52,468 nucleotides of DNA, taken from a virus. Its lineage: Duplodnaviria; Caudoviricetes. The number at the start of each line of letters is the position of its first letter. Position 1 is the first letter of the stretch. Positions 1 to 52,468 of the stretch are shown here, one piece after another. The notes below the pieces were generated by a model. The model had not been told where the DNA came from. It ran no database searches and worked only from the letters and a program-made list of their open reading frames with translations. Both the position numbers and the translations under genes were made by a program. Where the stretch lies: positions 1-52,468 of the IMG/VR virus record IMGVR_UViG_3300033153_008490. One strand, given 5' to 3'.

Positions 1-386
1 TGGCTCAGCGCATGCCATCTTCGCAGTCGTTCTCGTCTACATCGCTCATTCCACCAGCGTATACCCGCCCATCGTACATCGTGGTTTCGCTTAGCCGTTT
101 CTGCTAGGTCAACCATGTGGTCTAGCATTTCCACAGTTAGTTTCCACCACTCGTCCTCCATTTCAAACCACTCTCCCCCGATACACGCCTGCCTAGCTAC
201 TGCCTTAAAGCCAATTTCAATGAGCCTAGGCTTGCAACTGTGCCGCACATAAACAATGTCCAGCGTTCGCCCTGTCATATACTGCAATGTCTGTCTTCGC
301 TGTTCCACATTGTCAGACATACCAACCTTTCCTACATCGGACTCCTGATCGCGTAGTACGTAAATATACCTAGGTTTACTCGCCAT
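1..386 (-). CDS. T5orf172/MUG113-type GIY-YIG domain protein (runs off the window edge)
   Basis: Hand translation from ATG at 386 (AAGGAG RBS): MASKPRYIYVLRDQESDVGKVGMSDNVEQRRQTLQ...GGEWFE. YIY, KVGMS..VEQR..LQ and GEWF are T5orf172-like motifs. Not in the ORF track. Confidence 0.7.
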   Translation of the reverse strand, partial: MASKPRYIYVLRDQESDVGKVGMSDNVEQRRQTLQYMTGRTLDIVYVRHSCKPRLIEIGFKAVARQACIGGEWFEMEDEWWKLTVEMLDHMVDLAETAKRNHDVRWAGIRWWNERCRRERLRRWHALS

Positions 387-404
387 AATGGTACTCCTTA
401 GAAA

Positions 405-511
405 ATAAGCCCAGGATTATGCACGCTACCCTAGCGCTGAGTCCTTGCGGATACTCACATCCTGGGCTTATCGTTTGAAGGACAAAAGTTGAAATGTAGG
501 GTACGTGCATA
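405..511 (-). promoter_or_regulatory. Structured leader with two interleaved inverted repeats upstream of the T5orf172 gene
   Basis: 405-417 and 459-471 form a perfect 13-bp IR followed on the minus strand by TTT and the RBS. 418-433 and 497-511 form a 15-bp IR with one bulge. Confidence 0.55.
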
Positions 512-1223
512 CCCTTATTACGAGATCTTTTCGTTTCTGTTCTCATGTTTGGCTGACTTTTTTTCTCGACCCCACTTTAAACGATGTGAGATAGGATTCG
601 CATAATATATATGTACACTAATCTATACACTTACCCAATCCCATACTAACAGACACTCTGTTTACACAGAACACTCATATAACATATGCATAGTCTATCC
701 CTACGGGATGGAGAGAGCGTACAAAGATGGTTTGGCTTTCACCCTCATCAATACCGAGACGACCTCCGCAACATCTTACTACTCACACCATCTATCGACC
801 GATCAATTTCCTCCAAGTGTAATGCGATTTTAACCGCAATCCCCACCATCACCAATATGATCACAATCTTCACAACGGACCTAGCCCTCTCTAACATCTC
901 TGTCTCCTTTTACCGCCCCCTTCTCTCTCAACAATCTTTCGTACCGCTTACTCAACAATCGCTCCATTTGGTTGAGTTGGTATATCTCCCATCGTATTCG
1001 CACTATCCCACCCATACAAACTACCACAGCTATACCGCCCAGCACGATTACATATTTCATACTATATCCTCCGCTGTGAGTGATATGATCGTCAAGATAT
1101 TCGCAATCAATATCGCGCCCACTACCCAATACCCCGCTAATGCGAGCGATATCCCGGCAAAGAACCAACTCACCACAAGCACATCCTGCCGATCTCGTCG
1201 TGTCCACCTCGATATCTTCCATC

Positions 1224-1778
1224 TCATACCACACCATCCCGTCTTTTCATTGGATACTCATACACCTTTGGATACTCCCCATTCACAAATATATGACAAT
1301 AGTATGCTTCCAGAAATCTCCACAACTCCTCATCCCCTCCATTGATCAGCGTATACCACGCATCATACGCATTTAATCCACTCCCATCGTAATAGCAAGG
1401 CCCATCGGTCCATTCGCAGTACTGCTCACTAACCTCCTGCCCATCATATTGCGCCTCTTTCGCATGATACCCCAAATCATACGGCACTGGGTAATACTTG
1501 CCTGGATTCAAATCAAACATGGTGTTGCTAATGGGGTCCCTTTTTATTTTTAACGGCTTCCACCCCGTATTCAGAGTAAACTGTACTGCGCCCCCCACAC
1601 CCTTCGCATAGAAACCAATCCGCAGCCCACTTATCCCATGTGAGCCACCTGCGCCCGGTTTACATTTCTCACTCCCATGAATACACTCAAATTGCACACA
1701 ATCACGTCCACGATCAAATCGTACCACTCGTTCAAATTTCATATTGCCACACTCCTTTCGTTCCGCCGCTGAAACCAA
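1224..1778 (-). CDS. Hypothetical phage protein (Cys/Tyr/Gly-rich, CYYDGS motif)
   Basis: 184-aa ORF in the tightly packed leftward gene run. The true start is possibly ATG 1742. Confidence 0.6.
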   Translation of the reverse strand: MVSAAERKECGNMKFERVVRFDRGRDCVQFECIHGSEKCKPGAGGSHGISGLRIGFYAKGVGGAVQFTLNTGWKPLKIKRDPISNTMFDLNPGKYYPVPYDLGYHAKEAQYDGQEVSEQYCEWTDGPCYYDGSGLNAYDAWYTLINGGDEELWRFLEAYYCHIFVNGEYPKVYEYPMKRRDGVV

Positions 1779-1978
1779 TATATCCTACCCCCCTTACAAT
1801 GGGGGCAGATTACCTCATCTTCCCCTACCGGCACTAGACATTCCCCACAATATCCACCATACCCTTCCTTCCGTAGCTTATCCCGTATCACATGCTCCTG
1901 CTGTAAATACACCTTAACTCTCTCTCTCCACCGCATCGCCCACAGTCTTTCACCCATCGCTTTATCCATCCGAATCAC
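1739..1978 (-). CDS. Small Zn-ribbon protein
   Basis: CGEC...CPHC pair, overlapping neighbouring genes. Confidence 0.5.
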   Translation of the reverse strand: MIRMDKAMGERLWAMRWRERVKVYLQQEHVIRDKLRKEGYGGYCGECLVPVGEDEVICPHCKGGRIYWFQRRNERSVAI

Positions 1979-2156
1979 TCCTATCCCAACCTAGTTCACT
2001 CAATGTAATCGAACTACCCACCACCGTTTCCACCACCTGCTCAACCTCTCTCCTGTACAGCCACACAAACGCATCCAAGTGCAGCTCTGTGGCTTGCCAA
2101 ACGCCCCACAGTCCCACGTCCTTCCGCACCCACTCTTCTATCTCGTCATCCGTCAT
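1962..2156 (-). CDS. Hypothetical protein
   Basis: 64-aa ORF with GGAGGTG RBS, colinear with neighbours. Confidence 0.5.
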   Translation of the reverse strand: MTDDEIEEWVRKDVGLWGVWQATELHLDAFVWLYRREVEQVVETVVGSSITLSELGWDRSDSDG

Positions 2157-2190
2157 CCTAGCACCTCCATGTTCGCGTCCATGTTCGTCT

Positions 2191-2838
2191 CTAAACTTTG
2201 CCTACAACTTGAAACCACCTACAACGCCATTTGTGCCCCGCCTGGTGCACATCCACGGCTTTCGTCACCACAGAGATAATCTCATCACACCAACTCCAGT
2301 CCACCGCTTCCTCCTTTGTAGGCCATAAATAGAGCCCTGGATGGCATTCCGTCTCCGATGTTGAGAACCAATCAGCGCTATATACCCGTCCATCACGGTA
2401 TTTATCAATGTGACCAGCGCGTCTTGTCCGATAGCCTATTACCATCCCCTCCTTTTGTTGTCTAAACATGCTAGTTTTACCATTAGGCATATTATCTGGG
2501 TCCAAACAGGTTTTTGCAATGTCTGTCTTAAATAAGTTTGCTCCCAATAAATTTGCTCTAGATAAATTTGCTCCAAATAAATCTGCTTCAGATAAATTTG
2601 CTCTCAATAAATTTGCTCCAGATAAATTTGCTCCCAATAACTTTGCTCCAGATAAATCTGCTTCAGATAAATCTGCTTCAGATAAATCTGCTCTAGATAA
2701 ATCTGCTTCAGATAAATCTGCTCTATATAAATTTGCTCCAGATAAATTTGCCTCACAAAAACTCGGTTTCTGGGCTCGTTCGCCAGTCTGCCACGCTGTC
2801 CACTTTTCCAGCAACGTCTTTATATCTGACTGCTTCAT
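2191..2838 (-). CDS. Pentapeptide-repeat protein with C-terminal phage domain
   Basis: About 15 A(N/D)L(S/L/F)x repeats (EANLSGANLYRADLSEADLS...). Confidence 0.9.
   Translation of the reverse strand: MKQSDIKTLLEKWTAWQTGERAQKPSFCEANLSGANLYRADLSEADLSRADLSEADLSEADLSGAKLLGANLSGANLLRANLSEADLFGANLSRANLLGANLFKTDIAKTCLDPDNMPNGKTSMFRQQKEGMVIGYRTRRAGHIDKYRDGRVYSADWFSTSETECHPGLYLWPTKEEAVDWSWCDEIISVVTKAVDVHQAGHKWRCRWFQVVGKV
2530..2755. repeat. 15-bp degenerate tandem repeat encoding the pentapeptide units
   Basis: AGATAAAT(T/C)TGCT(C/T)(C/T) units in tandem, AT-rich. Confidence 0.9.
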
Positions 2839-2866
2839 TACTCATCCTTTCCGATTATGTTGGTAG

Positions 2867-3373
2867 TTATTCCCAACCCCCTACGTTTTCACCCAACGCA
2901 GACCGCACCTTACGCCAATATGCCAAGCTACACGCTTGTCTGTGGCCATCCGGCCCAGCGACCCAACAGCGACTCTTGGTTTCATTCGTACCGTTTGGCA
3001 CATAATGCCCCATATACACGTCGAACATCTCGCGCGACCGCCTCGGACTCAATCTATCCTGGTTGGTCCACCTCTGCCATCCCACGATTCGATTACAATC
3101 CCGCACCATAATCGTTGATATCTGTGCCGCCCCCACACTGTCCCCACCATCACCAACCGCATTGGCCCGTCCACCACTCTCAACTTGGCAAATCGCCCCC
3201 CATAGTCGCTCCACACCATCCCCCTCCGTTGTGGGCTGTTCTGCCGCCCTTCTCGCCTCGATCTCCACTTTGGGGGGCGGCCCTGTTCGCATGGCCAAAC
3301 AAATCATCCCCACATTGACTACTACCGTGCCGACCAAGACGAGTTTGGTAAATGAATCTGGTTGTTTGCTCAT
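2867..3373 (-). CDS. Lysozyme-fold muralytic enzyme (SLT/i-type-like) with N-terminal hydrophobic anchor
   Basis: AICQVESGG..NAVGDGG.SVGAAQI catalytic Glu motif and N-terminal TM-like LVLVGTVVVNVGMICLAM. Confidence 0.75.
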   Translation of the reverse strand: MSKQPDSFTKLVLVGTVVVNVGMICLAMRTGPPPKVEIEARRAAEQPTTEGDGVERLWGAICQVESGGRANAVGDGGDSVGAAQISTIMVRDCNRIVGWQRWTNQDRLSPRRSREMFDVYMGHYVPNGTNETKSRCWVAGPDGHRQACSLAYWRKVRSALGENVGGWE

Positions 3374-3376
3374 ACC

Positions 3377-3799
3377 TCACGCTCCTTTTCCGTGCTTACA
3401 ACGATCCGCATAATACCGCTGCCCCCACTCTCGGTAACATTGGGAACATACACATAGTGCTCTACATGCCACACCGTAGTAGGGGCTCTTACTATCATCC
3501 AAACAGCGAAACCACGCATAGGACCACGGCTCATATTTATTATCAACCCACTCCTCAACAACGGTCTTATAGCGTCTGAGCCAGCCTTTGCTGCGTTGCA
3601 CTGAAAATTTGTCATTGGCAACATAGCAGCCATCATCACTCATCGGTGGAAACGTCTCTTTTAGGGCCGTGAGATTGTTATGTACATCTAGGTGGTAATT
3701 ATAATCCTCAGTACTACCAAATAACATTCCACACTCTTCGCACCTATCTACTATGATTTTCATGTCAATCTCCCTTAGCTTAGTGCCTCTTGTCGTCAA
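3377..3799 (-). CDS. Hypothetical Zn-binding protein
   Basis: CEEC...H...H and CVCSQCYREW motifs. Confidence 0.55.
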   Translation of the reverse strand: MTTRGTKLREIDMKIIVDRCEECGMLFGSTEDYNYHLDVHNNLTALKETFPPMSDDGCYVANDKFSVQRSKGWLRRYKTVVEEWVDNKYEPWSYAWFRCLDDSKSPYYGVACRALCVCSQCYREWGQRYYADRCKHGKGA

Positions 3800-3971
3800 G
3801 CGTTGCCGCCCAATACTGTACCGTTTTCTTCGCCTGCGCTACCGTCAACTCCGGATGCGTAACTTGCAACCAAGGAGCCGCCCCTGCCATTACCACCCCT
3901 TTCTCTCGCAGTCGATCCAAATACCGCAAATGCTTATCCGTTACGTACGCAGGTCTCTTCAGTGTTTTCAT
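3780..3971 (-). CDS. Hypothetical protein
   Basis: 63-aa ORF (YLDRLREKG...AAPWL), overlapping neighbouring stop/start codons. Confidence 0.55.
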   Translation of the reverse strand: MKTLKRPAYVTDKHLRYLDRLREKGVVMAGAAPWLQVTHPELTVAQAKKTVQYWAATLDDKRH

Positions 3972-4240
3972 TTCGGATCACTCCCTTCCTCGTTCTTGGC
4001 GACGTAGACGATTCGTGGCCCTTGGTCGTTCTGATTCGCATACGGCCGCATAACCTGCTTGATCTCCCTTGCCGCCACTTCTGCATCCGAGCAAATCCCA
4101 TGAACGGTCGCGCAACTTCCCAGCAAACATAGGACCGCCAGCAGCGCCACCGCTGTCAACACCCCGGTAATCCAGGCCACGCAAGCTTGCAAAGCGATTG
4201 AAATTCTGCTATGATAATCCATATCGTCATCCTTTCTCAA
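3968..4240 (-). CDS. Small membrane/lipoprotein-like protein (entericidin-like LGSC ATV.G..D motif)
   Basis: Hydrophobic stretch followed by lipobox-like LLGSC and ATVHGICSD. Confidence 0.45.
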   Translation of the reverse strand: MRKDDDMDYHSRISIALQACVAWITGVLTAVALLAVLCLLGSCATVHGICSDAEVAAREIKQVMRPYANQNDQGPRIVYVAKNEEGSDPK

Positions 4241-4452
4241 TAGTGATTCGTTACGTCGATTCGATCCGGCGCGACAAGCCCACAGCTATCCCCCTGCCAC
4301 ATCATACACGCCGACCCAAGACAACGTGACCACTCCGGGTTTCGGTCAAAATCATCCCTGCCGGAAACGGTGCTGTTCACCGAAGAACTGTCGTCCCCGC
4401 TGCCACACCGCACCGCTGGACACCACTTCTCTTTCGCCTCTTCTTCGGTCAT
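4237..4452 (-). CDS. Hypothetical Cys-rich phage protein
   Basis: MTEEEAKEKWCP...CLGSACMMW...CGL pattern with AAGGG RBS. Confidence 0.6.
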   Translation of the reverse strand: MTEEEAKEKWCPAVRCGSGDDSSSVNSTVSGRDDFDRNPEWSRCLGSACMMWQGDSCGLVAPDRIDVTNHY

Positions 4453-4465
4453 TGTCGTTCCCCTT

Positions 4466-4666
4466 TCACTCTACGAGTTCGGCTTCAAACTTGTACACGT
4501 CTCCGATGTCCACTTGGTTGGAACATTCGTTGCACAGCGAGACATTTGTCTCGAAGGCTGAGCCACCTTCCACTGCTTTTGAAAGAGCTTCTTCTTCGGA
4601 TTTGGCCACGACGGTCCCGCAGAACATTGACGCGGACAGAATTCCTATGATGTTGTATTTCGGCAT
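4466..4666 (-). CDS. Hypothetical protein
   Basis: MPKYNIIG...VAKSEEEAL...LCNECS. Start taken at the ATG after GGAG rather than the track start. Confidence 0.5.
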   Translation of the reverse strand: MPKYNIIGILSASMFCGTVVAKSEEEALSKAVEGGSAFETNVSLCNECSNQVDIGDVYKFEAELVE

Positions 4667-4878
4667 ATCAGTCTCCTTCGAGGTCCGCTTCGAGGTCCGC
4701 TTCGATTTCCAGAACGTTTGCCAGCACCTTTTGCTGCAAGGCCGCAATCTCTTTGATTTTCTGACGCAGCCCGTCGATCTCGGCCTCTAAGTCCTGTAGT
4801 CTTTGCTCAAGTAGGTCCATCGTGTCATTCCCCTTCCTCGGCTATGGCGGTATCCTTTTTGACGAGTATCTCTGTTTC

Positions 4879-5256
4879 CTAGATGAGCTTGCCGTCCCGG
4901 TACTCGTTCCACCACCAGGAGCCGTCAGCTTCCAGTGCTACGCCCTCCTCGACCCATTCGGCCTGCCAGCGCCGGGCCGCAGCGCGCACCTTCCGTTCGA
5001 TCTGCTCCAGGCGGCTTACCCACCAGTCCGGCGGTCTGCCCCACTCGTCCAGCACCACGAGCCAGTCACGGGTATCGCTGGCGTACGTGCCATTACGGGG
5101 ATGGCACTCGACGCGGCACCAAGTACGCAGGCGTCCACAGCATATATCCGCAAGACTGTGCTCTTCTGCGATGGTGTCATGATCGTGTTTCGATTCGTCG
5201 GCGCCGGCAAGGACCTCCACCGTTTGCGTAACGATACAACTATAGGGGTCGCACAT
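4879..5256 (-). CDS. Hypothetical protein
   Basis: 125-aa ORF with AAAGGAG RBS. Confidence 0.6.
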   Translation of the reverse strand: MCDPYSCIVTQTVEVLAGADESKHDHDTIAEEHSLADICCGRLRTWCRVECHPRNGTYASDTRDWLVVLDEWGRPPDWWVSRLEQIERKVRAAARRWQAEWVEEGVALEADGSWWWNEYRDGKLI

Positions 5257-5296
5257 AGTTAGCTCCTTTCTCGCAATCGTTCGGACTCCCTTCTAG

Positions 5297-5355
5297 AAAA
5301 CGAGCCGGCGCGGTGAGGCCGGAGTCTAGTCGAGCCCCACGCACGCCGTCGGCCT
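5297..5355 (-). terminator. GC-rich hairpin followed by TTTT (possible terminator or processing stem)
   Basis: CGGCGTG-C-GTGGGGC...GCCTCAC-CGCGCCG then GCTCGTTTT on the minus strand, intergenic. Confidence 0.4.
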
Positions 5356-5365
5356 GTTGTGCTCA

Positions 5366-5755
5366 CTACATCGACCAAACCGCATCAATCGCTTTTTCGG
5401 GCAAGTCGACAAAGTCCTCCAGGGTCCACGTATGAGAAATAACAAGCCCTGTCATGTCGGGTGAGTCGTCCGGTAGATGACCACGTGATACGGTTTGGGC
5501 GTTCGTATCGACCAGTAAAATCCGGTCGTCTCCATCGCAAGGCTCGGCTGAGATTCCAAACCCTGTTTCGTCCGTTTCCGTGCCGGCGACCATTGTGCAA
5601 AAGATAATTCGGGCCAGATAGCTCGGATCATTCCACCGCCAGTGTTTTGTCAGTGCGGTTTGCAGGATGCTCGGGATTGCACCACCCTCCCAATGGGAGT
5701 ACAACCACACGAAATTATCTCCGTTTTTCACGACTACGTTTGCTCTATCGCCCAT
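5366..5755 (-). CDS. Conserved-type phage hypothetical protein
   Basis: MGDRAN...VWLYSHWEG...RWNDPSYLARIIF with strong RBS. Confidence 0.7.
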   Translation of the reverse strand: MGDRANVVVKNGDNFVWLYSHWEGGAIPSILQTALTKHWRWNDPSYLARIIFCTMVAGTETDETGFGISAEPCDGDDRILLVDTNAQTVSRGHLPDDSPDMTGLVISHTWTLEDFVDLPEKAIDAVWSM

Positions 5756-5774
5756 CGTTTTGGCTCCTACGGAT

Positions 5775-5942
5775 TTAGCGGTTCAATTCGCTTTCTAGTC
5801 TCGCAACATATTCATTCCCGCATTTGTTTTGTGCGGCCGTCTTTGCGTCACGAAAGGTCTGTGCATATTGCAGACGGGTTGTGTAAGAGTTACTGCGCCC
5901 CGACTGCGACACGTACAGGTTATGCTTCTTGATTACATACAT
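5775..5942 (-). CDS. Small hypothetical protein (55 aa)
   Basis: Hand-translated MYVIKKHNLYVSQSGRSNSYTTRLQYAQTF... with TAGGAG RBS. Below the track cutoff. Confidence 0.55.
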   Translation of the reverse strand: MYVIKKHNLYVSQSGRSNSYTTRLQYAQTFRDAKTAAQNKCGNEYVARLESELNR

Positions 5943-6211
5943 TGTTCGACTCCTACTCGGGTTTCATCTCTCAGCACAAGGCCAAATACGCAAACACGGC
6001 CAAAATCCTAATACAGCGCCAATCGGTTAGCGTGGTCATGGTTTGGACTCCTTAATTATGCTGATGGTCCCAGGCCCACTGAATCGTCACACAGTGGACG
6101 ACCAGATAGGCCAGGATGGTCAAGGTTACGGATAGCATAGTCTGGGCTCCTTCAAGAAAGTCCGACTGGGCATAGCGGTGCGCCATCGGCCCGGCCAGAG
6201 CAATTAGGGCG

Positions 6212-6484
6212 CTAGTTTGATTTGCCGGCTTCTTTGGCCGCTTCAATACCCGCCAGGGCCATTGTAGCCAAAAAGGATTTCTGGCCGATCTGCTCCATAC
6301 CACAATCACATGCGTCTTTGTAATCGGTGATTGCTTCTGGTAATTTGATCTCGCACCAAGACCGAACACACGCAAAAAGCGGCTCATCGTCCGCCGTCAG
6401 TTTGTGCTCTTTGAGATATGCACACGCTGCCCGAAGCGCTATTTTAACACACACTTGGCCGATATTGCTTGTCTCTGTTTCCAT
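6212..6484 (-). CDS. Hypothetical protein
   Basis: 90-aa ORF with AAGGAG RBS. Confidence 0.6.
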   Translation of the reverse strand: METETSNIGQVCVKIALRAACAYLKEHKLTADDEPLFACVRSWCEIKLPEAITDYKDACDCGMEQIGQKSFLATMALAGIEAAKEAGKSN

Positions 6485-6543
6485 GTTTCCTATCTCCTTT
6501 TTGCAACCCTAATTGCATGTGCCAGCCGTGCGACCGACTATCA

Positions 6544-6601
6544 AGCCCCGCGACGGAATCGAACCGCCGAGCCACAAGCCCACTGCCGGTCAGTGCGGGG
6601 A
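6544..6601 (-). ncRNA. Minimal tRNA-like element (58 nt, no canonical anticodon arm)
   Basis: TCCCCGC ACTG-ACCGG-CAGT GGGC-TTGTG-GCTC GGCGG-TTCGATT-CCGTC GCGGGGC T. Acceptor-like stem, canonical T-loop and two tiny hairpins, all intergenic. Confidence 0.65.
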
Positions 6602-6617
6602 TACTGCGATTAGGAGT

Positions 6618-6785
6618 CTACGTTTTGCTTAGACGGAAACAGTGCCACTTTGTTTCCACAATCCCGCGTTTCTCAAGTCGCACAATCGCTTCTAAGGTTG
6701 CTCGATCTTTTGCGTATCCATGCCACCCGGGATATTTGGTGGCAAACGCTAGGGCGTGTTTCATATTGTGGCCGATGTGTTGCAT
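6618..6785 (-). CDS. Small hypothetical protein (55 aa), first gene of the leftward unit
   Basis: Hand-translated MQHIGHNMKHALAFATKYPGWHGYAKDRATLEAIVRLEKRGIVE... with TAGGAG RBS. Confidence 0.6.
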   Translation of the reverse strand: MQHIGHNMKHALAFATKYPGWHGYAKDRATLEAIVRLEKRGIVETKWHCFRLSKT

Positions 6786-6799
6786 GGTCTGGGCTCCTA

Positions 6800-7143
6800 A
6801 TATGGGTTGTCAATCGTGCAACTGACTACACCTATACTATCGGATATAATACCGCCGACCATAACAAAATCTGCCCAATCAGCTATTATTTCTTAACTCT
6901 CGCTACCATCACACCTTATGACGATAAAACGAGAGAAATAAATATCACAATAACGCCAAACCGGGTCCGCTTAACCTAGTTTGCTAAACATAATCGCTAT
7001 CGTGCTACCCGTAAAGACAGCCTATGACTAGCCTTACCGCTTGACGCACACGAATTAGAAACGAGTAACACATCATCCACTGCTCATATTAAAAAAACTG
7101 ATACTACATGAACAACCGCTAATAATCGGCGTATATACACTAT
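6800..7143. promoter_or_regulatory. AT-rich divergent promoter region
   Basis: Gene orientation flips here. The minus strand has CCGATAGTATAGGT (-10-like) near 6830-6843. Confidence 0.5.
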
Positions 7144-7677
7144 ATGAATAAAGACAACACTACAACTGTAGAGAGCGCTCTACAATCGTTAACTCTAATG
7201 CAGCAACTGTTTGTCAATGCGTACCTTACGCCCGGAACCACCTATGGCAACGCTACAGAGTCGGCCTCAGTTGCAGGATACAAGGGTACTCGGACAGCCC
7301 TATCGGTAGTCGGCACGCGAAATCTAGCAAACTCTAGGATAGCTGACGCAATCACGTCACGTCGTAACCAATTTGCGAACGAGACCGACGATAAACGCCG
7401 TTTATGTGAGCAAAAACTCATAGACACAATAAATAGTGGGGATTTGCGGCCAGCCGAATTAGCGAGAGTAGTAGAGGTACTTGGTAAGATGTCAGGGTGG
7501 CACAGTCAGACGACCGTCCTGGAGACGAGGGATCGTCAGCAGCAGTTGACAGAGGCTGAGGCGGATCTAGCGAGACGCGCGGCCCTGGCGACGTATGAGC
7601 GGCAAGCATTGCCACCAGTCGTGGACGCTGAGATCGTAGACGAGAAGGTGGAGGAGCCCCACAATGATAACGATTGA
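7144..7677 (+). CDS. terS: Terminase small subunit
   Basis: LT..QQLFVNAYL....NATESA..AGY......VG.RNL....I is the Terminase_2-type HTH pattern. It is the first gene of the rightward operon. Confidence 0.8.
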   Translation: MNKDNTTTVESALQSLTLMQQLFVNAYLTPGTTYGNATESASVAGYKGTRTALSVVGTRNLANSRIADAITSRRNQFANETDDKRRLCEQKLIDTINSGDLRPAELARVVEVLGKMSGWHSQTTVLETRDRQQQLTEAEADLARRAALATYERQALPPVVDAEIVDEKVEEPHNDND

Positions 7678-7897
7678 CGAGAAGCGTGCTATCATGCCTA
7701 AGACGTATCGCGCGTCCTACAACAAAGCCATGGCCGGTAAGAGCCGACGAGCCGCCATGCAATCCTTCTGCTATGAATGCATGGGATGGGTTCTAGGTGA
7801 GACCACCAAGTGTACTGACACCACATGCCCACTATATCCGTATCGGCCAACAACTGACGTCCCCCCCGACAGCTGTGAGAGCGTTCCCCAGTCGTAG
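7664..7897 (+). CDS. Small Zn-binding hypothetical protein
   Basis: AM.SFCYECMG......C....CPLYPYRP motif. Confidence 0.65.
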   Translation: MITIDEKRAIMPKTYRASYNKAMAGKSRRAAMQSFCYECMGWVLGETTKCTDTTCPLYPYRPTTDVPPDSCESVPQS

Positions 7898-8158
7898 GAT
7901 GGATAAACTGAAGACCACCGGAAAAACTGGACGCACGATGATGTCAAACGCCAAACAGATCGAGTTAAACCGCCTGACGCTCGAGCGCACCCCTGATGGT
8001 CAGCCTAGCAGATGGGCGGCCCTATTCTCATATACGGAGGGGCATTACCCCCATTGCGTGGCGCGCGTCCCCTATATAAGCATGGAAAAATTTACAGCCA
8101 ATTTCGGCAATGTCCTACTAACTTACTAGGTATTCAGCGTTCCAGAGGAGAGTAACCA

Positions 8159-8614
8159 ATGAACCGACGTGAATTTGCTAAGTTGGCCACGATAGCGGGT
8201 ATGGCATTAAAAGGGCGCGCAGCACAAGGAAAACCGGCTGACTGCCAGATTGATAAGACGAGGATAGAGGCGAAGCCGATTTACCAGCGGCTATTTAGGG
8301 TTGGGTCGCACATCGTAGTGGTCACACCGATCTTTATCAACTGTATCGGCAGGTTTGGCGAGTTGGTAGAAATGCAAGCAAGTCGGTGTAAGCCAAGCCC
8401 TGTGAGTCGGCATAGTTATGCGTCGCCATTTAGAGAAGCCGATTTGGGTAAGTTGGTGGGCCGGGCACGAAGTGATAGGCTATTGTATATTTACCACCCA
8501 ACGATTGGGATGTGCAAAGTTTCAATTCAGTCGGATAGTGTGGTGGTGACGATAGAAGCCACGAAAGCTGGGCAGAAGCACAGAAACCGAATATCCAAGA
8601 TGGTGGGAGAGTAA
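8159..8614 (+). CDS. Hypothetical protein with twin-arginine-like N-terminus
   Basis: MNRREFAKLATIAGMAL with AGGAGAG RBS. Confidence 0.55.
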   Translation: MNRREFAKLATIAGMALKGRAAQGKPADCQIDKTRIEAKPIYQRLFRVGSHIVVVTPIFINCIGRFGELVEMQASRCKPSPVSRHSYASPFREADLGKLVGRARSDRLLYIYHPTIGMCKVSIQSDSVVVTIEATKAGQKHRNRISKMVGE

Positions 8615-8617
8615 CCA

Positions 8618-8836
8618 ATGTGGGTAGCAATCCTATCACTAGGACTCATGTTGTCCTGTTTAGCCACCGGGGTAGCGATTATATGGGCTATGTGGCGCGT
8701 AGGCAATTGGATAGAGGGTAAGACGAAGTTGGACTATTATCAATCTTTGGTGGTAAGTGGGATTATGTTGGTGTGCCTTGAGTTGTATTTGGGCATAGTC
8801 ACGTTGTGTATGATACGTCGCAGTATAGGAGAGTAA
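8618..8836 (+). CDS. Small two-TM membrane protein
   Basis: Two hydrophobic segments with GGAGAG RBS. Confidence 0.55.
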   Translation: MWVAILSLGLMLSCLATGVAIIWAMWRVGNWIEGKTKLDYYQSLVVSGIMLVCLELYLGIVTLCMIRRSIGE

Positions 8837-8989
8837 TGATGATTCCCAATAAAATACAGCAGAGGGTGTTGGACGTTTCCGAAGAACAGCCTGTATGTGC
8901 GAAGGACAACGGTGTGGAGACACACAAGCTGATATGTCAAGTACTGGAAGACGCTGGTTTCCAGGATCGCATGGCAGACTTAATGATGT

Positions 8990-9379
8990 ATGGAGAGTAT
9001 TATGATTGACCAAATCGTAGCATTCAAGACGAGTAATGGGAAGTGCTTTGAAGATAAGGTGAGCGCGTATCAGGAAGAAATAGTGGCGATGTATCAGTTG
9101 TTGCCGAAAGTGGGTAAGCGGGGGTTTTCACTCGTCGAGATGGCAGGGCTCACGAGCGAGGTATCACAATGGAAAGATAGGGCTCGGGCGGTATTGCATC
9201 GGATGAATGAGGAAGTGGAGACGGATGATTGGTGTAATGGGTTGCGGAAGTCGTTTGGGCTCTTGGTGGGCGAGCTTGATACTTGGATCGAAGATGTGTG
9301 CAAATTTCAAGCGCAGATGAGGGGCGAAGTCGATCCCGATGCGAAGAAGGATATTGCCCATCGTAAGCAGGCGGTGTAG
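8990..9379 (+). CDS. Hypothetical protein
   Basis: 129-aa ORF containing AFKTSNGKCFED. Confidence 0.55.
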   Translation: MESIMIDQIVAFKTSNGKCFEDKVSAYQEEIVAMYQLLPKVGKRGFSLVEMAGLTSEVSQWKDRARAVLHRMNEEVETDDWCNGLRKSFGLLVGELDTWIEDVCKFQAQMRGEVDPDAKKDIAHRKQAV

Positions 9380-9467
9380 GTGGGTGACGGGTGGATATGT
9401 ATGACTATCAGGGGAGCTTATAACGATATGAGAGTAGCTAATAATATGAGCAGATTGGAGCTTGGCG

Positions 9468-10283
9468 ATGGTTTCGAGAGCTAAAATTCCCCCTAGTCAA
9501 ATTGAGAAGCATGGTTTCAAACAAAGGGGTACGTTGCGGACGGGTATACCGCTGGACAAGGGACGTGTTTCGGATGCGTTTCGAGTGTTCAATGGGCCGG
9601 TGCGGATTATCTCTATGTTTATGGAGATAACGGAGGCGGTGCCGGCGGGGACGTGTAATATGTCCTGGGTGTTTAGGAGCGACGCCGGGGGGTATCGCGT
9701 TATCGGGGATACGGTGGATATTGCTCCAAGTGCCCTGGGCGACTTCTATGTAGCCGAGTTGGACGGTACGAATATCGTACAGGTGACCACTGGGACGGGG
9801 GCGATACACGGGTATTGGTATGAGGCGGCGACGGCGAATGGGACGATAGTGACACAGGGGGGGATCGATATCTCCTTCTCCGATTCGGCGATGTCAGCGG
9901 GGGAAGCAACGCTCTATGTGTATTATCAGCCGATTGTCAACAATGCGTGTATCGTAGCGGAAGATTGGCAGACAACGAGTACGACGTCGAGTAGTACAAC
10001 TAGCACAACGAGTTCGAGTAGTTCGACGGCGAGTACGACATCGAGTACGAGTAGTACAGCGAGCACAAGTTCGACGGCAAGTACTACAAGTAGTACAAGT
10101 TCGACAGCGAGTACGAGTAGTACCAGTAGTAGTACCAGTAGCACATCAAGCACGAGTAGTACTTCAAGCAGTACGAGTAGTACAAGCAGCACATCAAGCA
10201 CGAGTAGTACGAGTAGCTCTACGAGTAGTACGGCGAGCACGACAAGTACAACTACGACGTTTGCACCCCATCCTGGACCGTAG
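9468..10283 (+). CDS. Putative virion decoration protein with C-terminal mucin-like Ser/Thr tract
   Basis: Beta-rich N-terminal domain, then 96 residues of only S/T/A (9972-10259). Confidence 0.8.
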   Translation: MVSRAKIPPSQIEKHGFKQRGTLRTGIPLDKGRVSDAFRVFNGPVRIISMFMEITEAVPAGTCNMSWVFRSDAGGYRVIGDTVDIAPSALGDFYVAELDGTNIVQVTTGTGAIHGYWYEAATANGTIVTQGGIDISFSDSAMSAGEATLYVYYQPIVNNACIVAEDWQTTSTTSSSTTSTTSSSSSTASTTSSTSSTASTSSTASTTSSTSSTASTSSTSSSTSSTSSTSSTSSSTSSTSSTSSTSSTSSSTSSTASTTSTTTTFAPHPGP

Positions 10284-10498
10284 TGACAAATAAAAGTAAA
10301 GGATTGAAGACGATGAGTGAGGCAAAAGTGGCAAAGATAGTTTTGGGCATAGACGGGCAGAAGATAGAGTTGTCTCCAGAGCAGGCTAAAGAGCTGCGCA
10401 GTAGTTGTATAAGAGGTGGAGTGGGAGAGCCAGCACCACTGAGAGGCACCACCGCCGATGCCGTGGTGTACGATGAGATGGATCTTATGGGTGAATGA
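10283..10498 (+). CDS. Small protein ending in a terminase Walker-B-like segment
   Basis: C-terminus LRGTTADAVVYDEMDLM. Confidence 0.5.
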   Translation: MTNKSKGLKTMSEAKVAKIVLGIDGQKIELSPEQAKELRSSCIRGGVGEPAPLRGTTADAVVYDEMDLMGE

Positions 10499-10543
10499 CA
10501 ACATTAGAGATTGCCAAATTACGTGTAAAGCTGGCTAACACCA

Positions 10544-12199
10544 ATGACTGACATGACCCTAGCTAAGAAAATGGCTATAATCGATCCGGCGAGTTGGGCC
10601 GACGTGAACAGTATCCAACTGCAAAAGGGGGTATGGTCGTTTAAGGATCGGGCGTATCTGATCGAGCCGATGCAGGCGCATTTGAGAGAAGCGCCTAGAC
10701 GGCGGTGCTTTATGAAGGCGACGCAGATGGGATTTTCAGAGTTGCACATTCTGAAGATTCTCTGGGGGTTGATTCACAAGTATTACCCAGCAGGTGTACT
10801 CTACTTGTTCCCCACGAAGAACGACGTGGGCGAGTTTAGTAAAGCACGGTTTGGTCCGTTGATTCGGGCGAATCCGACAGCGATAGGCCAGTATGTGAAG
10901 GATGTTGCGAGTAAGACGGACACGGTTAGTTTGAAGAAAGTGGGAGATGCGTTTCTATATTTGCGGGGTGGCAGCCTTACCAAGCACATGGAAGCGGGGG
11001 TGCAAGAGAGTGCGGCGTTGAGAGGAATTACCGTGGACGGAGTCGTCTATGATGAGCTGGATCTGATGGACGAGGATGTGATTCCGAAGGCAGAAGGTCG
11101 AATGGGCGATAGTGAGATAGCGGAGCAGTCGTTCATCTCGAATCCCGTGCTGCCAGATAAGGGGATCGCATCACTCTATGACCAAAGCGATCAGCGACAT
11201 TGGTTTAGGACGTGTTTGAAATGTGGGTATAAGACGTGTGCAGAGTTGGAGTTTCCAGATCTGATCGGGCAGAAGAACGGGAAGGGCTATGTCGCGTGTA
11301 AGAAGTGTGGGAAGCCGACGGATCCAAGATATGGATCGTGGGTGCCAGCGGTTAGGGATAACTCAGATTACATGTGGGGGTATCAATTAAGTCAGTTGAC
11401 GAGCGTGAATCGTGACCCGTATCAGATATTGGAAGAGTATACGAATCCGCCCGACGGCAATCTGGGGGATATTGTTAGGCTGAAGTTGGGTTTGCCCTAT
11501 GTCAGTAGCGAGGATAAACTCACGAGCGGACAAGTCCTGAGTTGTTGTGGGTCAGAGGTTATGCGGAATGGACATCCAGGGCCGTGCGCAATGGGCGTAG
11601 ACGTGAAGAGGCACAAGAATGTGGTGATTGGTATTCGTGTGGGGGAAGATCGGTATCAAGTGCTAAGGGTTGCACGGATCGGCACGGGGATAGAGGCGTG
11701 GACTGATATATTGCAGATGGCCAAGCGGTTCAATGTCAGAAGTGCGGTAGTGGATATTAGACCCTACGAGGATGCGGCGAGGCAGTTTCAAAAGCAAGCA
11801 CCGTTTAAGACATGGTTGTGTCAGTATTCGGAGAGTACTCCTATGGGGACACAATACAATAGCAGGAGTGGAATTGTGACTGTGAATCGGACGGAGATAT
11901 TGGATGCGACGCATCGGTTGATATCGAATGAGCGGCAGTTGGAGTTACCGGCGAGTTGTCCCGAGGTGAAGCAGTTTGCGTTGGAGTGTTCTAGTATTGC
12001 AAAGGTGGCGGAGGTTAATAAGAAGACGGGGCAGTCGGTCTTTCGGTATCATAAACTTAGTACAAATCCTGATGACTATCGGCATGCGCTCAACTACTTC
12101 TATCTGGCGGCTAGTGGGGGGCGTGTGGCTACGGTAGGTGGGAGTGGGAGACGAACGAGTCGGCCGAGGTTTGCTAAGAATGAGTACGCGCGGTGTTAA
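10544..12199 (+). CDS. terL: Terminase large subunit, lambda gpA-like
   Basis: Walker A KATQMGFSE, Walker B VVYDELD, ISNP coupling motif, CxxC Zn motifs, MGVD nuclease motif and DDYRHALNY. Confidence 0.9.
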   Translation: MTDMTLAKKMAIIDPASWADVNSIQLQKGVWSFKDRAYLIEPMQAHLREAPRRRCFMKATQMGFSELHILKILWGLIHKYYPAGVLYLFPTKNDVGEFSKARFGPLIRANPTAIGQYVKDVASKTDTVSLKKVGDAFLYLRGGSLTKHMEAGVQESAALRGITVDGVVYDELDLMDEDVIPKAEGRMGDSEIAEQSFISNPVLPDKGIASLYDQSDQRHWFRTCLKCGYKTCAELEFPDLIGQKNGKGYVACKKCGKPTDPRYGSWVPAVRDNSDYMWGYQLSQLTSVNRDPYQILEEYTNPPDGNLGDIVRLKLGLPYVSSEDKLTSGQVLSCCGSEVMRNGHPGPCAMGVDVKRHKNVVIGIRVGEDRYQVLRVARIGTGIEAWTDILQMAKRFNVRSAVVDIRPYEDAARQFQKQAPFKTWLCQYSESTPMGTQYNSRSGIVTVNRTEILDATHRLISNERQLELPASCPEVKQFALECSSIAKVAEVNKKTGQSVFRYHKLSTNPDDYRHALNYFYLAASGGRVATVGGSGRRTSRPRFAKNEYARC

Positions 12200-12429
12200 A
12201 GAGGGGAGTCGTGATGGCTAATCTGACGAAGAAGCAGCGGGAGGGGCAAGAGAAGATCAAGGCGAAGATCCGGGAGGCACATGCGCGGGGCAAGTGCGAT
12301 AAGGATGGGAATCCAATAGAGAAGCGTGTGTATGGTGTGGGGCATTTGAATTGGGCACCCGTCACGTGGGGGGAGCAGCGGTTGAACATATGGCCGCGCG
12401 ATGCGGATGGGAATCTAATCGATGACTGA
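12193..12429 (+). CDS. Hypothetical protein
   Basis: 78-aa ORF following terL. Confidence 0.5.
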   Translation: MLKRGVVMANLTKKQREGQEKIKAKIREAHARGKCDKDGNPIEKRVYGVGHLNWAPVTWGEQRLNIWPRDADGNLIDD

Positions 12430-12522
12430 GCCCACAAAAAGCATTGAAGAGATTATACAGGAAATAGAAAGACTCGACGGCATGAAGAGGCAGTGTGATA
12501 AAGCTATCATGTTTTCGTTGCT

Positions 12523-13020
12523 TTGTCTGGGCGCTATTGCGATACTATTGGTGGTGTGCTTGTGAAGATTAGGACGAGCCAAAATGCGGAGGACGTGCGG
12601 GAGCTGTTCACACGGTGGCGCGATATCTGTTTGGCGGATGAGTTTGGTATTAGCGCAGACGTGGAGGTGGTGATAGCGGACTTGGCGAAGTGGTTGGCAC
12701 ACACGGAGGGTACGATATTACTGGCTGAAGAGGAGGGGAAGGCGATTGGCTTTCTAGCGATCTTCTCCGTGATGAGCAATGTTGGGCATGACAAGTTTGC
12801 CCTGGAGAAGTATTGGTATGCAGAAGAGGGGTATGGGTTGTGTGGGGCGCACTTGTTCGTGGCGGGGAGAGCATGGGCGCGGTCGCATGAGTGTAAGAAG
12901 TTGATGGTGGAGATATCGAGCATGTCGTCGCAGCATTACCAGAATGCGGTCAGGTTTTGCGAGAAGATGGGCATGAAGTTGTTTGAAACTACGTACATGT
13001 GTGATGTGAGTGAGGATTGA
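12523..13020 (+). CDS. GNAT-fold acetyltransferase-like protein
   Basis: ILLAEEEGKAIGFL...EKYWY......G..L......ARSHECKKL...FCEKMGMK. The start is probably GTG 12562. Confidence 0.65.
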   Translation: MSGRYCDTIGGVLVKIRTSQNAEDVRELFTRWRDICLADEFGISADVEVVIADLAKWLAHTEGTILLAEEEGKAIGFLAIFSVMSNVGHDKFALEKYWYAEEGYGLCGAHLFVAGRAWARSHECKKLMVEISSMSSQHYQNAVRFCEKMGMKLFETTYMCDVSED

Positions 13021-13021
13021 T

Positions 13022-13219
13022 ATGGGCAGTGTAATGGATAAGTGGTTTGGAATGGATCCGCCAAAAGAGCCTACTCCTCCCTCTCCACCACCTAAACCGG
13101 AAGTAGAATCGGCAGATGATATTATGAAGAGGATGAAGAAGACGAAGGGGAGAGCCGAAACTATTATTGCCGGTGATCTGGTTCCGATGGATATTGGCAA
13201 ACGTTCCTTATTGGGGTAA
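13022..13219 (+). CDS. Small Pro-rich protein before the portal (T7 gp7.3-like position)
   Basis: PPKEPTPPSPPP...GRAETII...KRSLLG directly upstream of the portal. Confidence 0.6.
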   Translation: MGSVMDKWFGMDPPKEPTPPSPPPKPEVESADDIMKRMKKTKGRAETIIAGDLVPMDIGKRSLLG

Positions 13220-13222
13220 GTT

Positions 13223-14851
13223 ATGGCTGACCAACGAGCCAAAGAGATAGTAGCACTGCGAGACCGTGAGAAATCGCGGCAGCAGAATTTTCGTAACTTG
13301 TGGCAATCGGTTGCCGATTTGATGTTCCCACAAACCTATGGCATTACGACTCAGAGAAGTCCGGGCTGGGAGTTGATGCAGAACCTGTGGGATACGACGG
13401 CGGTGGAAGAGTTGGAGAATATGACGAGCGGCCTCGTGACGAATCTATTTCCAGCAGGTCAGCCCTTCTTCTCCGTAGTGCCGATGGGCGAGATTGATGA
13501 TTATGATGTGAAGCGGTATTTGTCTACTGCCACTGAGAAGACCCATGAGGAGATGTTTAATAGTAATTTTATTGAGCAGTGCTCGAATACGGTGAAGTAC
13601 TGGGCGGGGTTTGGGACAGGAGCGCTCTACTCTGATTGGACGGTAGCGGATGGATTGAGTTACCGAGATTACTCGGTGGGCACGTATCAATGTTTGGAGA
13701 ACAGTCGTGGGCTCATCAATACGATCATCGTGTCGTGCCCCATGACAGCGCGGCAGATCGTTGAGAAGTTTGGTGAGAATAGCGGAGAAGCCGTGTTGAA
13801 GGCAAATGGAGTGCCGGAATCTTGCGAAGACGTGTTTGAGGTTATACATATTGTTAGACCAAGGAAGGAGTATGACGAGAGTGAAGGAGTTCGGCGGGCA
13901 GATCGTATGCCGTTTGAAAGTCTATACGTGCAGGAGAAGGACCAGATTATCTTGGAGGAGGGGGGGTTTGATGAGTTTCCGTTTGTCGTGCCAAGATATG
14001 AAGTGATGTATCGGGAGGTATATGGACGCGGGCGCGGGACGATGATGTTGCCGCAGGTGAGAACGATAAATCGGTTGGCAAAAGATTATCTGGAGATGTC
14101 AAACAAATGGGTCAACTCACCGAAGGAAGTGTTGGAGTCGTTCGATGGGGAGGTGGACGTGACACCGGGGGCGCTCAACTATGTGAGTGAGATGGGATCG
14201 ATAAAGGCGATAGACATGGGTGCTAATGGGATGTACCCAGTGACGAAAGATATATTGGAGTATCATAGAGAGACGATTCGGCAAGGGTTCTTTAAGAATG
14301 CGTTTGAGCCGATTACACCATTGAGTGGGGATAGAAGGAATACGACAGAGATAATCGAGAGGCTCAAAGAAGGTATGAAGCGGTTGAGCAAGCCACTGGG
14401 GCGGCTGTTTACCGAGTTTGTGACGCCGTTGGTGACACGCTCGGCGTTGTTGTTGATTCGGAATGGTGTGATACCGCCGCCGCCGGAAGCGTTGCAGGGC
14501 ACGCCGCTGAAGATTGAATTGATAAATCCGCTCGCGTTGGCACTCCGAGACCAGCAATCGAGGGGCTTGCAAATGTGGGTCACGGCGGGAGCGAATATGG
14601 AGCAGACGTTCCCCGGTATTACCGACAACGTGGATGCGGATAAGGCGTTTCGTGATTTAGGGATATCGTTCGGCGTGAAGACGGATCATATTAGGCCAGT
14701 GAGAGAGAGGGATCAGATGCGAAAAGCGGAAGCTGAGGCGGCGCGGGAGCAGCAAGAAATGGCGGCGCAGATGGCCAACGCACAAACGTATAAAGATACG
14801 GCGAAAGCACCGGATGATGGCAGTCCGGCACAACAGCTGACGGGAGCGTAA
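13223..14851 (+). CDS. Portal (head-to-tail connector), T7 gp8/Bbp21 type
   Basis: 542 aa with WQSVAD..FP, WDTTA, FGTG.LY, GGFDEFPF.VPR, EVYGRG and TTEI.ER motifs. Confidence 0.92.
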   Translation: MADQRAKEIVALRDREKSRQQNFRNLWQSVADLMFPQTYGITTQRSPGWELMQNLWDTTAVEELENMTSGLVTNLFPAGQPFFSVVPMGEIDDYDVKRYLSTATEKTHEEMFNSNFIEQCSNTVKYWAGFGTGALYSDWTVADGLSYRDYSVGTYQCLENSRGLINTIIVSCPMTARQIVEKFGENSGEAVLKANGVPESCEDVFEVIHIVRPRKEYDESEGVRRADRMPFESLYVQEKDQIILEEGGFDEFPFVVPRYEVMYREVYGRGRGTMMLPQVRTINRLAKDYLEMSNKWVNSPKEVLESFDGEVDVTPGALNYVSEMGSIKAIDMGANGMYPVTKDILEYHRETIRQGFFKNAFEPITPLSGDRRNTTEIIERLKEGMKRLSKPLGRLFTEFVTPLVTRSALLLIRNGVIPPPPEALQGTPLKIELINPLALALRDQQSRGLQMWVTAGANMEQTFPGITDNVDADKAFRDLGISFGVKTDHIRPVRERDQMRKAEAEAAREQQEMAAQMANAQTYKDTAKAPDDGSPAQQLTGA

Positions 14852-15081
14852 TGATGAAAAGGGATACGATGCAGCAGGATGAGATTGAAGAACTAGAGAG
14901 TCTTGCGTTGATTGGGCGGCAAGTGTATTTCGTCATGTGTCCGGCGATTAAGGGACAGATCACAGCGGTGCATGTCTTTAGAGCAGGGCGAACCTTCACC
15001 GTAACATGGATTACCGATGAAGGGGCGAGTTCAATGGATGTGGATGGATATCAGATTCGCTTTAGTGAAGAGGCGGTCTAA
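14851..15081 (+). CDS. Hypothetical protein
   Basis: Overlapping TAATG junctions on both sides. Confidence 0.55.
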   Translation: MMKRDTMQQDEIEELESLALIGRQVYFVMCPAIKGQITAVHVFRAGRTFTVTWITDEGASSMDVDGYQIRFSEEAV

Positions 15082-15356
15082 TGCTGCGATGGAATAAGCA
15101 AACGGTTATTGATTATCATGTGACGTTTAACAGCGAGCATGGTAAGCGGGTGTTGAACGACCTCCGAAAACGATGTCCATTCCTGTGTGATACGATCAAT
15201 ACAGCTAATGGGATAGATGTGAATAAGTTGCTGTACTTGGAAGGACAGAGGAGTATGTTGCTGCACGTTTATCGGATGCTGAAGAGGGATCCGAATGAAG
15301 AGGTGCCAACTAAAGCCATTAATAGGAATAAAGTAGGAGAGTCCCAAAATGCCTGA
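15081..15356 (+). CDS. Bbp19-like protein
   Basis: Y..TFNSEHGKRVLNDL..RC...EGQRS motif between portal and scaffold. Confidence 0.75.
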   Translation: MLRWNKQTVIDYHVTFNSEHGKRVLNDLRKRCPFLCDTINTANGIDVNKLLYLEGQRSMLLHVYRMLKRDPNEEVPTKAINRNKVGESQNA

Positions 15357-16305
15357 TGTGATTATTAGTGATCCAGTGAATGCGACACCAACCGTATTGG
15401 CGGATGTACCCACTACGCCGACGACGCCAACGACTCCCATTGAGCCGGTAACACCGACCGTACAAGCGGGTAGTGACGTAGTGATAGACACGCCTAAGCC
15501 GTTGGTGGGCGCGGATGGGAAGTTCAGTGAAAGTTGGCGAGATGGATTCTCGGAAGACGTTAGAGACGCGGCGTGTTGGGAGAATGTGACGGACTTGGAG
15601 AACATGGCCAAGCAGTTCGTCAATCAGAGGTCCGCTATCGGCAAGGATAGCATTGTCATGCCGAAAGAGGGTGCGGAGCCGGAAGAATGGAACACGTTCT
15701 ACAAGGCGATTGGTCGTCCCGATGCGCCCACGGAGTACCAGTGTGATGTGCCCAATGAGCTTAAACCCATCTTCAGTGATGAGCGAGTGGGGAAGGCACG
15801 CGAATTGGCACACAAATTAGGGATCTCAAATGCACAATTCACTGCTTACATGCAGCATGAAATGCAAGAAGCGGCGGTTCTACTGGAAACGAAAGCGACC
15901 GAAGAAGGAAGAGTAAAGCAGGCGGCGGAGCAGGCGTTGCGGACGGAGTATGGAGCGGCGTTCGATGAGCGAATGCACGTAGCGAAGCGGTTGGTTGCTG
16001 AAGCGATTCCCAATGAAGAGGGGCGTATGGCGTTCCTGGAGAAGTTTGGCAATGATACGGATTTTATTCGATTCGCATCCGTGGTAGGAGCGAGGTTGGT
16101 AGAGCATAAGGCTCTCGTTGCGAATCTTACGGAAGACGCACCAGGGGATGCGCTACACCAAATCAAAGAACTACAACGCAAGCCCGGCTACATGAGTGCG
16201 GATAGTACTGAAATGACCAACGATGAACGGGAGGCAATCACGGTAAAGATCCGTGATCTCCATAAGATAGCTTACCCCACGACGCCGAATACGCGTTTGG
16301 GATAG
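15349..16305 (+). CDS. Capsid scaffolding protein
   Basis: P/T-rich N-terminus, FYKAIGRPDAP..Y, AHKLGIS..Q and L..EYG..FD motifs, directly upstream of the MCP. Confidence 0.85.
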   Translation: MPDVIISDPVNATPTVLADVPTTPTTPTTPIEPVTPTVQAGSDVVIDTPKPLVGADGKFSESWRDGFSEDVRDAACWENVTDLENMAKQFVNQRSAIGKDSIVMPKEGAEPEEWNTFYKAIGRPDAPTEYQCDVPNELKPIFSDERVGKARELAHKLGISNAQFTAYMQHEMQEAAVLLETKATEEGRVKQAAEQALRTEYGAAFDERMHVAKRLVAEAIPNEEGRMAFLEKFGNDTDFIRFASVVGARLVEHKALVANLTEDAPGDALHQIKELQRKPGYMSADSTEMTNDEREAITVKIRDLHKIAYPTTPNTRLG

Positions 16306-16461
16306 CCGTGGATAAGCGAATAGGTACACGTCGAATGCTGTCAGAATTCGACAGTATCTTATAAGCCCCATCGCCTATCGGGCGTAAAGCGAAGGCATTG
16401 GACCATAGTGTTTATGATAATCCTGCCGCTCTAATGTAGACACTATTTAGAGGTGTTTATT

Positions 16462-17385
16462 ATGAGCTTACCTAGCACGATTGACGTTGCTTTTACACAA
16501 CAGTATGGCTCTATGCTCTATATGCTTTCGCAGCAGAAAAAGAGCAAGTTTGCTCCTCGTGTACGCAATGAGACGATTAGGGGCGCTAAGGATGGTTATT
16601 TTGATCGTCTTGGCGAAGCCGAAGTGGAAGACATTACCACGCGGCACCCCGATACGCCTCTCAACGAGATACCGAATTCTCGTAGACGGCTCACGATGAC
16701 GGACAGCCATACCAATAGCTTTATTGACCATCAGGATCAGCTAAAGATGCTGATTAACCCGCAGAATCCGTATGCCCAAGCACAGGCAATGGCTTTGGGG
16801 CGCAAGATCGATGACAAGATCATCGCAGCGGCGCTCGGAAGTGCAGCCGCCGGTGTGGATGGGACGACTTCTGTGGACTTCAAAGATGAGTCGATAAGCA
16901 TCAATGGCGATGGTACGGTAACGACTCTTGGTACGCTTGCTGCTGTTAAGACGGTTGCGATTATGAGTTTGGCGAAGATTCTAACCATGAAGCGTTTGTT
17001 CGACGATGAGGATGTTGACGAAGATGCGAAGTTGCATTGGGCTGTCAGTCCGAAGGATGTTCAGGATATGCTGGATATCGAAGAGCTGAGCAGCGCTGAT
17101 TACAACACGGTTAGAACGCTGGCTCAGGGGAATATCGAGACCTTTATGGGTTTTGAGTTCTTCAAGACTACGCGATTGACCGAAGACGCAGTGACCAGTA
17201 CCGCACATCGAACCTTCGCTTGGGTTGCTGATGGGGTTATTTTCGGTTCTGCCGAGGGTATCTACAATCAGATTTCCGAGCGTGAGGACAAGAGTTATAC
17301 CACCCAGGTGTATTCTCGCATGAGCAATGGCGCGGTCCGTATGGACGGCGACAAGATTCACGAATGTCTTAACAAGATCGCTTAA
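16462..17385 (+). CDS. Major capsid protein
   Basis: F..QY......LSQQK.SK, TRH.DTP, SRR, A.ALGRK.DD.II.A, S.DYN....L..G....FMGF.F, G.VR motifs. GAGGTG RBS precedes ATG 16462. Confidence 0.92.
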   Translation: MSLPSTIDVAFTQQYGSMLYMLSQQKKSKFAPRVRNETIRGAKDGYFDRLGEAEVEDITTRHPDTPLNEIPNSRRRLTMTDSHTNSFIDHQDQLKMLINPQNPYAQAQAMALGRKIDDKIIAAALGSAAAGVDGTTSVDFKDESISINGDGTVTTLGTLAAVKTVAIMSLAKILTMKRLFDDEDVDEDAKLHWAVSPKDVQDMLDIEELSSADYNTVRTLAQGNIETFMGFEFFKTTRLTEDAVTSTAHRTFAWVADGVIFGSAEGIYNQISEREDKSYTTQVYSRMSNGAVRMDGDKIHECLNKIA

Positions 17386-17407
17386 CCTCCGTTGAAAGGA
17401 GCACAAA

Positions 17408-18217
17408 ATGGGTACTCCACTTGAGGCTGGTAATTTCCAGCTTGAGGTTCCGAGTTATCCTCGTGTCCTGATTAATGGTGCGCTAGGCGAACCGAAACAG
17501 GGCATTTACGAGACTAGCTCGACGCAAGAGTATGAGCATGGAACGAAGTTGACTTATCCGGATGGGCGGGTTTTCCGCTATGCGGAGAATGGTGCGGTAG
17601 CTCTGACTAAGGGCTTGATGACGACTAGCGAAGCACTGTATTCTCGGGCGACAAATGAGGCGCAGAGCACTTACGGTACGAGCGCTAGTGTGGGCGATGT
17701 CGAAATCGATGTCGATGTAACCACGGGTGGTACTTGGTCAGACAATGCGTATGCTGGCGGCTATGTGGTCGTCAACGACGAGGATGCTGAAGGCGACATC
17801 TACCGGATTTTGGCGACAGAGATCAATTCCAGTGACGACACGCTTCTGCGAGTTCGGCTTGAGACACCGATTCGCACCGCGTGGGCCGCTGCGACTGAGA
17901 TCACATTCGTCAAAGCAGCCTGGAAAGATGTTGTTGTCATGCCGACTACGGCTGAAGGCACTTCGGCGGGTGTACCGCTGGTCACGATTGCAGTTAGCTA
18001 TTTTGGCTGGTTGCAGACGGGTGGCTACTGTCCGATGAAGGTTGATGATGGCGACACGATTGTTAAGGGCGAGCCTGCGGGTAAGCCTGGAACACATGGA
18101 GTCGCTGGTACTGTTGGTTTGGTGGCCAATGATGGAACCGATCTGGTCTATGGCGTAACCGTGTATGCGGCTGCGGCTGGCGAGACGGCCATCGTGGACT
18201 TGAAATTAGACAGTTAA
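17408..18217 (+). CDS. Capsid cement/decoration protein
   Basis: Follows the MCP, with DGRVFRYA.NG and YFGWLQT.G motifs. Confidence 0.7.
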   Translation: MGTPLEAGNFQLEVPSYPRVLINGALGEPKQGIYETSSTQEYEHGTKLTYPDGRVFRYAENGAVALTKGLMTTSEALYSRATNEAQSTYGTSASVGDVEIDVDVTTGGTWSDNAYAGGYVVVNDEDAEGDIYRILATEINSSDDTLLRVRLETPIRTAWAAATEITFVKAAWKDVVVMPTTAEGTSAGVPLVTIAVSYFGWLQTGGYCPMKVDDGDTIVKGEPAGKPGTHGVAGTVGLVANDGTDLVYGVTVYAAAAGETAIVDLKLDS

Positions 18218-18226
18218 CCTCTAGAA

Positions 18227-18258
18227 TAGTAGGGGCGGGGTCAAACTCGCCCCTGCTA
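18227..18258 (+). terminator. Hairpin after the capsid genes
   Basis: TAGTAGGGGCGGG-GTCAAA-CTCGCCCCTGCTA, with no strong U tract. Confidence 0.5.
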
Positions 18259-18274
18259 TATAAAGGTGGTAATC

Positions 18275-18877
18275 GTGGGACCGACCGAAGTCTGTAATCA
18301 AGCGCTAGCTCGCCTCGGTGGTAGGCGGATTAATAGTTTTGATGATTCCAGTGACACTAAAACTGAAGCCGTCTATTGTAGGCTCTTTTACGAGCAGACG
18401 ATTCGCGCATTGCAGAGGTCGCATCTGTGGAGATTCGCCAAAGCTCGTGTCCAACTGTCTCAAGACACGACAGATCCGGAATTCCAGTGGACGTACGCCT
18501 ACCATCTGCCCGCTGACTTCCTCCGTCTTATTGGTGTGTACAGTGGAAGTGATTTGCTGGATGGCCGCACCTATTATAGTTATGAGTTGGAAGGGGTGCG
18601 GCTTATGACAGACGAGAGTACGGTGTATTTGAAGTACATCAAGTGGGTGCCGGAAGTGCCTAGCTGGGATGCGTTGTTTACCGATTTGGCCATTTTAACA
18701 TTGGCGCGAAAGTTGGTCATCCCCCTATCGCAGGATTTGAAATTGAAGCAGGATGTGGATAAGGACTTTGTGCTGCTGGAAAGACGAGTACGGGCAATGG
18801 ATCGCAATGAGATGAGTCATATGGGACGGGAAGATTTAAAAACGTGGCAAGACGCTCGATGGAATGATAAGGCTTAG
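18275..18877 (+). CDS. Tail tubular protein A / adaptor
   Basis: CNQAL.RLG...I.SFDD, H.WRFA..R..L, Y.LPADFLR and LA..L motifs. Confidence 0.85.
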   Translation: MGPTEVCNQALARLGGRRINSFDDSSDTKTEAVYCRLFYEQTIRALQRSHLWRFAKARVQLSQDTTDPEFQWTYAYHLPADFLRLIGVYSGSDLLDGRTYYSYELEGVRLMTDESTVYLKYIKWVPEVPSWDALFTDLAILTLARKLVIPLSQDLKLKQDVDKDFVLLERRVRAMDRNEMSHMGREDLKTWQDARWNDKA

Positions 18878-18897
18878 ACGAATTACAGGAGAGTAAT

Positions 18898-19182
18898 ATG
18901 AGTAAGCAAAAACACATATCCCCTTGGAAGGATAGTCAGGTATCACAGCTAACTAAGTGGCTTCAGTTAATTTACACTGCGGCATCTAATGGGCAGTACG
19001 ATTGTGAAGAGGAACTACAGTTGGAATACTGGCCCGCTGTTTCTAGTACGATTGCTCGGTACATATTGCCCCCAAACAAGGACTACTTGGTTATGTCTAG
19101 GAATGCTGATAATTATGTGACGGTGGAAATGGCAGCTACGCGTCTAAAGTGCAACTGTTTGCCAGAAGAACTTGGTCTTTAG
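18898..19182 (+). CDS. Hypothetical protein
   Basis: 94-aa ORF with AGGAGAG RBS. Confidence 0.5.
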   Translation: MSKQKHISPWKDSQVSQLTKWLQLIYTAASNGQYDCEEELQLEYWPAVSSTIARYILPPNKDYLVMSRNADNYVTVEMAATRLKCNCLPEELGL

Positions 19183-19195
19183 CAGGAGAGTAAAA

Positions 19196-19666
19196 ATGAA
19201 ACAACATGAGAAGTATGGGCTCTGCCTAGACGCCGGCTCCAGCATTGGTACGAAGAGGCCGGCGCCAGGGTTTAGCGCCTATTGTGATGTGATTGTGCCG
19301 AGAGAAGGCGACATCGTACCGGAGAATTATCACACGGCTCCGCTAGAGGATATGAGTTGCTTCAGTGATAAACAATTTGATTGGGTCCGATGTCACCATG
19401 CGATTGAGCATACGTATGATCCAGATAAGGCGTGTCGTGAGTTGATTCGTGTAGGCAAAGCAGGGATTATCTCCTACCCCCCGATGTGGTCGTGTATGTT
19501 GTTTGGGAGGAGGGATCACAATTGGTTCGTGACGGAAGATCATGGAAGACTGGTGTTTATCAAAAAGAGACACGCCAGTTACGGGGTACCGAGGTGTGAA
19601 GTGGGCACCGAGTTGAATCGCAACTTCGAGTGGAAAGACTCGTTCAAATGGCTAGTCGTAGAGTAG
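19196..19666 (+). CDS. Class I SAM-dependent methyltransferase (type 11-like)
   Basis: CLDAGS, FSDKQFDWV.CHHAIEH..DP.KAC.ELIRVGKAG. Confidence 0.8.
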   Translation: MKQHEKYGLCLDAGSSIGTKRPAPGFSAYCDVIVPREGDIVPENYHTAPLEDMSCFSDKQFDWVRCHHAIEHTYDPDKACRELIRVGKAGIISYPPMWSCMLFGRRDHNWFVTEDHGRLVFIKKRHASYGVPRCEVGTELNRNFEWKDSFKWLVVE

Positions 19667-19672
19667 TGGTGA

Positions 19673-20296
19673 ATGGTGATGAGTAATACAAACAAAACAG
19701 GATTGGTATTTGATGTAGGAGCATATCGTGGTGACAAAACAAAGTCCTATCTATTACAAGGACACAATGTAGTCAGCTTCGAGCCAAATCCAGTCTATGC
19801 TGCAAAACTACGTAGCCGTTTTAAGAAAAACGTAACCGTAGTTGAAAAGGCTGTTGGTTCCTTTGGTGGGACTGTAAAGCTGATGATATGCTCCAGAGCA
19901 GCAACAATATCTACTTGTAGTCCATTGTGGAAGACCGGGCGATTTGCTCAATATAAATGGGATAAAGAGATTGATGCTGAGCAAATAACGCTTGATACTG
20001 CAATATCCGAATATGGTAAACCAGACTTTATTAAAATAGATGTAGAGGGGTATGAGTACGAAGTGCTTAAAGGTCTGAGTTCTTACGTTTGTGAGCTGTC
20101 ATTTGAGTTTGCCTGTGAATTTCAATCTGCTATATCAAAATGCGTAGAAAGATTAGTTGAACTTGGATATCGACAGTTTAGTTTCAAAAACGCAAAGCAG
20201 TCTAACCTTTACATCTCATGGGGAAGTTCTTTTGAAGCGATAGATGCACTCGGTAAAATGCCTGTATGCACATGGGGAGATGTTTATGCTAAATGA
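19673..20296 (+). CDS. FkbM-family methyltransferase
   Basis: VFDVGAYRG, SFEPNP, TLD and FIKIDVEGYEYEVLKG. Confidence 0.9.
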   Translation: MVMSNTNKTGLVFDVGAYRGDKTKSYLLQGHNVVSFEPNPVYAAKLRSRFKKNVTVVEKAVGSFGGTVKLMICSRAATISTCSPLWKTGRFAQYKWDKEIDAEQITLDTAISEYGKPDFIKIDVEGYEYEVLKGLSSYVCELSFEFACEFQSAISKCVERLVELGYRQFSFKNAKQSNLYISWGSSFEAIDALGKMPVCTWGDVYAK

Positions 20297-20897
20297 GCCA
20301 GAAATGAAACCCTCTATTGCACATAGACTGACAAACGGTAAGAAAGACAAACTACAACCACGTAGACTCAAACTGAAACCCCTTGATAGGGATGTCGCCA
20401 AAGAGAATTTACTCCTAATGAAAGAAGTTCTGGACCGGCGTAACATCAAATTCTGGCTGCTATATGGAACTCTTCTTGGGGCAGTTCGTGATAAGAACTT
20501 TATTGCAGGAGACAATGATATAGACCTCGGTTTCTATTACAGTGATGCGGAAGAAGTATATAACGCACTATTGAAACTACAAACTCTTGGTTTCAACATA
20601 TTTCGTGTTACCGCAGATAGTACGTTCGTCCAGATTAGCCGAAACGGGGTTTATATTGATATAGTTCTATGGAATCAGGAGCATGAAACTATGTGGAGGT
20701 GTGGTGATTATTACGAACCGCACAACTTCTTTTCCGAATTTATAGAATGGCCGTTCCTCGATACTACATTTCTCATCCCAAAGAAATATGAGGAGTATCT
20801 AAGAGTACACTACTACGGCGAAAATTGGAAAATACCAGATCCTTCGTGCAAACATGCAAAAGTGTGTAAAATCAGCAAGAGGAGTAGGGACGCATGA
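20286..20897 (+). CDS. LicD/fukutin-family phosphotransferase
   Basis: FWLLYGTLLGAVRD..FI..DNDIDLG and IP..YEEYL...YG.NWKIP. Confidence 0.88.
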   Translation: MLNEPEMKPSIAHRLTNGKKDKLQPRRLKLKPLDRDVAKENLLLMKEVLDRRNIKFWLLYGTLLGAVRDKNFIAGDNDIDLGFYYSDAEEVYNALLKLQTLGFNIFRVTADSTFVQISRNGVYIDIVLWNQEHETMWRCGDYYEPHNFFSEFIEWPFLDTTFLIPKKYEEYLRVHYYGENWKIPDPSCKHAKVCKISKRSRDA

Positions 20898-21295
20898 TTA
20901 TCGTATATTCATCTTACGTGCTTGACATAGTTCATAAAGGACATCTTGAAATGCTACGAAACGCTAAAGCTGTAGCTGGCAGAGATGGCAGACTCATAGT
21001 AGGAATACTTACCGAGGCGGCTTGCTGCGAAAAGAAGCCCGCGCCCATAATGCCATTCGAGGAGCGAGTAGAGCTTGCTCGCAGTATAGAGTGTGTAGAT
21101 TTGGTAGTAGCACAATCAACCTATTCTACACTATCGAACATACAATCCATTAAACCTGATATACTAATGGAATCCTCATCACACGAACCAGATCCAGATG
21201 TCATATCCGCTATGAATAGGTTAGGTGGAAGAATCATCTGCATACCCTACTTTCCAGACCACTCTTCGACTAAAATTAAGGAACAGATTAGATGA
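20894..21295 (+). CDS. HxGH-type cytidylyltransferase (TagD-like)
   Basis: DIVHKGHL..L..AK, LIVGILT, K..PIMPFEER and SSTKIK. Confidence 0.88.
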   Translation: MIIVYSSYVLDIVHKGHLEMLRNAKAVAGRDGRLIVGILTEAACCEKKPAPIMPFEERVELARSIECVDLVVAQSTYSTLSNIQSIKPDILMESSSHEPDPDVISAMNRLGGRIICIPYFPDHSSTKIKEQIR

Positions 21296-21672
21296 TAGAT
21301 ACTCATCGCAAATCAATGCTCAAAAGTATAGTCTGGAGAGTGATAGGTGTATTCTGGCTTGCCGGTATAACATACGCTGTCACTCGTAGTTGGATACAAA
21401 TGTCTATAACTACACTCATTCACCATGCTGTTTTTCTCGTAGTATTCTATCTCCATGAGCGTGCGTGGGTTAGGTCGAGGATGAGGCCAAAAGTTAAGTA
21501 TGCTGTAAAAGCATTAACATACGAGGTTGTACTTGGAAACCTGATTCTCGGGCTGATAACCTATGCAGTGATACGCAATCCATATCATATGACGCTCGTG
21601 ACTGGTGTTTATATACAGTCCAAACTTGTTCTATACTTCTTTTACGATTGGCTGTGGTCGCGGAAAAGCTGA
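21292..21672 (+). CDS. DUF2061-like membrane protein (tandem domain)
   Basis: KS.LKSI.WRVIG...FYLHERAW, repeated as KALTYE...YFFYDWLW. Confidence 0.7.
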   Translation: MIDTHRKSMLKSIVWRVIGVFWLAGITYAVTRSWIQMSITTLIHHAVFLVVFYLHERAWVRSRMRPKVKYAVKALTYEVVLGNLILGLITYAVIRNPYHMTLVTGVYIQSKLVLYFFYDWLWSRKS

Positions 21673-21708
21673 GCATGCGAAGGATACATCCACAAATGGA
21701 GAGAAGAA

Positions 21709-23412
21709 ATGGATAGAATAGAGTGGGACAAGCACTGGATTGATAGTGTTGATATATATCTTAGAAATAAAGACCTGGCAAGGCTTCGCCCTGTATTAAG
21801 GACATATCTTCACGGAAAGATAGCAGACATAGGATGTGGAGTTAATACAATATACAGTCCTGAAAATGATATAACAGGTGTGGATATAAGCCCAGAATGT
21901 GTCCGAATAATGTCTGAGAGGTATCCGTTTGGGAACTGGGTTGTCGGCGATGTAAGAAATACAGGATTACCAGAAGCTGCTTACGATACGGTGGTCTGCA
22001 GCCACGTACTCGAACACTTCTACGACCAGACACCTATTGTAGAAGAAATGAAACGCATCTGCAAGCCGAATGGAAATATTGTCATAGTTGTGCCAAGAAG
22101 TTCTAAAGGTCCAGATCATGTCCATCCCAAGTGGGGTCCTGCCAGAATAGAAGATAGAATAGCCTGCCATCTCAAAGATGCAGAGTATGTACACCGTGCC
22201 AGAGCACACTGGATAATTACAGGAAAGAGAACATCTACAGTATCTGTAGTTACTATAGCGTGGTCGCCTAACGCTGCCAGGATGAAGGTTATGAAAGAGA
22301 GTGTGCAAAGCTTACACTCAGCAACAAAGTACCCTTATACATGGGTAGTAGTGGATAATGGTTTTGAACAGCAGACCACATTCATAAACTCACTATCTCC
22401 TGATGTTCACATAATAAATAAGAAGTTGCACAATCCGTCACAGTCACGAAACATGGGCGCTTTCGCCACATCAAGCGACTATATAGCATTCGTTGATAAT
22501 GATGTGTTGTTCTACGAAGGGTGGCTCGAAGAAAGCATAGCTATACTTGAACGGTATCCTGATAGGAAGTTTATCGTATCGTTGACAGGTTGTCCTGTTA
22601 TGAGGAGACCTAAACACCAGGCGGGAGAGATTGACGAATATAAGTTATCTAGGTTTTCAGGAAGTCTGTGTTGGGTAATGAAAAGACGCTCATTTTTAGA
22701 AATAGGAAGATGGAATGAGACTGACACTAGCGAGGATGTGGACTACTCAAACAGAGCAAGAGAAGCTGGATACCTGTTTGTGTATCGTGATGGACCTCCA
22801 TATGTAAAGCATCTTGGGCGTCGCAGGACACGCGAAACTGCTGATAGATTTGTAGACGGTGTGTGGAAAAAGCCTAGAGCTTCTTCAAAGTCTGTGGAAG
22901 GGAAGAAGCGGGCAATGCTTGTGCAATATAGCAATAAGTTCAATCTGCGGGTATTCGTGGAAACAGGAACATACAAAGGTGATACCGTAAAGGCTATGCT
23001 TTTGAGTAACCTGTTTACCGGCATATATAGTGTGGATAATGATGTTGTTCGCGCATCTAAGGCTAATCGTAGGTTCAGGTCATTTCCACATATACACTGT
23101 GCACATGGTGACAGTTCCGTATGGATGCCTGAAATACTCAAACAAATTAGCGAACCCACTCTGTTCTGGCTGGATGCCCACGCATCATATGAGCAGGTGC
23201 AAAAGTTGGGCGTTAAGACGCCGCTGCTGGATGAGATAAAAGCAATAGTATCACATAGGACAGATCATGTTATCATTATAGATGATGCTAGATATTACGA
23301 TGGCAGTCTTAAAGACTATCCTGATATCAAACAGATAAAAGAGTTGTTACCGTCAAACTGGCAATGCGAAGTGGATAACGATATTATTAGGTGTCACCAT
23401 GTTCTCAGTTAG
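21709..23412 (+). CDS. Tri-domain methyltransferase / GT2 glycosyltransferase / methyltransferase-like protein
   Basis: IADIGCG...SHVLEH, then VVDNG...RNMGA...IAFVDND, then VFVETGTYKG...GDS...FWLDAH...IIIDD. Confidence 0.85.
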   Translation: MDRIEWDKHWIDSVDIYLRNKDLARLRPVLRTYLHGKIADIGCGVNTIYSPENDITGVDISPECVRIMSERYPFGNWVVGDVRNTGLPEAAYDTVVCSHVLEHFYDQTPIVEEMKRICKPNGNIVIVVPRSSKGPDHVHPKWGPARIEDRIACHLKDAEYVHRARAHWIITGKRTSTVSVVTIAWSPNAARMKVMKESVQSLHSATKYPYTWVVVDNGFEQQTTFINSLSPDVHIINKKLHNPSQSRNMGAFATSSDYIAFVDNDVLFYEGWLEESIAILERYPDRKFIVSLTGCPVMRRPKHQAGEIDEYKLSRFSGSLCWVMKRRSFLEIGRWNETDTSEDVDYSNRAREAGYLFVYRDGPPYVKHLGRRRTRETADRFVDGVWKKPRASSKSVEGKKRAMLVQYSNKFNLRVFVETGTYKGDTVKAMLLSNLFTGIYSVDNDVVRASKANRRFRSFPHIHCAHGDSSVWMPEILKQISEPTLFWLDAHASYEQVQKLGVKTPLLDEIKAIVSHRTDHVIIIDDARYYDGSLKDYPDIKQIKELLPSNWQCEVDNDIIRCHHVLS

Positions 23413-24113
23413 GAAGTTTAACGGGAGGTTTGCAAATAAAGTGTTGCTGTATGCGACGCTTAGAGAGCGGGCACACTTCCCCGATAACTATCAATGCGTA
23501 TCATGGGTTGGGCAACAGTTGTTTGGCTTAGACGATCCGCCAAGAGAGGGGGCGTCAGATCAAATAGTGCACTACCCACTCCACAGCGATGGGTATAGCA
23601 AGCAAAAGATGCAGAGACTATTTCAGCCGACCGATAAGGTGAGGCAGTTGGTCTCACCCACGATTGACAATCTGCGCGAGGCAGGGCATACGCTTATTGG
23701 TGTACATCTACGGCGGGGTGACTATGGTACATTTAGGCGGTACAGTGCTCGGTGGTGTTTTATCGCGCCGTGCATTTGGTATGTGGAGTGGCTCAGAGCG
23801 AATCTGCGTCGCTTTCATAAGCCGATTATCATATTGACGAGTGATGAGATTGAGAAGGTGGAGCCTGAGTTTCAAGAGTTTGATATTTGTGACGATGAGG
23901 GGGGCACCTAAGTATGCGCCATACTATGCAGACTATTACGCGCTAACCCAGTGTGATGTTATGCTGATATCGAATAGTACGTTCAGCTTTACCGCATCCA
24001 TGATAAACAAACGAGCGAAGGAGTTCCATCGCCCACGATTAGGTGTACAAAAGTTAATCCCGTACAACCCTTGGGACGCACCGATTGTGTTGAAAGATGA
24101 GCGATACCCATGA
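23399..24113 (+). pseudogene. GT11 / alpha-1,2-fucosyltransferase-like gene split by a frameshift
   Basis: The N-part (23399-23911) has GRFAN and GVHLRRGDY. The C-part in the +1 frame (to 24113) has D...LTQCD...ISNSTFSFTAS. The frames join at the G6 run 23899-23904. Confidence 0.75.
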
Positions 24114-24775
24114 GTGATACGAGTGTAGTACTAATCTCTTGGTCGCCTAACGAATATAGGCGTAAGCTATTACAGCAGTCGTTGGCCTCGATACGCGAGC
24201 ACACTTACATGGATCACACGCTCATCGTCATCGACAATGGGCCGATAGAGCAACGTGAGATTATCAAGGATGCGGAGCCTGATATCCACATTATCAATGA
24301 TATTAATAAAGGGGTTGGTGTCAGTCGTAATCAAGGGGCGCGGTTGACCAAGAGTGAGTTCATTGCGTTTGTTGATAGTGATATTGGATACTTCCCTGAT
24401 TGGCTCGCTAAATGCGTAGACGTGTTGGAAAAGTATCCGGACAGGAAATTGATTGCCAGTGCGGTAAAGAACAAGCCTATGCGATTGCCAAAATATGATA
24501 GGGGTCCGCTAGGTGAGTATCATCTATATGGTCGTTGTGCAGGTATGGCAATGGTAATGCGGAGAAGTGCTTATAATGAGATCGGGCACTTCCACGAATT
24601 GAAGACCAATGTGGGACATCAATTTTGTGCAGCAGCCAAGCGATGTGGGTATATGTTCGTACATCACCCCGAGTGGGCAGGTCGTCATTTAGGCAGGAAG
24701 TCGGCGTATCATTATAAGAAACAACAGTTCTTACCGGAAACCGGTGAGTGGGTTAGTAGAAATAGATTAGCATAA
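24110..24775 (+). CDS. GT2-family glycosyltransferase
   Basis: IVIDNG, NKGVGVSRNQGA and IAFVDSD. Paralog of the GT domain of 21709..23412. Confidence 0.88.
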   Translation: MSDTSVVLISWSPNEYRRKLLQQSLASIREHTYMDHTLIVIDNGPIEQREIIKDAEPDIHIINDINKGVGVSRNQGARLTKSEFIAFVDSDIGYFPDWLAKCVDVLEKYPDRKLIASAVKNKPMRLPKYDRGPLGEYHLYGRCAGMAMVMRRSAYNEIGHFHELKTNVGHQFCAAAKRCGYMFVHHPEWAGRHLGRKSAYHYKKQQFLPETGEWVSRNRLA

Positions 24776-24789
24776 CAGGAGAGCAACCA

Positions 24790-25887
24790 ATGACACAAGA
24801 GAAATGGGCACCAGCCACGATTCCCGACTGGGACGGAAAGACCGAAGTTTCAGTAGTCATTCCGTTTTGTAATGAAGGACCCAACGTCGTCTTTACGATT
24901 CAGTCGATTATCGAAGAGTTGACCGGGTTTTGCAAATTTGAAATTCTAGCGATTGATAACCAATCGGATTGGTATATTGATTGCTCGGTCAAGAATGAGC
25001 ATATGCCGTTGATGGATGGCAAGGAACGTAAGTATCCCATTCGGTCACGTGCTTTCTTTGAAGGGCCACCCAACTCAAAGCGTGCCGGTAGTACGATCAG
25101 TACTATGTTCTTCCGTAAAGGTGTGGTTAAGTATCTCAAGTACGACCAGAAGCAAGGCCACTGGAATGCGAAGAATCATGGAATCGCCAACAGTCGGGGT
25201 AAGTATCTCTTCTTTGTGGACGCCCATTGCATTATGGCGAGAGACTCGCTGCGACATATGGTAGAGTTCCTGCGCCACCCGCCGGAGAAGAAGATTGGCG
25301 GTGTCCACGCGTACATCAACTATATGCTGGATTCGCGGTCACTAGAGTACCGCCCACAGAAGGACAAGTTTTTTGGCTACCAATTCTGCACCCACCAACA
25401 GGAAGAGTATTACGAAGGGGGGAAACGGAAATTGCGCTTCCCCACGAAAGCGTATAAGGTCTGTGTTATGAGTACATGTGGCATGATGTGTCCGAGGACG
25501 GTGGTACAGGAGTTGGGCGGTTGGCACCCTGAGTTCGGTATCTACTGCGGTGGTGAAGGGTATATGAACTTTAAGCAAAGCGTTTGTGGCTATCATCACT
25601 GGATCGAGCCAAAAGCCGTTTGCTGGCATTGGGCGGAAAAGCGGGGCTATATCTGGAACCATCGTGATTACGTGCGGAATGAGCAGATTGCAGCTTTCGT
25701 CTGTGGTGGGGAACGAGCGTTGCAGTTTTGCGTAAAGGGTCGCGGGGGTAATCAAGGGTTGATTGATCTGGCTGACGACGTGCGCGAAAAGTGTACCCCG
25801 GAACGAGAGTTTATAGCGGAGAGACAATTGGAAGACCTAGAGTCCTACTTTGACCGCTGGGTTGCAACCCCTGGAGTATGGAAATGA
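24790..25887 (+). CDS. GT-A glycosyltransferase resembling polypeptide GalNAc-transferases
   Basis: SVVIPFCNE, EILAIDN.SD, G....KN.GI..SRG.YLFFVDAHC, LGGW...FGIYCGGE...NFK...CG.....P.A.C.H. Confidence 0.8.
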   Translation: MTQEKWAPATIPDWDGKTEVSVVIPFCNEGPNVVFTIQSIIEELTGFCKFEILAIDNQSDWYIDCSVKNEHMPLMDGKERKYPIRSRAFFEGPPNSKRAGSTISTMFFRKGVVKYLKYDQKQGHWNAKNHGIANSRGKYLFFVDAHCIMARDSLRHMVEFLRHPPEKKIGGVHAYINYMLDSRSLEYRPQKDKFFGYQFCTHQQEEYYEGGKRKLRFPTKAYKVCVMSTCGMMCPRTVVQELGGWHPEFGIYCGGEGYMNFKQSVCGYHHWIEPKAVCWHWAEKRGYIWNHRDYVRNEQIAAFVCGGERALQFCVKGRGGNQGLIDLADDVREKCTPEREFIAERQLEDLESYFDRWVATPGVWK

Positions 25888-26072
25888 TTATCACCTCCAT
25901 AGACAACGAGTCCACTGTAACGGGGAGTAGTGAGTACGGTGGGGAGGCTGTGCTCAACGTCAAGGAGGCGGCTAACACAGCCCTATTGCAGGAGATATTA
26001 CACTCGCTTAACAAAATTGAATATCATCTGTCGCTGATGACGGATGCAGATTTGGAAAAAGGAGCCCTATAA
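25878..26072 (+). CDS. Small hypothetical protein
   Basis: LLQEIL..L.KIEYHLS.MTD, overlapping neighbours. Confidence 0.55.
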   Translation: MEMIITSIDNESTVTGSSEYGGEAVLNVKEAANTALLQEILHSLNKIEYHLSLMTDADLEKGAL

Positions 26073-26626
26073 TGCCTACTATCAATGATGCCAATGGACA
26101 ACCGGCGACCATAAGCAGTGAAGGTCGTTTAGCAATCGACGGGGTGGCCCAATCTCCCGCCCTGCACAACAATGCTCGTCATGGTGACACGTTCTCCATC
26201 CTGGTAGACGTGACGACGGCCTCAACTGACGATGATTTCTTCTACCTGCTCAATAACGAGGACGAAGATATTATCATCTACCGCATTGAAGGGTGGTGTG
26301 ATGATGCGAGTCAAGAGATTAAGATTCTGCTCGGTGCATCAGATGCGGGTACGGCAGCAGGCGATACGCTAACGCCAGTGGCTATGAACGCAGGGAGTGG
26401 GGTAGTGCCGGATATCACCTGTACGCAGGACGCAACGGATCTGGCGATTACGGGTGGTAGTGCAATATCGCTATTGAAGTTCAACGCAGTGGCACTACAG
26501 CCGGGCATGTGGAACTACTCAGAAGGCATTGTGTTGCCTAAGAACAAACGGCTTCACATGGAAGCGGCGTTGGCCGGGCTTATCAACCTGAATATCTACT
26601 TCTACTTCGATCATACGACTGAATGA
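26072..26626 (+). CDS. Putative virion structural protein
   Basis: Acidic, beta-rich, G/T/A-rich 184 aa in the structural operon. Confidence 0.6.
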   Translation: MPTINDANGQPATISSEGRLAIDGVAQSPALHNNARHGDTFSILVDVTTASTDDDFFYLLNNEDEDIIIYRIEGWCDDASQEIKILLGASDAGTAAGDTLTPVAMNAGSGVVPDITCTQDATDLAITGGSAISLLKFNAVALQPGMWNYSEGIVLPKNKRLHMEAALAGLINLNIYFYFDHTTE

Positions 26627-26643
26627 CAGCTTGAGGCCCTACA

Positions 26644-27741
26644 ATGATTAAACATATGATCGCTGGTCCTAGTGGACTACCCACCGCTGTGGTGGATGGT
26701 GTTGAGCCTAACTCACTCGTCGTGGCGACGCGCCCGCTGAAAGAGTTTAACAGCACGACCATCTTTTTCACTAATGAAACGCATGGTGCGGCCTTAAACG
26801 TAGATGCGACAGCCGGCGGTAACGCGGACGAAATCCACGATGGGACGGATAATCCCTATTGGACAGGTTCGACGATTAGCGGAACATGGACGTTTGATGA
26901 CGCGACGTATAATCATACGGGGGGCGGCGCAAAATCAGTAGACGCAAGTGCAACAACCGGTGGCGATGAAGCGTTGTTTACGCGGGGCGTACCCATGGAC
27001 ATCAGCGGCTACGTCTCTCTATCCGGGTGGATCTACATTACCAAATGGGGCGCTACGGGTACGAAGCATGTGGAAGTGCGCGCTAGACTCGCCGGTGTCA
27101 ATGTGGGCACGGCAGTTAACATTGATGATTATGTGGATACGGGAACGCTGGGCGCGTGGTTGAAGTTTGTCATTCCGAAGGGAGCTTTAGGACTGGGCAC
27201 ACAAACCATTGACGAGTTGGTCGTCCACACGGTTAATGCGGGGGGCGTATCGCCTGACTACTATCTGGATGACCTACAATGGGAAGAGACAGGATCGCCT
27301 TTAATTTATTATGTTAGGCCAGCCCACGACACGTTGTTGTATGTTACTAAGATGAATATCTTCTACGCCGATGCGTATACGGGGATTATCACTGTAGCGG
27401 GGGCGACAGAGAACGCTACCATGCCGAGCATTCCGTATGACGGGTTTCTCAATGTTAGTGCGCTCAGCGCCGGTGTTGTCTACCAGAGACATGCTGGGAG
27501 TAAGGTGCTTGTTAGCTTTCCCATTAAACAGCAAGGTGATCTAATGTCTTTCAACGGTGCGGCGATGACGGGATATGGCTCGGATGGGGTCAACTCTTGG
27601 GTCTCTACGATGGTGGCCTATGATACGCCTATTATTTTGAGGCCAGAGAATGATGACTATATGTCGTTAACCTTGTCTGATGATCTGTCCGGCCTGCTTG
27701 ATCTGAAAGTCAGCATTGGCGGCTATGTGGAGCAAAGGTAA
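26644..27741 (+). CDS. Putative virion protein with carbohydrate-binding-like beta-sandwich
   Basis: HTGGGAKSVDAS...LSGWIYI...W.KF.IP...YYLDDLQW resembles a CBM/galactose-binding fold. Confidence 0.6.
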   Translation: MIKHMIAGPSGLPTAVVDGVEPNSLVVATRPLKEFNSTTIFFTNETHGAALNVDATAGGNADEIHDGTDNPYWTGSTISGTWTFDDATYNHTGGGAKSVDASATTGGDEALFTRGVPMDISGYVSLSGWIYITKWGATGTKHVEVRARLAGVNVGTAVNIDDYVDTGTLGAWLKFVIPKGALGLGTQTIDELVVHTVNAGGVSPDYYLDDLQWEETGSPLIYYVRPAHDTLLYVTKMNIFYADAYTGIITVAGATENATMPSIPYDGFLNVSALSAGVVYQRHAGSKVLVSFPIKQQGDLMSFNGAAMTGYGSDGVNSWVSTMVAYDTPIILRPENDDYMSLTLSDDLSGLLDLKVSIGGYVEQR

Positions 27742-27772
27742 ATAACAGTTAGCAATAATAGGAGTTTAGATT

Positions 27773-28054
27773 ATGGCCATTACGTGGAAGATTGATACTA
27801 CTAATGTGAATGTGAGCAGTGGACGAGCGACCATCAACTTTACACGAACGGACACGGAGAGTGCGCTTGCGCCCCAGAATTATCGGTTCCAAAATACGCC
27901 CATCGACTCGGGGCCGGAACGAGCGGCGCTACTCAACACAGTGAAAGGAAAGGTAGAAGAGGATGCCGACCACGATGCGGCGGTAGATGCGGTCATTACC
28001 GATTTGGAGCAGACGGGAATTAGTCATTTGGAAGCGTGGGAAGCAACACGCTAA
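27773..28054 (+). CDS. Hypothetical virion protein
   Basis: 93-aa ORF with AGGAG RBS. Confidence 0.6.
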   Translation: MAITWKIDTTNVNVSSGRATINFTRTDTESALAPQNYRFQNTPIDSGPERAALLNTVKGKVEEDADHDAAVDAVITDLEQTGISHLEAWEATR

Positions 28055-28111
28055 TAGAAAGGATGGTGTACCATCGCTAATACAGGATATGATTATGGAG
28101 CATGGGCATTT

Positions 28112-28492
28112 GTGCAGGATGATGGTGGGACCGATTGGGATGCGGATGCACTGGCTGATAACGCCACCGAGACGAGTAATACAGCTATCTCACTGGACAA
28201 GAAAGCGGCGTGTATCATCGGCCTGTTTGTCTTGGAAGACACGGGCGCGATTGATGGTGTGGTGACAGTGTACGTATTGGGTGATGGTGCGGGTGTTGCG
28301 TATGAAGAGACGACGATAGGCAGTCCATATAGTTTTACCTTTACGCCTACTGCCTCAGACACAACGTATATCCAGTTCTCCATCGATCCGAGGCACTATG
28401 ACAACTTCAAGATTGCGGTGAAAAATGAAAGCGGTCAGTCGCTGGCCGTCTCGATCAAATACAAGACCGCTGATATCCCGGTTGCGAGTTAA
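28112..28492 (+). CDS. Putative virion structural protein (frame is open back to ATC 28073)
   Basis: Beta-rich acidic ORF in the structural operon. Confidence 0.6.
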   Translation: MQDDGGTDWDADALADNATETSNTAISLDKKAACIIGLFVLEDTGAIDGVVTVYVLGDGAGVAYEETTIGSPYSFTFTPTASDTTYIQFSIDPRHYDNFKIAVKNESGQSLAVSIKYKTADIPVAS

Positions 28493-28495
28493 CCT

Positions 28496-30865
28496 ATGAT
28501 TCTCAAGCCACCTAAAGGAGCTTTGCCAGTTCGCGGCCATTGGTCTATGGACGGTTGTACCGGTCTATGGTTGATGAATGAGGGTGGTGGGAATACTGTT
28601 GCTGACCTGAGCGGGAATGGGAACCATCTATCGTTTGTGAATCCCCCGACGTGGGTAGCAAGTCAGTATGGTCCTGCTTTAGATTTTAATGGCAGTACCA
28701 ACTATATAAATACGACAGGACCAGTTGCACAAGCACCACTCGGAAACTTCACATTGTGTTCGTGGTTGCGTCCAGATACGCTTTCTGCTGATGACTGTGC
28801 AATTATTTTCTATGGCACAGATGATCTTGCATTCCTGCCAAACGACAATGCGGACGGCAATGGCGGATATCGCGTGTTCTGGCGTGACCGTGGCAGCAAC
28901 GTCGTTCTTGAGAATCCAGGACCGGATTTGTCCGGCTTATGGATTCACATGTGTTTCACGCGAGAAGACGACACGTTCACTTCATACCGCAACGGCGTTC
29001 AGGTGGATCAAGATACTTTAGGTGCCGGAACAGAAGGACCATTTACGGGGTTTCGTGTTGGGAGCTTTGAAGGGAATCAGTACTTCGACGGAACTATCAG
29101 TGATGTTGCTGTGTGGAATCGGGCCCTCATCCCCACTGAAATCACTAGCCTCTACGCTAACCCGTATCAGATGTTTGAGAACGATCCGATTGAGTTATGG
29201 ACGGCGGCGAGCGGCGGTGGGGCTGCTGCAAGTACCTACAGTCGTGGTGATTATGCGGGACTTCCGGCAGATGATACGACTCTTGAAAACGTGTTTACGG
29301 CGGGTGAAGTTGCCCAAGTTGGAGCTGATGATGGGGATAGGGTCGCCCAAACAGCAACGTCTGAATACGCAATATTCCAATTCCGTGATGATATTGGCGC
29401 GAATCTCTACGTTGATGCGACGTGGGACGGTCAAAGTGATTTAGCACCTTCAACCACAACTGTATATCTGCAAGTCTATAATCAAAACACAACTACGTGG
29501 GAGACAGTAGACAGTAATTCCGCTGCGGCAGCGAATACAGACTTCACGCTAGGCGGGTTTAAGAAGAACACCACTGATTACATAGATGGTGCGAATTATA
29601 TAGCATTTCGCATCTATCAGGATGACGACCAAGACGGCGGCATATCGTTAAAGACCGATTACTGGGATGTCTACACTTCGGCAACGACGAGTACAACATC
29701 CACCACCACGACGACTTCAACGACTACAACAACTTCGACTACGACAACTTCATCTACCACAACGAGTACAACTTCCAGTACCAGCTCTACTGCTAGTACA
29801 ACTTCGTCAACGAGTTCGACTACTTCTACGACGAGTTCTACCACTTCTACCACGAGTTCCACATCATCTACAGCGAGCACAACATCAAGTACGTCTAGCA
29901 CCACTTCTACGACGAGCAGTACATCTAGCACTGCCAGCACAACCTCTAGTACGTCCAGCTCAACCTCTAGTACCGCCAGTACCACATCGAGCACAAGTTC
30001 TAGCACGTCCAGCACCGCGAGTACTACGTCTAGCACAACAAGCTCATCATCCAGTACGGCAAGTACGAGTACATCCTCTAGTACTAGTAGCACAGCGAGC
30101 ACTAGTACGACTTCCAGTACGACCAGTTCATCTAGCACCGCTTCCACTTCCTCGTCGTCATCCAGTACTACATCTTCGGCAACATCGTCCAGCACCAGCA
30201 GTACTACGTCATCATCTTCATCCACGGCGTCTACTAGTAGCACATCCTCGTCCACATCATCTTCGTCCAGTACGGCAAGTACGTCCAGTACTAGCAGTTC
30301 CACCAGCTCAACCGCGTCCACATCAAGCACTTCGTCCTCCAGCAGTAGTACCGCATCTACGTCAAGTACCAGTTCATCTACCAGTAGTTCAAGTAGTACA
30401 GCTAGCACATCCAGTACCAGTACCGCCACATCGTCCAGCACTTCGTCCAGTACAACCTCCTCCACCACGACAACGGGTGCGCCTGTCACCTACGCAAAGG
30501 AGATATGGCATAACATGGAAACGGATACAACATTATACGCATGTCGATTTACTGAAGCGGGGGATGTCTTCTTAGCAGACGGCTCATCGTCGGAAGAGTG
30601 GGGTACGGGGGGACACACCTCCGATGACTATGCCGTAGCGATGGCCGAAGTGGATGATAGTGGGTATTACCATGCTCGGTTTGACGCAGAGGGTAATATT
30701 TCCGACGGCCTCTACAACGTTGTCATATATAAACAAGTGGGTCTATATCCGAAAGATGCTGACCCATCGGTAGGACAAGGGGAGATAGATTGGCGCGACG
30801 GGGAAGAGTTTACAAAAGGCGTGCTCCATGCCGATCTCAAACAGCGCACAGGACCGTGGATATAG
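28496..30865 (+). CDS. LamG/concanavalin-A-like domain virion protein with 267-aa mucin-like Ser/Thr stalk
   Basis: GLWLMNEGGG.TV.DLSGNGN...ALDFNG...YFDG.I.DVAVWNRAL...EI..LY (LamG), followed by the S/T/A tract 29675-30475. Confidence 0.88.
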   Translation: MILKPPKGALPVRGHWSMDGCTGLWLMNEGGGNTVADLSGNGNHLSFVNPPTWVASQYGPALDFNGSTNYINTTGPVAQAPLGNFTLCSWLRPDTLSADDCAIIFYGTDDLAFLPNDNADGNGGYRVFWRDRGSNVVLENPGPDLSGLWIHMCFTREDDTFTSYRNGVQVDQDTLGAGTEGPFTGFRVGSFEGNQYFDGTISDVAVWNRALIPTEITSLYANPYQMFENDPIELWTAASGGGAAASTYSRGDYAGLPADDTTLENVFTAGEVAQVGADDGDRVAQTATSEYAIFQFRDDIGANLYVDATWDGQSDLAPSTTTVYLQVYNQNTTTWETVDSNSAAAANTDFTLGGFKKNTTDYIDGANYIAFRIYQDDDQDGGISLKTDYWDVYTSATTSTTSTTTTTSTTTTTSTTTTSSTTTSTTSSTSSTASTTSSTSSTTSTTSSTTSTTSSTSSTASTTSSTSSTTSTTSSTSSTASTTSSTSSSTSSTASTTSSTSSSTSSTASTTSSTTSSSSSTASTSTSSSTSSTASTSTTSSTTSSSSTASTSSSSSSTTSSATSSSTSSTTSSSSSTASTSSTSSSTSSSSSTASTSSTSSSTSSTASTSSTSSSSSSTASTSSTSSSTSSSSSTASTSSTSTATSSSTSSSTTSSTTTTGAPVTYAKEIWHNMETDTTLYACRFTEAGDVFLADGSSSEEWGTGGHTSDDYAVAMAEVDDSGYYHARFDAEGNISDGLYNVVIYKQVGLYPKDADPSVGQGEIDWRDGEEFTKGVLHADLKQRTGPWI

Positions 30866-30875
30866 GTAGCAACTA

Positions 30876-32378
30876 ATGGCTATTGTAGACTTTACAGCAG
30901 GTTGGACAGAAGTAGACACCAGTGGCGTTATTACCGTCACGTCCGCCACTCGTCTGGACTACGATGGGGTGCCGCGCGATGATGATGCGCAGTATTACAA
31001 AGACTACGGCGCGGCCTACTTCTCTGGCGACTTCACGCATACGTTTAAATGCCAAATCAACTCCGCTGGGTCTACCACTTTCGCGGAGGTGATTCCGTGG
31101 GCGTTGTCAAATACGGCGGGGGGTGATAGAACAACGTGGATAGGCAACAGTGAAGATTTTGTCATGTTCATGCTGTACGAGGGGGCGGAAGGCGCTTACG
31201 CACTGGAGTCACGTCTGTATGAAGGCGGGGTGAAGGTTGACTCAGATGTGTACGTCTGCTCCGCCAACACAACCTACTATATCAATGTTACACGTAATTA
31301 TGATGGGGGGGCCAATTCAACCGGTCGTTACACCTTCTACATTTGTACGGGTAATTATCTGGACGACCCAGGCTCCACCGTCGTAGATACACACGTGTTG
31401 GACGCTTCGGTTGGGGAGCAAAACTCGTTCCAATATCTCTACGCATGTCAAAACCGCAATGACGCTAGTGCGGGTAACACTATCGATGGGTTTATTGAAG
31501 ATTTGGATTTACACGGGGGGACTACGTCAACCACGAGTTCCTCCACAACGACGAGTACCAGCAGTACCGCCAGTACTAGCTCCACCTCATCGTCTACTAC
31601 CAGCTCAGCTTCAAGTTCATCTACCAGCTCGTCTACGTCTACGACCACGTCGTCCAGCTCCACCGCTTCAACGTCGAGTAGTTCTAGTTCCACCACCTCC
31701 ACAAGTTCAACTGCTTCAACATCAAGTAGTTCTAGTTCTACCACGTCTACATCAAGTACAACCAGCTCAACAGCTAGTTCTACATCCACCACTACGTCGT
31801 CAAGCTCATCCACATCCTCATCCTCCTCATCCACTACCACCACGTCGCCCGGCGAAACAGCGATACAGTGCACCAGTGGAACTTACGATATTACCAGCCA
31901 AATTACCATCTTCACGTACACGAACAATACTACCCAAGTGCAAATATGCCAAGGCGTAGTCTCCTTCGGTGATGGGATTAACGACCTAAGCGGTACCGCC
32001 GTCACAATGGAGATGACGTTGGGGTTTGGTGGCCAAACCAATCAGCCTAATGCGCAATACGTCTCCTTCGATACGACAACGCGATCATCTATCTTTACTC
32101 AGCAATTCCCTCTACCTGTGGGCCAATCCGTTACGTTCAAAGTTAAGAGCCAAAACGCTTCCGACTCTTCCGTGTGGATACGCGCGTGTTTGTATGAGGT
32201 CGGCGTGGAATCTATTCGGGATGACTTGGAAGATATTATCGACGATCTCACGGCATTGTTTGCCAGATCTCAGGTACTCGTCAACACGTACGATACGACG
32301 GGTGCGGCTGGTAAAGGTGCGGGGGTCATTCCAACAGGACAGTCAACCAACATTGGTATATATCCAGGGACTACATAA
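30876..32378 (+). CDS. Virion protein with 109-aa mucin-like Ser/Thr linker
   Basis: Two beta-rich domains separated by the S/T/A tract 31521-31847. Confidence 0.8.
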   Translation: MAIVDFTAGWTEVDTSGVITVTSATRLDYDGVPRDDDAQYYKDYGAAYFSGDFTHTFKCQINSAGSTTFAEVIPWALSNTAGGDRTTWIGNSEDFVMFMLYEGAEGAYALESRLYEGGVKVDSDVYVCSANTTYYINVTRNYDGGANSTGRYTFYICTGNYLDDPGSTVVDTHVLDASVGEQNSFQYLYACQNRNDASAGNTIDGFIEDLDLHGGTTSTTSSSTTTSTSSTASTSSTSSSTTSSASSSSTSSSTSTTTSSSSTASTSSSSSSTTSTSSTASTSSSSSSTTSTSSTTSSTASSTSTTTSSSSSTSSSSSSTTTTSPGETAIQCTSGTYDITSQITIFTYTNNTTQVQICQGVVSFGDGINDLSGTAVTMEMTLGFGGQTNQPNAQYVSFDTTTRSSIFTQQFPLPVGQSVTFKVKSQNASDSSVWIRACLYEVGVESIRDDLEDIIDDLTALFARSQVLVNTYDTTGAAGKGAGVIPTGQSTNIGIYPGTT

Positions 32379-35215
32379 TGAAGACGCCAGTCGTATCGTT
32401 CAATAGTGGAGAATTATCGCCCATGATCGACGCCAGGAGCGACGTAGATAAATATCGCGCCGGGTGCCGAACACTGGAAAATATGATTCCACGAATCTAT
32501 GGCCCGGCAACGCGCCGCCCCGGTACGAAATACATTGACACGTGTGGCGGGGAAGCGCGACTTATCCCCTTCATCTACAGTAATAGTATCGCCTATATGT
32601 GTCTCCTGGAAGACTCGGTGATGTATTTCTATTACAATGGAGGACGGTTGAATGATGGGGGGGGAGCGCGTGTGAGTCTGACCACCCCCTACGCGGCTGG
32701 GGATCTCGCTGAAATCCAGTACAAGCAATCCAACGACGTATTGTGGTTGATACATCCAGATTATGCGCCACGCAAACTAATCCGCACGAGTGCGACCACG
32801 TTTACGCTAACCTCTATCGTGTTTAACAATGGGCCATTTCAAAAGCGGCACGACCTTTCGCATGATGATGGTGTAACACTAACACCTTCCAGCACTTTCG
32901 CGGTGGCCGATGATGATATATCCAACACGGCGAGTGCATATTTTGCCAGCAGTGAATATGACGACAATATGGACGCCTCGAAAGCGTTTGATGATAGGAC
33001 GACGGGTGCGGGTTGTTATTGGCAAACCGCAGTCAATAGTTACGATGACCAATATGTGGGTTGTCAATTTGCCACTGGGAAGGTTATAAAACAAGTTCGT
33101 ATTGCGCCATTCGCCACCAAACCATCCATTTCACTATTTGACGCATGGGCCTACAACCCGCGCTATATCCAAATCGACGCTTCCAATGATGGCGTCACTT
33201 GGACGAAGATATCGATTAACGATTGGGGGATTAACTCTAGCGCATGGAACACCGATGGGGCTGAACTTGATAATGTTACCAGTCCAGGTACGTGGGCACA
33301 GTTAAAGTTGGACAACACGACGGCATATACATATTGGCGGGTCTACGTCCATGAAACATGGGGCACGCTCGTTCTCCGCATTAACGAAATTGAGTTCATT
33401 GCGAACACAACCACATTTGAAGATGAAGTGACGCTAACCGCTTCCGAGGCCATATTTGACGCAGAGCAAGTAGGATCACTCTTCTCCTTAACCCAACAAC
33501 GTGAGAATACGAACGTCTCCGGCTCGTCCACGAATCCGACCACAGGTTACACAGACGACATCCTCGTGGAAGGCGCGTTTACGTTCACTACGCACGGCAC
33601 GTGGACAGGGACGGTGTTACTAGAGCGAAGTATTAATAGGCAAGTCTGGGAGACGTTCCGCAAGTGGACATCAGATGCGGATTTGAACGTGCAATACACG
33701 GGACAGGAAGACCACACCAACGTATACTATCGCATCAACGTCGAGTCCATGTCGGCTAATACGTCTCCCGGCACGGGGGGCATGGCCAGCAAGATCAAGT
33801 ATGATATCAGTGTGAATAGCTCTACGCAGACCGGTATCTGTCGTGTGATTGCGTACAACAGCACCACTGAAGTGGAGGTGGACATACTCAAACCCTTCGC
33901 ATCGACCGATCCATCCGAACGATGGGCGGAAGGAAGTTGGTCAGACTATCGTGGATGGCCCCGCACCATGACGTTCTTCGAGAATCGCACGGTTTACGCC
34001 GGGAATGCAAACCAATTGCAAACCGTTTGGCTCAGTGCGATTGATGATTTTGAAAACTTCGCCGTGGGTACGAATGATGATGAGTCGTTTAGCCTCACCA
34101 TGTCGAGTGATACGAGGAATGCGATTCAATGGATTAGTGCGTTGGACGCTCTCCTTGTGGGTACGGCGGCAGGTGAATGGCGTATTCGTTCCAGTAGTGA
34201 TGATGAGCCACTGACTCCCAGCAACTTCTCTTTCAAACAGCAATCTAGTCGTGGGTCTAAGTCGCTACAAGCACTCCCCGCCAACGAGGCGATATTGTTC
34301 GTAGACTCGGTGGGCCGCAAAATACGAGAAGTCGCCTATGATGGAAGTCGGTATAAGTTCGTTGCGAGGGATTTGACGGCGCTGGCCGAACATATTACCT
34401 CCGGCGGCGTCACTACAATAGCACTACAAAAGAATCCAGACCCCATCCTATGGTCCGTAGCAGATAATGTGTTGCTTAGCATGACCTACGAGCGCGAGCA
34501 AGAGGTAATTGCGTGGGCGAGACATCCCTTTGAAGGGGCGGATACGGCGGGTGTGATTACGGATAACGTCGGGCCAAACGACGTAGCGGTTATACCCGGT
34601 ACGAATGAGGATGAGGTGTGGCTTATTGTCGGTCGTGTGATCGGTGGGGCGCTTGTTCGTCATTTAGACCAGATGCAGCCGAGGAATGTAGATGCCCAAG
34701 AAGACATGTGGTTTGTGGACGGGGGGTTGGATTACGACAGCACCGCCACGACTACGTTCAGTGGGTTGGATCACTTGGAAGGTGAAGAGGTTTACATCTT
34801 GGCCGATGGCGCGGTACAACCACCGAAGACAGTGGTGAGTGGTGCGATTACGCTATCCGAATCAGCAAGTCGTGTTATCGTTGGTCTGCCCTTCCGCTAT
34901 ACCCTACAGCCTATGCGGTTTGATATGGAGATACAGGGCACGACGAAGGGGACCCTGAAACGGTTTGCCGAAGTGGTAGTCAGCTTCTATCGTACGTCCA
35001 ACGCCAACTATGGTGAAGATGTGGATCATCTCTTTGAAATAGATTGGCGCGGTGAAGAAGCGTATGGAACCGCCCCTGCACTATACACGGGTGATAAGAT
35101 TGTTGCACATGAAGGTGGGTTTAGTGCCGAGGATCCGTTTATCATCACTGGAAATGACCCCTTACCTTGTACGGTTCGCGCGATTATCCCCCGTGTGAAC
35201 GTTGGAGGACGATAA
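32378..35215 (+). CDS. Tail tubular protein B / nozzle with inserted F5/8 type C (discoidin) domain
   Basis: SFNSGELSP...RSD...Y...C..LENM.P...G.A.RRPGT, GWP....F..NR and AWARH. The insert reads ASSEY....ASKAFD...W...YIQIDASNDGVTW...Y.YWRV...INEIEF. Confidence 0.88.
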   Translation: MKTPVVSFNSGELSPMIDARSDVDKYRAGCRTLENMIPRIYGPATRRPGTKYIDTCGGEARLIPFIYSNSIAYMCLLEDSVMYFYYNGGRLNDGGGARVSLTTPYAAGDLAEIQYKQSNDVLWLIHPDYAPRKLIRTSATTFTLTSIVFNNGPFQKRHDLSHDDGVTLTPSSTFAVADDDISNTASAYFASSEYDDNMDASKAFDDRTTGAGCYWQTAVNSYDDQYVGCQFATGKVIKQVRIAPFATKPSISLFDAWAYNPRYIQIDASNDGVTWTKISINDWGINSSAWNTDGAELDNVTSPGTWAQLKLDNTTAYTYWRVYVHETWGTLVLRINEIEFIANTTTFEDEVTLTASEAIFDAEQVGSLFSLTQQRENTNVSGSSTNPTTGYTDDILVEGAFTFTTHGTWTGTVLLERSINRQVWETFRKWTSDADLNVQYTGQEDHTNVYYRINVESMSANTSPGTGGMASKIKYDISVNSSTQTGICRVIAYNSTTEVEVDILKPFASTDPSERWAEGSWSDYRGWPRTMTFFENRTVYAGNANQLQTVWLSAIDDFENFAVGTNDDESFSLTMSSDTRNAIQWISALDALLVGTAAGEWRIRSSSDDEPLTPSNFSFKQQSSRGSKSLQALPANEAILFVDSVGRKIREVAYDGSRYKFVARDLTALAEHITSGGVTTIALQKNPDPILWSVADNVLLSMTYEREQEVIAWARHPFEGADTAGVITDNVGPNDVAVIPGTNEDEVWLIVGRVIGGALVRHLDQMQPRNVDAQEDMWFVDGGLDYDSTATTTFSGLDHLEGEEVYILADGAVQPPKTVVSGAITLSESASRVIVGLPFRYTLQPMRFDMEIQGTTKGTLKRFAEVVVSFYRTSNANYGEDVDHLFEIDWRGEEAYGTAPALYTGDKIVAHEGGFSAEDPFIITGNDPLPCTVRAIIPRVNVGGR

Positions 35216-35730
35216 TGTTTGGTAAACTAATGTCAGCAGGCGGTTCAGCCGTATCCGCCTACGGTTCGTATAACGCAGGCAAAGCCGCTATGAAGAACGC
35301 GCGATACAACGCACGTATGTCTATGCTGCAATCGGAAACGCTGAAAGCGAAGACCACCTTTGACCAAGTTACACAAGTACGCAAAGGTGAGAAAGTCATG
35401 GGCGCGTTGCGGGCGAAGTTAGGCGCTTCCGGTGCGATGATGAGCGAAGGTGCGGGGCTTGAATTGCAGACAGAACAAGCGTGGGAATTAGCCCAAGAAA
35501 ACATGCTTATCGGCGTGGAAGGTAGACGTGATGCTGCGGCGGCGGAAGCACAAGCACACGTTGCTCTAACACAGGGACGTAATGCTCGTTCTGCTGCTCG
35601 CGGGCAAGCCTTCGCCACGTTGTTGAGCGGTGGTGGTCAAATGGCTGACTCCGGTATGTTCGGCAGTATCAAAAGCGCATTCAGCGGTGGTGGTGCAAGT
35701 AGTAGTATCCTTAGTGGTGCTGGCTTTTAG
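35215..35730 (+). CDS. Internal virion protein (T7 gp14-like)
   Basis: Ala/Gly-rich helical sequence with RA..GASG motif, directly after tubular B. Confidence 0.7.
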   Translation: MFGKLMSAGGSAVSAYGSYNAGKAAMKNARYNARMSMLQSETLKAKTTFDQVTQVRKGEKVMGALRAKLGASGAMMSEGAGLELQTEQAWELAQENMLIGVEGRRDAAAAEAQAHVALTQGRNARSAARGQAFATLLSGGGQMADSGMFGSIKSAFSGGGASSSILSGAGF

Positions 35731-35757
35731 CGGTGAAACATAGAGTGGGGTAATCCA

Positions 35758-37329
35758 ATGGCAAAGTTTCCGATATACCAAAGTCAAGCAGCCTACTCAG
35801 CGAAGCCTGTGGGCGCACCTGCCGATTTGGGGGGTGAGGCGGTGGGCCGCGCTATGTCACAGATTGGCCGCGCAGCTGTTACGATTGGCACGCAGTACTT
35901 TAAGCGCCAGCATGATAGCCAAGTAGAGTTCGCTGAGATAGAAGCTAAGGCAATTATTGCCAAGGCCGAGCAAGAGATGGAAGACTCGGTTGACGAGGGG
36001 GACTATCCAACAATTTGGGCGCAAGCACAGGCCGAACTCGCCGCTCTCAGTGGTGATATGAGTAACTCAGCGGCCAAGAACGACTGGGCTACCCGTGTGC
36101 GACAGATAGAGGTGGATGGGGATGCTTTCGTCGCAGGGGCACAAGCCAAACGCATTGACGACAAGCAGCAATACATCTTATCGACCAAAATCGCCGAAAT
36201 GCGTGAGTCAGGTGATATTACTAAATTGGACGCCTATACCCAGAGGCAAGTCAATCTCAACACCATGTCGGCGGAGGAGCGAGATACCATTCTGGCTCAA
36301 GCAAGGCCTGTCGCTGAGGAAGCTAGTCGCAAAAACATGCTCGACGCGGCTATGGTGGTCGCGCAAGACTCTCCCCAGCAAATTATCAGCACATCCCTTG
36401 CGGACCTGCGAGCTACCTATCCTTCCTTACACTCCCGTGATGTACTAAGTCTGAAGTCTGTCGCACAATATGCGCAAGATGATGAGGAACGTGCAGAGAA
36501 AGCATTCCTGGTTAATCTTAAATCAGATGCACTATCCAAGGCCGAGATAGGCATGCCCATCACTGAGTTCTCCAACATGCTAAGCCAAACACCCAGCCTT
36601 GATGTGGATGATCGCTTGGAACTCACTCGCACGTTCAAGAATGCGCGCCATATATTCGACACGACCGGCGAAGATCCGTGGAAGCAAACACAGAACAGTG
36701 AGACGCTTGGCAGAGCACTTCTTGACATCCTCGGCCCCAACGATCCGACGGTGGTGCACGGCCCGGAAGACATTTACGACTTGTGGATGGCAGATGGCAC
36801 ACCCCAATGGTCTATCAATGATTACTTTATGGTTAGCAACCTGTGGACCGACCAACATATACAAGGTGCCGCAGCGGGTTGGAGTCGTAGTTTTCCCACC
36901 GTTGCGTTCGGAACGGACCAAATCGAGAGAGCGGTGTTTAAGGGCGTGGAAGAACCAACGCCTGAGATGTTTGCCGAGTATCATCGTGCGCTATCCATGT
37001 GGATTACCGAGTCACAGAAGCCGGAAGTGTTTGGCAGTCCTGAAAAGATGGCCGCTGCGTTGGACACAATACTAATACCTATTCAGAAGGAGAAGTCTGT
37101 GGGCTTTCTGAAGTGGCTCACCACGTTGACTCCCCCGATGCAAGCATATAAACTGGGTAAGAAGATGATATTGGACACAGAGGGACCAGCCGGTAACACC
37201 GTACCGCTCAGTATGCCCTTCTTTGGCCACGAAGCTATGTTTATGCCTGACATGTCAGAGGGTAATCCTTATAGCTTCGCCCCGAAGAAGGAGAAGGAGA
37301 AGGAGAAGAAGGAAGGGGAGTCTAAATGA
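35758..37329 (+). CDS. Internal virion (ejection) protein
   Basis: MAKFPIY N-terminus, Ala/Gln-rich helical composition and position. Confidence 0.65.
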   Translation: MAKFPIYQSQAAYSAKPVGAPADLGGEAVGRAMSQIGRAAVTIGTQYFKRQHDSQVEFAEIEAKAIIAKAEQEMEDSVDEGDYPTIWAQAQAELAALSGDMSNSAAKNDWATRVRQIEVDGDAFVAGAQAKRIDDKQQYILSTKIAEMRESGDITKLDAYTQRQVNLNTMSAEERDTILAQARPVAEEASRKNMLDAAMVVAQDSPQQIISTSLADLRATYPSLHSRDVLSLKSVAQYAQDDEERAEKAFLVNLKSDALSKAEIGMPITEFSNMLSQTPSLDVDDRLELTRTFKNARHIFDTTGEDPWKQTQNSETLGRALLDILGPNDPTVVHGPEDIYDLWMADGTPQWSINDYFMVSNLWTDQHIQGAAAGWSRSFPTVAFGTDQIERAVFKGVEEPTPEMFAEYHRALSMWITESQKPEVFGSPEKMAAALDTILIPIQKEKSVGFLKWLTTLTPPMQAYKLGKKMILDTEGPAGNTVPLSMPFFGHEAMFMPDMSEGNPYSFAPKKEKEKEKKEGESK

Positions 37330-40300
37330 CTTTCAGAGACACATTAGCGCCCAAACCATCGCCATTGGACGTTGCGTCTATGCCGAACACAATGTTTCCA
37401 GAGGAGATACGCGAGTACTCGGACCAAATTCGCAACGCCTATTACTATTCGCGTAATCTTGGTGTTCCCCCTCAAATTGCTATGGACTTGGAACCAGCGA
37501 TCAACGAACACCTCTATGGTGAAGGTATCTCATCGTCCCAAGCATGGCAACAAACCTCATCACGCACTCTATCGTCACGTCGAAAGAGTCTGCACACCGC
37601 TGCGTATGACGGGTGGCGCAACAGCGTTGCTTCGGCTACCGCACAAGCCGCTGGATTTGGCCGCTTTCTCGCTGAGTTCAAAGGGATTGACCAAAGTGTG
37701 GTAGATCCTGCATTTCGCTGGATGTTGGGCATACCGAAAGATGTGGACTTGGATGATGTACTCGCGGGTATCTCAGTTGCGGCACGTCAAGATATCATAG
37801 ACGGGAATAAGGATAATCCGAATCGCACTCTCGCTATCGACCAGGATGCTGGGTATGCCGAGGCGTTATATCAAGTGATAACACGCCCGGAAAACCTTCT
37901 CCAAGGATTAGTGGAGAGTGGACCGCTTATCTTAGAAGGAATGTTGACGGGTGGAGCATTCGGTAAAATACTAGGAGCGGGCGCAGTTCGCGCTGGTCGC
38001 ATTTTAGGTATGGGTGTTCCTATCTCAAGCCAAGCTTACGGTGATGCTCGTGCGGAAGGTACGGCCCCACTATCCGCATTAGGACAAGCACTTCTCACGG
38101 GCGGCATTGAAGCGGTGATTGAAGAGTGGACGCTGGGACGTAAAATAGGGCTCGCCAAACACTTCAAACGCTATGTACAAAGTGGCGGCATGCGTCGCGC
38201 TGTGTGGGAAGGAACGAAGGCGTTTGGGCGTGGAACCGCCGAGGAAGGGACACAAACACTTAATGAGAACTTCTGGCGCTGGGTTTTTACCGACCGCAGT
38301 CAGGAGTGGTTTGAGGGTGTGAGTCAGGCAATGGCGATGGGTGGGCCATTGGAAGCGGTTATGTCAGGGGCGTTTAGCGGGGTGAGTGTGATTGGCACAC
38401 CCGTAGAAGCGAAAGAAGCACAGCGGCGACTTAAGGTGCTGCGCAAACTGGTGAAGAATAGCACGCTCAGCCCAGCAGAGAAAGAGGCATTAAATCTTGA
38501 GTTCGACAAGGCGGCGGGTTTAGTACCAGATATCCTAACACCGATTGAAAAAGGGTTGCAGGAGAAGGGCGCGCGATTCGTCAAAACGCCGAGTGGGGAA
38601 ATGGGCGAGGGTGAGATACGTGACGCTAAGCGTAAAGCCGAGGAAGCGAAGACGAAACCGGAGATCGGTGAAGGGGAAGGCGGGGAAGGGTTTACGCCGT
38701 CTGTGACTGAGGGGATGCCAGAGATATTGGCCGAGCCCACATCCAAGGCGGACAAACCCATCCCGCCTACGATATCTATGGAAGCATATGAAACACCAGA
38801 AGAAGCCAAAACTGCCCGCACTCAACTAGAAGCCGAAGCAGGGGAGAAAGTCAGCCCCCGTCTCTACATCGGCAACGTCACTCCTCGCGCAAAGAAGGCG
38901 TGGGGTAAAATATTTGGTAAGCCACCAGCCGCTGTCCACACCTTCAAAGAGGGGGCGTTTCCCACCAAGCGTACGGCTATTGAAATGACGCGTGGCCAAG
39001 CTGAGTCTTACCTTACATGGCTGGAAGAGGATCTCGCCTCCCGCATTGATAACAACGAAATCAACACCAATCGTGACATAGCGATGGCCCACGCTGATTG
39101 GGGGGATATTGCCTCCATTCGCCGTGTTCTCGGTATAGAAGTAGGTGTCGAGCCCTTCCGGGTACACTATACCAAGGCCAAAAAAATGGCCTACATAGAT
39201 CAGAAGGAAGTGGCTAAACTACGTAATGAGATCCACCGCTTAGATAAACAACTCTCCACTCTCAACGCGAAAGAAGAGACTACGGAATTAACAGACGCAG
39301 AAGACACAACACGCGACCGTCTGGCCGCCGAACTACGTGCTCTGGAGGAGAAAGTATACCAACTACAACGAGCTGCTGGTGCCGCTGTGTCTATATTGAA
39401 AAATGTGAAAGCGGTTATCTCTTCCGCCGTAACGCCCAGCAAACTACAAATGTCGAACCTGACCGTACAGGAGGTGCTCCGCGCCACCATGAAACGGGGG
39501 GCACGATATGCCAAAATGGCCTACGCCGGTGGTCGTAGAGAATTACGCGCTCAAATCCAAGCACAACGCGAAGCCCGTCGTCGTCTTGCATCAGCTATCA
39601 AGCGTGCGCGGCAGCCTATTCCAAATACCGTAAAGTTGGAATACCGACAGGCTATTCACGAACTACGCAAAGGCGTTGATCTCCGACGGCGTAGTCAGAA
39701 GGTGTTGGCTGAGCGGCGCACCATGCGAAGACTGGTGGAAAAGTACCCAGAGGTATTCAAAGGTATGCCAACTAAGCGGATGGCACAGCTATTGATACGT
39801 CCACTGAATGACTTCACTATTGGCGAATTGGAAGACTTGGCGTCCCAGATCGATACGCTTATCGCTATGGGCCAAGTCGCTAAGGAACAAGTGGTTGTCC
39901 AAGAGGAAAAGATGAAGAAGCGTGACTTGGGCGCCCTTACCGCCGGATCAACGAAGGCCACTGCGCGAGATATAATTCGTCCCGACCAAGTGGGTAAACC
40001 ACTAACCCTGGAGCAGCGCACGAAGAACACATTGGCAAAATTAATCAACACCGCTAAGGTAAAATGGCGAGCCTTCACAATGCCAATGGATGTGTTGTTC
40101 GATTTAGCTGATGGGGGCACGGCGACCTACGACGGTCCCAATTATCGCATTTTCAAAAGGACTTTGGATGAACGATATGGACACTACAAAAACCGTGCTG
40201 ATGGTTTGGTTCACGATGTGCGAGAGCTAGCCCGCGCGCTAGGACTCACCAATCCCAATTTTGAACGCATTGGCGTTTATGCAGTAGATCAGCAAAAAGG

Positions 40301-41867
40301 CGGTCGTCAGAAGTTGTTAGACACGGGCTACACCGAAACTGAGATCAAGTCAGTTGAACTTAACGACGGGGAGATGCAAGTCTATGCGGCTATGCGAGAG
40401 GCGCTTGATGAGTTACGCCCTGATGTAGAAGCAGTACTCCGTGACGTCTATGATCGTGAGATGTCTGTTGTGGAAAACTACTTCCCGTGGTTGACCAACT
40501 TCGCAGAGATGTCAGACTCCAAAATTCAGGATATGTTCGGTGACACTGTAAAGGAGTATGAGGGTCCGGTAAAGCAGAAAAAAGTTGATCTGGGCATAAC
40601 CTTGACAAGAACCTATGGCACGCAGGCCGTTAAGATTAATGCGATGGAAGTGTTTGAGCGCCACGTTGACAACGCTTCCTATCTAATTGAGATGTCGGGC
40701 GACATCAAACGGCTCTTTGAAATCGCCAACACCCAACAATACAGCGACGCCGTGGGCGAAAGTGTACAAATGGAGGTGCTTAACTACCTTAGCTTGATGG
40801 CGCGCAAGGGTGGAATTGAGCGTAACAAGTCAATCCCCATATTGGATGTTTACCGCAAACACGTAGGCGCTGCCACGCTAGGCTTTAAGCTTTCCTCCGC
40901 CCTTATCAATGTTACGCCATTGTTGGATGGGGCAGGGCTGATTGGCCGCTATGCTTTCACGGGTGCGTATGACATTGCTACGAATCAAGAACTACGTGTG
41001 TTTCTGGGGAAAAACTTCCCCGAATTACGAGACCGTATGGGTGGGGAAATTGATCTACGCGATTTTGGTTCTTCTACGCTTCAGAGGATAGAGAAGGCGG
41101 GCTTCTGGCCCCTCCAGAAGATAGACGGCCTAACCGCCATGTCCATCGTAGCGGGCGCGTACCAAAAGTATTTGGACGAGCACGGACTCAAGTTGGACCT
41201 GACACGGCCTAATACAGAGGGAATCGCTGAAGCACAGCGCATCATGCGAAGGACGCAGGCGTCCGGTTTCTCTAAGGACCTGCCCTCCGCTTTCACTCAA
41301 GGCACTGTAACAGGTAACGTGTCTATAGATCGATTGCTGCTTCACTTCCAAACATTCATCGTAAACCGTTGGTCTTTCATCGAGCATGATATGCTGCGCG
41401 CAGGGATAAAGACGGGCAACACGACTCAGATGATGAATATCTTCTTCTGGATGTCTATGGCGTTGTTTGCCGAACTTGGTTTGCGTCGCATGTCCAAAGA
41501 ACTCATTGCCATGATGACGGGGGAAGACTTGGATGATTGGGGGGAGACGTTTACCAATGAGTGGGTTGCTAATGCACTGCAAACCGTGCCCGGCTTATCC
41601 CAAGCGACCAGCGCCTACACCTATGGCTCCATGCCCGTACCGACGCTGGCTATCACAAATGATCTACTGGTCAAACTACAATATCTCAAACGAACCAAAA
41701 ATCCCAATAAAAAGCTCATCAAAGCGATTGAGCTAGGATTATTATCTACTGGCACTGCGATGGGCGTACCGGGCACACGACAACTCAGCGATATAGCCAA
41801 TAGCTATAATCGTACATTGCCGTCATCGCGGGGCAAAAAGAAATTCGAGTGGAAGTCTACGAGGTGA
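37326..41867 (+). CDS. Large internal virion (ejection) protein, T7 gp16-like position
   Basis: 1513 aa helical, EGTQT and RRTQ...F..FI..RW C-terminal region, immediately before the tail fibre. Confidence 0.7.
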   Translation: MTFRDTLAPKPSPLDVASMPNTMFPEEIREYSDQIRNAYYYSRNLGVPPQIAMDLEPAINEHLYGEGISSSQAWQQTSSRTLSSRRKSLHTAAYDGWRNSVASATAQAAGFGRFLAEFKGIDQSVVDPAFRWMLGIPKDVDLDDVLAGISVAARQDIIDGNKDNPNRTLAIDQDAGYAEALYQVITRPENLLQGLVESGPLILEGMLTGGAFGKILGAGAVRAGRILGMGVPISSQAYGDARAEGTAPLSALGQALLTGGIEAVIEEWTLGRKIGLAKHFKRYVQSGGMRRAVWEGTKAFGRGTAEEGTQTLNENFWRWVFTDRSQEWFEGVSQAMAMGGPLEAVMSGAFSGVSVIGTPVEAKEAQRRLKVLRKLVKNSTLSPAEKEALNLEFDKAAGLVPDILTPIEKGLQEKGARFVKTPSGEMGEGEIRDAKRKAEEAKTKPEIGEGEGGEGFTPSVTEGMPEILAEPTSKADKPIPPTISMEAYETPEEAKTARTQLEAEAGEKVSPRLYIGNVTPRAKKAWGKIFGKPPAAVHTFKEGAFPTKRTAIEMTRGQAESYLTWLEEDLASRIDNNEINTNRDIAMAHADWGDIASIRRVLGIEVGVEPFRVHYTKAKKMAYIDQKEVAKLRNEIHRLDKQLSTLNAKEETTELTDAEDTTRDRLAAELRALEEKVYQLQRAAGAAVSILKNVKAVISSAVTPSKLQMSNLTVQEVLRATMKRGARYAKMAYAGGRRELRAQIQAQREARRRLASAIKRARQPIPNTVKLEYRQAIHELRKGVDLRRRSQKVLAERRTMRRLVEKYPEVFKGMPTKRMAQLLIRPLNDFTIGELEDLASQIDTLIAMGQVAKEQVVVQEEKMKKRDLGALTAGSTKATARDIIRPDQVGKPLTLEQRTKNTLAKLINTAKVKWRAFTMPMDVLFDLADGGTATYDGPNYRIFKRTLDERYGHYKNRADGLVHDVRELARALGLTNPNFERIGVYAVDQQKGGRQKLLDTGYTETEIKSVELNDGEMQVYAAMREALDELRPDVEAVLRDVYDREMSVVENYFPWLTNFAEMSDSKIQDMFGDTVKEYEGPVKQKKVDLGITLTRTYGTQAVKINAMEVFERHVDNASYLIEMSGDIKRLFEIANTQQYSDAVGESVQMEVLNYLSLMARKGGIERNKSIPILDVYRKHVGAATLGFKLSSALINVTPLLDGAGLIGRYAFTGAYDIATNQELRVFLGKNFPELRDRMGGEIDLRDFGSSTLQRIEKAGFWPLQKIDGLTAMSIVAGAYQKYLDEHGLKLDLTRPNTEGIAEAQRIMRRTQASGFSKDLPSAFTQGTVTGNVSIDRLLLHFQTFIVNRWSFIEHDMLRAGIKTGNTTQMMNIFFWMSMALFAELGLRRMSKELIAMMTGEDLDDWGETFTNEWVANALQTVPGLSQATSAYTYGSMPVPTLAITNDLLVKLQYLKRTKNPNKKLIKAIELGLLSTGTAMGVPGTRQLSDIANSYNRTLPSSRGKKKFEWKSTR

Positions 41868-41871
41868 TAAT

Positions 41872-44373
41872 ATGACAGTTAGTAATAGCACCGCACGAAC
41901 CAGCGCCGTAGGCACGGCCACCGCTGGACAAGCTGTACCGTTCTCGTTTCCTATCGGTGCGAGCAGTGAATTGGTCGTCAAATCCCGCGTAACCACCACC
42001 GGCGTAGAGGCGACGCTCACGGAAACGACGGACTACACAGTGGCCATCACAGGGGACACAGGTGGCACCGTAACTATGGTCGCCGCGTGGGCGACTACGT
42101 ATGAAATCTGGGTCCTGCGCGACACGACCAAAACACAGTCGCTCGACCTAATCCACGGCGGCACCTTCTCCGCTGAGAATATCGAGGACGCACTCGATAA
42201 GAATTGCAAATTAACAGTAAACAATGCGGATGAGTTGGACCGCACACTTCGCGCCCCCGACACAGACCCTACTACGCTTGACATGGAATTGCCCAACAGT
42301 GTGGATCGCGCGAGCAACTACCTCGCATTCGATTCCGATGGGGAGCCCACAATGGTGGCTGGCGTTGCTCCAACAACGGCGACGATCTCGGCGTGGGCGG
42401 AAACGCTATTAGATGATAGTAGCTCATCCGAGGCGCTAAGCACACTCGGCTTTAGCGCTTTTGGCAAAACCATAATCGACGATGCGGATGCAATAGCGCT
42501 CAAAGATACCACAAATTTGGATCACGTGTTCGATGTGCGAGATTATGGGGCTCTCATCAACGGAACTACTGATGACACCGCTGCGATCAAAGCGGCGATA
42601 GACGCAGCTGAAGCAGCCGGTGGCGGGACAGTCTTCCTGCCAAAAGGTACGTATTTGATCTCCCCCGGCACAACAACATACTGGACTCTGACAGAGAACA
42701 TCCAATTCATTGGCGAGCCTGGTACGATAATGGATCTGGAAGATATTCTCGTATTTCAAGCCAACGACGCTGATGCGACGCTGGTTTTGCAGACCGACAT
42801 CTCTCGGGGGGACACAACACTGACCGTAGACAATGGGTCTAGCGTCTCTGCGGGTGATGTCCTCCATATTACCACTACGACCAATATCGGTCCCGGTAAC
42901 AAGGAGGAGACCCACATTGTACGTTCGGTCTCCGGTAATACGATTACGCTGGCGGATTCGCTTTTGATGAGCTATGCCACGGACGTGGATGGTGGTAGTT
43001 TGGATGCTGGCTTGGCTATCAACGCCTACAATGAGCGCAAGTTATTGGTGCGAAATATCCAATTCAATGTGACCACTAGCACAGCCATCGACTTCTTCGG
43101 GCTCGCCGAACTCATTATTGAGCGAAGTGCTGTTGATAGTGATATCGCCACCGGCACCGCTTGTCTAATCGACAAGTGCTGTAATGTTCATCTCACAGAC
43201 TGGAGTAGTTCAGACGCTCATTACGGAATTGAAACAGCCAGCGTCAACGGCTTCTACGCCGATAGAGTGTTTGCCCATCGCAATGCCCAGCACCCCATTG
43301 CGCCGGGTTACGGCTCGAACAACATCTACATCAGTAATATCGTCGGGCGTGGATGCGGAGCCACAGTAGACAGCCACTTCGCCTTCAACGTCCACTACAA
43401 CAATGTAGACGCACAGGATACGGGCAAATTCTCATTGCGAGGTCTCGGCAATTGCTCCTTGCGAAATGCCAAGATTCACACTTCGACGGCGGACACTGGA
43501 GTAGTCTGGTACGAAGGCAACTCAGCAACTTTGACGGCCGACACGGCTATCTACGATACGACGAACTTCACGTTTGAGAATATCGAGATTCTTGCTCCCA
43601 ATATTACACCAGAGACGGTCGCCGAACGGATGGATTTCTACTACGGCGAGAATCTAGTGTTGAAAAATTTCACCTTTCCCGGCCACGTGCTACTCAGCAG
43701 CGTATCAAACAACGGGTTCGAGACGATTAACATATCCAATTCAAAAATATTCAAACTTCAATGTCAGGGCGGTAGTCGTATCTCTATTGACGGTACGCAA
43801 TTTGTCAGCGCCGTAGCGACGGACGCCGAGGACGTAGGCTTGATCGTGACGTCTGCTTTATCTCTTGTTCTAAGCAACTGCCGCTTCCAGGATTACGATT
43901 TTATCCAAGCTCAATACCAAGCGGTGCGACCTACGTTTTGGTCCAATTGTACGTTCGAGGATTGTGGTGATTTTGCCCACGATACTAAAGGCGCTGGCAC
44001 CGCCGCCGTTCACTACTTCACCAACTGTGATTTAGCCGACGTCGCCGCAATTGCCGCCACTGAAGTATTGAATAATGCGCACTTCACACAGTCTTGTAAT
44101 ACCGGCACAACACCAGCGCTGCACACAGGTTCGGTAACTTGGGACCCAGCTAGCCTAAACGATGGTGTTGGGGAGACCTCCAGCGGCATTACAGTAGCCG
44201 GTGCAGCCTTGGGCGATTTTGTGCAAGTCTCTGCGCCATACGACCTTCAAGACTGTGTTGCGCACGGCTATGTCCAGGCAGCCAACACCGTCGAGATCCG
44301 CCTACAAAACGAATCAGGCGGGGTTAAGAATTTTGCCAGTGGTACGTGGCGCGTGCGAGTAACCAAATTGTAA
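41872..44373 (+). CDS. Tail spike/fibre with beta-helix (pectate lyase 3-like) depolymerase domain
   Basis: T7 gp17-like N-terminus (FSFPI....L.V...TDYTV...GGTVT...E.ALD), then DVRDYGA..NG..DDTAAI.AAI.A....GG.V.LP.GTY and beta-helix repeats. Confidence 0.88.
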   Translation: MTVSNSTARTSAVGTATAGQAVPFSFPIGASSELVVKSRVTTTGVEATLTETTDYTVAITGDTGGTVTMVAAWATTYEIWVLRDTTKTQSLDLIHGGTFSAENIEDALDKNCKLTVNNADELDRTLRAPDTDPTTLDMELPNSVDRASNYLAFDSDGEPTMVAGVAPTTATISAWAETLLDDSSSSEALSTLGFSAFGKTIIDDADAIALKDTTNLDHVFDVRDYGALINGTTDDTAAIKAAIDAAEAAGGGTVFLPKGTYLISPGTTTYWTLTENIQFIGEPGTIMDLEDILVFQANDADATLVLQTDISRGDTTLTVDNGSSVSAGDVLHITTTTNIGPGNKEETHIVRSVSGNTITLADSLLMSYATDVDGGSLDAGLAINAYNERKLLVRNIQFNVTTSTAIDFFGLAELIIERSAVDSDIATGTACLIDKCCNVHLTDWSSSDAHYGIETASVNGFYADRVFAHRNAQHPIAPGYGSNNIYISNIVGRGCGATVDSHFAFNVHYNNVDAQDTGKFSLRGLGNCSLRNAKIHTSTADTGVVWYEGNSATLTADTAIYDTTNFTFENIEILAPNITPETVAERMDFYYGENLVLKNFTFPGHVLLSSVSNNGFETINISNSKIFKLQCQGGSRISIDGTQFVSAVATDAEDVGLIVTSALSLVLSNCRFQDYDFIQAQYQAVRPTFWSNCTFEDCGDFAHDTKGAGTAAVHYFTNCDLADVAAIAATEVLNNAHFTQSCNTGTTPALHTGSVTWDPASLNDGVGETSSGITVAGAALGDFVQVSAPYDLQDCVAHGYVQAANTVEIRLQNESGGVKNFASGTWRVRVTKL

Positions 44374-44396
44374 TACAGAATTACTCTCCTGCAAGA

Positions 44397-44435
44397 CCCT
44401 GCCCCCGGCTTGTAGCTGGGGGTGGGGCGCTTTTT
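44397..44435 (+). terminator. Rho-independent terminator
   Basis: CCCTGCCCCCGGC-TTGTA-GCTGGGGGTGGGG followed by CGCTTTTT. Confidence 0.7.
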
Positions 44436-44446
44436 ACCGCCCAAAG

Positions 44447-44478
44447 TTGAACATAGTATTAGAGAGTGTAGTATAGGT
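44447..44478 (+). promoter_or_regulatory. Possible sigma70-type promoter
   Basis: TTGAAC-N16-TAGTAT in an AT-rich gap just after the terminator. Confidence 0.35.
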
Positions 44479-44522
44479 ATAAGTATGGGTAATAGTAATA
44501 CCAACCTAGTAGGAGAGTAGCC

Positions 44523-44852
44523 GTGTGGACCATACAGCAATATATCCCTAACTTCGTAGACATTGGAGACAAGATACCACCAACAGCATCATTCCAAACT
44601 TTGGAAGAGTTGACGGCAATCCCGTTTGTACAGGGTTGGACCGAAGATCCAGGATTCAAACAGTTATCCATGAGCATACGCAACAACGAGATTCGTCCAT
44701 ATCCCCTACTTATGGCCGAGTATGAGACCGGCAGCGCACCTTGCGTTGGCCACCTACGTGGTATACCCACATTTTTACCCTTATGGCGGCGTGTGTCCAA
44801 CGACGTAGCGCGTGCGCTCAATATTGATCCAAGTAGAATGCCTACCAAATAG
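44523..44852 (+). CDS. Hypothetical protein
   Basis: 109-aa ORF with AGGAGAG RBS and GTG start. Confidence 0.55.
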   Translation: MWTIQQYIPNFVDIGDKIPPTASFQTLEELTAIPFVQGWTEDPGFKQLSMSIRNNEIRPYPLLMAEYETGSAPCVGHLRGIPTFLPLWRRVSNDVARALNIDPSRMPTK

Positions 44853-44862
44853 GAGAGCAACC

Positions 44863-45888
44863 ATGTTATCAGTAATTGTGCCAGCCCATAATGAGGCCGA
44901 ATACTTAAACCACACCATCGCCAATATCTATGATACGGCCACTGGTCCCATCGAAGTGCTTGTTATTGACCAAGGGGGGAACGACAACATCGACGAGCGC
45001 GCCACCATTCTCACACCGGGCGAAAACGTAGGCGAGCGCGCCGCCATGAACATGGGCGCTAAATCAGCAACCGGCACACACCTTTTCCGCATAGACGCCC
45101 ATTGTGATTTCTCCCCCGTTGGCTGGGACGAATTGCTAATCGAGTCCACGGGTCCGAAGGATCTCACCATATCCGTACTCACCGCTACGGATAAATCGTG
45201 GAACCGACTCCCGGGCCACTGGTATGGCTTTGCCCGCCTTATCACGAATGAACAGGGGGGCCTGGAATGCAAATGGCAAAAAGCCAACAAAGACCATGAT
45301 GAGTACGCCCCCCTCGAACCGAATATGGGTGCGACCGGCTGCGGGATGTGTATCCGCAAAGACTTCTATTGGGAGATTGGCGGCGCTGACGATACATTGC
45401 CTAAGATGGGCGCAATCGGTGAAGAGTTTGCGATCAAAACATGGCACCACAATATCACCCACCACCTATTTGGCCGCGTCCAAACTCGCACCGACGTGAT
45501 GGTCGGCCATATATTTGGAACCGGTGGCTATGATACGAGTGGTGTACTCGTTGCCCAGCAAAAGCTTCACGCCCAATATGGCCATGTTCTCCCCCAAATC
45601 CTATCTCGCTTCCCCGATTGGGATGAGATGAAAATCGTGAAGACAGATCAACCCGGCAAACCCATCCGAACAGTGACCGTTGACCGCACAGATATCATGG
45701 ACACACATGGGGATGAAGGTAAGATCCTCCGCCGCAAGACCAATACCTATCGCTATATTTGGTTGGAGAATGAGCATTTAGACGAATCCGCCTGGACAGA
45801 CGGACAAATTGAAAACAAGTACGCCCCCCTAGCCACACTAATGAGCGAGACAGTGACCTACCCCGATGATGAAACGCCTAATGAGTAA
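44863..45888 (+). CDS. Second polypeptide-GalNAc-transferase-like glycosyltransferase
   Basis: LSVIVPAHNE, G.RAAMN.GA..ATG..LFRIDAHCDF...GWD, FYWEIGG.D......G..GEEF..KTW and VGHIF. AGGAGAG RBS precedes ATG 44863. Confidence 0.82.
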   Translation: MLSVIVPAHNEAEYLNHTIANIYDTATGPIEVLVIDQGGNDNIDERATILTPGENVGERAAMNMGAKSATGTHLFRIDAHCDFSPVGWDELLIESTGPKDLTISVLTATDKSWNRLPGHWYGFARLITNEQGGLECKWQKANKDHDEYAPLEPNMGATGCGMCIRKDFYWEIGGADDTLPKMGAIGEEFAIKTWHHNITHHLFGRVQTRTDVMVGHIFGTGGYDTSGVLVAQQKLHAQYGHVLPQILSRFPDWDEMKIVKTDQPGKPIRTVTVDRTDIMDTHGDEGKILRRKTNTYRYIWLENEHLDESAWTDGQIENKYAPLATLMSETVTYPDDETPNE

Positions 45889-45905
45889 ATAGTCTGGAGC
45901 GAGAC

Positions 45906-46157
45906 GTGATGAACGAGCAAGAACGGTATAACGAGGTGTGTAAGCCAGCCATAGATCGTTTGGAAGTAGCGATCAACCAGTCGAATGATACGAGTGATGA
46001 GATATTGCGAATTCTGAAAGGCCGGAACGGGGATCCCGGACTGCTGGATGAAATGCGAGATATGAAGCGGTTTCGCAATGGGATACTGGGAACACTCGGC
46101 TTCATCCTAGCGGCCATGTTTACTCAGATGGTTCAATGGGTTAGAGGACTATTCTAG
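45906..46157 (+). CDS. Small coiled-coil protein with C-terminal TM (holin-like candidate)
   Basis: LKGRNGDPGL followed by one TM helix. Last gene of the late operon. Confidence 0.5.
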   Translation: MMNEQERYNEVCKPAIDRLEVAINQSNDTSDEILRILKGRNGDPGLLDEMRDMKRFRNGILGTLGFILAAMFTQMVQWVRGLF

Positions 46158-46169
46158 TCATCTCCCTAC

Positions 46170-46544
46170 TTACAGAAGACCACCCACATAGTCCAGCAAC
46201 ACCATTCTAGGAGCGACGATTGCTTGTAGTAGGTCTGTGACATTGCAAAGCAGTAAGATAACAGAGGTCGTCAGGGTCGCCACACTGATCGCACAAATTA
46301 TAAATGCGGCATCAGCACCCTCCCCCAACAGATCTATGTTCTTCTTGGTAAGCCCATACCGCAAGCACAACACGATCAGGGCCAAGCACGCCGCTATACC
46401 ACCCGCGCTGGACACAATCTGCCACCGAATTATCTCCTCCGCCAACAATGGACACTGGATTTGGAGGAACTCCACCCCTGCGGCCACATTGTCCTTTGCC
46501 AGGGTTATCACTTCTGTTAGTTGCTTACTCATCTCAGGGGACAT
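46170..46544 (-). CDS. Two-TM membrane protein
   Basis: Q.PLLAEEIIRW...APRMVLLDY with AGGAGAG RBS. Confidence 0.65.
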   Translation of the reverse strand: MSPEMSKQLTEVITLAKDNVAAGVEFLQIQCPLLAEEIIRWQIVSSAGGIAACLALIVLCLRYGLTKKNIDLLGEGADAAFIICAISVATLTTSVILLLCNVTDLLQAIVAPRMVLLDYVGGLL

Positions 46545-46602
46545 TATAACTCTCCTGTTGTGATGTTAAACCGGTGCGATTTCGTATACCACACACGTGG
46601 GT

Positions 46603-46631
46603 AAAAACCGCCGAGCATCCATTCTCGACGG
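46603..46631 (-). terminator. Terminator-like hairpin ending the ncRNA cluster
   Basis: CCGTCGAG-AATGGATG-CTCGGCGG then TTTTT on the minus strand. Confidence 0.5.
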
Positions 46632-46734
46632 AGGTACTACATTGCCAGTCTCGCAACCGACTGTCGGCATCCACCGCTTCGAGACGGTATTCTTCGACCC
46701 CGTCTAGGCCACCACTTCGCGGTCTTGTGACCAC

Positions 46735-46784
46735 AGCCCGGAATAGGAATCGAACCTAGTTTTTTCGCTGCCAAGCGTCCGGGC
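46735..46784 (-). ncRNA. Minimal tRNA-like element (50 nt)
   Basis: GCCCGGA CGCT-TGGC-AGCG AAAAAA CTAGG-TTCGATT-CCTAT TCCGGGC T. Perfect 7-bp acceptor stem, GG-loop hairpin, canonical T-loop, no anticodon arm. Confidence 0.7.
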
Positions 46785-46802
46785 ACATTACTGTTTCAAA
46801 AC

Positions 46803-46950
46803 GGCACGGCGGGTGATTGGTTTGCATCACTGAACAATCCCAGCCCTGTTTAGTCTGGAACTCGGGCATTTGAGCGTTTTGTGCCCCAACCACTGCAAGA
46901 CACAACTAGGCTTCCCTTGTTGTACTCGGCTACCACACCGCCGCCGTGCC
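46803..46950 (-). ncRNA. Unknown 148-nt structured RNA
   Basis: The ends pair (GGCACGGCG/CGCCGTGCC, extended by GGTG/CACC and TGGT/ACCA). Internal stems: TACAAC/GTTGTG, TTGCA/TGCAA, GGGCA/TGCCC, CCAG/CTGG. Confidence 0.55.
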
Positions 46951-46952
46951 AA

Positions 46953-47092
46953 CGCCCCCGGCCAGATTTGAACTGGCGACCGGAAAGCTATTCCGGCGTC
47001 CAGCGACAAGAGAGCGCAACCTCTTTCTACTCCACCAAGCTATCACTTGGCTTTGCCGTCGCTGTGTGATAGACCATCTTCACCACGGGGGT
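46953..47092 (-). ncRNA. Class II tRNA scaffold (140 nt) with the anticodon loop replaced by a branched insert
   Basis: ACCCCCG TG GTGA-AGATGGTCTA-TCAC A CAGCGACGG...TTGTCGCTG GACG CCGGAA-TAGCT-TTCCGG TC GCCAG-TTCAAAT-CTGGC CGGGGGC G. No encoded CCA. Confidence 0.75.
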
Positions 47093-47115
47093 ATATATTC
47101 ACATATCTATGAGAG

Positions 47116-47146
47116 CAAATGGGGGCCACCCCGAAGGATGACCCCC
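47116..47146 (-). terminator. Stable UUCG hairpin after the SSB-like gene
   Basis: GGGGGTCATCC-TTCG-GGGTGGCCCCC then ATTTG (weak U tract). Confidence 0.55.
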
Positions 47147-47166
47147 GGCAGGGAGGGGAGATGAGG

Positions 47167-47772
47167 CTATTCCAATTCCAACTGCTTTACAATCTCTTCT
47201 GCTACCTCTTCCCACGTTTCATACTCATCTGGATCAATTGTCAAATCCACCTCGGCGATCAGCGCGGTCAACTCATCTTCATCCATACCTCTAACAGACT
47301 CAGCGGAGACCCCCTCATTCGCCCCATCATCCACCTCTCCAGTGGAATCAGCAGCGGGAGCCGCCCCTTCCACAACGAGGTCCACAAAATCAATGTTCGT
47401 AAACTCTCCATTGGTCCGTACCACAAACTGCATAGGCTTGTTCAACACGAGTTCAATCTGTGCGCCAATCTCATCAAGCGCCACGCTCGCGTCCAAACCA
47501 ATACTGGCCAAGTCCCTCTTCGCAAACGCAATCTGCTTATCCGTACTCAGCCCGGAGAACTTATACTGCTGTCTCCCTTCAAAATCCCCGTCAAGTACTC
47601 TCAAATGCCACACGATCTGTAGCTTATCACTCTTACTCAGACCAATTTCGTAATCCTCGATCAGACCGATATAATCACCATCCGGCAGATTCCCACTCTT
47701 GGTCGCTGCCTCGGTCTTCTTCCACAGTTGCTGCATTGTCTTGCTTTTCAATAGGCTGGCTACGCTAGGCAT
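47167..47772 (-). CDS. DUF669-like single-stranded DNA-binding protein
   Basis: LPDGDY...I.....G.SKS....I.W....G.FEGR and a very acidic C-terminus. Follows the AAA ATPase. Confidence 0.7.
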   Translation of the reverse strand: MPSVASLLKSKTMQQLWKKTEAATKSGNLPDGDYIGLIEDYEIGLSKSDKLQIVWHLRVLDGDFEGRQQYKFSGLSTDKQIAFAKRDLASIGLDASVALDEIGAQIELVLNKPMQFVVRTNGEFTNIDFVDLVVEGAAPAADSTGEVDDGANEGVSAESVRGMDEDELTALIAEVDLTIDPDEYETWEEVAEEIVKQLELE

Positions 47773-47832
47773 AATACAATCTCCAATACTGATACGTAAT
47801 CGATTACTGTTTGTGCTTCTTGTTCTACCTGC

Positions 47833-48750
47833 TCAACTTCTTTTAACCACTTTCTTCTTCACTTTCTTCTTCACCTTCTTCACTACTTTCTTCTTGGTCG
47901 GACTACTCCTCTCTGCCATCCTCGGCTCCCCACTAAACGCACTCAATATCCTCTGCACCGCTTCGTCTTCCGTTTTGAACGGCATTCGGGCAGGAAGGTC
48001 CGCTGTGGTACAGTTCTTCGCATCTTCGTCTTCATTCCCGCGAAAGACGAGACATCTCTCGGCGTTTATATCCCCCGCTATCGTATCTTTCACTGTGTAC
48101 GTTAAGTGCATGGTCATGTCAGCGAGAAAACTAATCGCATTGAAGATAGATTTACTCAGGTCCATGCGAGTATGAGTCATCTGCAAATGCCGCCGCTTGA
48201 TCTCTATCTCTCTCTCATGCGACACCAGCAACACACCCGGCCCCAGCGCTCTCAACCTCAACACCTGGTAGATTACTTCACTCTTCAGATCTTGCCACGC
48301 CCTCGCAAACCCTTCGTCACTCAGATCAGTAATCCCCCGGTCCAAGCAAACCGTACTGATCCCTTTATCCACCAACACATCTATCGTATCGATGACCCAC
48401 ATTTGCACCGTGGCAACCAATTCAGGCCGCTTCTCCATCTTGTCCGTAAACGCGCGAAGACTCACCCAGTTGGGCACATAAGTTGCGCGCCTCTTCTGCC
48501 ACTGAGATTTGTTCTCCGAGTCAATCAGGTAATGTCCTGGTACCTGACATGCTATTGCAGTTTTTCCCGCGCCTGGCGGGCCATACAATATCGCTATACA
48601 CTCTTGGAAAGACCCTGCGCCCACCTGCGCCTCTTCCATAAACGGCAGATCCACAACATCCTGATCCGCTACCATACGGTCCAACATCAACCGCTTAGGT
48701 GCCTTCGCTTTCGGCGTACTCGACTGTGTTGGTTTTAGATAGTTTGCCAT
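47833..48750 (-). CDS. AAA_24 / Sak4-like ATPase (recombinase)
   Basis: ILYGPPGAGKT, LIDSE, VIDTID, LVSHE and Lys-rich tail. Confidence 0.82.
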   Translation of the reverse strand: MANYLKPTQSSTPKAKAPKRLMLDRMVADQDVVDLPFMEEAQVGAGSFQECIAILYGPPGAGKTAIACQVPGHYLIDSENKSQWQKRRATYVPNWVSLRAFTDKMEKRPELVATVQMWVIDTIDVLVDKGISTVCLDRGITDLSDEGFARAWQDLKSEVIYQVLRLRALGPGVLLVSHEREIEIKRRHLQMTHTRMDLSKSIFNAISFLADMTMHLTYTVKDTIAGDINAERCLVFRGNEDEDAKNCTTADLPARMPFKTEDEAVQRILSAFSGEPRMAERSSPTKKKVVKKVKKKVKKKVVKRS

Positions 48751-48758
48751 TATAACTC

Positions 48759-49430
48759 CTATAACACTCTTACCGACTCTGACTGATATATCCGCACACC
48801 GGGAATTTCTCTGACCCCTTCTCTAATTGCCATACGAATTGCTATCGTGTCTACAATTAAATACCGTCTTGGCACCGTAGCGGAATCTTCCACCTCGAAC
48901 GTCCACCGCTTGGCCATACTAGCGACACCGACTTTAGATTGCACCAACTCAGCTTTCGTCTCTAGCACCTCTCGGCGTTCAACCGCTTTGACCAGCACTT
49001 TCTCATCCTTCGCCGTCAATCGCTTCTTCGCTTCCAACGCAGTGATCTTTGCTTTCTCCGCCTCAGCTTTCCGGCGAATCACTTCTTCTCTATTTCTCGC
49101 ATCCTCTTCCTGCTTATGCCGAAACACACCTATCTTCTGCCGTAATATGCTATCTGCTGCACCCAAAGGCGCACTTAACGTCTTGAACATCGCATTAACC
49201 TCTTTCAGCGACGCGTTCAACGGCTGGGTAATACCCTTTCGTTTCTTCTCCACCAACTGTAATCTCGCCTTAATCTCCTGCAATACTTCATAAGCCACGG
49301 TTTCCTGGGCAGGCAAAGCTATTTCAAACTGCTCTGCTTTTTGTACGATTGTGCTATTCTCCTTCCGTAAGATCATAACTTCTGCTTGTGATACTAGGGC
49401 AGTTGGAGTGATCTGTGTTTTCTTTGCCAT
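48759..49430 (-). CDS. Coiled-coil recombination-module protein (Gp157/Gam-like)
   Basis: E..RK.IT.PLN...K.VN..FK and W.FEV.D...VPR.YL.VD...I...I..G..EIPGVRI. Confidence 0.7.
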   Translation of the reverse strand: MAKKTQITPTALVSQAEVMILRKENSTIVQKAEQFEIALPAQETVAYEVLQEIKARLQLVEKKRKGITQPLNASLKEVNAMFKTLSAPLGAADSILRQKIGVFRHKQEEDARNREEVIRRKAEAEKAKITALEAKKRLTAKDEKVLVKAVERREVLETKAELVQSKVGVASMAKRWTFEVEDSATVPRRYLIVDTIAIRMAIREGVREIPGVRIYQSESVRVL

Positions 49431-49744
49431 TAGTTCACCTCATCTCGTCGTTCATTTTGTCATCCATTTTGCCTGAACTTTTACGCACGCAATCTCCACA
49501 TACGAGATGAGTCGCGCCTTGCTCATCACAAACATGTAGGAAATCGTCCTGGGGAACATCTTCTCCGCACTCATAGCATTTCGGAGCCATCAATCTTCTT
49601 CCTTTCCCACCAAAGTAATCAACTCCTCTACATCTCCGGCCATCTCTGTCACCGCCTCATCGTAGGCTTCGCGCACCACGCACACGGGACACCGTTTTAC
49701 CTCATAACACACTTGGCTGTGCTTATTGTCACAAAACTGCATAA

Positions 49745-50776
49745 TCACTCCTTTTGTCCTCCCCGCTTAGCCTTCTTCGTCTTCTTAACCTTCTTCACCA
49801 TCTTCCGCTTCACCTTTTTACGCACGATTCCACCCACCGGTTCTACCAATTCTGCCTTTTCTTCCTCGTATAAGAAATCCCGTTGCCGATATAACCGCAG
49901 ATAATACTCCCACGATCCCGCGTTCTTACATAGGGGCAAAAACTCACACCCGCTATACTCAAAACACTTATTGGGACACTTGGGCCATCTGTCGGGGGCG
50001 TGCAATTGATCCCCTAGATAGTCGTATCTCCGCTGGAGTATCTCCGTCGCATTCTCTACATCGGCTCGATTCGCTTTCATCACCGACCGCCCCAACGGAA
50101 CCGTGTGAAATTGGTAATAGACATTGGGCCTGTCAACGCAATCCTGTCGAATCTCTTCCACAAACTCGTCTATCGTCTGCTTCCTCTTCACTCGCTTCTG
50201 TGGCTTCATAAAAATACCATAGCAGCACGACGTAATGCCTTTAAACGCCGGCGTCATAGCGTATGAGTATAGTTGGGGATCAAATGCGAGCGCGTCCAAA
50301 TATGCCGCATTGACTCTTGCCGCCGTTTTAATCTCATACATCGACGGCTTACCCCGATACCGCCCCTTCCCATCAGCAGTCCCACAATAGAGCACCCCAC
50401 TGTGCTCTAACCGCAACCGCACCGGCACCTGCGTCACCTCCAATCGCATCTCCGCCACTTCTGGTCGCCTCTGCCCTCCCTCCAACAACACTTCGATAAG
50501 ACGGTATTGCAAATCCATCTCAGCTCTGGTTTCCTCTGGTATTGATTGTGTCACTGTTCTTCTCGCGTGCTCTGCCAACATCTCCGCTTGCCAATCTTCC
50601 CCCATCAGCATTGCTTCAAAGCCAGCGCCCAACACGCCTCCGTACCAAAAATTCAAATTTGTGGCTCTTGTTTGCAGGTTTAGAATCCACCGCCAATAGT
50701 ATCGCCTGAAGCAGCTAATGTCCTTCAGCTTATGCACACTGACAACACGGAGTTTATTACTCGGCACAATGCTCAC
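49745..50776 (-). CDS. PD-(D/E)XK nuclease (Cas4/RecB-like exonuclease)
   Basis: SCFRRYYW, G.ADG......EIKT, QLYSY, C-terminal C...C..Y..C.F...C and Lys-rich tail. Confidence 0.82.
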   Translation of the reverse strand: MSIVPSNKLRVVSVHKLKDISCFRRYYWRWILNLQTRATNLNFWYGGVLGAGFEAMLMGEDWQAEMLAEHARRTVTQSIPEETRAEMDLQYRLIEVLLEGGQRRPEVAEMRLEVTQVPVRLRLEHSGVLYCGTADGKGRYRGKPSMYEIKTAARVNAAYLDALAFDPQLYSYAMTPAFKGITSCCYGIFMKPQKRVKRKQTIDEFVEEIRQDCVDRPNVYYQFHTVPLGRSVMKANRADVENATEILQRRYDYLGDQLHAPDRWPKCPNKCFEYSGCEFLPLCKNAGSWEYYLRLYRQRDFLYEEEKAELVEPVGGIVRKKVKRKMVKKVKKTKKAKRGGQKE

Positions 50777-50778
50777 AA

Positions 50779-50991
50779 TTACACCCCACTTTCACTTCTC
50801 CTGCTGTCTTCATCAAGTTCCCACAGATCACACAACCCTGTCGGAAATACTGTCGCATAGCTGTTAGCTACCCTACAATTCTCACCATCAGAGCAGTGTA
50901 TACATGTAAGGCAACACTTCTTTGGGTATACCACAGTATACGTACTTGTACTAATCTGTTGCATCTGTCTATCAGTCAATTCCTTGCTCAT
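50779..50991 (-). CDS. Small Cys-rich protein
   Basis: CC.TC.HC...C...GLCDLW. Confidence 0.5.
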   Translation of the reverse strand: MSKELTDRQMQQISTSTYTVVYPKKCCLTCIHCSDGENCRVANSYATVFPTGLCDLWELDEDSRRSESGV

Positions 50992-51269
50992 CTCTTCCCC
51001 TTTCGATACAACAACGCGTCTATCGGATCACTCAACCTCCACACTTCTACGATGCAACCCACCGGTATTCGCAGCGAATCCGCCTCCCCGCTTTCCATCT
51101 CGGTCTGCCTCAGCCTCAACACATCCTTGTCCTGCGAATCCACCCACCCAGGGGACTTGGCAATTGGGCATGAGAGCGCATCACGCGTCGCCTTCTCTTG
51201 CCAATTGGGATCCTGCTCGATATCCATCCATCGCACTAGGACGAACGCGCCTTGTTTAAGTCGTTTCAT
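50988..51269 (-). CDS. Conserved-type phage hypothetical protein
   Basis: V.VRW.DI.....W...S.GW......IP.GCI pattern. Confidence 0.65.
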   Translation of the reverse strand: MKRLKQGAFVLVRWMDIEQDPNWQEKATRDALSCPIAKSPGWVDSQDKDVLRLRQTEMESGEADSLRIPVGCIVEVWRLSDPIDALLYRKGKR

Positions 51270-51280
51270 AGCTCAACTCC

Positions 51281-51817
51281 CTAGCCACACATACTACACT
51301 GCACTTTGCCTGGGCGCACAACCTGCATTGTTCGCGCTCCACACATGCAGCACACGATAGACCAAGCGCCCCCATACCCATCCTCAATAATGTCGTCCTG
51401 CTTTACCGGGTCGCACTCACTGACCGCCCCATTACAATAGTATAAGACTTCCCTGCCTAGCTCTTCAAACAGCTTCTTCTCCCCGCAACAGCCCTTAGAC
51501 GCCTCCCACCCTGGACTGAGAATAATCCCGGTGAAATTGGCATGTCGAATGAAAATCTCATCGTAGGAATACCACATCTCGTGAACTTCTTTGCCGACAA
51601 AATTGGGCCAAGCACAATGTATCACATGCGTGTGGGAAATGGGTGAATACACAACCCAACCGAGCTCAAGTAATTGTGCGGCGCGGATGTTGGCAAGTTG
51701 GAAATTAGCCTCCTCGCCCTCGAAAATGTAGTCACCTTTTTTGTTCTTAGTTGTATACGGCGATGCTAGGTAATAGAAGCCGGGTTTCCATTTTATGCTG
51801 TCCATATATGTCTCCAA
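51281..51817 (-). CDS. DUF1937 / nucleoside deoxyribosyltransferase-like protein with C-terminal Zn ribbon
   Basis: YYLASPYT...AAQLL..G..VYSPISHTH...GWE.S.GC..E and CCMC...CSMCG. Confidence 0.75.
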   Translation of the reverse strand: METYMDSIKWKPGFYYLASPYTTKNKKGDYIFEGEEANFQLANIRAAQLLELGWVVYSPISHTHVIHCAWPNFVGKEVHEMWYSYDEIFIRHANFTGIILSPGWEASKGCCGEKKLFEELGREVLYYCNGAVSECDPVKQDDIIEDGYGGAWSIVCCMCGARTMQVVRPGKVQCSMCG

Positions 51818-52326
51818 TTTTGTTTAGTGAGAATAGATGAGACTGTTTCACGACTCACATTAAACATTGCGCCAATCTGCTGTTGCGTGTATAATTTCGT
51901 GCGGCGCAGATAGATTATCATACGAACTTCTACCGCCTTGAGAAGCGTGCCCTTCCTGGTCGCAGATGGAATTCGACCCTTCGTAAAACATACGCGCGTC
52001 CCATGCCGAATCATATCACCGACATTTGCCTTTCTGGTGCCCCAGCACAAATTCACAATGCGATTATCAGTACGACACCCATTTAGATGTCGACACTCCA
52101 TTTCGGGTGGGCAGGGTCCGGTGAACGTCTCCAGCATTAGACGGTGAAGGGTTGTACGGCGTGCCGGAATGCCAATCCAGACGTAGCCATAAGGCCCAAC
52201 AGACCCGACGTGTCGCCCACAATGCGCCGACCACGCAAGGCCCTGTTCCGGCGAAACAAATATATGATCAAACCCTGCGGCCCTCACGTAACCAGAAGGA
52301 GGTTGCAGTAATTGCTTGCGTTTCAT
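51793..52326 (-). CDS. HNH endonuclease with C-terminal HTH
   Basis: HRLMLETF.GPCP...ECRHLNG...DNR..NL.WGT...N..D. GGAGG RBS precedes ATG 52326. Confidence 0.9.
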   Translation of the reverse strand: MKRKQLLQPPSGYVRAAGFDHIFVSPEQGLAWSAHCGRHVGSVGPYGYVWIGIPARRTTLHRLMLETFTGPCPPEMECRHLNGCRTDNRIVNLCWGTRKANVGDMIRHGTRVCFTKGRIPSATRKGTLLKAVEVRMIIYLRRTKLYTQQQIGAMFNVSRETVSSILTKQNWRHIWTA

Positions 52327-52415
52327 TGATAGTACCTCCAAATGACAATAAGAGTTCCAACAGCAAAGCATAGACTGCCCGCCAAATAGAACCAGTACGG
52401 CAGCAATTCTCTCAT
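52323..52415 (-). CDS. 30-aa membrane peptide
   Basis: MRELLPYWFYLAGSLCFAVGTLIVIWRYYQ, with ATGA overlaps on both sides. Confidence 0.45.
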   Translation of the reverse strand: MRELLPYWFYLAGSLCFAVGTLIVIWRYYQ

Positions 52416-52468
52416 CGATCCTTCTCCTTAATGAACATCTCTAGCGACATCAACGCCCTCGCGGCATG

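Follow-up and report, generated by a model that had tools for sequence, protein, structure and literature searches.

A GT27-like glycosyltransferase cassette and Ser/Thr-tract stalk proteins suggest mucin-type-like glycosylation of the virion in a podophage

Chloroviruses and mimivirus encode their own multi-enzyme glycosylation of capsids or fibrils, which employs other enzyme families and other linkages than those considered here. The phage locus described below would resemble these giant viruses in carrying a multi-enzyme machinery of its own that glycosylates surface proteins of the particle, but theirs are systems of viruses of eukaryotic hosts and ours belongs to a 52-kb tailed phage. 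In the serine-rich repeat adhesins of Gram-positive bacteria the tracts form a stalk that is tipped with a binding domain. According to published work these adhesins are glycosylated intracellularly (PMC7948813), as we propose for the phage stalks, and both they and the O-glycosylated S/T-rich disordered regions of streptococci share long Ser-rich tracts with the phage proteins (PMC7948813, PMC6973325, PMC12041528). However, the phage cassette yielded no GtfA/GtfB-type GT4 enzyme, the phage stalks are free of hydrophobic segments, signal peptides included, and their carrier would be the virus particle and not the cell wall. In mycobacteriophages, glycans are reported at the C-termini of capsid and tail tube subunits (Freeman et al. 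2023, as cited in PMC12619734). The likeness would lie in phage-encoded glycosyltransferases (GTs) that act on the phage's own structural proteins; the candidate substrates here, in contrast, are separate proteins with S/T-only tracts of 96-267 aa, and the enzyme is GT27-like. Eukaryotic mucin-type O-glycosylation (GT27) provides the best PDB matches of the two phage enzymes GT-A and GT-B by profile, and of GT-A by fold, and its DxH, GGE and distal His motifs are conserved in both. The long, near-homopolymeric S/T stretches that are the presumed phage substrates are likewise similar to mucin-like targets (PMC3417536). Unlike the eukaryotic enzymes, the phage GTs are soluble proteins of 341-365 aa with no ricin-type lectin domain, membrane anchor or secretory pathway. 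No matching description of such a phage system was found in our literature searches.

The window analyzed here is the entire 52,468-bp record. Its structural gene set, recognized from PHROG matches, comprises TerL, portal, scaffold, major capsid protein, tail tubular proteins A and B, internal virion proteins and tailspike, and the label of podophage given in the preliminary description holds. So does the placement of the enzyme genes in the late operon, where a 6.7-kb cassette contains methyltransferases, LicD, a cytidylyltransferase, GT2s and a GT11-like gene. The features are as follows.

9462-10283, + strand: ST1; beta-rich N-terminal domain of ~170 aa, then a 96-aa S/T/A tract, ending 7 aa further
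18266-18877, + strand: tail tubular protein A (phrog_394, E 3e-44); upstream edge of the accessory block
19172-19666, + strand: small class I methyltransferase (Pfam Methyltransf_11, E 6e-7); conserved GT-A partner
19673-20296, + strand: FkbM-family methyltransferase (Pfam PF05050, E 5e-18; TIGR01444)
20244-20897, + strand: LicD-family phosphotransferase (Pfam PF04991, E 4e-13)
20894-21295, + strand: small cytidylyl/adenylyl-transferase (Pfam PF01467, E 5.5e-13)
21292-21672, + strand: DUF2061 membrane protein (Pfam PF09834); counterpart in L003 78% identical
21709-23412, + strand: methyltransferase and GT2 fusion with a C-terminal FkbM-like region (Pfam Methyltransf_11, aa 40-126; Glycos_transf_2, aa 193-313)
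23399-24113, + strand: GT11-like (fucosyltransferase family) gene (Pfam PF01531, E 7e-8, on the first piece, 23399-23911)
24110-24775, + strand: GT2 glycosyltransferase, candidate elongating enzyme (Pfam PF00535, E 2e-18)
24790-25887, + strand: GT-A, GT27-like (ppGalNAc-T-like) glycosyltransferase, candidate initiator; GT2 family match and profile match to ppGalNAc-T; soluble, no lectin domain
26072-28492, + strand: four ORFs (184, 365, 93 and 126 aa) without function by annotation, between the cassette and ST2 in the 13.5-kb accessory block
28496-30865, + strand: ST2; LamG/ConA-like lectin domain, second globular domain, 267-aa tract and C-terminal Ig-like beta-sandwich (30476-30862)
30876-32378, + strand: ST3; 215-aa N-terminal domain, 109-aa S/T/A tract and 176-aa C-terminal domain
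32378-35215, + strand: tail tubular protein B, nozzle (phrog_376, E 3e-190); downstream edge of the accessory block
44863-45888, + strand: GT-B, second GT27-like glycosyltransferase (GT2 family match and profile), downstream of the tailspike gene

The motifs reminiscent of ppGalNAc-Ts that had been noticed in the GTs at 24790 and 44863 were corroborated, as both enzymes are GT27-like by profile and GT-A also by predicted fold. The profile of GT-A homologues matched ppGalNAc-T4 best in the PDB (E 2.6e-17), over the entire catalytic domain, and the top 15 rows were all ppGalNAc-Ts (E 2.6e-17 to 1.6e-12). For the GT-B homologue profile the best match was Toxoplasma GalNAc-T3 (E 1.9e-16), and the top 8 rows were ppGalNAc-Ts. 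In the ppGalNAc-T profile alignments of both enzymes the DxH, GGE and distal His line up across the catalytic domain; ordinary GT2s in the PDB matched mainly the N-terminal part. Residues D144, H146, G254, E256 and H280 of GT-A were invariant (18/18) in each of two alignments with six rows in common, while G255 was invariant in one 18-sequence alignment and conserved in at least 90% of the other; D78 and H80 of GT-B were invariant in 19/19 sequences. When the AF2 model of GT-A (pLDDT 88.4) was compared with the PDB by Foldseek, ranks 1-48 were all ppGalNAc-Ts among the matches listed, with 12-17% identity to GT27 structures. No close GT-A homologue was present among 50,697 GenBank phage records. 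In record L003 the GT-B counterpart lies inside the cassette, directly after tubular protein A. A GT27-like enzyme need not have a polypeptide as its acceptor, since a TagN-like function is predicted for a bacterial enzyme annotated as a polypeptide GalNAc-transferase, and TagN participates with TagD and TagF in the synthesis of GalNAc-substituted glycerol-phosphate teichoic acid (PMC11032452).

Family matches confirmed that GT2, GT11-like, LicD, cytidylyltransferase and methyltransferase genes lie within one operon, with the qualification that a frameshift disrupts the GT11-like gene in this record. The break, at a G-run near 23897-23903, leaves the gene in two frames, and in L003 (8615-9382) it is one intact 255-aa ORF. 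The Methyltransf_11 gene is located directly upstream of GT-A in six records (L001, L002, L004, L005, L006 and L008), and in G014 GT-A is itself fused to such a domain. Homologues of the GT2 encoded at 24110-24775 were detected in 11 of 12 GT-A records (G011-G022) and in none of the ten records G001-G010; the GT2 part of the fusion protein is 39% identical to it. The product of 20894-21295, with NCBIfam matches to rfaE domain II and glycerol-3-phosphate cytidylyltransferase that were both under the cut-off, is presumed to make the activated substrate of LicD.

The estimate of about 470 S/T/A-only residues in three proteins turned out to be exact: 472 aa, in + strand ORFs and at the positions claimed, namely 9972-10259 in ST1 (96 aa; S53 T38 A5), 29675-30475 in ST2 (267 aa; S144 T107 A16) and 31521-31847 in ST3 (109 aa; S64 T40 A5). 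The tracts are not simple DNA microsatellites, and Tandem Repeats Finder detected weak periodicity only (60-85% matches). Their Ser residues draw on all six codons and their Thr residues on all four, and the serines of the 267-aa tract are encoded by 64 AGY and 80 TCN codons; this mixed usage argues for selection on protein composition in this frame. The domains on either side of the tract share its reading frame in ST2 and ST3. ST1 could start at either of two codons, TTG (9462) or ATG (9612). The full-length stalk ORFs of 789, 500 and 273 aa are absent from the source gene calls, which include only a 116-aa C-terminal piece of the 789-aa ORF.

The co-occurrence of S/T-tract proteins and GTs that had been proposed was found for GT-A. 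We surveyed 36 phage records, ascertained through pattern scans, for strict tracts, which required an ORF of at least 100 aa with a stretch of at least 30 aa in which S+T made up at least 85%. In the window only ST1, ST2 and ST3 contain such tracts, and the capsid gene has none. Strict tracts were present in 15/15 records with a strong GT-A homologue versus 1/21 related records without one (Fisher p = 2.9e-9, a value that ignores kinship among the records and is inflated by it). Among records at least 90% complete the numbers were 8/8 and 0/9. The lone exception, G033, has tracts and no GT-A on its contig, a fragment that is 57% complete. Similar results were obtained in a second phage lineage, tested after the prediction, where tracts were present in each of the two new GT-A records and missing from 10 of 11 records that lack GT-A. 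GT-A and the tracts were thus almost always gained or lost together across the 36 phage genomes. GT-B-like enzymes were also found without pure S/T tracts, alongside a different Ser-rich repeat.

This co-occurrence suggests a sugar-coated phage fibre of a kind not described before, and we hold with moderate confidence that the cassette serves cytoplasmic, mucin-type-like O-glycosylation of lectin-tipped stalk proteins destined for the particle. Apart from DUF2061, the cassette enzymes and GTs have no membrane segments, and ST1-3 have neither signal peptides nor hydrophobic segments, which is what cytoplasmic glycosylation of the virion requires; since GT-A and GT-B are soluble and unanchored, the reaction would be cytoplasmic. 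The scheme that follows is our inference throughout, from glycosylation itself and the individual chemical steps to donor sugars, incorporation into the virion and biological role, and it would run late in infection. GT-A, as a soluble metal-dependent GT-A-fold enzyme with a DxH...H site, would transfer the first sugar from a UDP-sugar to Ser/Thr hydroxyls of the three tracts. The glycan could then be extended by the two paralogous GT2s, and by the GT11-like enzyme provided that its reading frame is unbroken, and O-methylated by the methyltransferases; the cytidylyltransferase would supply a CDP-activated alcohol phosphate for transfer onto the glycan by LicD. The product would be a bottle-brush stalk, stiff, hydrated and resistant to proteases, that keeps the ConA/LamG-like binding domains away from the particle, with ST2 possibly attached via its C-terminal Ig-like domain, a stand-alone tail-module protein in relatives. 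The idea of self-encoded O-glycosylated stalks is thus supported by the GT27 likeness, the co-occurrence and the lack of membrane segments and signal peptides, but calling the system complete overstated it, as no nucleotide-sugar synthesis genes were found apart from the cytidylyltransferase.

It is unlikely that the cassette glycosylates stalk proteins that are not virion parts, remaining intracellular or being released at lysis as decoys, matrix or adhesive. The co-occurrence is silent on location, and ST1, ST3 (neither with a Pfam or PHROG match) and the N-terminal parts match no structural family. The C-terminal, candidate anchor fold of ST2 had no match among solved structures (best E 0.015), its matches being uncharacterized phage proteins only. 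Against this, no ST protein has a signal peptide, and in the late operon the ST2 and ST3 genes are flanked by those of tubular A and B, where 13.5 kb of cassette and stalk genes separate two genes that are adjacent or ~0.45 kb apart in GT-free relatives. The 110-aa domain downstream of the ST2 tract is conserved (236 homologues, mostly small stand-alone phage proteins) and in the relatives G003 and G005 is a small separate protein between tubular A and B. Tubular protein B of G004 and G009, which have GT-B-like enzymes, carries an inserted domain and a Ser-rich tract. Gene position, the tail-module domain and the Ser-rich tubular B suggest that ST1-3 are virion parts. In G014, an unrelated phage, GT-A and tract genes are found between the capsid gene and genes matching tail-fibre or virion-structural PHROGs.

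Polyprenol-linked acceptors usually need membrane association, and the GTs have no membrane segments. This bears on another improbable reading, in which the target of the cassette during infection is a polymer of the host envelope (LPS, capsule or one resembling teichoic acid) and the S/T tracts are unrelated linkers. LicD, the small cytidylyltransferase, GT2 and GT11 all belong to the classic enzyme repertoire for envelope glycans, GT-A has a weak PHROG match to GtrB-like O-antigen conversion (E 7e-4), and the cassette includes a membrane protein, DUF2061, the sole one in it with a membrane-like segment; the TagN-type GalNAc transfer to teichoic acid (PMC11032452) fits as well. However, such a function leaves the association of 15/15 versus 1/21 across lineages unexplained, the genes are located inside a structural operon, and no integrase was noticed on reading through the ORF translations of the record.

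Hitch-hiking can mimic functional coupling, and in the lineage of the window tracts and GT-A do lie in one 13.5-kb block, whose four ORFs at 26072-28492 had no Pfam or PHROG match and no homologues in related records. The tracts might then be unglycosylated flexible or extended spacers that share a ride with GT-A on one mobile accessory block. We consider this decidedly unlikely, because GT and tract genes are far apart in several records, for instance 8-20 kb in G018, G020, G021 and G022, on opposite strands in some, and the pairing recurs in at least three groups with few other proteins in common. The tract composition also fits the S/T acceptor preference of the mucin-like type in the family that GT-A resembles (PMC3417536). 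That the GTs glycosylate phage DNA, as DNA-glucosylating phage GTs are well known to do (PMC12619734), is scarcely credible, as no hydroxymethylase or base-modification genes were recognized on reading through the ORF translations, the enzymes resemble protein O-GalNAc transferases and not DNA glucosyltransferases, and the link to the tracts would be left unexplained.

Upstream of the tract, ST2 contains a Laminin_G_3 domain (Pfam E 7e-21), and the structure model for ST2 has a pLDDT of 88.4. Structural-atlas look-alikes of ST1 are phage proteins of ~105-115 aa, and those of the ST3 N-terminal domain include LamG-like and CBM-like clusters; both are leads only. In other records, stalk proteins carry Laminin_G_3 in 5/28 cases and SPRY in 1/28. 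The ST1 orthologue of the relative L002 (453-1151), upstream of TerL, retains an in-frame S/T tail, and S/T tracts in relatives reach up to 841 aa.

The window is the complete 52,468-bp record in one contig, and the phage is an uncultured podophage. Its portal is about 30% identical to the portals of HTVC010P-type pelagiphages, and the portal comparison gave no close cultured relative. No tRNAs were found in the window. The late operon contains the following genes.

Late operon of the window (coordinates, strand, product)
10544-12199, +, terminase large subunit
13223-14851, +, portal
+, scaffold
16453-17385, +, major capsid protein
18266-18877, +, tail tubular protein A
32378-35215, +, tail tubular protein B
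+, internal virion proteins, one of 1513 aa
41872-44373, +, pectate-lyase-type tailspike

Three candidate stalk proteins, ST1 (9462-10283), ST2 (28496-30865) and ST3 (30876-32378), each contain a run made up only of serine, threonine and alanine.

S/T/A-only runs of the stalk proteins (coordinates, length, protein)
9972-10259, 96 aa, ST1
29675-30475, 267 aa, ST2
31521-31847, 109 aa, ST3

The sum of these runs (96 + 267 + 109 = 472 aa) agrees with the preliminary description, which had counted three such tracts of about 470 residues. The DNA repeats under the tracts are weak (60-85% matches). Every Ser and Thr codon is in use and AGY codons are mixed with TCN codons for serine, which argues that selection on the protein, read in this frame, has set the composition of the tracts. 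In ST2 a Pfam LamG domain upstream and a conserved domain downstream share the frame of the 267-aa tract, and a frame artefact is ruled out by the codon diversity together with such in-frame flanking domains. Strict tracts, defined as stretches of 30 aa or more in which S+T make up at least 85%, within ORFs of 100 aa or longer, are confined in the window to these three separate proteins, with none in the capsid gene 16453-17385. Public gene calls include none of the three full stalk ORFs and just a 116-aa C-terminal piece of the ST2 ORF; gene callers appear to miss or split stalk ORFs, and the class is therefore probably under-annotated. A PHROG scan of ST1-3 and four neighbouring ORFs gave no match, and a hydropathy scan of ST1-3 detected no hydrophobic segment. 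Fold searches with the C-terminal domain of ST2 resulted in generic Ig-like matches only in PDB (best E 0.015) and in uncharacterised phage proteins only in BFVD, and Atlas searches with parts of the stalk proteins gave leads only. The assignment of ST1 as the small terminase subunit was considered and rejected; the translated product of 7144-7677 reads, by eye, as small terminase.

The preliminary description had proposed that S/T tracts and glycosyltransferases would co-occur across related phages. A scan of IMG/VR with the alignment of GT-A, the GT27-like glycosyltransferase at 24790-25887 (+), gave 26 loci, 18 of which had a strict tract within 10 kb. Twenty-two whole records were then considered (locus L007 was not among them), with a strong GT-A defined by hmmsearch as E <=1e-55 against A1 or 1e-120 against A4, two alignments of 18 GT-A homologues each. 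All 12 records found through GT-A contained tracts, ranging from 113 to 2,117 aa per record, including three whose 10-kb loci had shown no tract. The converse sample came from a scan for relatives of the window's capsid protein, which gave 46 loci. Three of them had a tract within the locus, namely one fragment of the same phage and two contigs known to have GT-A. None of the 10 capsid-relative contigs of at least 37 kb without GT-A had a strict tract, and the remaining 36 loci, mostly contigs of 4-21 kb, were left out of the count. A second lineage was tested as a prediction, using a capsid scan around G014, a GT-A carrier, in which 80 of 189 relatives were kept and 13 further records of at least 24 kb were taken. 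Both records with a strong GT-A had tracts, and no tract was present in 10 of the 11 without GT-A. The exception, G033, has 519 aa of tract and no strong GT-A, and is a 26.6-kb fragment, 57% complete. In total, the expected co-occurrence was observed, with tracts in 15/15 records with a strong GT-A vs 1/21 without (Fisher p = 2.9e-9, ignoring relatedness); among records at least 90% complete the counts were 8/8 vs 0/9 (p = 4e-5, also ignoring relatedness). In a shared-protein matrix the carriers fell into the group of the window, another comprising G014-G022, and three further records, G011-G013, that share at most eight proteins with anything else. G012 (L104-L106; about 27558-32099 and 11030-20412) has three GT-A paralogues in tandem, with E values from 1e-100 to 1e-104. 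It also encodes six tract proteins with 2,117 aa of S/T between them; in one of these, of 1,578 aa, the tract reaches 841 aa. In G013 (L108:14309-14881, -) a 191-aa protein with more than 100 consecutive threonines lies next to GT-A and a GT-B-like gene.

Both GT-A and the second enzyme, GT-B (ATG at 44863 and 341 aa in the source gene call), had been described as resembling ppGalNAc-Ts, the GT27 class, and profile searches confirmed this. Homologues were collected as 93 clusters for GT-A and 96 for GT-B, which carried metagenome labels (jgi, ena, lgn) except for a handful from ncbi, metaclust or src. Single-sequence searches of PDB gave weak ppGalNAc-T matches (E 0.01 and 5.5e-4). With a profile of 18 GT-A homologues the best PDB match was ppGalNAc-T4 (E 2.6e-17, profile positions 5-279 of 330) and ppGalNAc-Ts occupied the top 15 rows; the first row outside GT27, heparosan synthase (1e-8), matched the N-terminal half only. 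The GT-B profile (19 homologues) placed Toxoplasma GalNAc-T3 first (E 1.9e-16), with ppGalNAc-Ts in the top eight rows. An AlphaFold model of GT-A (pLDDT 88.4, pTM 0.89), which has three helices at its C-terminal end, was used in a Foldseek search, and every match listed, ranks 1-48, was a ppGalNAc-T (best E 2.8e-15).

The metal ligands of GT27 enzymes are a DxH motif and a distal His. In GalNAc-T4 the counterparts of D144, H146 and H280 of GT-A are the DCHC and GH positions. G254, G255 and E256 of GT-A correspond to the GGEN segment in both GalNAc-T4 and PGANT9, part of the WGGEN... block known as the Gal/GalNAc-T motif. D144, H146, G254, E256 and H280 are invariant in 18/18 sequences of A1 and in 18/18 of A4, alignments that have six rows in common and of which A4 extends to 23-27% identity; at G255 all sequences of A1 agree, as do at least 90% of those in A4. 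In GT-B, D78 and H80 are invariant in 19/19 sequences. GT-A therefore has the catalytic-domain closeness, the DxH with distal His and the Gal/GalNAc-T motif of GT27. A C-terminal ricin-type lectin domain is absent from GT-A (365 aa) and GT-B, and neither has a type II, Golgi-type membrane anchor, the highest 19-residue Kyte-Doolittle means being 1.06 and 0.93, respectively. Their Pfam matches are to GT2-family models only (PF00535, PF13641, PF10111). By profile, and for GT-A also by predicted fold, the catalytic domains of GT27 have their nearest relatives in the two phage enzymes, which are predicted to work alike but lack two features of the family.

Narrow pattern scans of genome contigs found no relative with the A1 profile and, with A5, three partial N-terminal generic GT2 matches only, in MAGs. 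When three members of the GT-A family were compared by tblastn with 50,697 GenBank phage records, no close homologue was found; the search returned just Tunturi_4 gp2 (27% identity over about half of the query) and one short match in an unannotated fragment. Gp2 of Tunturiibacter phage Tunturi_4 (PP885687.1, L135:1567-2565), encoded between terminase and portal, has the DxH and is the only distant GT-A-like enzyme from a cultured phage; the first 52 kb of the 88-kb record contain no convincing S/T tract. Two carriers, G021 (16672-18696) and G022 (14493-16562), encode GT-A homologues of 675-690 aa whose catalytic halves lie on either side of an insert of about 310 aa that is open throughout, without a stop codon.

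Enzymes like GT-B were accompanied by a different repeat. When the criterion was relaxed to 50% or more S+T in 40 aa, the scan detected 'SASISSSPSAS'-type repeats that the strict threshold had missed, forming Ser/Ala/Pro-rich stretches of 261-445 aa in 3/10 controls of the first lineage (G003, G004 and G009), and these are exactly the controls with GT-B-like, DxH-bearing enzymes. The seven controls without a GT27-like gene gave nothing, or short off-frame or unrelated matches of 49-85 aa per record. In G004 (about 42007-43773) and G009 (about 25164-26809) the tract, with a repeat of 180-210 aa, and an extra domain interrupt tail tubular protein B near its C-terminal sixth, at about 790-794 in the residues of the window protein. 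In these two phages a Ser-rich tract thus belongs to a protein that is undoubtedly in the virion. In L003, G011 and G013 the GT-A gene adjoins a GT-B-like one.

Comparison with relatives located the accessory genes within the tail module. The genes for tubular proteins A and B are adjacent in the GT-free relative G002 and are separated in G003 and G005 by a single small gene (about 150 aa), whereas 13.5 kb lies between them in the window, which therefore carries an accessory insert of this length. The small protein is homologous to the last 129 residues of ST2. A search of 1.84 billion representatives with the ST2 C-terminus gave 236 matches at E <=1e-3, most of them short proteins in which the match starts at residue 2. 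In the window the small gene has lost its start codon and forms the in-frame end of a fusion with LamG, another domain and the 267-aa tract. The block is nearly whole in L003 as regards the enzyme cassette, and in L001 consists only of a small methyltransferase, GT-A and a 333-aa tract protein. In six loci the gene immediately preceding GT-A is that of the small methyltransferase, and the two are fused in G014, where GT-A and tract genes sit between the capsid gene and genes matching tail-fibre and virion-structural PHROGs. A homologue of the GT2 gene at 24110 was present in 11/12 of the carriers G011-G022 and in none of the capsid relatives G001-G010.

Among the 28 tract proteins examined, the layout is a globular N-terminal part followed by the tract and then usually a short tail; Laminin_G_3 was found in five and SPRY in one. 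A proline-led hydrophobic five-residue tail motif, searched for as a regular expression, occurs in 11/28 and is sometimes repeated, and the 10 motif-bearing proteins of the second lineage have 16-35 residues after the tract. This motif, which recurs in tract proteins of G014, G017, G018, G020, G021 and G022, may be an attachment peptide. An acidic helix and short conserved motif end ST3 (32200-32378), the L001 tract protein (L001:6785-7783) and a small protein of G003 (36588-37031), and a small tail-module protein of G005 has a similar end; this likeness hints at a shared docking element.

The cassette (19172-25887) belongs to the structural gene block, in which it lies between tubular A and B, and encodes two methyltransferases, LicD, a cytidylyltransferase, DUF2061, a methyltransferase-GT2 fusion, a GT11-like enzyme, a GT2 and GT-A (24790). 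The cassette agrees with the preliminary description, which had named GT2, GT11-like, LicD, cytidylyltransferase and methyltransferase genes and had also placed GT-B at 44863. LicD (PF04991) and the cytidylyltransferase (PF01467) exceed Pfam cut-offs, and neither reaches an NCBIfam equivalog cut-off (46 bits vs 165 for glycerol-3-phosphate cytidylyltransferase). DUF2061 (21292-21672) is conserved better than any other cassette gene, with 78% identity in L003, and is the sole cassette protein with a membrane-like segment. Within 23841-23911 the GT11-like gene has a frame change, at a G run near 23897-23903. Slippage or an error of the assembly could account for the change, or the gene could be a pseudogene; its second piece holds the conserved C-terminal part, and in L003 the gene is one 255-aa ORF.

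The enzymes, DUF2061 excepted, and the stalk proteins are predicted to be soluble, and phage assembly is cytoplasmic; we therefore propose that O-glycosylation would take place in the cytoplasm. GT-A would start a glycan on the S/T tracts, the GT2s and the GT11-like enzyme would lengthen it, and it would then be methylated, with LicD adding a phospho-substituent from the putative product of the cytidylyltransferase. The particle would carry the stalk proteins with the lectin-like domains facing outward. Among alternatives to the tracts as acceptor the strongest is a polyol-phosphate or envelope glycan, and in its favour an excerpt of PMC11032452 describes a bacterial 'polypeptide GalNAc-transferase' predicted to function like TagN in teichoic acid synthesis. 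For transfer of GalNAc from UDP-GalNAc to Ser/Thr of a peptide the evidence is indirect, namely the co-occurrence with S/T tracts (15/15 vs 1/21). We regard it as a real possibility, although somewhat short of an even chance, that several uncultured tailed-phage lineages make true mucin-domain glycoproteins, that is, lectin-tipped fibres on S/T stalks hundreds of residues long, densely O-glycosylated in the cytoplasm by a phage-restricted sister group of eukaryotic GT27.

To our knowledge, phage particles are generally treated as unglycosylated. Serine-rich repeat adhesin systems use initiating enzymes of the GtfA/GtfB type, accessory Sec export and a wall anchor; in a scan of the cassette and stalk proteins, the cassette enzymes matched the GT2, GT11, LicD, cytidylyltransferase and methyltransferase families only, and the stalk proteins showed no hydrophobic segment. 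The established phage precedent, as cited in PMC12619734, consists of short glycans at the C-terminal ends of mycobacteriophage capsid and tail tube subunits. That system resembles the window in having phage-encoded glycosyltransferases inside the structural gene block, whereas its glycans, as described there, are on the C-terminal ends of capsid and tail tube proteins and the window tracts form part of three separate proteins. A podophage lacks a tail tube protein. The word phage is absent from a 2024 review of viral O-glycosylation, and a description of GT27-like enzymes paired with S/T-tract proteins in phages was not found in the literature covered, mostly titles and the starts of abstracts.

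If true, the proposed system would represent a new class of virion appendage and, for protein O-glycosylation of the GT27 type, the first case outside eukaryotes; it could bear on the origin of the eukaryotic mucin-initiating enzymes. Glycosylated stalks would give the phage a mucin-like surface layer affecting adsorption, diffusion in mucus and biofilm, protease resistance and particle stability. GT-A would in that case be a soluble, lectin-free relative of ppGalNAc-Ts compatible with the bacterial cytoplasm, and a potential tool for making mucin-type glycoproteins in bacteria. The pairing of GT-A with S/T tracts would also serve as a clean rule at the genome level, bench-testable with two genes.

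A 24,016-bp IMG/VR contig (L027) has a capsid gene 100% identical to that of the window and the same ST1 tract; to judge by these two, it is the same phage or a near-identical one, assembled in another record. Among the early genes, 2191-2838 (-) encodes a pentapeptide-repeat protein whose repeats are encoded by a 15-bp tandem repeat of 14.7 copies at 2532-2751. The early proteins encoded at 47833-48750 and 49745-50776 (-) both end in lysine/valine-rich tails, to which the short tandem repeats 47848-47895 and 49766-49804 correspond, and from their translations one of the two products reads as ATPase-like and the other as nuclease-like.

Follow-up and report, generated by a model that had tools for sequence, protein, structure and literature searches.

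Mucin-type O-glycosylation initiated by the polypeptide GalNAc-transferases (ppGalNAc-Ts) of family GT27 is regarded as a eukaryotic, Golgi-based process. The polypeptide alpha-GlcNAc transferases of family GT60, the Dictyostelium/Trypanosoma type, are said to occur in prokaryotes as well as protists. Gram-positive bacteria O-glycosylate the very long Ser-rich repeats of their serine-rich-repeat glycoproteins in the cytoplasm with adjacent dedicated glycosyltransferases (GtfA/GtfB), and initiation there falls to a GT-B (GT4) pair. To our knowledge, glycosylation of phage virions has so far been documented only in mycobacteriophages. Glycans in these phages are carried by capsid and tail-tube subunits at their C-termini (Freeman et al. 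2023, as cited in PMC12619734). Within the GT-A tree, as described in the available sections of PMC7185993, GT60 adjoins GT27, and the change from DxD to DxH is restricted to these two families. The same sections of PMC7185993 give a C-terminal His as a metal ligand in GT27, and the xED-Asp as the base of inverting enzymes; this residue is variable in retaining enzymes, and some GT2 subgroups are also without it.

The window, the whole 52-kb stretch of phage DNA analysed (52,468 nucleotides), is a complete podovirus genome. One of its genes encodes a soluble GT27-like enzyme. Judged from sequences and gene neighbourhoods, this enzyme belongs to a widespread family, found mostly in viruses, whose genes are linked to those of mucin-like phage proteins. 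No description of such a phage enzyme was found in the literature covered, which lies largely outside subscription journals.

The enzyme gene and its glycan island

The enzyme gene is a real ORF with an ATG start, and it is the last gene of a nine-gene glycan island within the virion-gene operon (Table 1). Tail tubular proteins A and B bound the glycan/fibre insertion as a whole. The GT11 gene of the island changes frame at a G6 run (23899-23904), and the second DxH-type GT2, at 44812, shows weak matches to chondroitin synthase and to GalNAc-Ts. A nucleoside 2-deoxyribosyltransferase-like gene is present at 51281-51817. The preliminary description set the enzyme gene directly upstream of the structural/mucin genes; the gene order is as described, but five small or unassigned ORFs (25878-28492) separate it from the first Ser/Thr-rich gene at 28496.

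Table 1. Features of the podovirus genome discussed in the text
Feature	Position	Strand	Details
273-aa protein, candidate acceptor	9462..10283	+	101-residue C-terminal Ser/Thr tail aa 169-269, DNA 9966-10268
Tail tubular protein A, left border of glycan/fibre insertion	18266..18877	+	
Five accessory genes	19172..21672	+	methyltransferase 19172-19666, FkbM methyltransferase 19673-20296, LicD-family transferase 20244-20897, cytidylyltransferase 20894-21295, DUF2061 21292-21672
567-aa fusion	21709..23412	+	SAM methyltransferase aa 34-150, GT2 domain aa 177-360, C-terminal weak Methyltransf_24 match
GT11 (alpha-1,2-fucosyltransferase family) gene, two overlapping frames	23399..24113	+	frames 23399-23911, 23841-24113
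GT2 glycosyltransferase, 221 aa, probable glycan-extending enzyme	24110..24775	+	
GT27-like, lectin-less, soluble GT-A glycosyltransferase, 365 aa	24790..25887	+	DxH, GGE, His280
789-aa protein, candidate acceptor	28496..30865	+	N-terminal LamG/ConA-like domain, Ser/Thr tract, 126-aa C-terminal domain
500-aa protein, candidate acceptor	30876..32378	+	113-residue Ser/Thr tract aa 214-326, DNA 31515-31853
Tail tubular protein B, right border of glycan/fibre insertion	32378..35215	+	
Second DxH-type GT2, 358 aa, 'FRIDAHC'	44812..45888	+	downstream of tailspike gene

The GT27 catalytic motifs previously claimed for this protein are all found, and in the stated order: SVVIPFCNE (24850-24876), FEILAIDNQS (24937-24966), SRGKYLFFVDAHC (25192-25230), which contains the DxH motif D144-A-H146 (25219-25227), and ELGGWHPEFGIYCGGEG (25510-25560), which contains G254-G255-E256 (25549-25557), followed by FKQSVCG and the late C-terminal His, H280 (25627-25629). 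The Gal/GalNAc-T motif WGGEN reads CGGEG, with W replaced by C and N by G and the GGE core kept. Residue 257, the xED-Asp position, is Gly, and the enzyme lacks the Asp that serves inverting enzymes as catalytic base. A soluble architecture without ricin lectin domain or membrane anchor, also proposed at the outset, is borne out by Pfam and hydropathy, since the protein ends at residue 365, carries only GT2-type Pfam domains and shows no hydrophobic stretch (its 19-residue Kyte-Doolittle maximum is 1.06; polar N-terminus). No ricin-type lectin domain is matched in Pfam, the model covers only residues 114-422 of GalNAc-T1, and signal peptides and transmembrane segments are absent both from the enzyme and from the Ser/Thr-tract proteins.

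D144, H146, G254, E256 and H280 are invariant in the A2 family alignment (35 sequences, down to 22% identity), and 113 of 119 family representatives have all four of D144, H146, E256 and H280 (116, 116, 115 and 118, respectively, when counted singly). This invariance and joint presence argue that the motifs are not chance matches. In family-profile alignments the DxH aligns with the DCH/DAH/DSH of GalNAc-Ts, and H280 aligns with the His of '...VGHVF' in GalNAc-T4; D144-x-H146 and H280 together are the predicted Mn-binding triad. Position 257 is never Asp in the sets of 28, 35 and 119 sequences examined and is Asn in 58 of the 119 representatives, giving GGEN as in GT27; Trp as the first residue of WGGEN is found in a minority of the family.

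Placement among glycosyltransferase families

Profile and structure comparisons both place the enzyme nearest GT27. First, when the A1 family profile was searched against all PDB sequences, the best 15 of 35 distinct hits were all ppGalNAc-Ts (E 3.2e-18 to 8.7e-13), with alignments spanning positions 5-279 of the 330-position profile; heparosan synthase (2e-10) came next, followed by TarP (2.5e-8), and both aligned over the N-terminal half only. GalT1 (5hea), which we take to belong to the serine-rich-repeat glycoprotein pathway, was a weak match (7e-6). Second, 15 of the 24 matches of the broader A2 profile, independent of the first, were GT27 enzymes (4e-18 to 4e-11), followed by TarP (7.5e-8). 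The GT27 alignments cover the DxH, GGE and late-His regions, and those of bacterial GT2s only the N-terminal nucleotide-binding half. Third, the AlphaFold model of the enzyme (pLDDT 91.2, pTM 0.91), compared with 48,161 chains in VIA-align, fell closest to GalNAc-T1 (Z 28.1, 292 residues aligned, rmsd 3.0, 20% identity) and Toxoplasma TgGalNAc-T3 (Z 26.7), and then to WrtF (19.1), K4CP (19.0) and SpsA (17.9). In Foldseek, the comparison with GALNT structures that the preliminary description had called for, GalNAc-Ts of GT27 fill ranks 1-46. These analyses support its ppGalNAc-T-like reading, and the best structural placement is with GT27 rather than among the polysaccharide GT2s that it had named as the contrary outcome.

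Annotation searches give a less specific picture. Pfam assigns the enzyme to PF00535 GT2 (E 5e-19; 69.2 bits against a curated cut-off of 23.3) and finds no domains beyond GT2-type ones; GT27 enzymes may themselves match PF00535, so that this match may not discriminate. The best NCBIfam match, PgaC/IcaA, lies far under its cut-off, the best PHROGs match, GtrB-like O-antigen conversion, is sub-threshold (6.8e-4), and in a single-sequence PDB phmmer search TarP (1.5e-3) and an archaeal GT2 outrank GalNAc-T1 (0.01). Because identity to GT27 is 14-20% and both Pfam and the source annotations file the enzyme as GT2, it is here called GT27-like, short of demonstrated GT27 membership. Structure does not separate GT27 from GT60, as no GT60 entry was seen among the PDB matches listed. 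The Pfam model PF11397 'GlcNAc', which we take to stand for GT60, has no match in the enzyme (E <= 0.1), in 35 relatives (E <= 0.01) or in the whole genome (E <= 1), and the BFVD fold neighbours include uncultured-phage proteins named 'Glycosyltransferase, GlcNAc' (E about 1e-9). Sequence and model suggest that the enzyme is a phage equivalent of the eukaryotic GT27 catalytic domain, with GT60 as a relative.

Ser/Thr-tract proteins and the homologue family

Three proteins of this phage carry Ser/Thr tracts of 101-272 residues, with about 446 Ser/Thr within the tracts (Table 1). The longest, in the 789-residue protein, comprises 272 residues (aa 392-663, DNA 29669-30484), 251 of them Ser/Thr. 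The gene of the 500-residue protein adjoins that of tail tubular protein B on its upstream side; that of the 273-residue protein lies just 5' of the large terminase gene, and its N-terminal domain is conserved in one family locus (L004). The fibre-like ORFs of 26072-32378 are assigned to the virion from position only, since tblastn finds no relative of them in the 55 family loci and LamG is their only match in Pfam or PHROGs.

The homologue family comprises 398 cluster representatives at E <= 1e-3, mostly viral, and 55 viral loci were compared, all with the enzyme by construction of the search. Long Ser/Thr ORFs, defined as ORFs of at least 150 residues in which some 60-residue window reaches 80% Ser/Thr or more, occur no more than 10 kb from the homologue in 24 of these loci, whereas a comparison set of 80 random viral loci has none (Fisher p 1e-11, a value that ignores the relatedness of loci); the other 31 loci have none in the locus DNA examined. 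With a 20-residue window of at least 85% Ser/Thr, tracts turn up in 32 of the 55 family loci, in 1 of the 80 random loci and in none of 24 control loci chosen as tail-tubular-B relatives, all of which are without the enzyme. The association extends across enzyme clades (4/4 clusters at 40% identity, 7/9 at 50% and 19/39 at 70%), and the tract ORFs share the strand of the enzyme gene in 23 of the 24 loci. In four loci (L002, L039, L041, L044) and in Tunturiibacter phage Tunturi_4, the homologue has a capsid, adaptor or portal gene nearby. Polysaccharide deacetylase genes in three of nine related loci examined hint at a HexNAc sugar. In one relative (P0211) the glycosyltransferase domain is fused to PqqD, a peptide-binding domain.

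Beyond these loci, tblastn searches of 50,697 phage records, with the enzyme and with two of its relatives as queries, matched only Tunturi_4 and no mycobacteriophage; gp2 of Tunturi_4 is the only relative from a cultured phage, and no long Ser/Thr tract occurs in the first 45 of this phage's 88 kb. Bacterial neighbour clusters of the family are listed in the Atlas. A scan of 185,579 species genomes returned no relative, which is not evidence of absence given the low sensitivity of the single peptide pattern used. In a profile search of a 5.8-billion-protein set the best 120 matches were all family members, and thus the rank of eukaryotic GT27 is not visible there.

Proposed function and alternatives

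It is fairly likely that the enzyme is soluble and cytoplasmic and initiates the O-glycosylation of mucin-like virion proteins; a peptide acceptor is suggested by the strong genomic association with Ser/Thr-tract proteins, which the enzyme probably coats with sugars. In this candidate activity, the enzyme would be made late, together with the virion proteins, bind a UDP-sugar through Mn2+, most likely UDP-HexNAc, and place the first sugar, with retention of configuration, on Ser/Thr hydroxyls of the unfolded tracts of the 273-, 789- and 500-residue proteins. The glycan would then be extended and decorated by the neighbouring GT2s, the GT11-type enzyme, the methyltransferases and the LicD/cytidylyltransferase pair, and the product would be mucin-like bottle-brush stalks with lectin-like (LamG) heads on the virion.

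An unlikely alternative is that the enzyme extends a glycan, its acceptor being a protein-attached sugar, and that the GT2 at 24110, the methyltransferase-GT2 fusion or the enzyme at 44812 initiates. The window holds at least four other glycosyltransferase domains, each conceivably the initiator, and seven of nine related loci examined have several glycosyltransferases; in the other two (L002, L041), however, the homologue is the sole glycosyltransferase found by Pfam, and it stands beside Ser/Thr-tract genes. It is also the one glycosyltransferase common to all 55 loci, as follows from how the search was built. Sugar acceptors are used by GT7 and the chondroitin-polymerase domain, which share a clade with GT27 in the available sections of PMC7185993, and K4CP is among the fold neighbours; but DxH and the missing xED-Asp fit GT27/GT60 rather than GT7 or GT2-CHS, and the Z scores drop from 28 to 19 between GalNAc-T1 and K4CP.

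That the enzyme is a conventional GT2 for polysaccharide, teichoic acid or LPS that alters the host surface, for example in superinfection exclusion, with the Ser/Thr proteins as unrelated linkers, is quite unlikely. The Pfam match, the source labels ('glycosyltransferase involved in cell wall biosynthesis'), the weak GtrB-like PHROG match and the LicD, cytidylyltransferase and GT11 neighbours, which are also typical of teichoic-acid/LPS decoration, would all suit such a role. Set against them, the enzyme has no membrane segment, no flippase or polymerase is present among the ORFs scanned, the island lies inside the virion operon, and the closest structural neighbour is GT27; the co-occurrence with Ser/Thr tracts would also be left unexplained. 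A third reading, that small (RiPP-like) peptides or phage DNA bases are the target instead of virion proteins, is very improbable: the PqqD fusion, the 2-deoxyribosyltransferase-like gene and the existence of DNA-hypermodifying phage glycosyltransferases (Pyle 2024, as cited in the accessible part of PMC12619734) are compatible with it, but no precursor-peptide, hydroxymethylase or base-modification genes occur among the ORFs scanned, and gene position and the Ser/Thr association favour large structural proteins.

If initiation of protein O-glycosylation is indeed the role of the enzyme, it would offer a simple route to densely O-glycosylated polypeptides in the bacterial cytoplasm, and would suggest that glycan-coated fibres are common among environmental phages, with a bearing on adhesion, stability and immune recognition. 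The origin of GT27/GT60 would also become testable, with the family as outgroup. A wider proposal is possible though doubtful: many uncultivated tailed phages may run their own cytoplasmic mucin-type O-glycosylation, in which a lectin-less GT27/GT60-like initiator coats tracts of 100-1000 Ser/Thr-rich residues in virion fibre proteins ('viral mucins'), and this viral/prokaryotic clade may resemble the soluble enzymes that gave rise to the eukaryotic Golgi ppGalNAc-Ts.

Comparison with known glycosylation systems

The closest solved relatives by profile and structure are GT27 enzymes: GalNAc-T1, T2, T4 and T10 and Toxoplasma GalNAc-T3. Both they and the phage enzyme have DxH, GGE (followed by N in GT27 and by G in the phage enzyme) and the C-terminal His ligand, lack the xED-Asp, and are linked with proteins bearing long Ser/Thr tracts. 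The phage enzyme differs in having neither ricin-type lectin domain nor type II anchor, in a predicted cytoplasmic rather than Golgi location, in its low sequence identity, in CGGEG for WGGEN and in being encoded by a bacteriophage. With GT60 it shares DxH and the absence of a lectin domain, and Ser/Thr O-glycosylation if its putative activity is correct; it departs from GT60 in having no match to PF11397, the presumed GT60 model. The serine-rich-repeat systems differ on two counts, as their initiator is a GT-B enzyme and that of the phage a putative GT-A, GT27-like one, and their targets are secreted adhesins, compared with candidate virion proteins here. GT7 and chondroitin-polymerase GT2 enzymes belong to the GT-A clade of GT27, and K4CP is a fold neighbour (Z 19.0), but they are inverting and keep the xED-Asp (available sections of PMC7185993), whereas the phage family has DxH and no such Asp. 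In mycobacteriophages, as far as the accessible part of PMC12619734 describes them, phage-encoded glycosyltransferases modify virion proteins. As in phage virion-glycosylation systems, the glycosyltransferase genes of this podovirus lie in the virion-gene module, in the island between tail tubular proteins A and B; its candidate acceptors are instead Ser/Thr tracts of 100-270 residues in fibre-like proteins.

Fold and family placement

The preliminary description proposed a ppGalNAc-T-like (GT27) identity for the 365-residue product of the ORF at 24790-25887. The motif order on which it drew, SVVIPFCNE, FEILAIDNQS, SRGKYLFFVDAHC (containing D144-A-H146), ELGGWHPEFGIYCGGEG, FKQSVCG and a late His (H280), is present in the protein. 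The enzyme is also soluble and without a lectin domain, as had been claimed, since it has no hydrophobic segment (19-residue hydropathy maximum 1.06) and its Pfam matches are all to GT2-type domains (PF00535, E 5e-19).

Single-sequence searches with the enzyme could not discriminate its family. A set of 5.8 billion proteins contains 93 relatives, each from a short metagenome contig, and a set of 1.84 billion yields 398 cluster representatives with E <= 1e-3. When a family profile of 28 sequences (A1) was searched against all PDB sequences, ppGalNAc-Ts were the 15 best of 35 distinct matches (E 3.2e-18 to 8.7e-13), with alignments that span profile positions 5-279 of 330 and include the DxH, GGE and late His; the best other matches, heparosan synthase (2e-10), TarP (2.5e-8) and SpsA (1.4e-6), align in the N-terminal nucleotide-binding half only. 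A second profile (A2) of 35 more divergent sequences, with identity down to 22%, returned the same order. With the AlphaFold2 model, built without templates (pLDDT 91.2), GalNAc-T chains fill Foldseek ranks 1-46 and TarP enters at 47. An independent structural alignment against representatives scores GalNAc-T1 at Z 28.1 (rmsd 3.0 A over 292 residues, 20% identity) and Toxoplasma GalNAc-T3 at 26.7, after which scores drop to WrtF (19.1), K4CP (19.0) and SpsA (17.9). The enzyme's best placement is not among polysaccharide GT2s, the outcome that the preliminary description had named as a refutation. The Pfam model PF11397 'GlcNAc', which we take to be that of GT60, matched neither the enzyme nor 35 relatives nor anything in the window genome, and no GT60 entries were seen among the PDB matches listed for the family. 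Atlas neighbours are viral GT2 clusters, then bacterial clusters that combine GT2 with Glyco_transf_7C; in BFVD, uncultured-phage proteins auto-named 'Glycosyltransferase, GlcNAc' are weaker fold neighbours.

Catalytic residues

A2 shows no variation at N57, D144, H146, G254, E256, H280, Y287 and N297. Among 119 representatives of at least 250 aa (from 148 listed, P0094-P0241), D144 and H146 are each conserved in 116, E256 in 115 and H280 in 118, and all four occur together in 113. The position after E256, equivalent to the xED catalytic-base Asp of inverting GT-A enzymes, is Gly in the window enzyme, Asp in none of three sequence sets, and Asn in 58/119 representatives, giving a GT27-like GGEN. 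Taujale et al. 2020 (PMC7185993) restrict the replacement of DxD by DxH to GT27 and GT60, describe a metal-ligating C-terminal His in GT27, and treat the xED Asp as the base in inverting families and as variable in retaining ones. They also group GT27, GT60, inverting GT7 and a chondroitin-polymerase domain in one clade, in which GT27 and GT60 are retaining enzymes that O-glycosylate Ser/Thr in polypeptides and GT60 is confined to prokaryotes and protists. Because the phage family has the DxH, the C-terminal His and no xED Asp, its sequences resemble the clade's retaining side, GT27/GT60.

Genome organization

The window spans an entire IMG/VR virus record (52,468 bases; CheckV completeness 100%) and comes from a podovirus, with virion genes on the plus strand and minus-strand arms carrying recombination and nuclease genes. 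GC skew switches strongly between 1-8000 and 8000-46000 in step with gene orientation, from about -0.3 to -0.4 in the minus-strand arms to +0.1 to +0.34 in the plus-strand operon. A two-part insertion separates tail tubular proteins A and B: a glycan island, ending in the GT27-like enzyme, and then fast-evolving ORFs for which no relatives were found among related loci.

Features of the window genome
Feature	Position	Strand	Assignment or detail
Small terminase	7144	+	PHROGs
Ser/Thr-tract protein	9462-10283		273 aa; 101-residue tract, C-terminal tail
Large terminase	10544	+	PHROGs
Portal	13223	+	PHROGs
Major head protein	16453	+	PHROGs
Tail tubular protein A	18266	+	PHROGs
Island: two methyltransferases	19172, 19673
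Island: LicD-family transferase	20244		Adjoins small cytidylyltransferase (pair 20244-21295)
Island: cytidylyltransferase	20894
Island: DUF2061	21292
Island: methyltransferase-GT2 fusion	21709-23412		Three parts: SAM methyltransferase, GT2, C-terminal region with weak Methyltransf_24 match
Island: GT11-type gene (23399-24113)	23399, 23841		Two overlapping frames, 170 aa and 90 aa
Island: GT2	24110
Island: GT27-like enzyme	24790-25887	+	ATG start; 365 aa
Fast-evolving ORFs	25878-32378		Two with huge Ser/Thr tracts
Ser/Thr-tract protein	28496-30865		789 aa; 272-residue tract, 251 Ser/Thr; N-terminal LamG domain
Ser/Thr-tract protein	30876-32378		500 aa; 113-residue tract; directly upstream of tail tubular protein B
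Tail tubular protein B	32378	+	PHROGs
Internal virion proteins		+	PHROGs
Tailspike	41872	+	PHROGs
Second DxH-type GT2	44812-45888		358 aa; 'FRIDAHC'; downstream of tailspike
Nucleoside 2-deoxyribosyltransferase-like	51281-51817	-	PHROG 355, E 5.5e-10; adjoins HNH endonuclease

The LicD/cytidylyltransferase pair suggests glycan decoration with a phospho-alcohol of the choline, glycerol or ribitol phosphate type; the same type of pairing occurs in eukaryotic O-mannosyl glycan synthesis. The frame change in the GT11 (alpha-1,2-fucosyltransferase family) gene falls at a G6 run (23899-23904), so the split could reflect misassembly, a pseudogene or phase variation by slippage. The second DxH-type GT2 shares 24% identity with the N-terminal part of the GT27-like enzyme, matches A1 at 1.5e-7 and has weak PDB matches to chondroitin synthase (2.4e-4) and GalNAc-Ts (5.5e-4, 1.2e-3); related locus L003 carries a 39%-identical copy. 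The deoxyribosyltransferase-like gene possibly has a nucleotide or DNA-modification role, separate from the glycosyltransferase finding.

Ser/Thr-tract proteins as candidate acceptors

Three proteins of the window phage contain near-pure Ser/Thr(/Ala) tracts, and no signal peptide or TM segment was found in any of them. We compared 55 viral loci encoding enzyme relatives (25-56% identity, up to 10 kb on each side) with 80 viral loci drawn by random 14-mer. ORFs 150 aa or longer in which some 60-residue window reaches 80% Ser/Thr occur in 24/55 family loci vs 0/80 random loci (Fisher p 1e-11, ignoring kinship among loci); the counts are 26/55 and 1/80 at a 60% threshold, and 32/55 and 1/80 with a 20-residue window at 85% or more. 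A lineage-matched control of 24 loci from phages linked by their tail tubular protein B (31-41% identity) contained neither enzyme (0/24) nor tract (0/24). The association is not a repeat count of one clade: positive loci are spread over 4/4 enzyme clusters at 40% identity, 7/9 at 50% and 19/39 at 70%. Tract ORF and enzyme share a strand in 23/24 loci. The tract ORFs carry varied globular domains, frequently LamG. Since many of them reach contig ends, these tallies are probably underestimates. The remaining 31/55 family loci have no long tract within flanks of up to 10 kb, which counts against the tracts as acceptors.

Proposed mechanism and alternatives

A Pfam scan of 150 ORFs from nine tract-positive loci detected the homologue as sole glycosyltransferase in two, L041 and the closest relative, L002 (56% identity), where it adjoins tract genes as well as capsid and SU10-type adaptor genes of the virion. 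In L002, L003 and L004 alike, tail tubular A is followed by a methyltransferase and then by the GT27-like enzyme. A distant relative, P0211 (423 aa), joins an N-terminal PqqD domain, a peptide-binding element of RiPP pathways, to its GT domain. The other seven loci also encode GT4, GT2, methyltransferases, sugar epimerases/dehydrogenases and sulfotransferases. On these observations we favour an initiating, polypeptide-directed enzyme as the likely reading. It is unlikely that the window enzyme instead extends glycans within the same pathway.

Less likely still is an enzyme of host-surface polysaccharide, teichoic acid or LPS, to which the generic annotations and the LicD/GT11 neighbours would point; the enzyme's structure and motifs, its lack of membrane parts and its association with the tracts all argue against it. 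Glycosylation of peptides or DNA is very improbable.

As an initiating enzyme, the protein would be made in the host cytoplasm together with the late virion proteins, bind a UDP-sugar via Mn2+ on D144, H146 and H280, and attach a first sugar, with retention, to Ser/Thr of the unfolded tracts. The glycan would then be built out by the GTs and methyltransferases nearby and by the LicD/cytidylyltransferase pair, and the product may be stiff, protease-resistant, mucin-like stalks displaying lectin-like heads. Fold, metal triad and solubility are the established part of this mechanism. Polysaccharide deacetylases in three of the seven multi-enzyme loci hint at an N-acetylhexosamine; GalNAc itself is a doubtful choice for the transferred sugar.

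P0194 is a 2213-aa relative with five GT2-type domains, and the GT27-like domain of L039 forms a 561-aa fusion with a methyltransferase. In the glycan island of the related phage L006, a UDP-glucose/GDP-mannose dehydrogenase gene (5980-7947) is split by an intein that carries a LAGLIDADG homing endonuclease. Sulfotransferase-family genes and C-methyltransferases adjoin the GT27-like gene in L019 (7119-7847) and L026 (5455-6009), which suggests sulfated or C-methylated sugars on the tract proteins of some phages.

Comparison with known systems

Virion glycosylation in phages is known for mycobacteriophages, as cited in PMC12619734. In a literature search covering few subscription journals, neither a phage GT27-like enzyme nor its link to Ser/Thr-tract proteins turned up. 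In tblastn searches of 50,697 phage records with the enzyme and two relatives, the sole match was gp2 of Tunturiibacter phage Tunturi_4, annotated 'glycosyltransferase', with a DNH motif and lying between terminase and portal. In predicted function the phage enzyme resembles GT27 and GT60; it lacks the lectin domain and membrane anchor that are hallmarks of GT27, shares 14-20% identity with that family and is classed by databases as GT2.

Follow-up and report, generated by a model that had tools for sequence, protein, structure and literature searches.

The window, which is the whole 52,468-nucleotide stretch of DNA analyzed here, comes from a podovirus-like phage of 52 kb that carries a 7-kb glycan gene island, and the gene under study (enzyme 2, P0001) lies downstream of the tailspike gene on the late strand. 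The features at the locus, and those elsewhere in the window to which they are compared, are as follows.

44863..45888 (stop included), plus strand: enzyme 2, a soluble GT-A glycosyltransferase (PF00535, E 4.9e-14; 102 metagenomic homologues)
44863..45630, plus strand: catalytic domain with a GT27-like GT-A fold, residues 1-256 (family profile, VIA-align, Foldseek, AF2)
45094..45102, plus strand: putative DxH metal-binding motif D78-A79-H80, aligned with DAH of TgGalNAc-T3
45508..45510, plus strand: H216 of VGHIF, probably the third ligand of Mn2+, aligned with the His of GalNAc-T VGHVF
45655..45867, plus strand: family-specific C-terminal domain of ~70-80 residues (265-335), with a long beta-hairpin, a helix and a strand
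44851..44862, plus strand: RBS context AGGAGAGCAACC, with the same or nearly the same string ahead of at least four other starts
44397..44427, plus strand: intrinsic-terminator-like hairpin (14 pairs, 10 of them G-C, then CGCTTTTTAC)
44523..44852, plus strand: 109-aa ORFan of uncertain gene status, between the terminator and enzyme 2
45906..46157, plus strand: 83-aa protein with a hydrophobic C-terminus, found by tblastn in L002/L017, L006, L014, L019 and L040
24790..25887, plus strand: enzyme 1, a second DxH-type GT-A enzyme (PF00535, E 5e-19; DAHC at residues 144-147)
19172..25887, plus strand: glycan-synthesis island (methyltransferases, LicD, cytidylyltransferase, DUF2061, methyltransferase-GT2 fusion, GT11, GT2 and enzyme 1)
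9462..10283, plus strand: candidate acceptor 1, a 170-aa globular domain with a pure S/T(A) tail of ~100 aa
28496..30865, plus strand: candidate acceptor 2 (789 aa), with an S/T tract of ~300 aa between its N-terminal part and a C-terminal domain
30876..32378, plus strand: candidate acceptor 3 (500 aa), with a central S/T tract of ~120 aa

The enzyme 2 ORF runs on the plus strand from an ATG at 44863 to a TAA at 45886-45888 and encodes 341 aa, and the 102 metagenomic homologues have identities of 38 to 70%. The start Met at 44863 coincides with the first residue in all 22 homologues listed (of 44 aligned), and a strong ribosome-binding site (RBS) stands ahead of the ATG. An alternative GTG start at 44812 was rejected; it overlaps the upstream ORF, and the homologue starts give it no support. 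The initial annotation had drawn attention to a leader, AGGAGAGCAACCA, common to enzymes 1 and 2. The string is indeed exact at 24777 and 44851, but it is not specific to the two enzymes, recurring as AGGAGAGTAACCA ahead of the ATG of gene 8159-8614, GGGAGAGTAACCA ahead of the ATG at 8618, AGGAGAGTAGCC ahead of the start at 44523 and AGGAGAGTTATA ahead of the minus-strand gene 46170-46544. Because the same string occurs at other genes, the leader is unsupported as a link between the two enzymes; it is the phage's preferred strong RBS context and does not tie one to the other.

The terminator-like hairpin with its T-run starts 24 nt past the tailspike stop. The earlier placement of enzyme 2 behind a terminator is borne out as far as the hairpin at 44397-44427 is concerned, but the 109-aa ORFan (44523-44852) intervenes. 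This ORFan matched no Pfam or NCBIfam family, retrieved only itself among 5.8 billion clusters and was not found at related loci. A promoter scan of the plus strand at 44430-44520 returned nothing at threshold, and a k-mer search for a common intergenic promoter motif recovered the RBS string only. A TTGAAC..(16)..TAGTAT arrangement can be seen by eye at ~44440-44470, agreeing at 8 of 12 positions and lying under the scan threshold. On the 3' side, the 83-aa protein is conserved close to the tailspike or the glycosyltransferase in relatives and has no PHROG or NCBIfam family.

Sequence and fold comparisons agree on the catalytic domain. Residues 3-172 of enzyme 2 match Pfam PF00535 (Glycos_transf_2) with 53 bits against a gathering cutoff of 23.3, and a single-sequence HMMER search aligned residues 4-219, ungapped to lightly gapped, with Toxoplasma GalNAc-T3 (6s22) at an E value of 9e-4. 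When a family profile built on 44 sequences was searched against the PDB, eight GT27 sequences were matched over positions 2-255 with E values from 5e-17 to 6e-10, while ordinary GT2 enzymes aligned with only the first 80 to 110 profile positions. The best of these matches, to TgGalNAc-T3 (6s22; E 5.1e-17, positions 2-255), places the likeness to GT27 far beyond chance. The AF2 model of enzyme 2 (pLDDT 92) led to the same family: VIA-align of model range 1-256 gave a Z of 23.2 for GalNAc-T1 and 22.6 for TgGalNAc-T3, with the next (non-GT27) chain at 18.4, and 242 residues were aligned to the best GalNAc-T with an rmsd of 2.9 Å. All 30 of the Foldseek rows listed (ranks 1-48) were GalNAc-Ts, the best with an E value of 1.9e-14. 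Bacterial NCBIfam families reached residues 2-92 only and stayed far under their cutoffs, and the PHROGs gave a single weak match over residues 2-80 (phrog_841, GtrB-like O-antigen conversion; E 0.025). The ppGalNAc-T likeness proposed from the sequence is thus upheld by profile, Foldseek and VIA-align results, all of which point to GT27. These results support the assignment of enzyme 2 as a GT-A glycosyltransferase whose nearest solved relatives are the GT27 polypeptide GalNAc-transferases, and in its catalytic domain it is distantly homologous to the eukaryotic GT27 enzymes.

The four GT27-pattern motifs named in the initial annotation were all found, and HMMER aligned all of them with TgGalNAc-T3 in one alignment. 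RIDAHCDF (76-83) with GW (87-88), KDFYWEIGGAD (166-176), GEEFAIKTW (186-194) and VGHIF (214-218) have as 6s22 counterparts LDAHCECFYGW, KDYFEYIGSYD, NIEMSFRVW and VGHVF, respectively. The Gal/GalNAc-T motif of GT27 is the WGGEN..E block, and opposite it enzyme 2 has M182-G-A-I-G-E-E188, in which G183 and E188 match the motif but the residues opposite the W, the first E and the N do not. Donor handling would therefore differ from that of GT27, since WGGEN aligns with M-G-A-I-G. D78, H80 and H216 are invariant in all 44 sequences, and Asp209, His211 and His344 are given as the Mn2+ ligands in the account of mouse GALNT1 in PMC4202792. Judged from the alignment, enzyme 2 retains the metal site of GT27, a DxH with a downstream His, and is predicted to bind Mn2+ there.

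Outside the catalytic domain, the two kinds of enzyme part company. GT27 enzymes have a type II membrane anchor and a stem and work in the Golgi lumen, while the N-terminus of enzyme 2 (MLSVIVPAHNE) is already the first GT-A strand, with no hydrophobic stretch ahead of it, and no membrane or hydrophobic segment is visible in its sequence. Without a signal anchor or stem, enzyme 2 is therefore taken to be cytoplasmic. The C-terminal ricin-like lectin domain of GT27 enzymes, as described in PMC4202792, has its place occupied in enzyme 2 by the family-specific C-terminal domain, and no Pfam lectin domain was found in the protein. Folded alone, the C-terminal 87 residues formed a small alpha/beta domain (pLDDT 87), and the domain alone gave no Foldseek match at an E value of ≤1e-3 and a best VIA Z of 3.5; its conserved residues are R269, R275, D277 and Y298. 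The likeness thus holds for the GT-A fold and the metal site, but membership of GT27 proper, whose retaining enzymes move GalNAc from UDP-GalNAc onto polypeptide Ser/Thr, is unsupported, since enzyme 2 lacks both the lectin domain and the type II anchor and keeps the Gal/GalNAc-T motif in part only.

Enzyme 1 and the enzyme 2 family are related by hhalign (probability 96.5%, E 8e-10), and the top match of enzyme 1 in a single-sequence PDB search was TarP (1.5e-3), with GalNAc-T1 at 0.01. The top match of enzyme 2 in the same kind of search was a GalNAc-T, which agrees with the earlier remark that enzyme 2 is the nearer of the two to GT27. The division of labor suggested in the initial annotation, Ser against Thr sites or initiation against fill-in, is a conjecture for this pair. 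Three phage proteins carry Ser/Thr tracts of 100 to 300 residues. The homologues of the 9462 protein keep an S/T tail of the same kind in four of four cases from IMG/VR and in 7 of 10 from metagenomes. Laminin_G_3 (E 7e-21) was found in one of the 39 window ORFs scanned and was placed on the 28496-30865 protein by its sequence. Complex prediction for the enzyme 2 family paired with that of the 9462 protein gave scores of 0.46, 0.00 and 0.00, a median under the mark that speaks neither for nor against binding.

The location of enzyme 2 outside the island, as first described, holds in this window. In relative L003, the syntenic glycan island opens with the orthologue (40% identity; profile E 4e-133 over positions 1-330), which stands immediately 3' of a tail tubular A homologue and shares the island with four other GT genes. 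In record G001, the enzyme 2 orthologue lies ~8 kb from an S/T-tailed homologue, and no enzyme 1 was found within its 24.8 kb. Most relatives have the orthologue at the border of late genes and recombination genes; it adjoins the tailspike in many of them, and in five loci (L014, L015, L017, L018 and L001) YqaJ and RecT follow it immediately in the same orientation. Among the 150 ORFs within 5 kb at 20 loci, only one further GT2 appeared among the families listed (the first 25 of 43), and enzyme 2, being often alone, thus suits the addition of a first sugar better than elongation. In five loci the next gene after the orthologue encodes a 388-aa protein with a methyltransferase domain; in L038 a methyltransferase gene and that of a second GT come next. 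In the DNA covered, up to 10 kb on either side of the orthologues, no S/T tract was found except in L002/L017 (one contig), a result that leaves room for tract genes farther away. Moreover, the complete genome G020, a wider portal relative, has related GT2 genes and no S/T tract, and S/T-positive G002 and G011 showed no orthologue in records that are 47% and 34% complete; most of the IMG/VR records covered by this comparison are fragments. Among cultured phages, tblastn against 50,697 phage records gave no match at an E value of ≤1e-5, and at ≤0.1 the 22 records found were all N-terminal GT2 matches covering 22 to 41% of the query. A pattern scan of 185,579 prokaryote species genomes gave 40 pattern matches and none confirmed, and enzyme 2 is therefore no prophage moron in those species genomes.

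Considering these results together, we tentatively propose, with a confidence somewhat short of even, that enzyme 2 starts protein O-glycosylation on the phage Ser/Thr tracts. The analysis itself establishes the GT-A fold, the GT27 homology, a conserved metal site, a soluble build and the gene neighborhoods; we infer that enzyme 2 initiates and that its acceptor is a protein, and likewise the donor and the stereochemistry. A peptide acceptor is suggested by analogy, from the GT27 likeness and the gene context. Enzyme 2 would work in the cytoplasm of the infected cell as a metal-dependent GT-A glycosyltransferase, no later than the assembly stage, with D78, H80 and H216 holding Mn2+ and the diphosphate of a host UDP-sugar that need not be UDP-GalNAc, and Ser/Thr hydroxyls would receive the sugar directly, on the 9462-10283 protein and on both large proteins at 28496-32378. 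The island enzymes (GT2s, GT11, LicD with the cytidylyltransferase, and methyltransferases) might then extend and decorate this first sugar, while the family-specific C-terminal domain, in place of the GT27 lectin domain, perhaps docks the enzyme on its substrate. The likeness over the whole catalytic domain to peptide-glycosylating enzymes alone, in sequence and in the model, supports this initiator role, as do the invariant metal site, the S/T-tract proteins, the island position in L003, the co-occurrence in G001 and the solitary loci. The precedent of phage-encoded capsid and tail glycosylation in mycobacteriophages also lends it support. On the other side, a shared fold does not fix the acceptor, and the recombination-gene neighborhood suits an early or host-directed function equally. 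G020 without an S/T tract, G002 and G011 without an orthologue, the tract-free orthologue loci and MGAIG in place of WGGEN count against an initiator as well. In its widest form, in which tailed phages hold a large family of cytoplasmic, lectin-less cousins of mucin-initiating GalNAc-transferases that here initiate on virion-associated S/T tracts and, with the island, build a "phage mucin" coat or brush, the proposal is conceivable but doubtful.

Other acceptors would also fit parts of the evidence. Extension of a glycan on a sugar placed by another enzyme, such as enzyme 1 as initiator, is rather unlikely; it would account for the L003 orthologue inside an island with four other GT genes, for the methyltransferase-domain protein that comes next in five loci and the methyltransferase with a second GT in L038, for the viral GT2-methyltransferase fusions among the Atlas neighbors and for the action on sugars of similar-fold GT-A enzymes (K4CP, Z 18.4). 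However, the single further GT2 among the families listed for the neighboring ORFs speaks against it, a solitary elongating enzyme would require a host-made primer, and the nearest relatives use naked or glycosylated peptides. We consider it unlikely, to a stronger degree, that the target of enzyme 2 is a host envelope polymer (teichoic acid, LPS or a capsule precursor), modified in the cytoplasm in the manner of TarP, with the receptor change blocking superinfection or progeny trapping. Phage GT2 genes are classically of such a kind, as the weak GtrB-like PHROG match recalls, the fold is also that of TarP and TarS (Z 15.8 and 15.9), and the tailspike, a receptor-related gene, is adjacent in many relatives, but the matches of TarP/TarS/GtrB type are far weaker than those to GT27 and by sequence cover the N-terminal part only. 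Enzyme 2 also has no membrane segment, no integrase or lysogeny family is listed among the 39 window ORFs scanned, and no relative was confirmed in the species genomes.

The chance is small that enzyme 2 serves host takeover early in infection by O-glycosylating a host protein, in parallel with phage ADP-ribosyltransferases and bacterial effector glycosyltransferases. Its peptide-type GT fold, its solitary gene and the orthologues that head or precede recombination/replication genes in the five loci named above would agree with such a function, but the L003 orthologue lies among late structural genes and the window gene is 3' of the tailspike on the late strand. Glycosylation of modified bases of phage DNA is extremely improbable. 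DNA-metabolism genes are adjacent in relatives, and DNA methylase and UDG families occur in the neighboring ORFs, but no thymidylate-synthase-type hydroxymethylase or DNA polymerase family was found in the 39 window ORFs scanned or the island genes. The known T-even DNA glucosyltransferases have a GT-B fold, and no enzyme of that type appeared in the Foldseek matches listed or the VIA fold list.

To our knowledge, GT27-initiated mucin-type O-glycosylation is regarded as a eukaryotic (Golgi) process, and we know of own-particle glycosylation demonstrated only in a few mycobacteriophages, with unrelated enzymes. A literature search of titles and abstracts found no description of a phage GT27-like enzyme or of phage mucin-like tracts. 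If the phage mucin reading is true, mucin-type glycosylation would exist outside eukaryotes, and the GT27 catalytic domain could have its roots among phages or bacteria. Such an enzyme would also offer a bacterial-expression model for lectin-free peptide-site choice, a possible bacterial production tool for O-glycosylated proteins and a lead on the roles of glycan coats in environmental phages (stability, adhesion and escape from recognition). If host polymers or proteins are the targets instead, enzyme 2 would represent a new stand-alone phage accessory enzyme family of more than 100 members with no cultured representative.

Among known systems, the GT27 enzymes (GalNAc-T1 8v9q, T2 4d0t and TgGalNAc-T3 6s22/8uhv) resemble enzyme 2 over a GT-A domain of ~240 residues, in which the DxH, the later His and the KDFY..IG..D and ..E..F..W blocks align, at an identity of 15 to 19%. 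They differ in that the ricin-type lectin domain of GT27 is replaced in enzyme 2 by an unrelated domain of ~70 residues, and in that GT27 belongs to the eukaryotic Golgi while enzyme 2 is a phage protein without a signal anchor or stem and with MGAIG for WGGEN. Mycobacteriophages (Che8 gp110, Corndog gp38 and Myrna) have their own capsid and tail proteins glycosylated by phage-encoded glycosyltransferases, in the summary that PMC12363180 gives of Freeman et al. 2023. Taken from that summary, the idea is the same as the one proposed, here from genes, for enzyme 2, while the acceptor tracts differ in scale and the hosts in clade; no mycobacteriophage record was among the enzyme 2 tblastn matches at an E value of ≤0.1 in the 50,697 phage records. 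A GtrB-like or bactoprenol glucosyltransferase identity for enzyme 2 was rejected, as phrog_841 covers residues 2-80 only and there is no hydrophobic segment. TarP and TarS (GT2) resemble enzyme 2 as GT-A enzymes that are soluble in the cytoplasm and have an additional C-terminal domain, and TarP is phage-borne, but they reach a Z of 15.8 to 15.9 against 23 for GT27, match in sequence at positions 2-80 only, and use DxD chemistry and are inverting. Gnt1 of Dictyostelium (GT60), a cytoplasmic polypeptide GlcNAc-transferase, is eukaryotic and acts on hydroxyproline, but it too is related to the GT27 catalytic domain, is soluble, has no lectin domain and modifies protein side chains.

Enzyme 2 (P0001), a 341-aa protein encoded from the ATG at 44863 to the stop codon at 45886-45888 (+), is tentatively read as an initiating protein O-glycosyltransferase acting on the Ser/Thr tracts of three phage proteins. 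This reading is favored because the enzyme combines the catalytic machinery and fold of enzymes that add the first sugar to Ser/Thr of polypeptides, because it is soluble and often stands alone, because the Ser/Thr-only tracts encoded by the phage are unusually long and conserved, and because an orthologue heads the glycan-synthesis island in one relative.

The only Pfam match of enzyme 2 was Glycos_transf_2 (E 4.9e-14, residues 3-172). The initial annotation had claimed four blocks typical of GT27, the CAZy family of polypeptide GalNAc-transferases (GalNAc-Ts), and a single-query search of PDB sequences bore this out, as the top two hits were GalNAc-Ts (6s22, E 9e-4; 5nqa, E 1.4e-3) and the alignment pairs DAHC..GW, KDFY..IG..D, ..E..F..W, and VGH.F. 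A search of 5.8 billion clusters yielded 102 homologues (38-70% identity), every one metagenomic, and among 1.84 billion representatives at 50% identity, 1,120 matched at E ≤ 1e-3 and 16 at E ≤ 1e-30. The family alignment A1 (44 sequences) has 24 invariant columns, including D78, H80, E188, G215, and H216. Its profile retrieved GalNAc-Ts as the best eight distinct PDB sequences (E 5.1e-17 to 5.9e-10), with matches spanning positions 2 to 213-255, followed by chondroitin synthase (E 9.9e-10, positions 2-103 only), while other GT2 enzymes matched at about positions 2-80. With the AF2 model built from A1 (mean pLDDT 92.2), Foldseek returned a GalNAc-T in all 30 PDB matches listed (ranks 1-48, E 1.9e-14 to 4.0e-12), and VIA-align was run against 48,161 representative chains.

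VIA-align matches of the enzyme 2 model (Z; aligned residues; rmsd)
GalNAc-T1 (8v9q): 23.2; 242; 2.9 A
TgGalNAc-T3 (8uhv): 22.6; 238; 2.7 A
K4 chondroitin polymerase: 18.4; 204; 2.9 A
Generic GT2/GT-A enzymes: 17.9 and below
TarS / TarP: 15.9 / 15.8

The profile and structure checks proposed earlier thus both put GalNAc-Ts first, and these results show that the GT27 likeness is real and specific and extends over the entire catalytic domain (model residues 1-256).

By gene content, the window (52,468 bp, the entire IMG/VR record) belongs to a podovirus-like phage.

Features of the window (strand where noted)
9462-10283 (+), third tract protein: 170-aa globular part and tail of about 100 aa of S, T, and few A
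10544-12199, large terminase
13223-14851, portal-type protein
16453-17385, major head protein
18266-18877, tail tubular A homologue
19172-25887 (+), glycan-synthesis island, comprising the next eight lines
19172-20296, two methyltransferases
20244-20897, LicD
20894-21295, cytidylyltransferase
21292-21672, DUF2061 (membrane protein)
21709-23412, methyltransferase-GT2 fusion
23399-23911, GT11 fragment-like protein
24110-24775, GT2
24790-25887 (+), enzyme 1, DxH-type glycosyltransferase, end of island
28496-30865 (+), 789-aa protein: S/T(A) tract of about 300 residues between folded end domains
30876-32378 (+), 500-aa protein: S/T(A) tract of about 120 residues between folded end domains
32378-35215, tail tubular B-type tail protein
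37326-41867, 1513-aa protein
41872-44373, pectate-lyase-type tailspike
47167-50776 (-), SSB-like, Sak4-like, and exonuclease genes

No tRNA genes were found in the window, and the families listed for the 39 window ORFs scanned included none of the integrase, DNA polymerase, or thymidylate-synthase type; the Sigma70_r4 match among these ORFs probably belongs to an HNH endonuclease-type protein (51793-52371, -) with a weak phrog_351 match. The presumed early region encodes a pentapeptide-repeat protein (2191-2838, -) with A[DN]LS[EGR] repeats and a C-terminal extension. This phage has been assembled more than once: the 24-kb IMG/VR record G002 (L055 / L073), which comes from a different sample, matches the window almost exactly, at 99% for the portal and 98% for the 9462 protein.

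Several proteins encoded after the island lack PHROG matches, and two carry extraordinary Ser/Thr tracts; these, the 789-aa and 500-aa proteins, are adjacent and immediately precede the tail tubular B homologue. The gene of the third, the 9462 protein, is just upstream of the large terminase. A pure S/T tail, about 60-140 residues long, is present in all four of its IMG/VR homologues, one of which is almost the same as in the window. Among its ten metagenomic homologues, the tail reaches 30 residues or more in seven, is about 10 residues long in one, and is missing from two; four tails terminate in W-P-P-E-x-P.

Portal relatives in IMG/VR (24 records, six at least 90% complete) were scanned for S/T tracts, defined as at least 20 successive WSN codons. 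A tract, with a 9462-protein homologue, and an enzyme 2 orthologue occurred together in G001 (24.8 kb, 46% complete), and enzyme 1 was not found within the 24.8 kb present. Two fragments, G002 and G011, had a tract and no enzyme 2-type match, two records (G009 and G020) had no tract and more distant glycosyltransferase matches, and the other 19 had neither. G020 (L157, G020:C1) is complete (45.9 kb, direct terminal repeats; portal 41% identical), has no S/T tract anywhere, and encodes near one genome end (1820-4692) a 266-aa GT2 and a 701-aa GT2-methyltransferase fusion. Both the tracts and the enzyme 2-type gene are confined to the near clade; given common ancestry and fragmentary records, no co-occurrence is claimed in either direction. 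Beside orthologues at loci other than G001, no tract was found within up to 10 kb on each side, which says little, since the tract genes of the window lie 12-35 kb from enzyme 2.

The 7-kb island (GC 44.8% versus 50.0% for the genome) sits between the tail tubular A and B homologues and is syntenic in relative L003. Loci with enzyme 2 orthologues were obtained from IMG/VR (3) and metagenomes (41). The island of L003 (15.2 kb) opens with the orthologue, which comes immediately after a tail tubular A homologue plus a 194-aa ORF and is followed by homologues of the methyltransferase, LicD, cytidylyltransferase, DUF2061, methyltransferase-GT2 fusion, GT11, GT2, and enzyme 1. This arrangement is the strongest link of enzyme 2 to the glycan pathway, within which enzyme 2 might itself elongate the glycan, an unlikely role. 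In a scan of neighboring ORFs (90 aa or longer, no more than 5 kb away, 20 loci), a GT2 domain occurred in 1/150 and a methyltransferase domain in 4/150, so the orthologue is usually the sole glycosyltransferase nearby, with the proviso that this rests on the first 25 of 43 families and a single glycosyltransferase of another family could be hidden. These 150 came from 173 ORFs; the 23 left out came from L001, L005, L010, L018, L030, L034, L035, and, for one ORF, L027, and were mostly duplicates of loci kept, and L003 and the window were also excluded.

At other loci, the orthologue lies at the junction of late and DNA-metabolism genes: after a conserved tailspike N-terminus and a 129-154-aa ORF (L006, L011, L013, L016, L019), immediately upstream of YqaJ and RecT (L001, L014, L015, L017, L018), or upstream of ERF and Gp157 (L013, L016, L019, L039). 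A 388-aa methyltransferase-domain protein follows the orthologue in L026, L029, L030, L034, and L035, and a small methyltransferase and second glycosyltransferase in L038. The recombination genes adjoining the orthologue in many relatives are the main fact that is not readily reconciled with an initiating O-glycosyltransferase. Among the rival readings, an early glycosyltransferase of a host protein is improbable, and glycosylation of DNA is very hard to credit. Modification of a host envelope polymer, as by TarP, is rather doubtful; TarP aligns with the model and stands below the GalNAc-Ts. Initiation on Ser/Thr tracts stays our preferred, tentative reading.

Enzyme 2 had been placed behind a terminator; a terminator-like sequence is present (44397-44427), but an ORFan (44523-44852, 109 aa) intervenes. 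The leader said to be common to both DxH enzymes is identical over 13 bases but not specific: copies with one and two mismatches precede the ATG of 8159-8614 and the ATG at 8618, and close variants lie upstream of 44523 and of the minus-strand gene 46170-46544. It is the strong RBS context that this phage commonly uses, not a sign of co-regulation. The claimed kinship of enzyme 1, which has DAHC, held (BLASTP E 3e-4, N-terminal part; hhalign probability 96.5%, E 8e-10, 166 columns); the small GT2 has DSD, and its match is limited to the N-terminal part. Directly after enzyme 2 lie genes for two small, possibly lysis-related proteins: an 83-aa protein (45906-46157, +) with a hydrophobic C-terminus, recurring beside the tailspike or the glycosyltransferase in relatives, and the product of 46170-46544 (-), matching phrog_3054 (function unknown).

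NCBIfam gave nothing beyond sub-threshold N-terminal matches, tblastn against 50,697 phage records found no full-length relative in cultured phages, and a pattern scan of one genome per species (185,579 species) confirmed none in prokaryotes. The ESM Atlas groups enzyme 2 with several GT2 clusters from viruses (Uroviricota), each of 50-400 members; fusions to sugar O-methyltransferase domains occur in some and Glyco_transf_7C in some, and we take these clusters as leads only. The literature covered, mostly outside subscription journals, yielded no paper on GT27-like phage enzymes or Ser/Thr-only phage tracts. Self-glycosylation of mycobacteriophage particles is known (PMC12363180), by enzymes that showed no sequence relation to enzyme 2 in the tblastn search.

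Compared with GT27, enzyme 2 has neither anchor nor stem, as its sequence starts at the first beta-strand (MLSVIVPAHNE), and lacks the lectin domain. Residues about 265-335 instead form a predicted small separate domain (two long strands, helix, strand), well predicted in the full model and by itself (pLDDT 87 alone), with R269, R275, D277, and Y298 conserved across the family; no structural relative was found by Foldseek at E ≤ 1e-3 (best VIA Z 3.5). Where the GT27 WGGENxE block aligns, the phage family has invariant or near-invariant M-G-A-I-G-E-E, so the residues that contact GalNAc in GT27 would not be kept, and the donor sugar need not be GalNAc. Enzyme 2 is thus not a GT27 member by architecture, but as far as sequence and fold tell, it would work like a GT27 catalytic domain.
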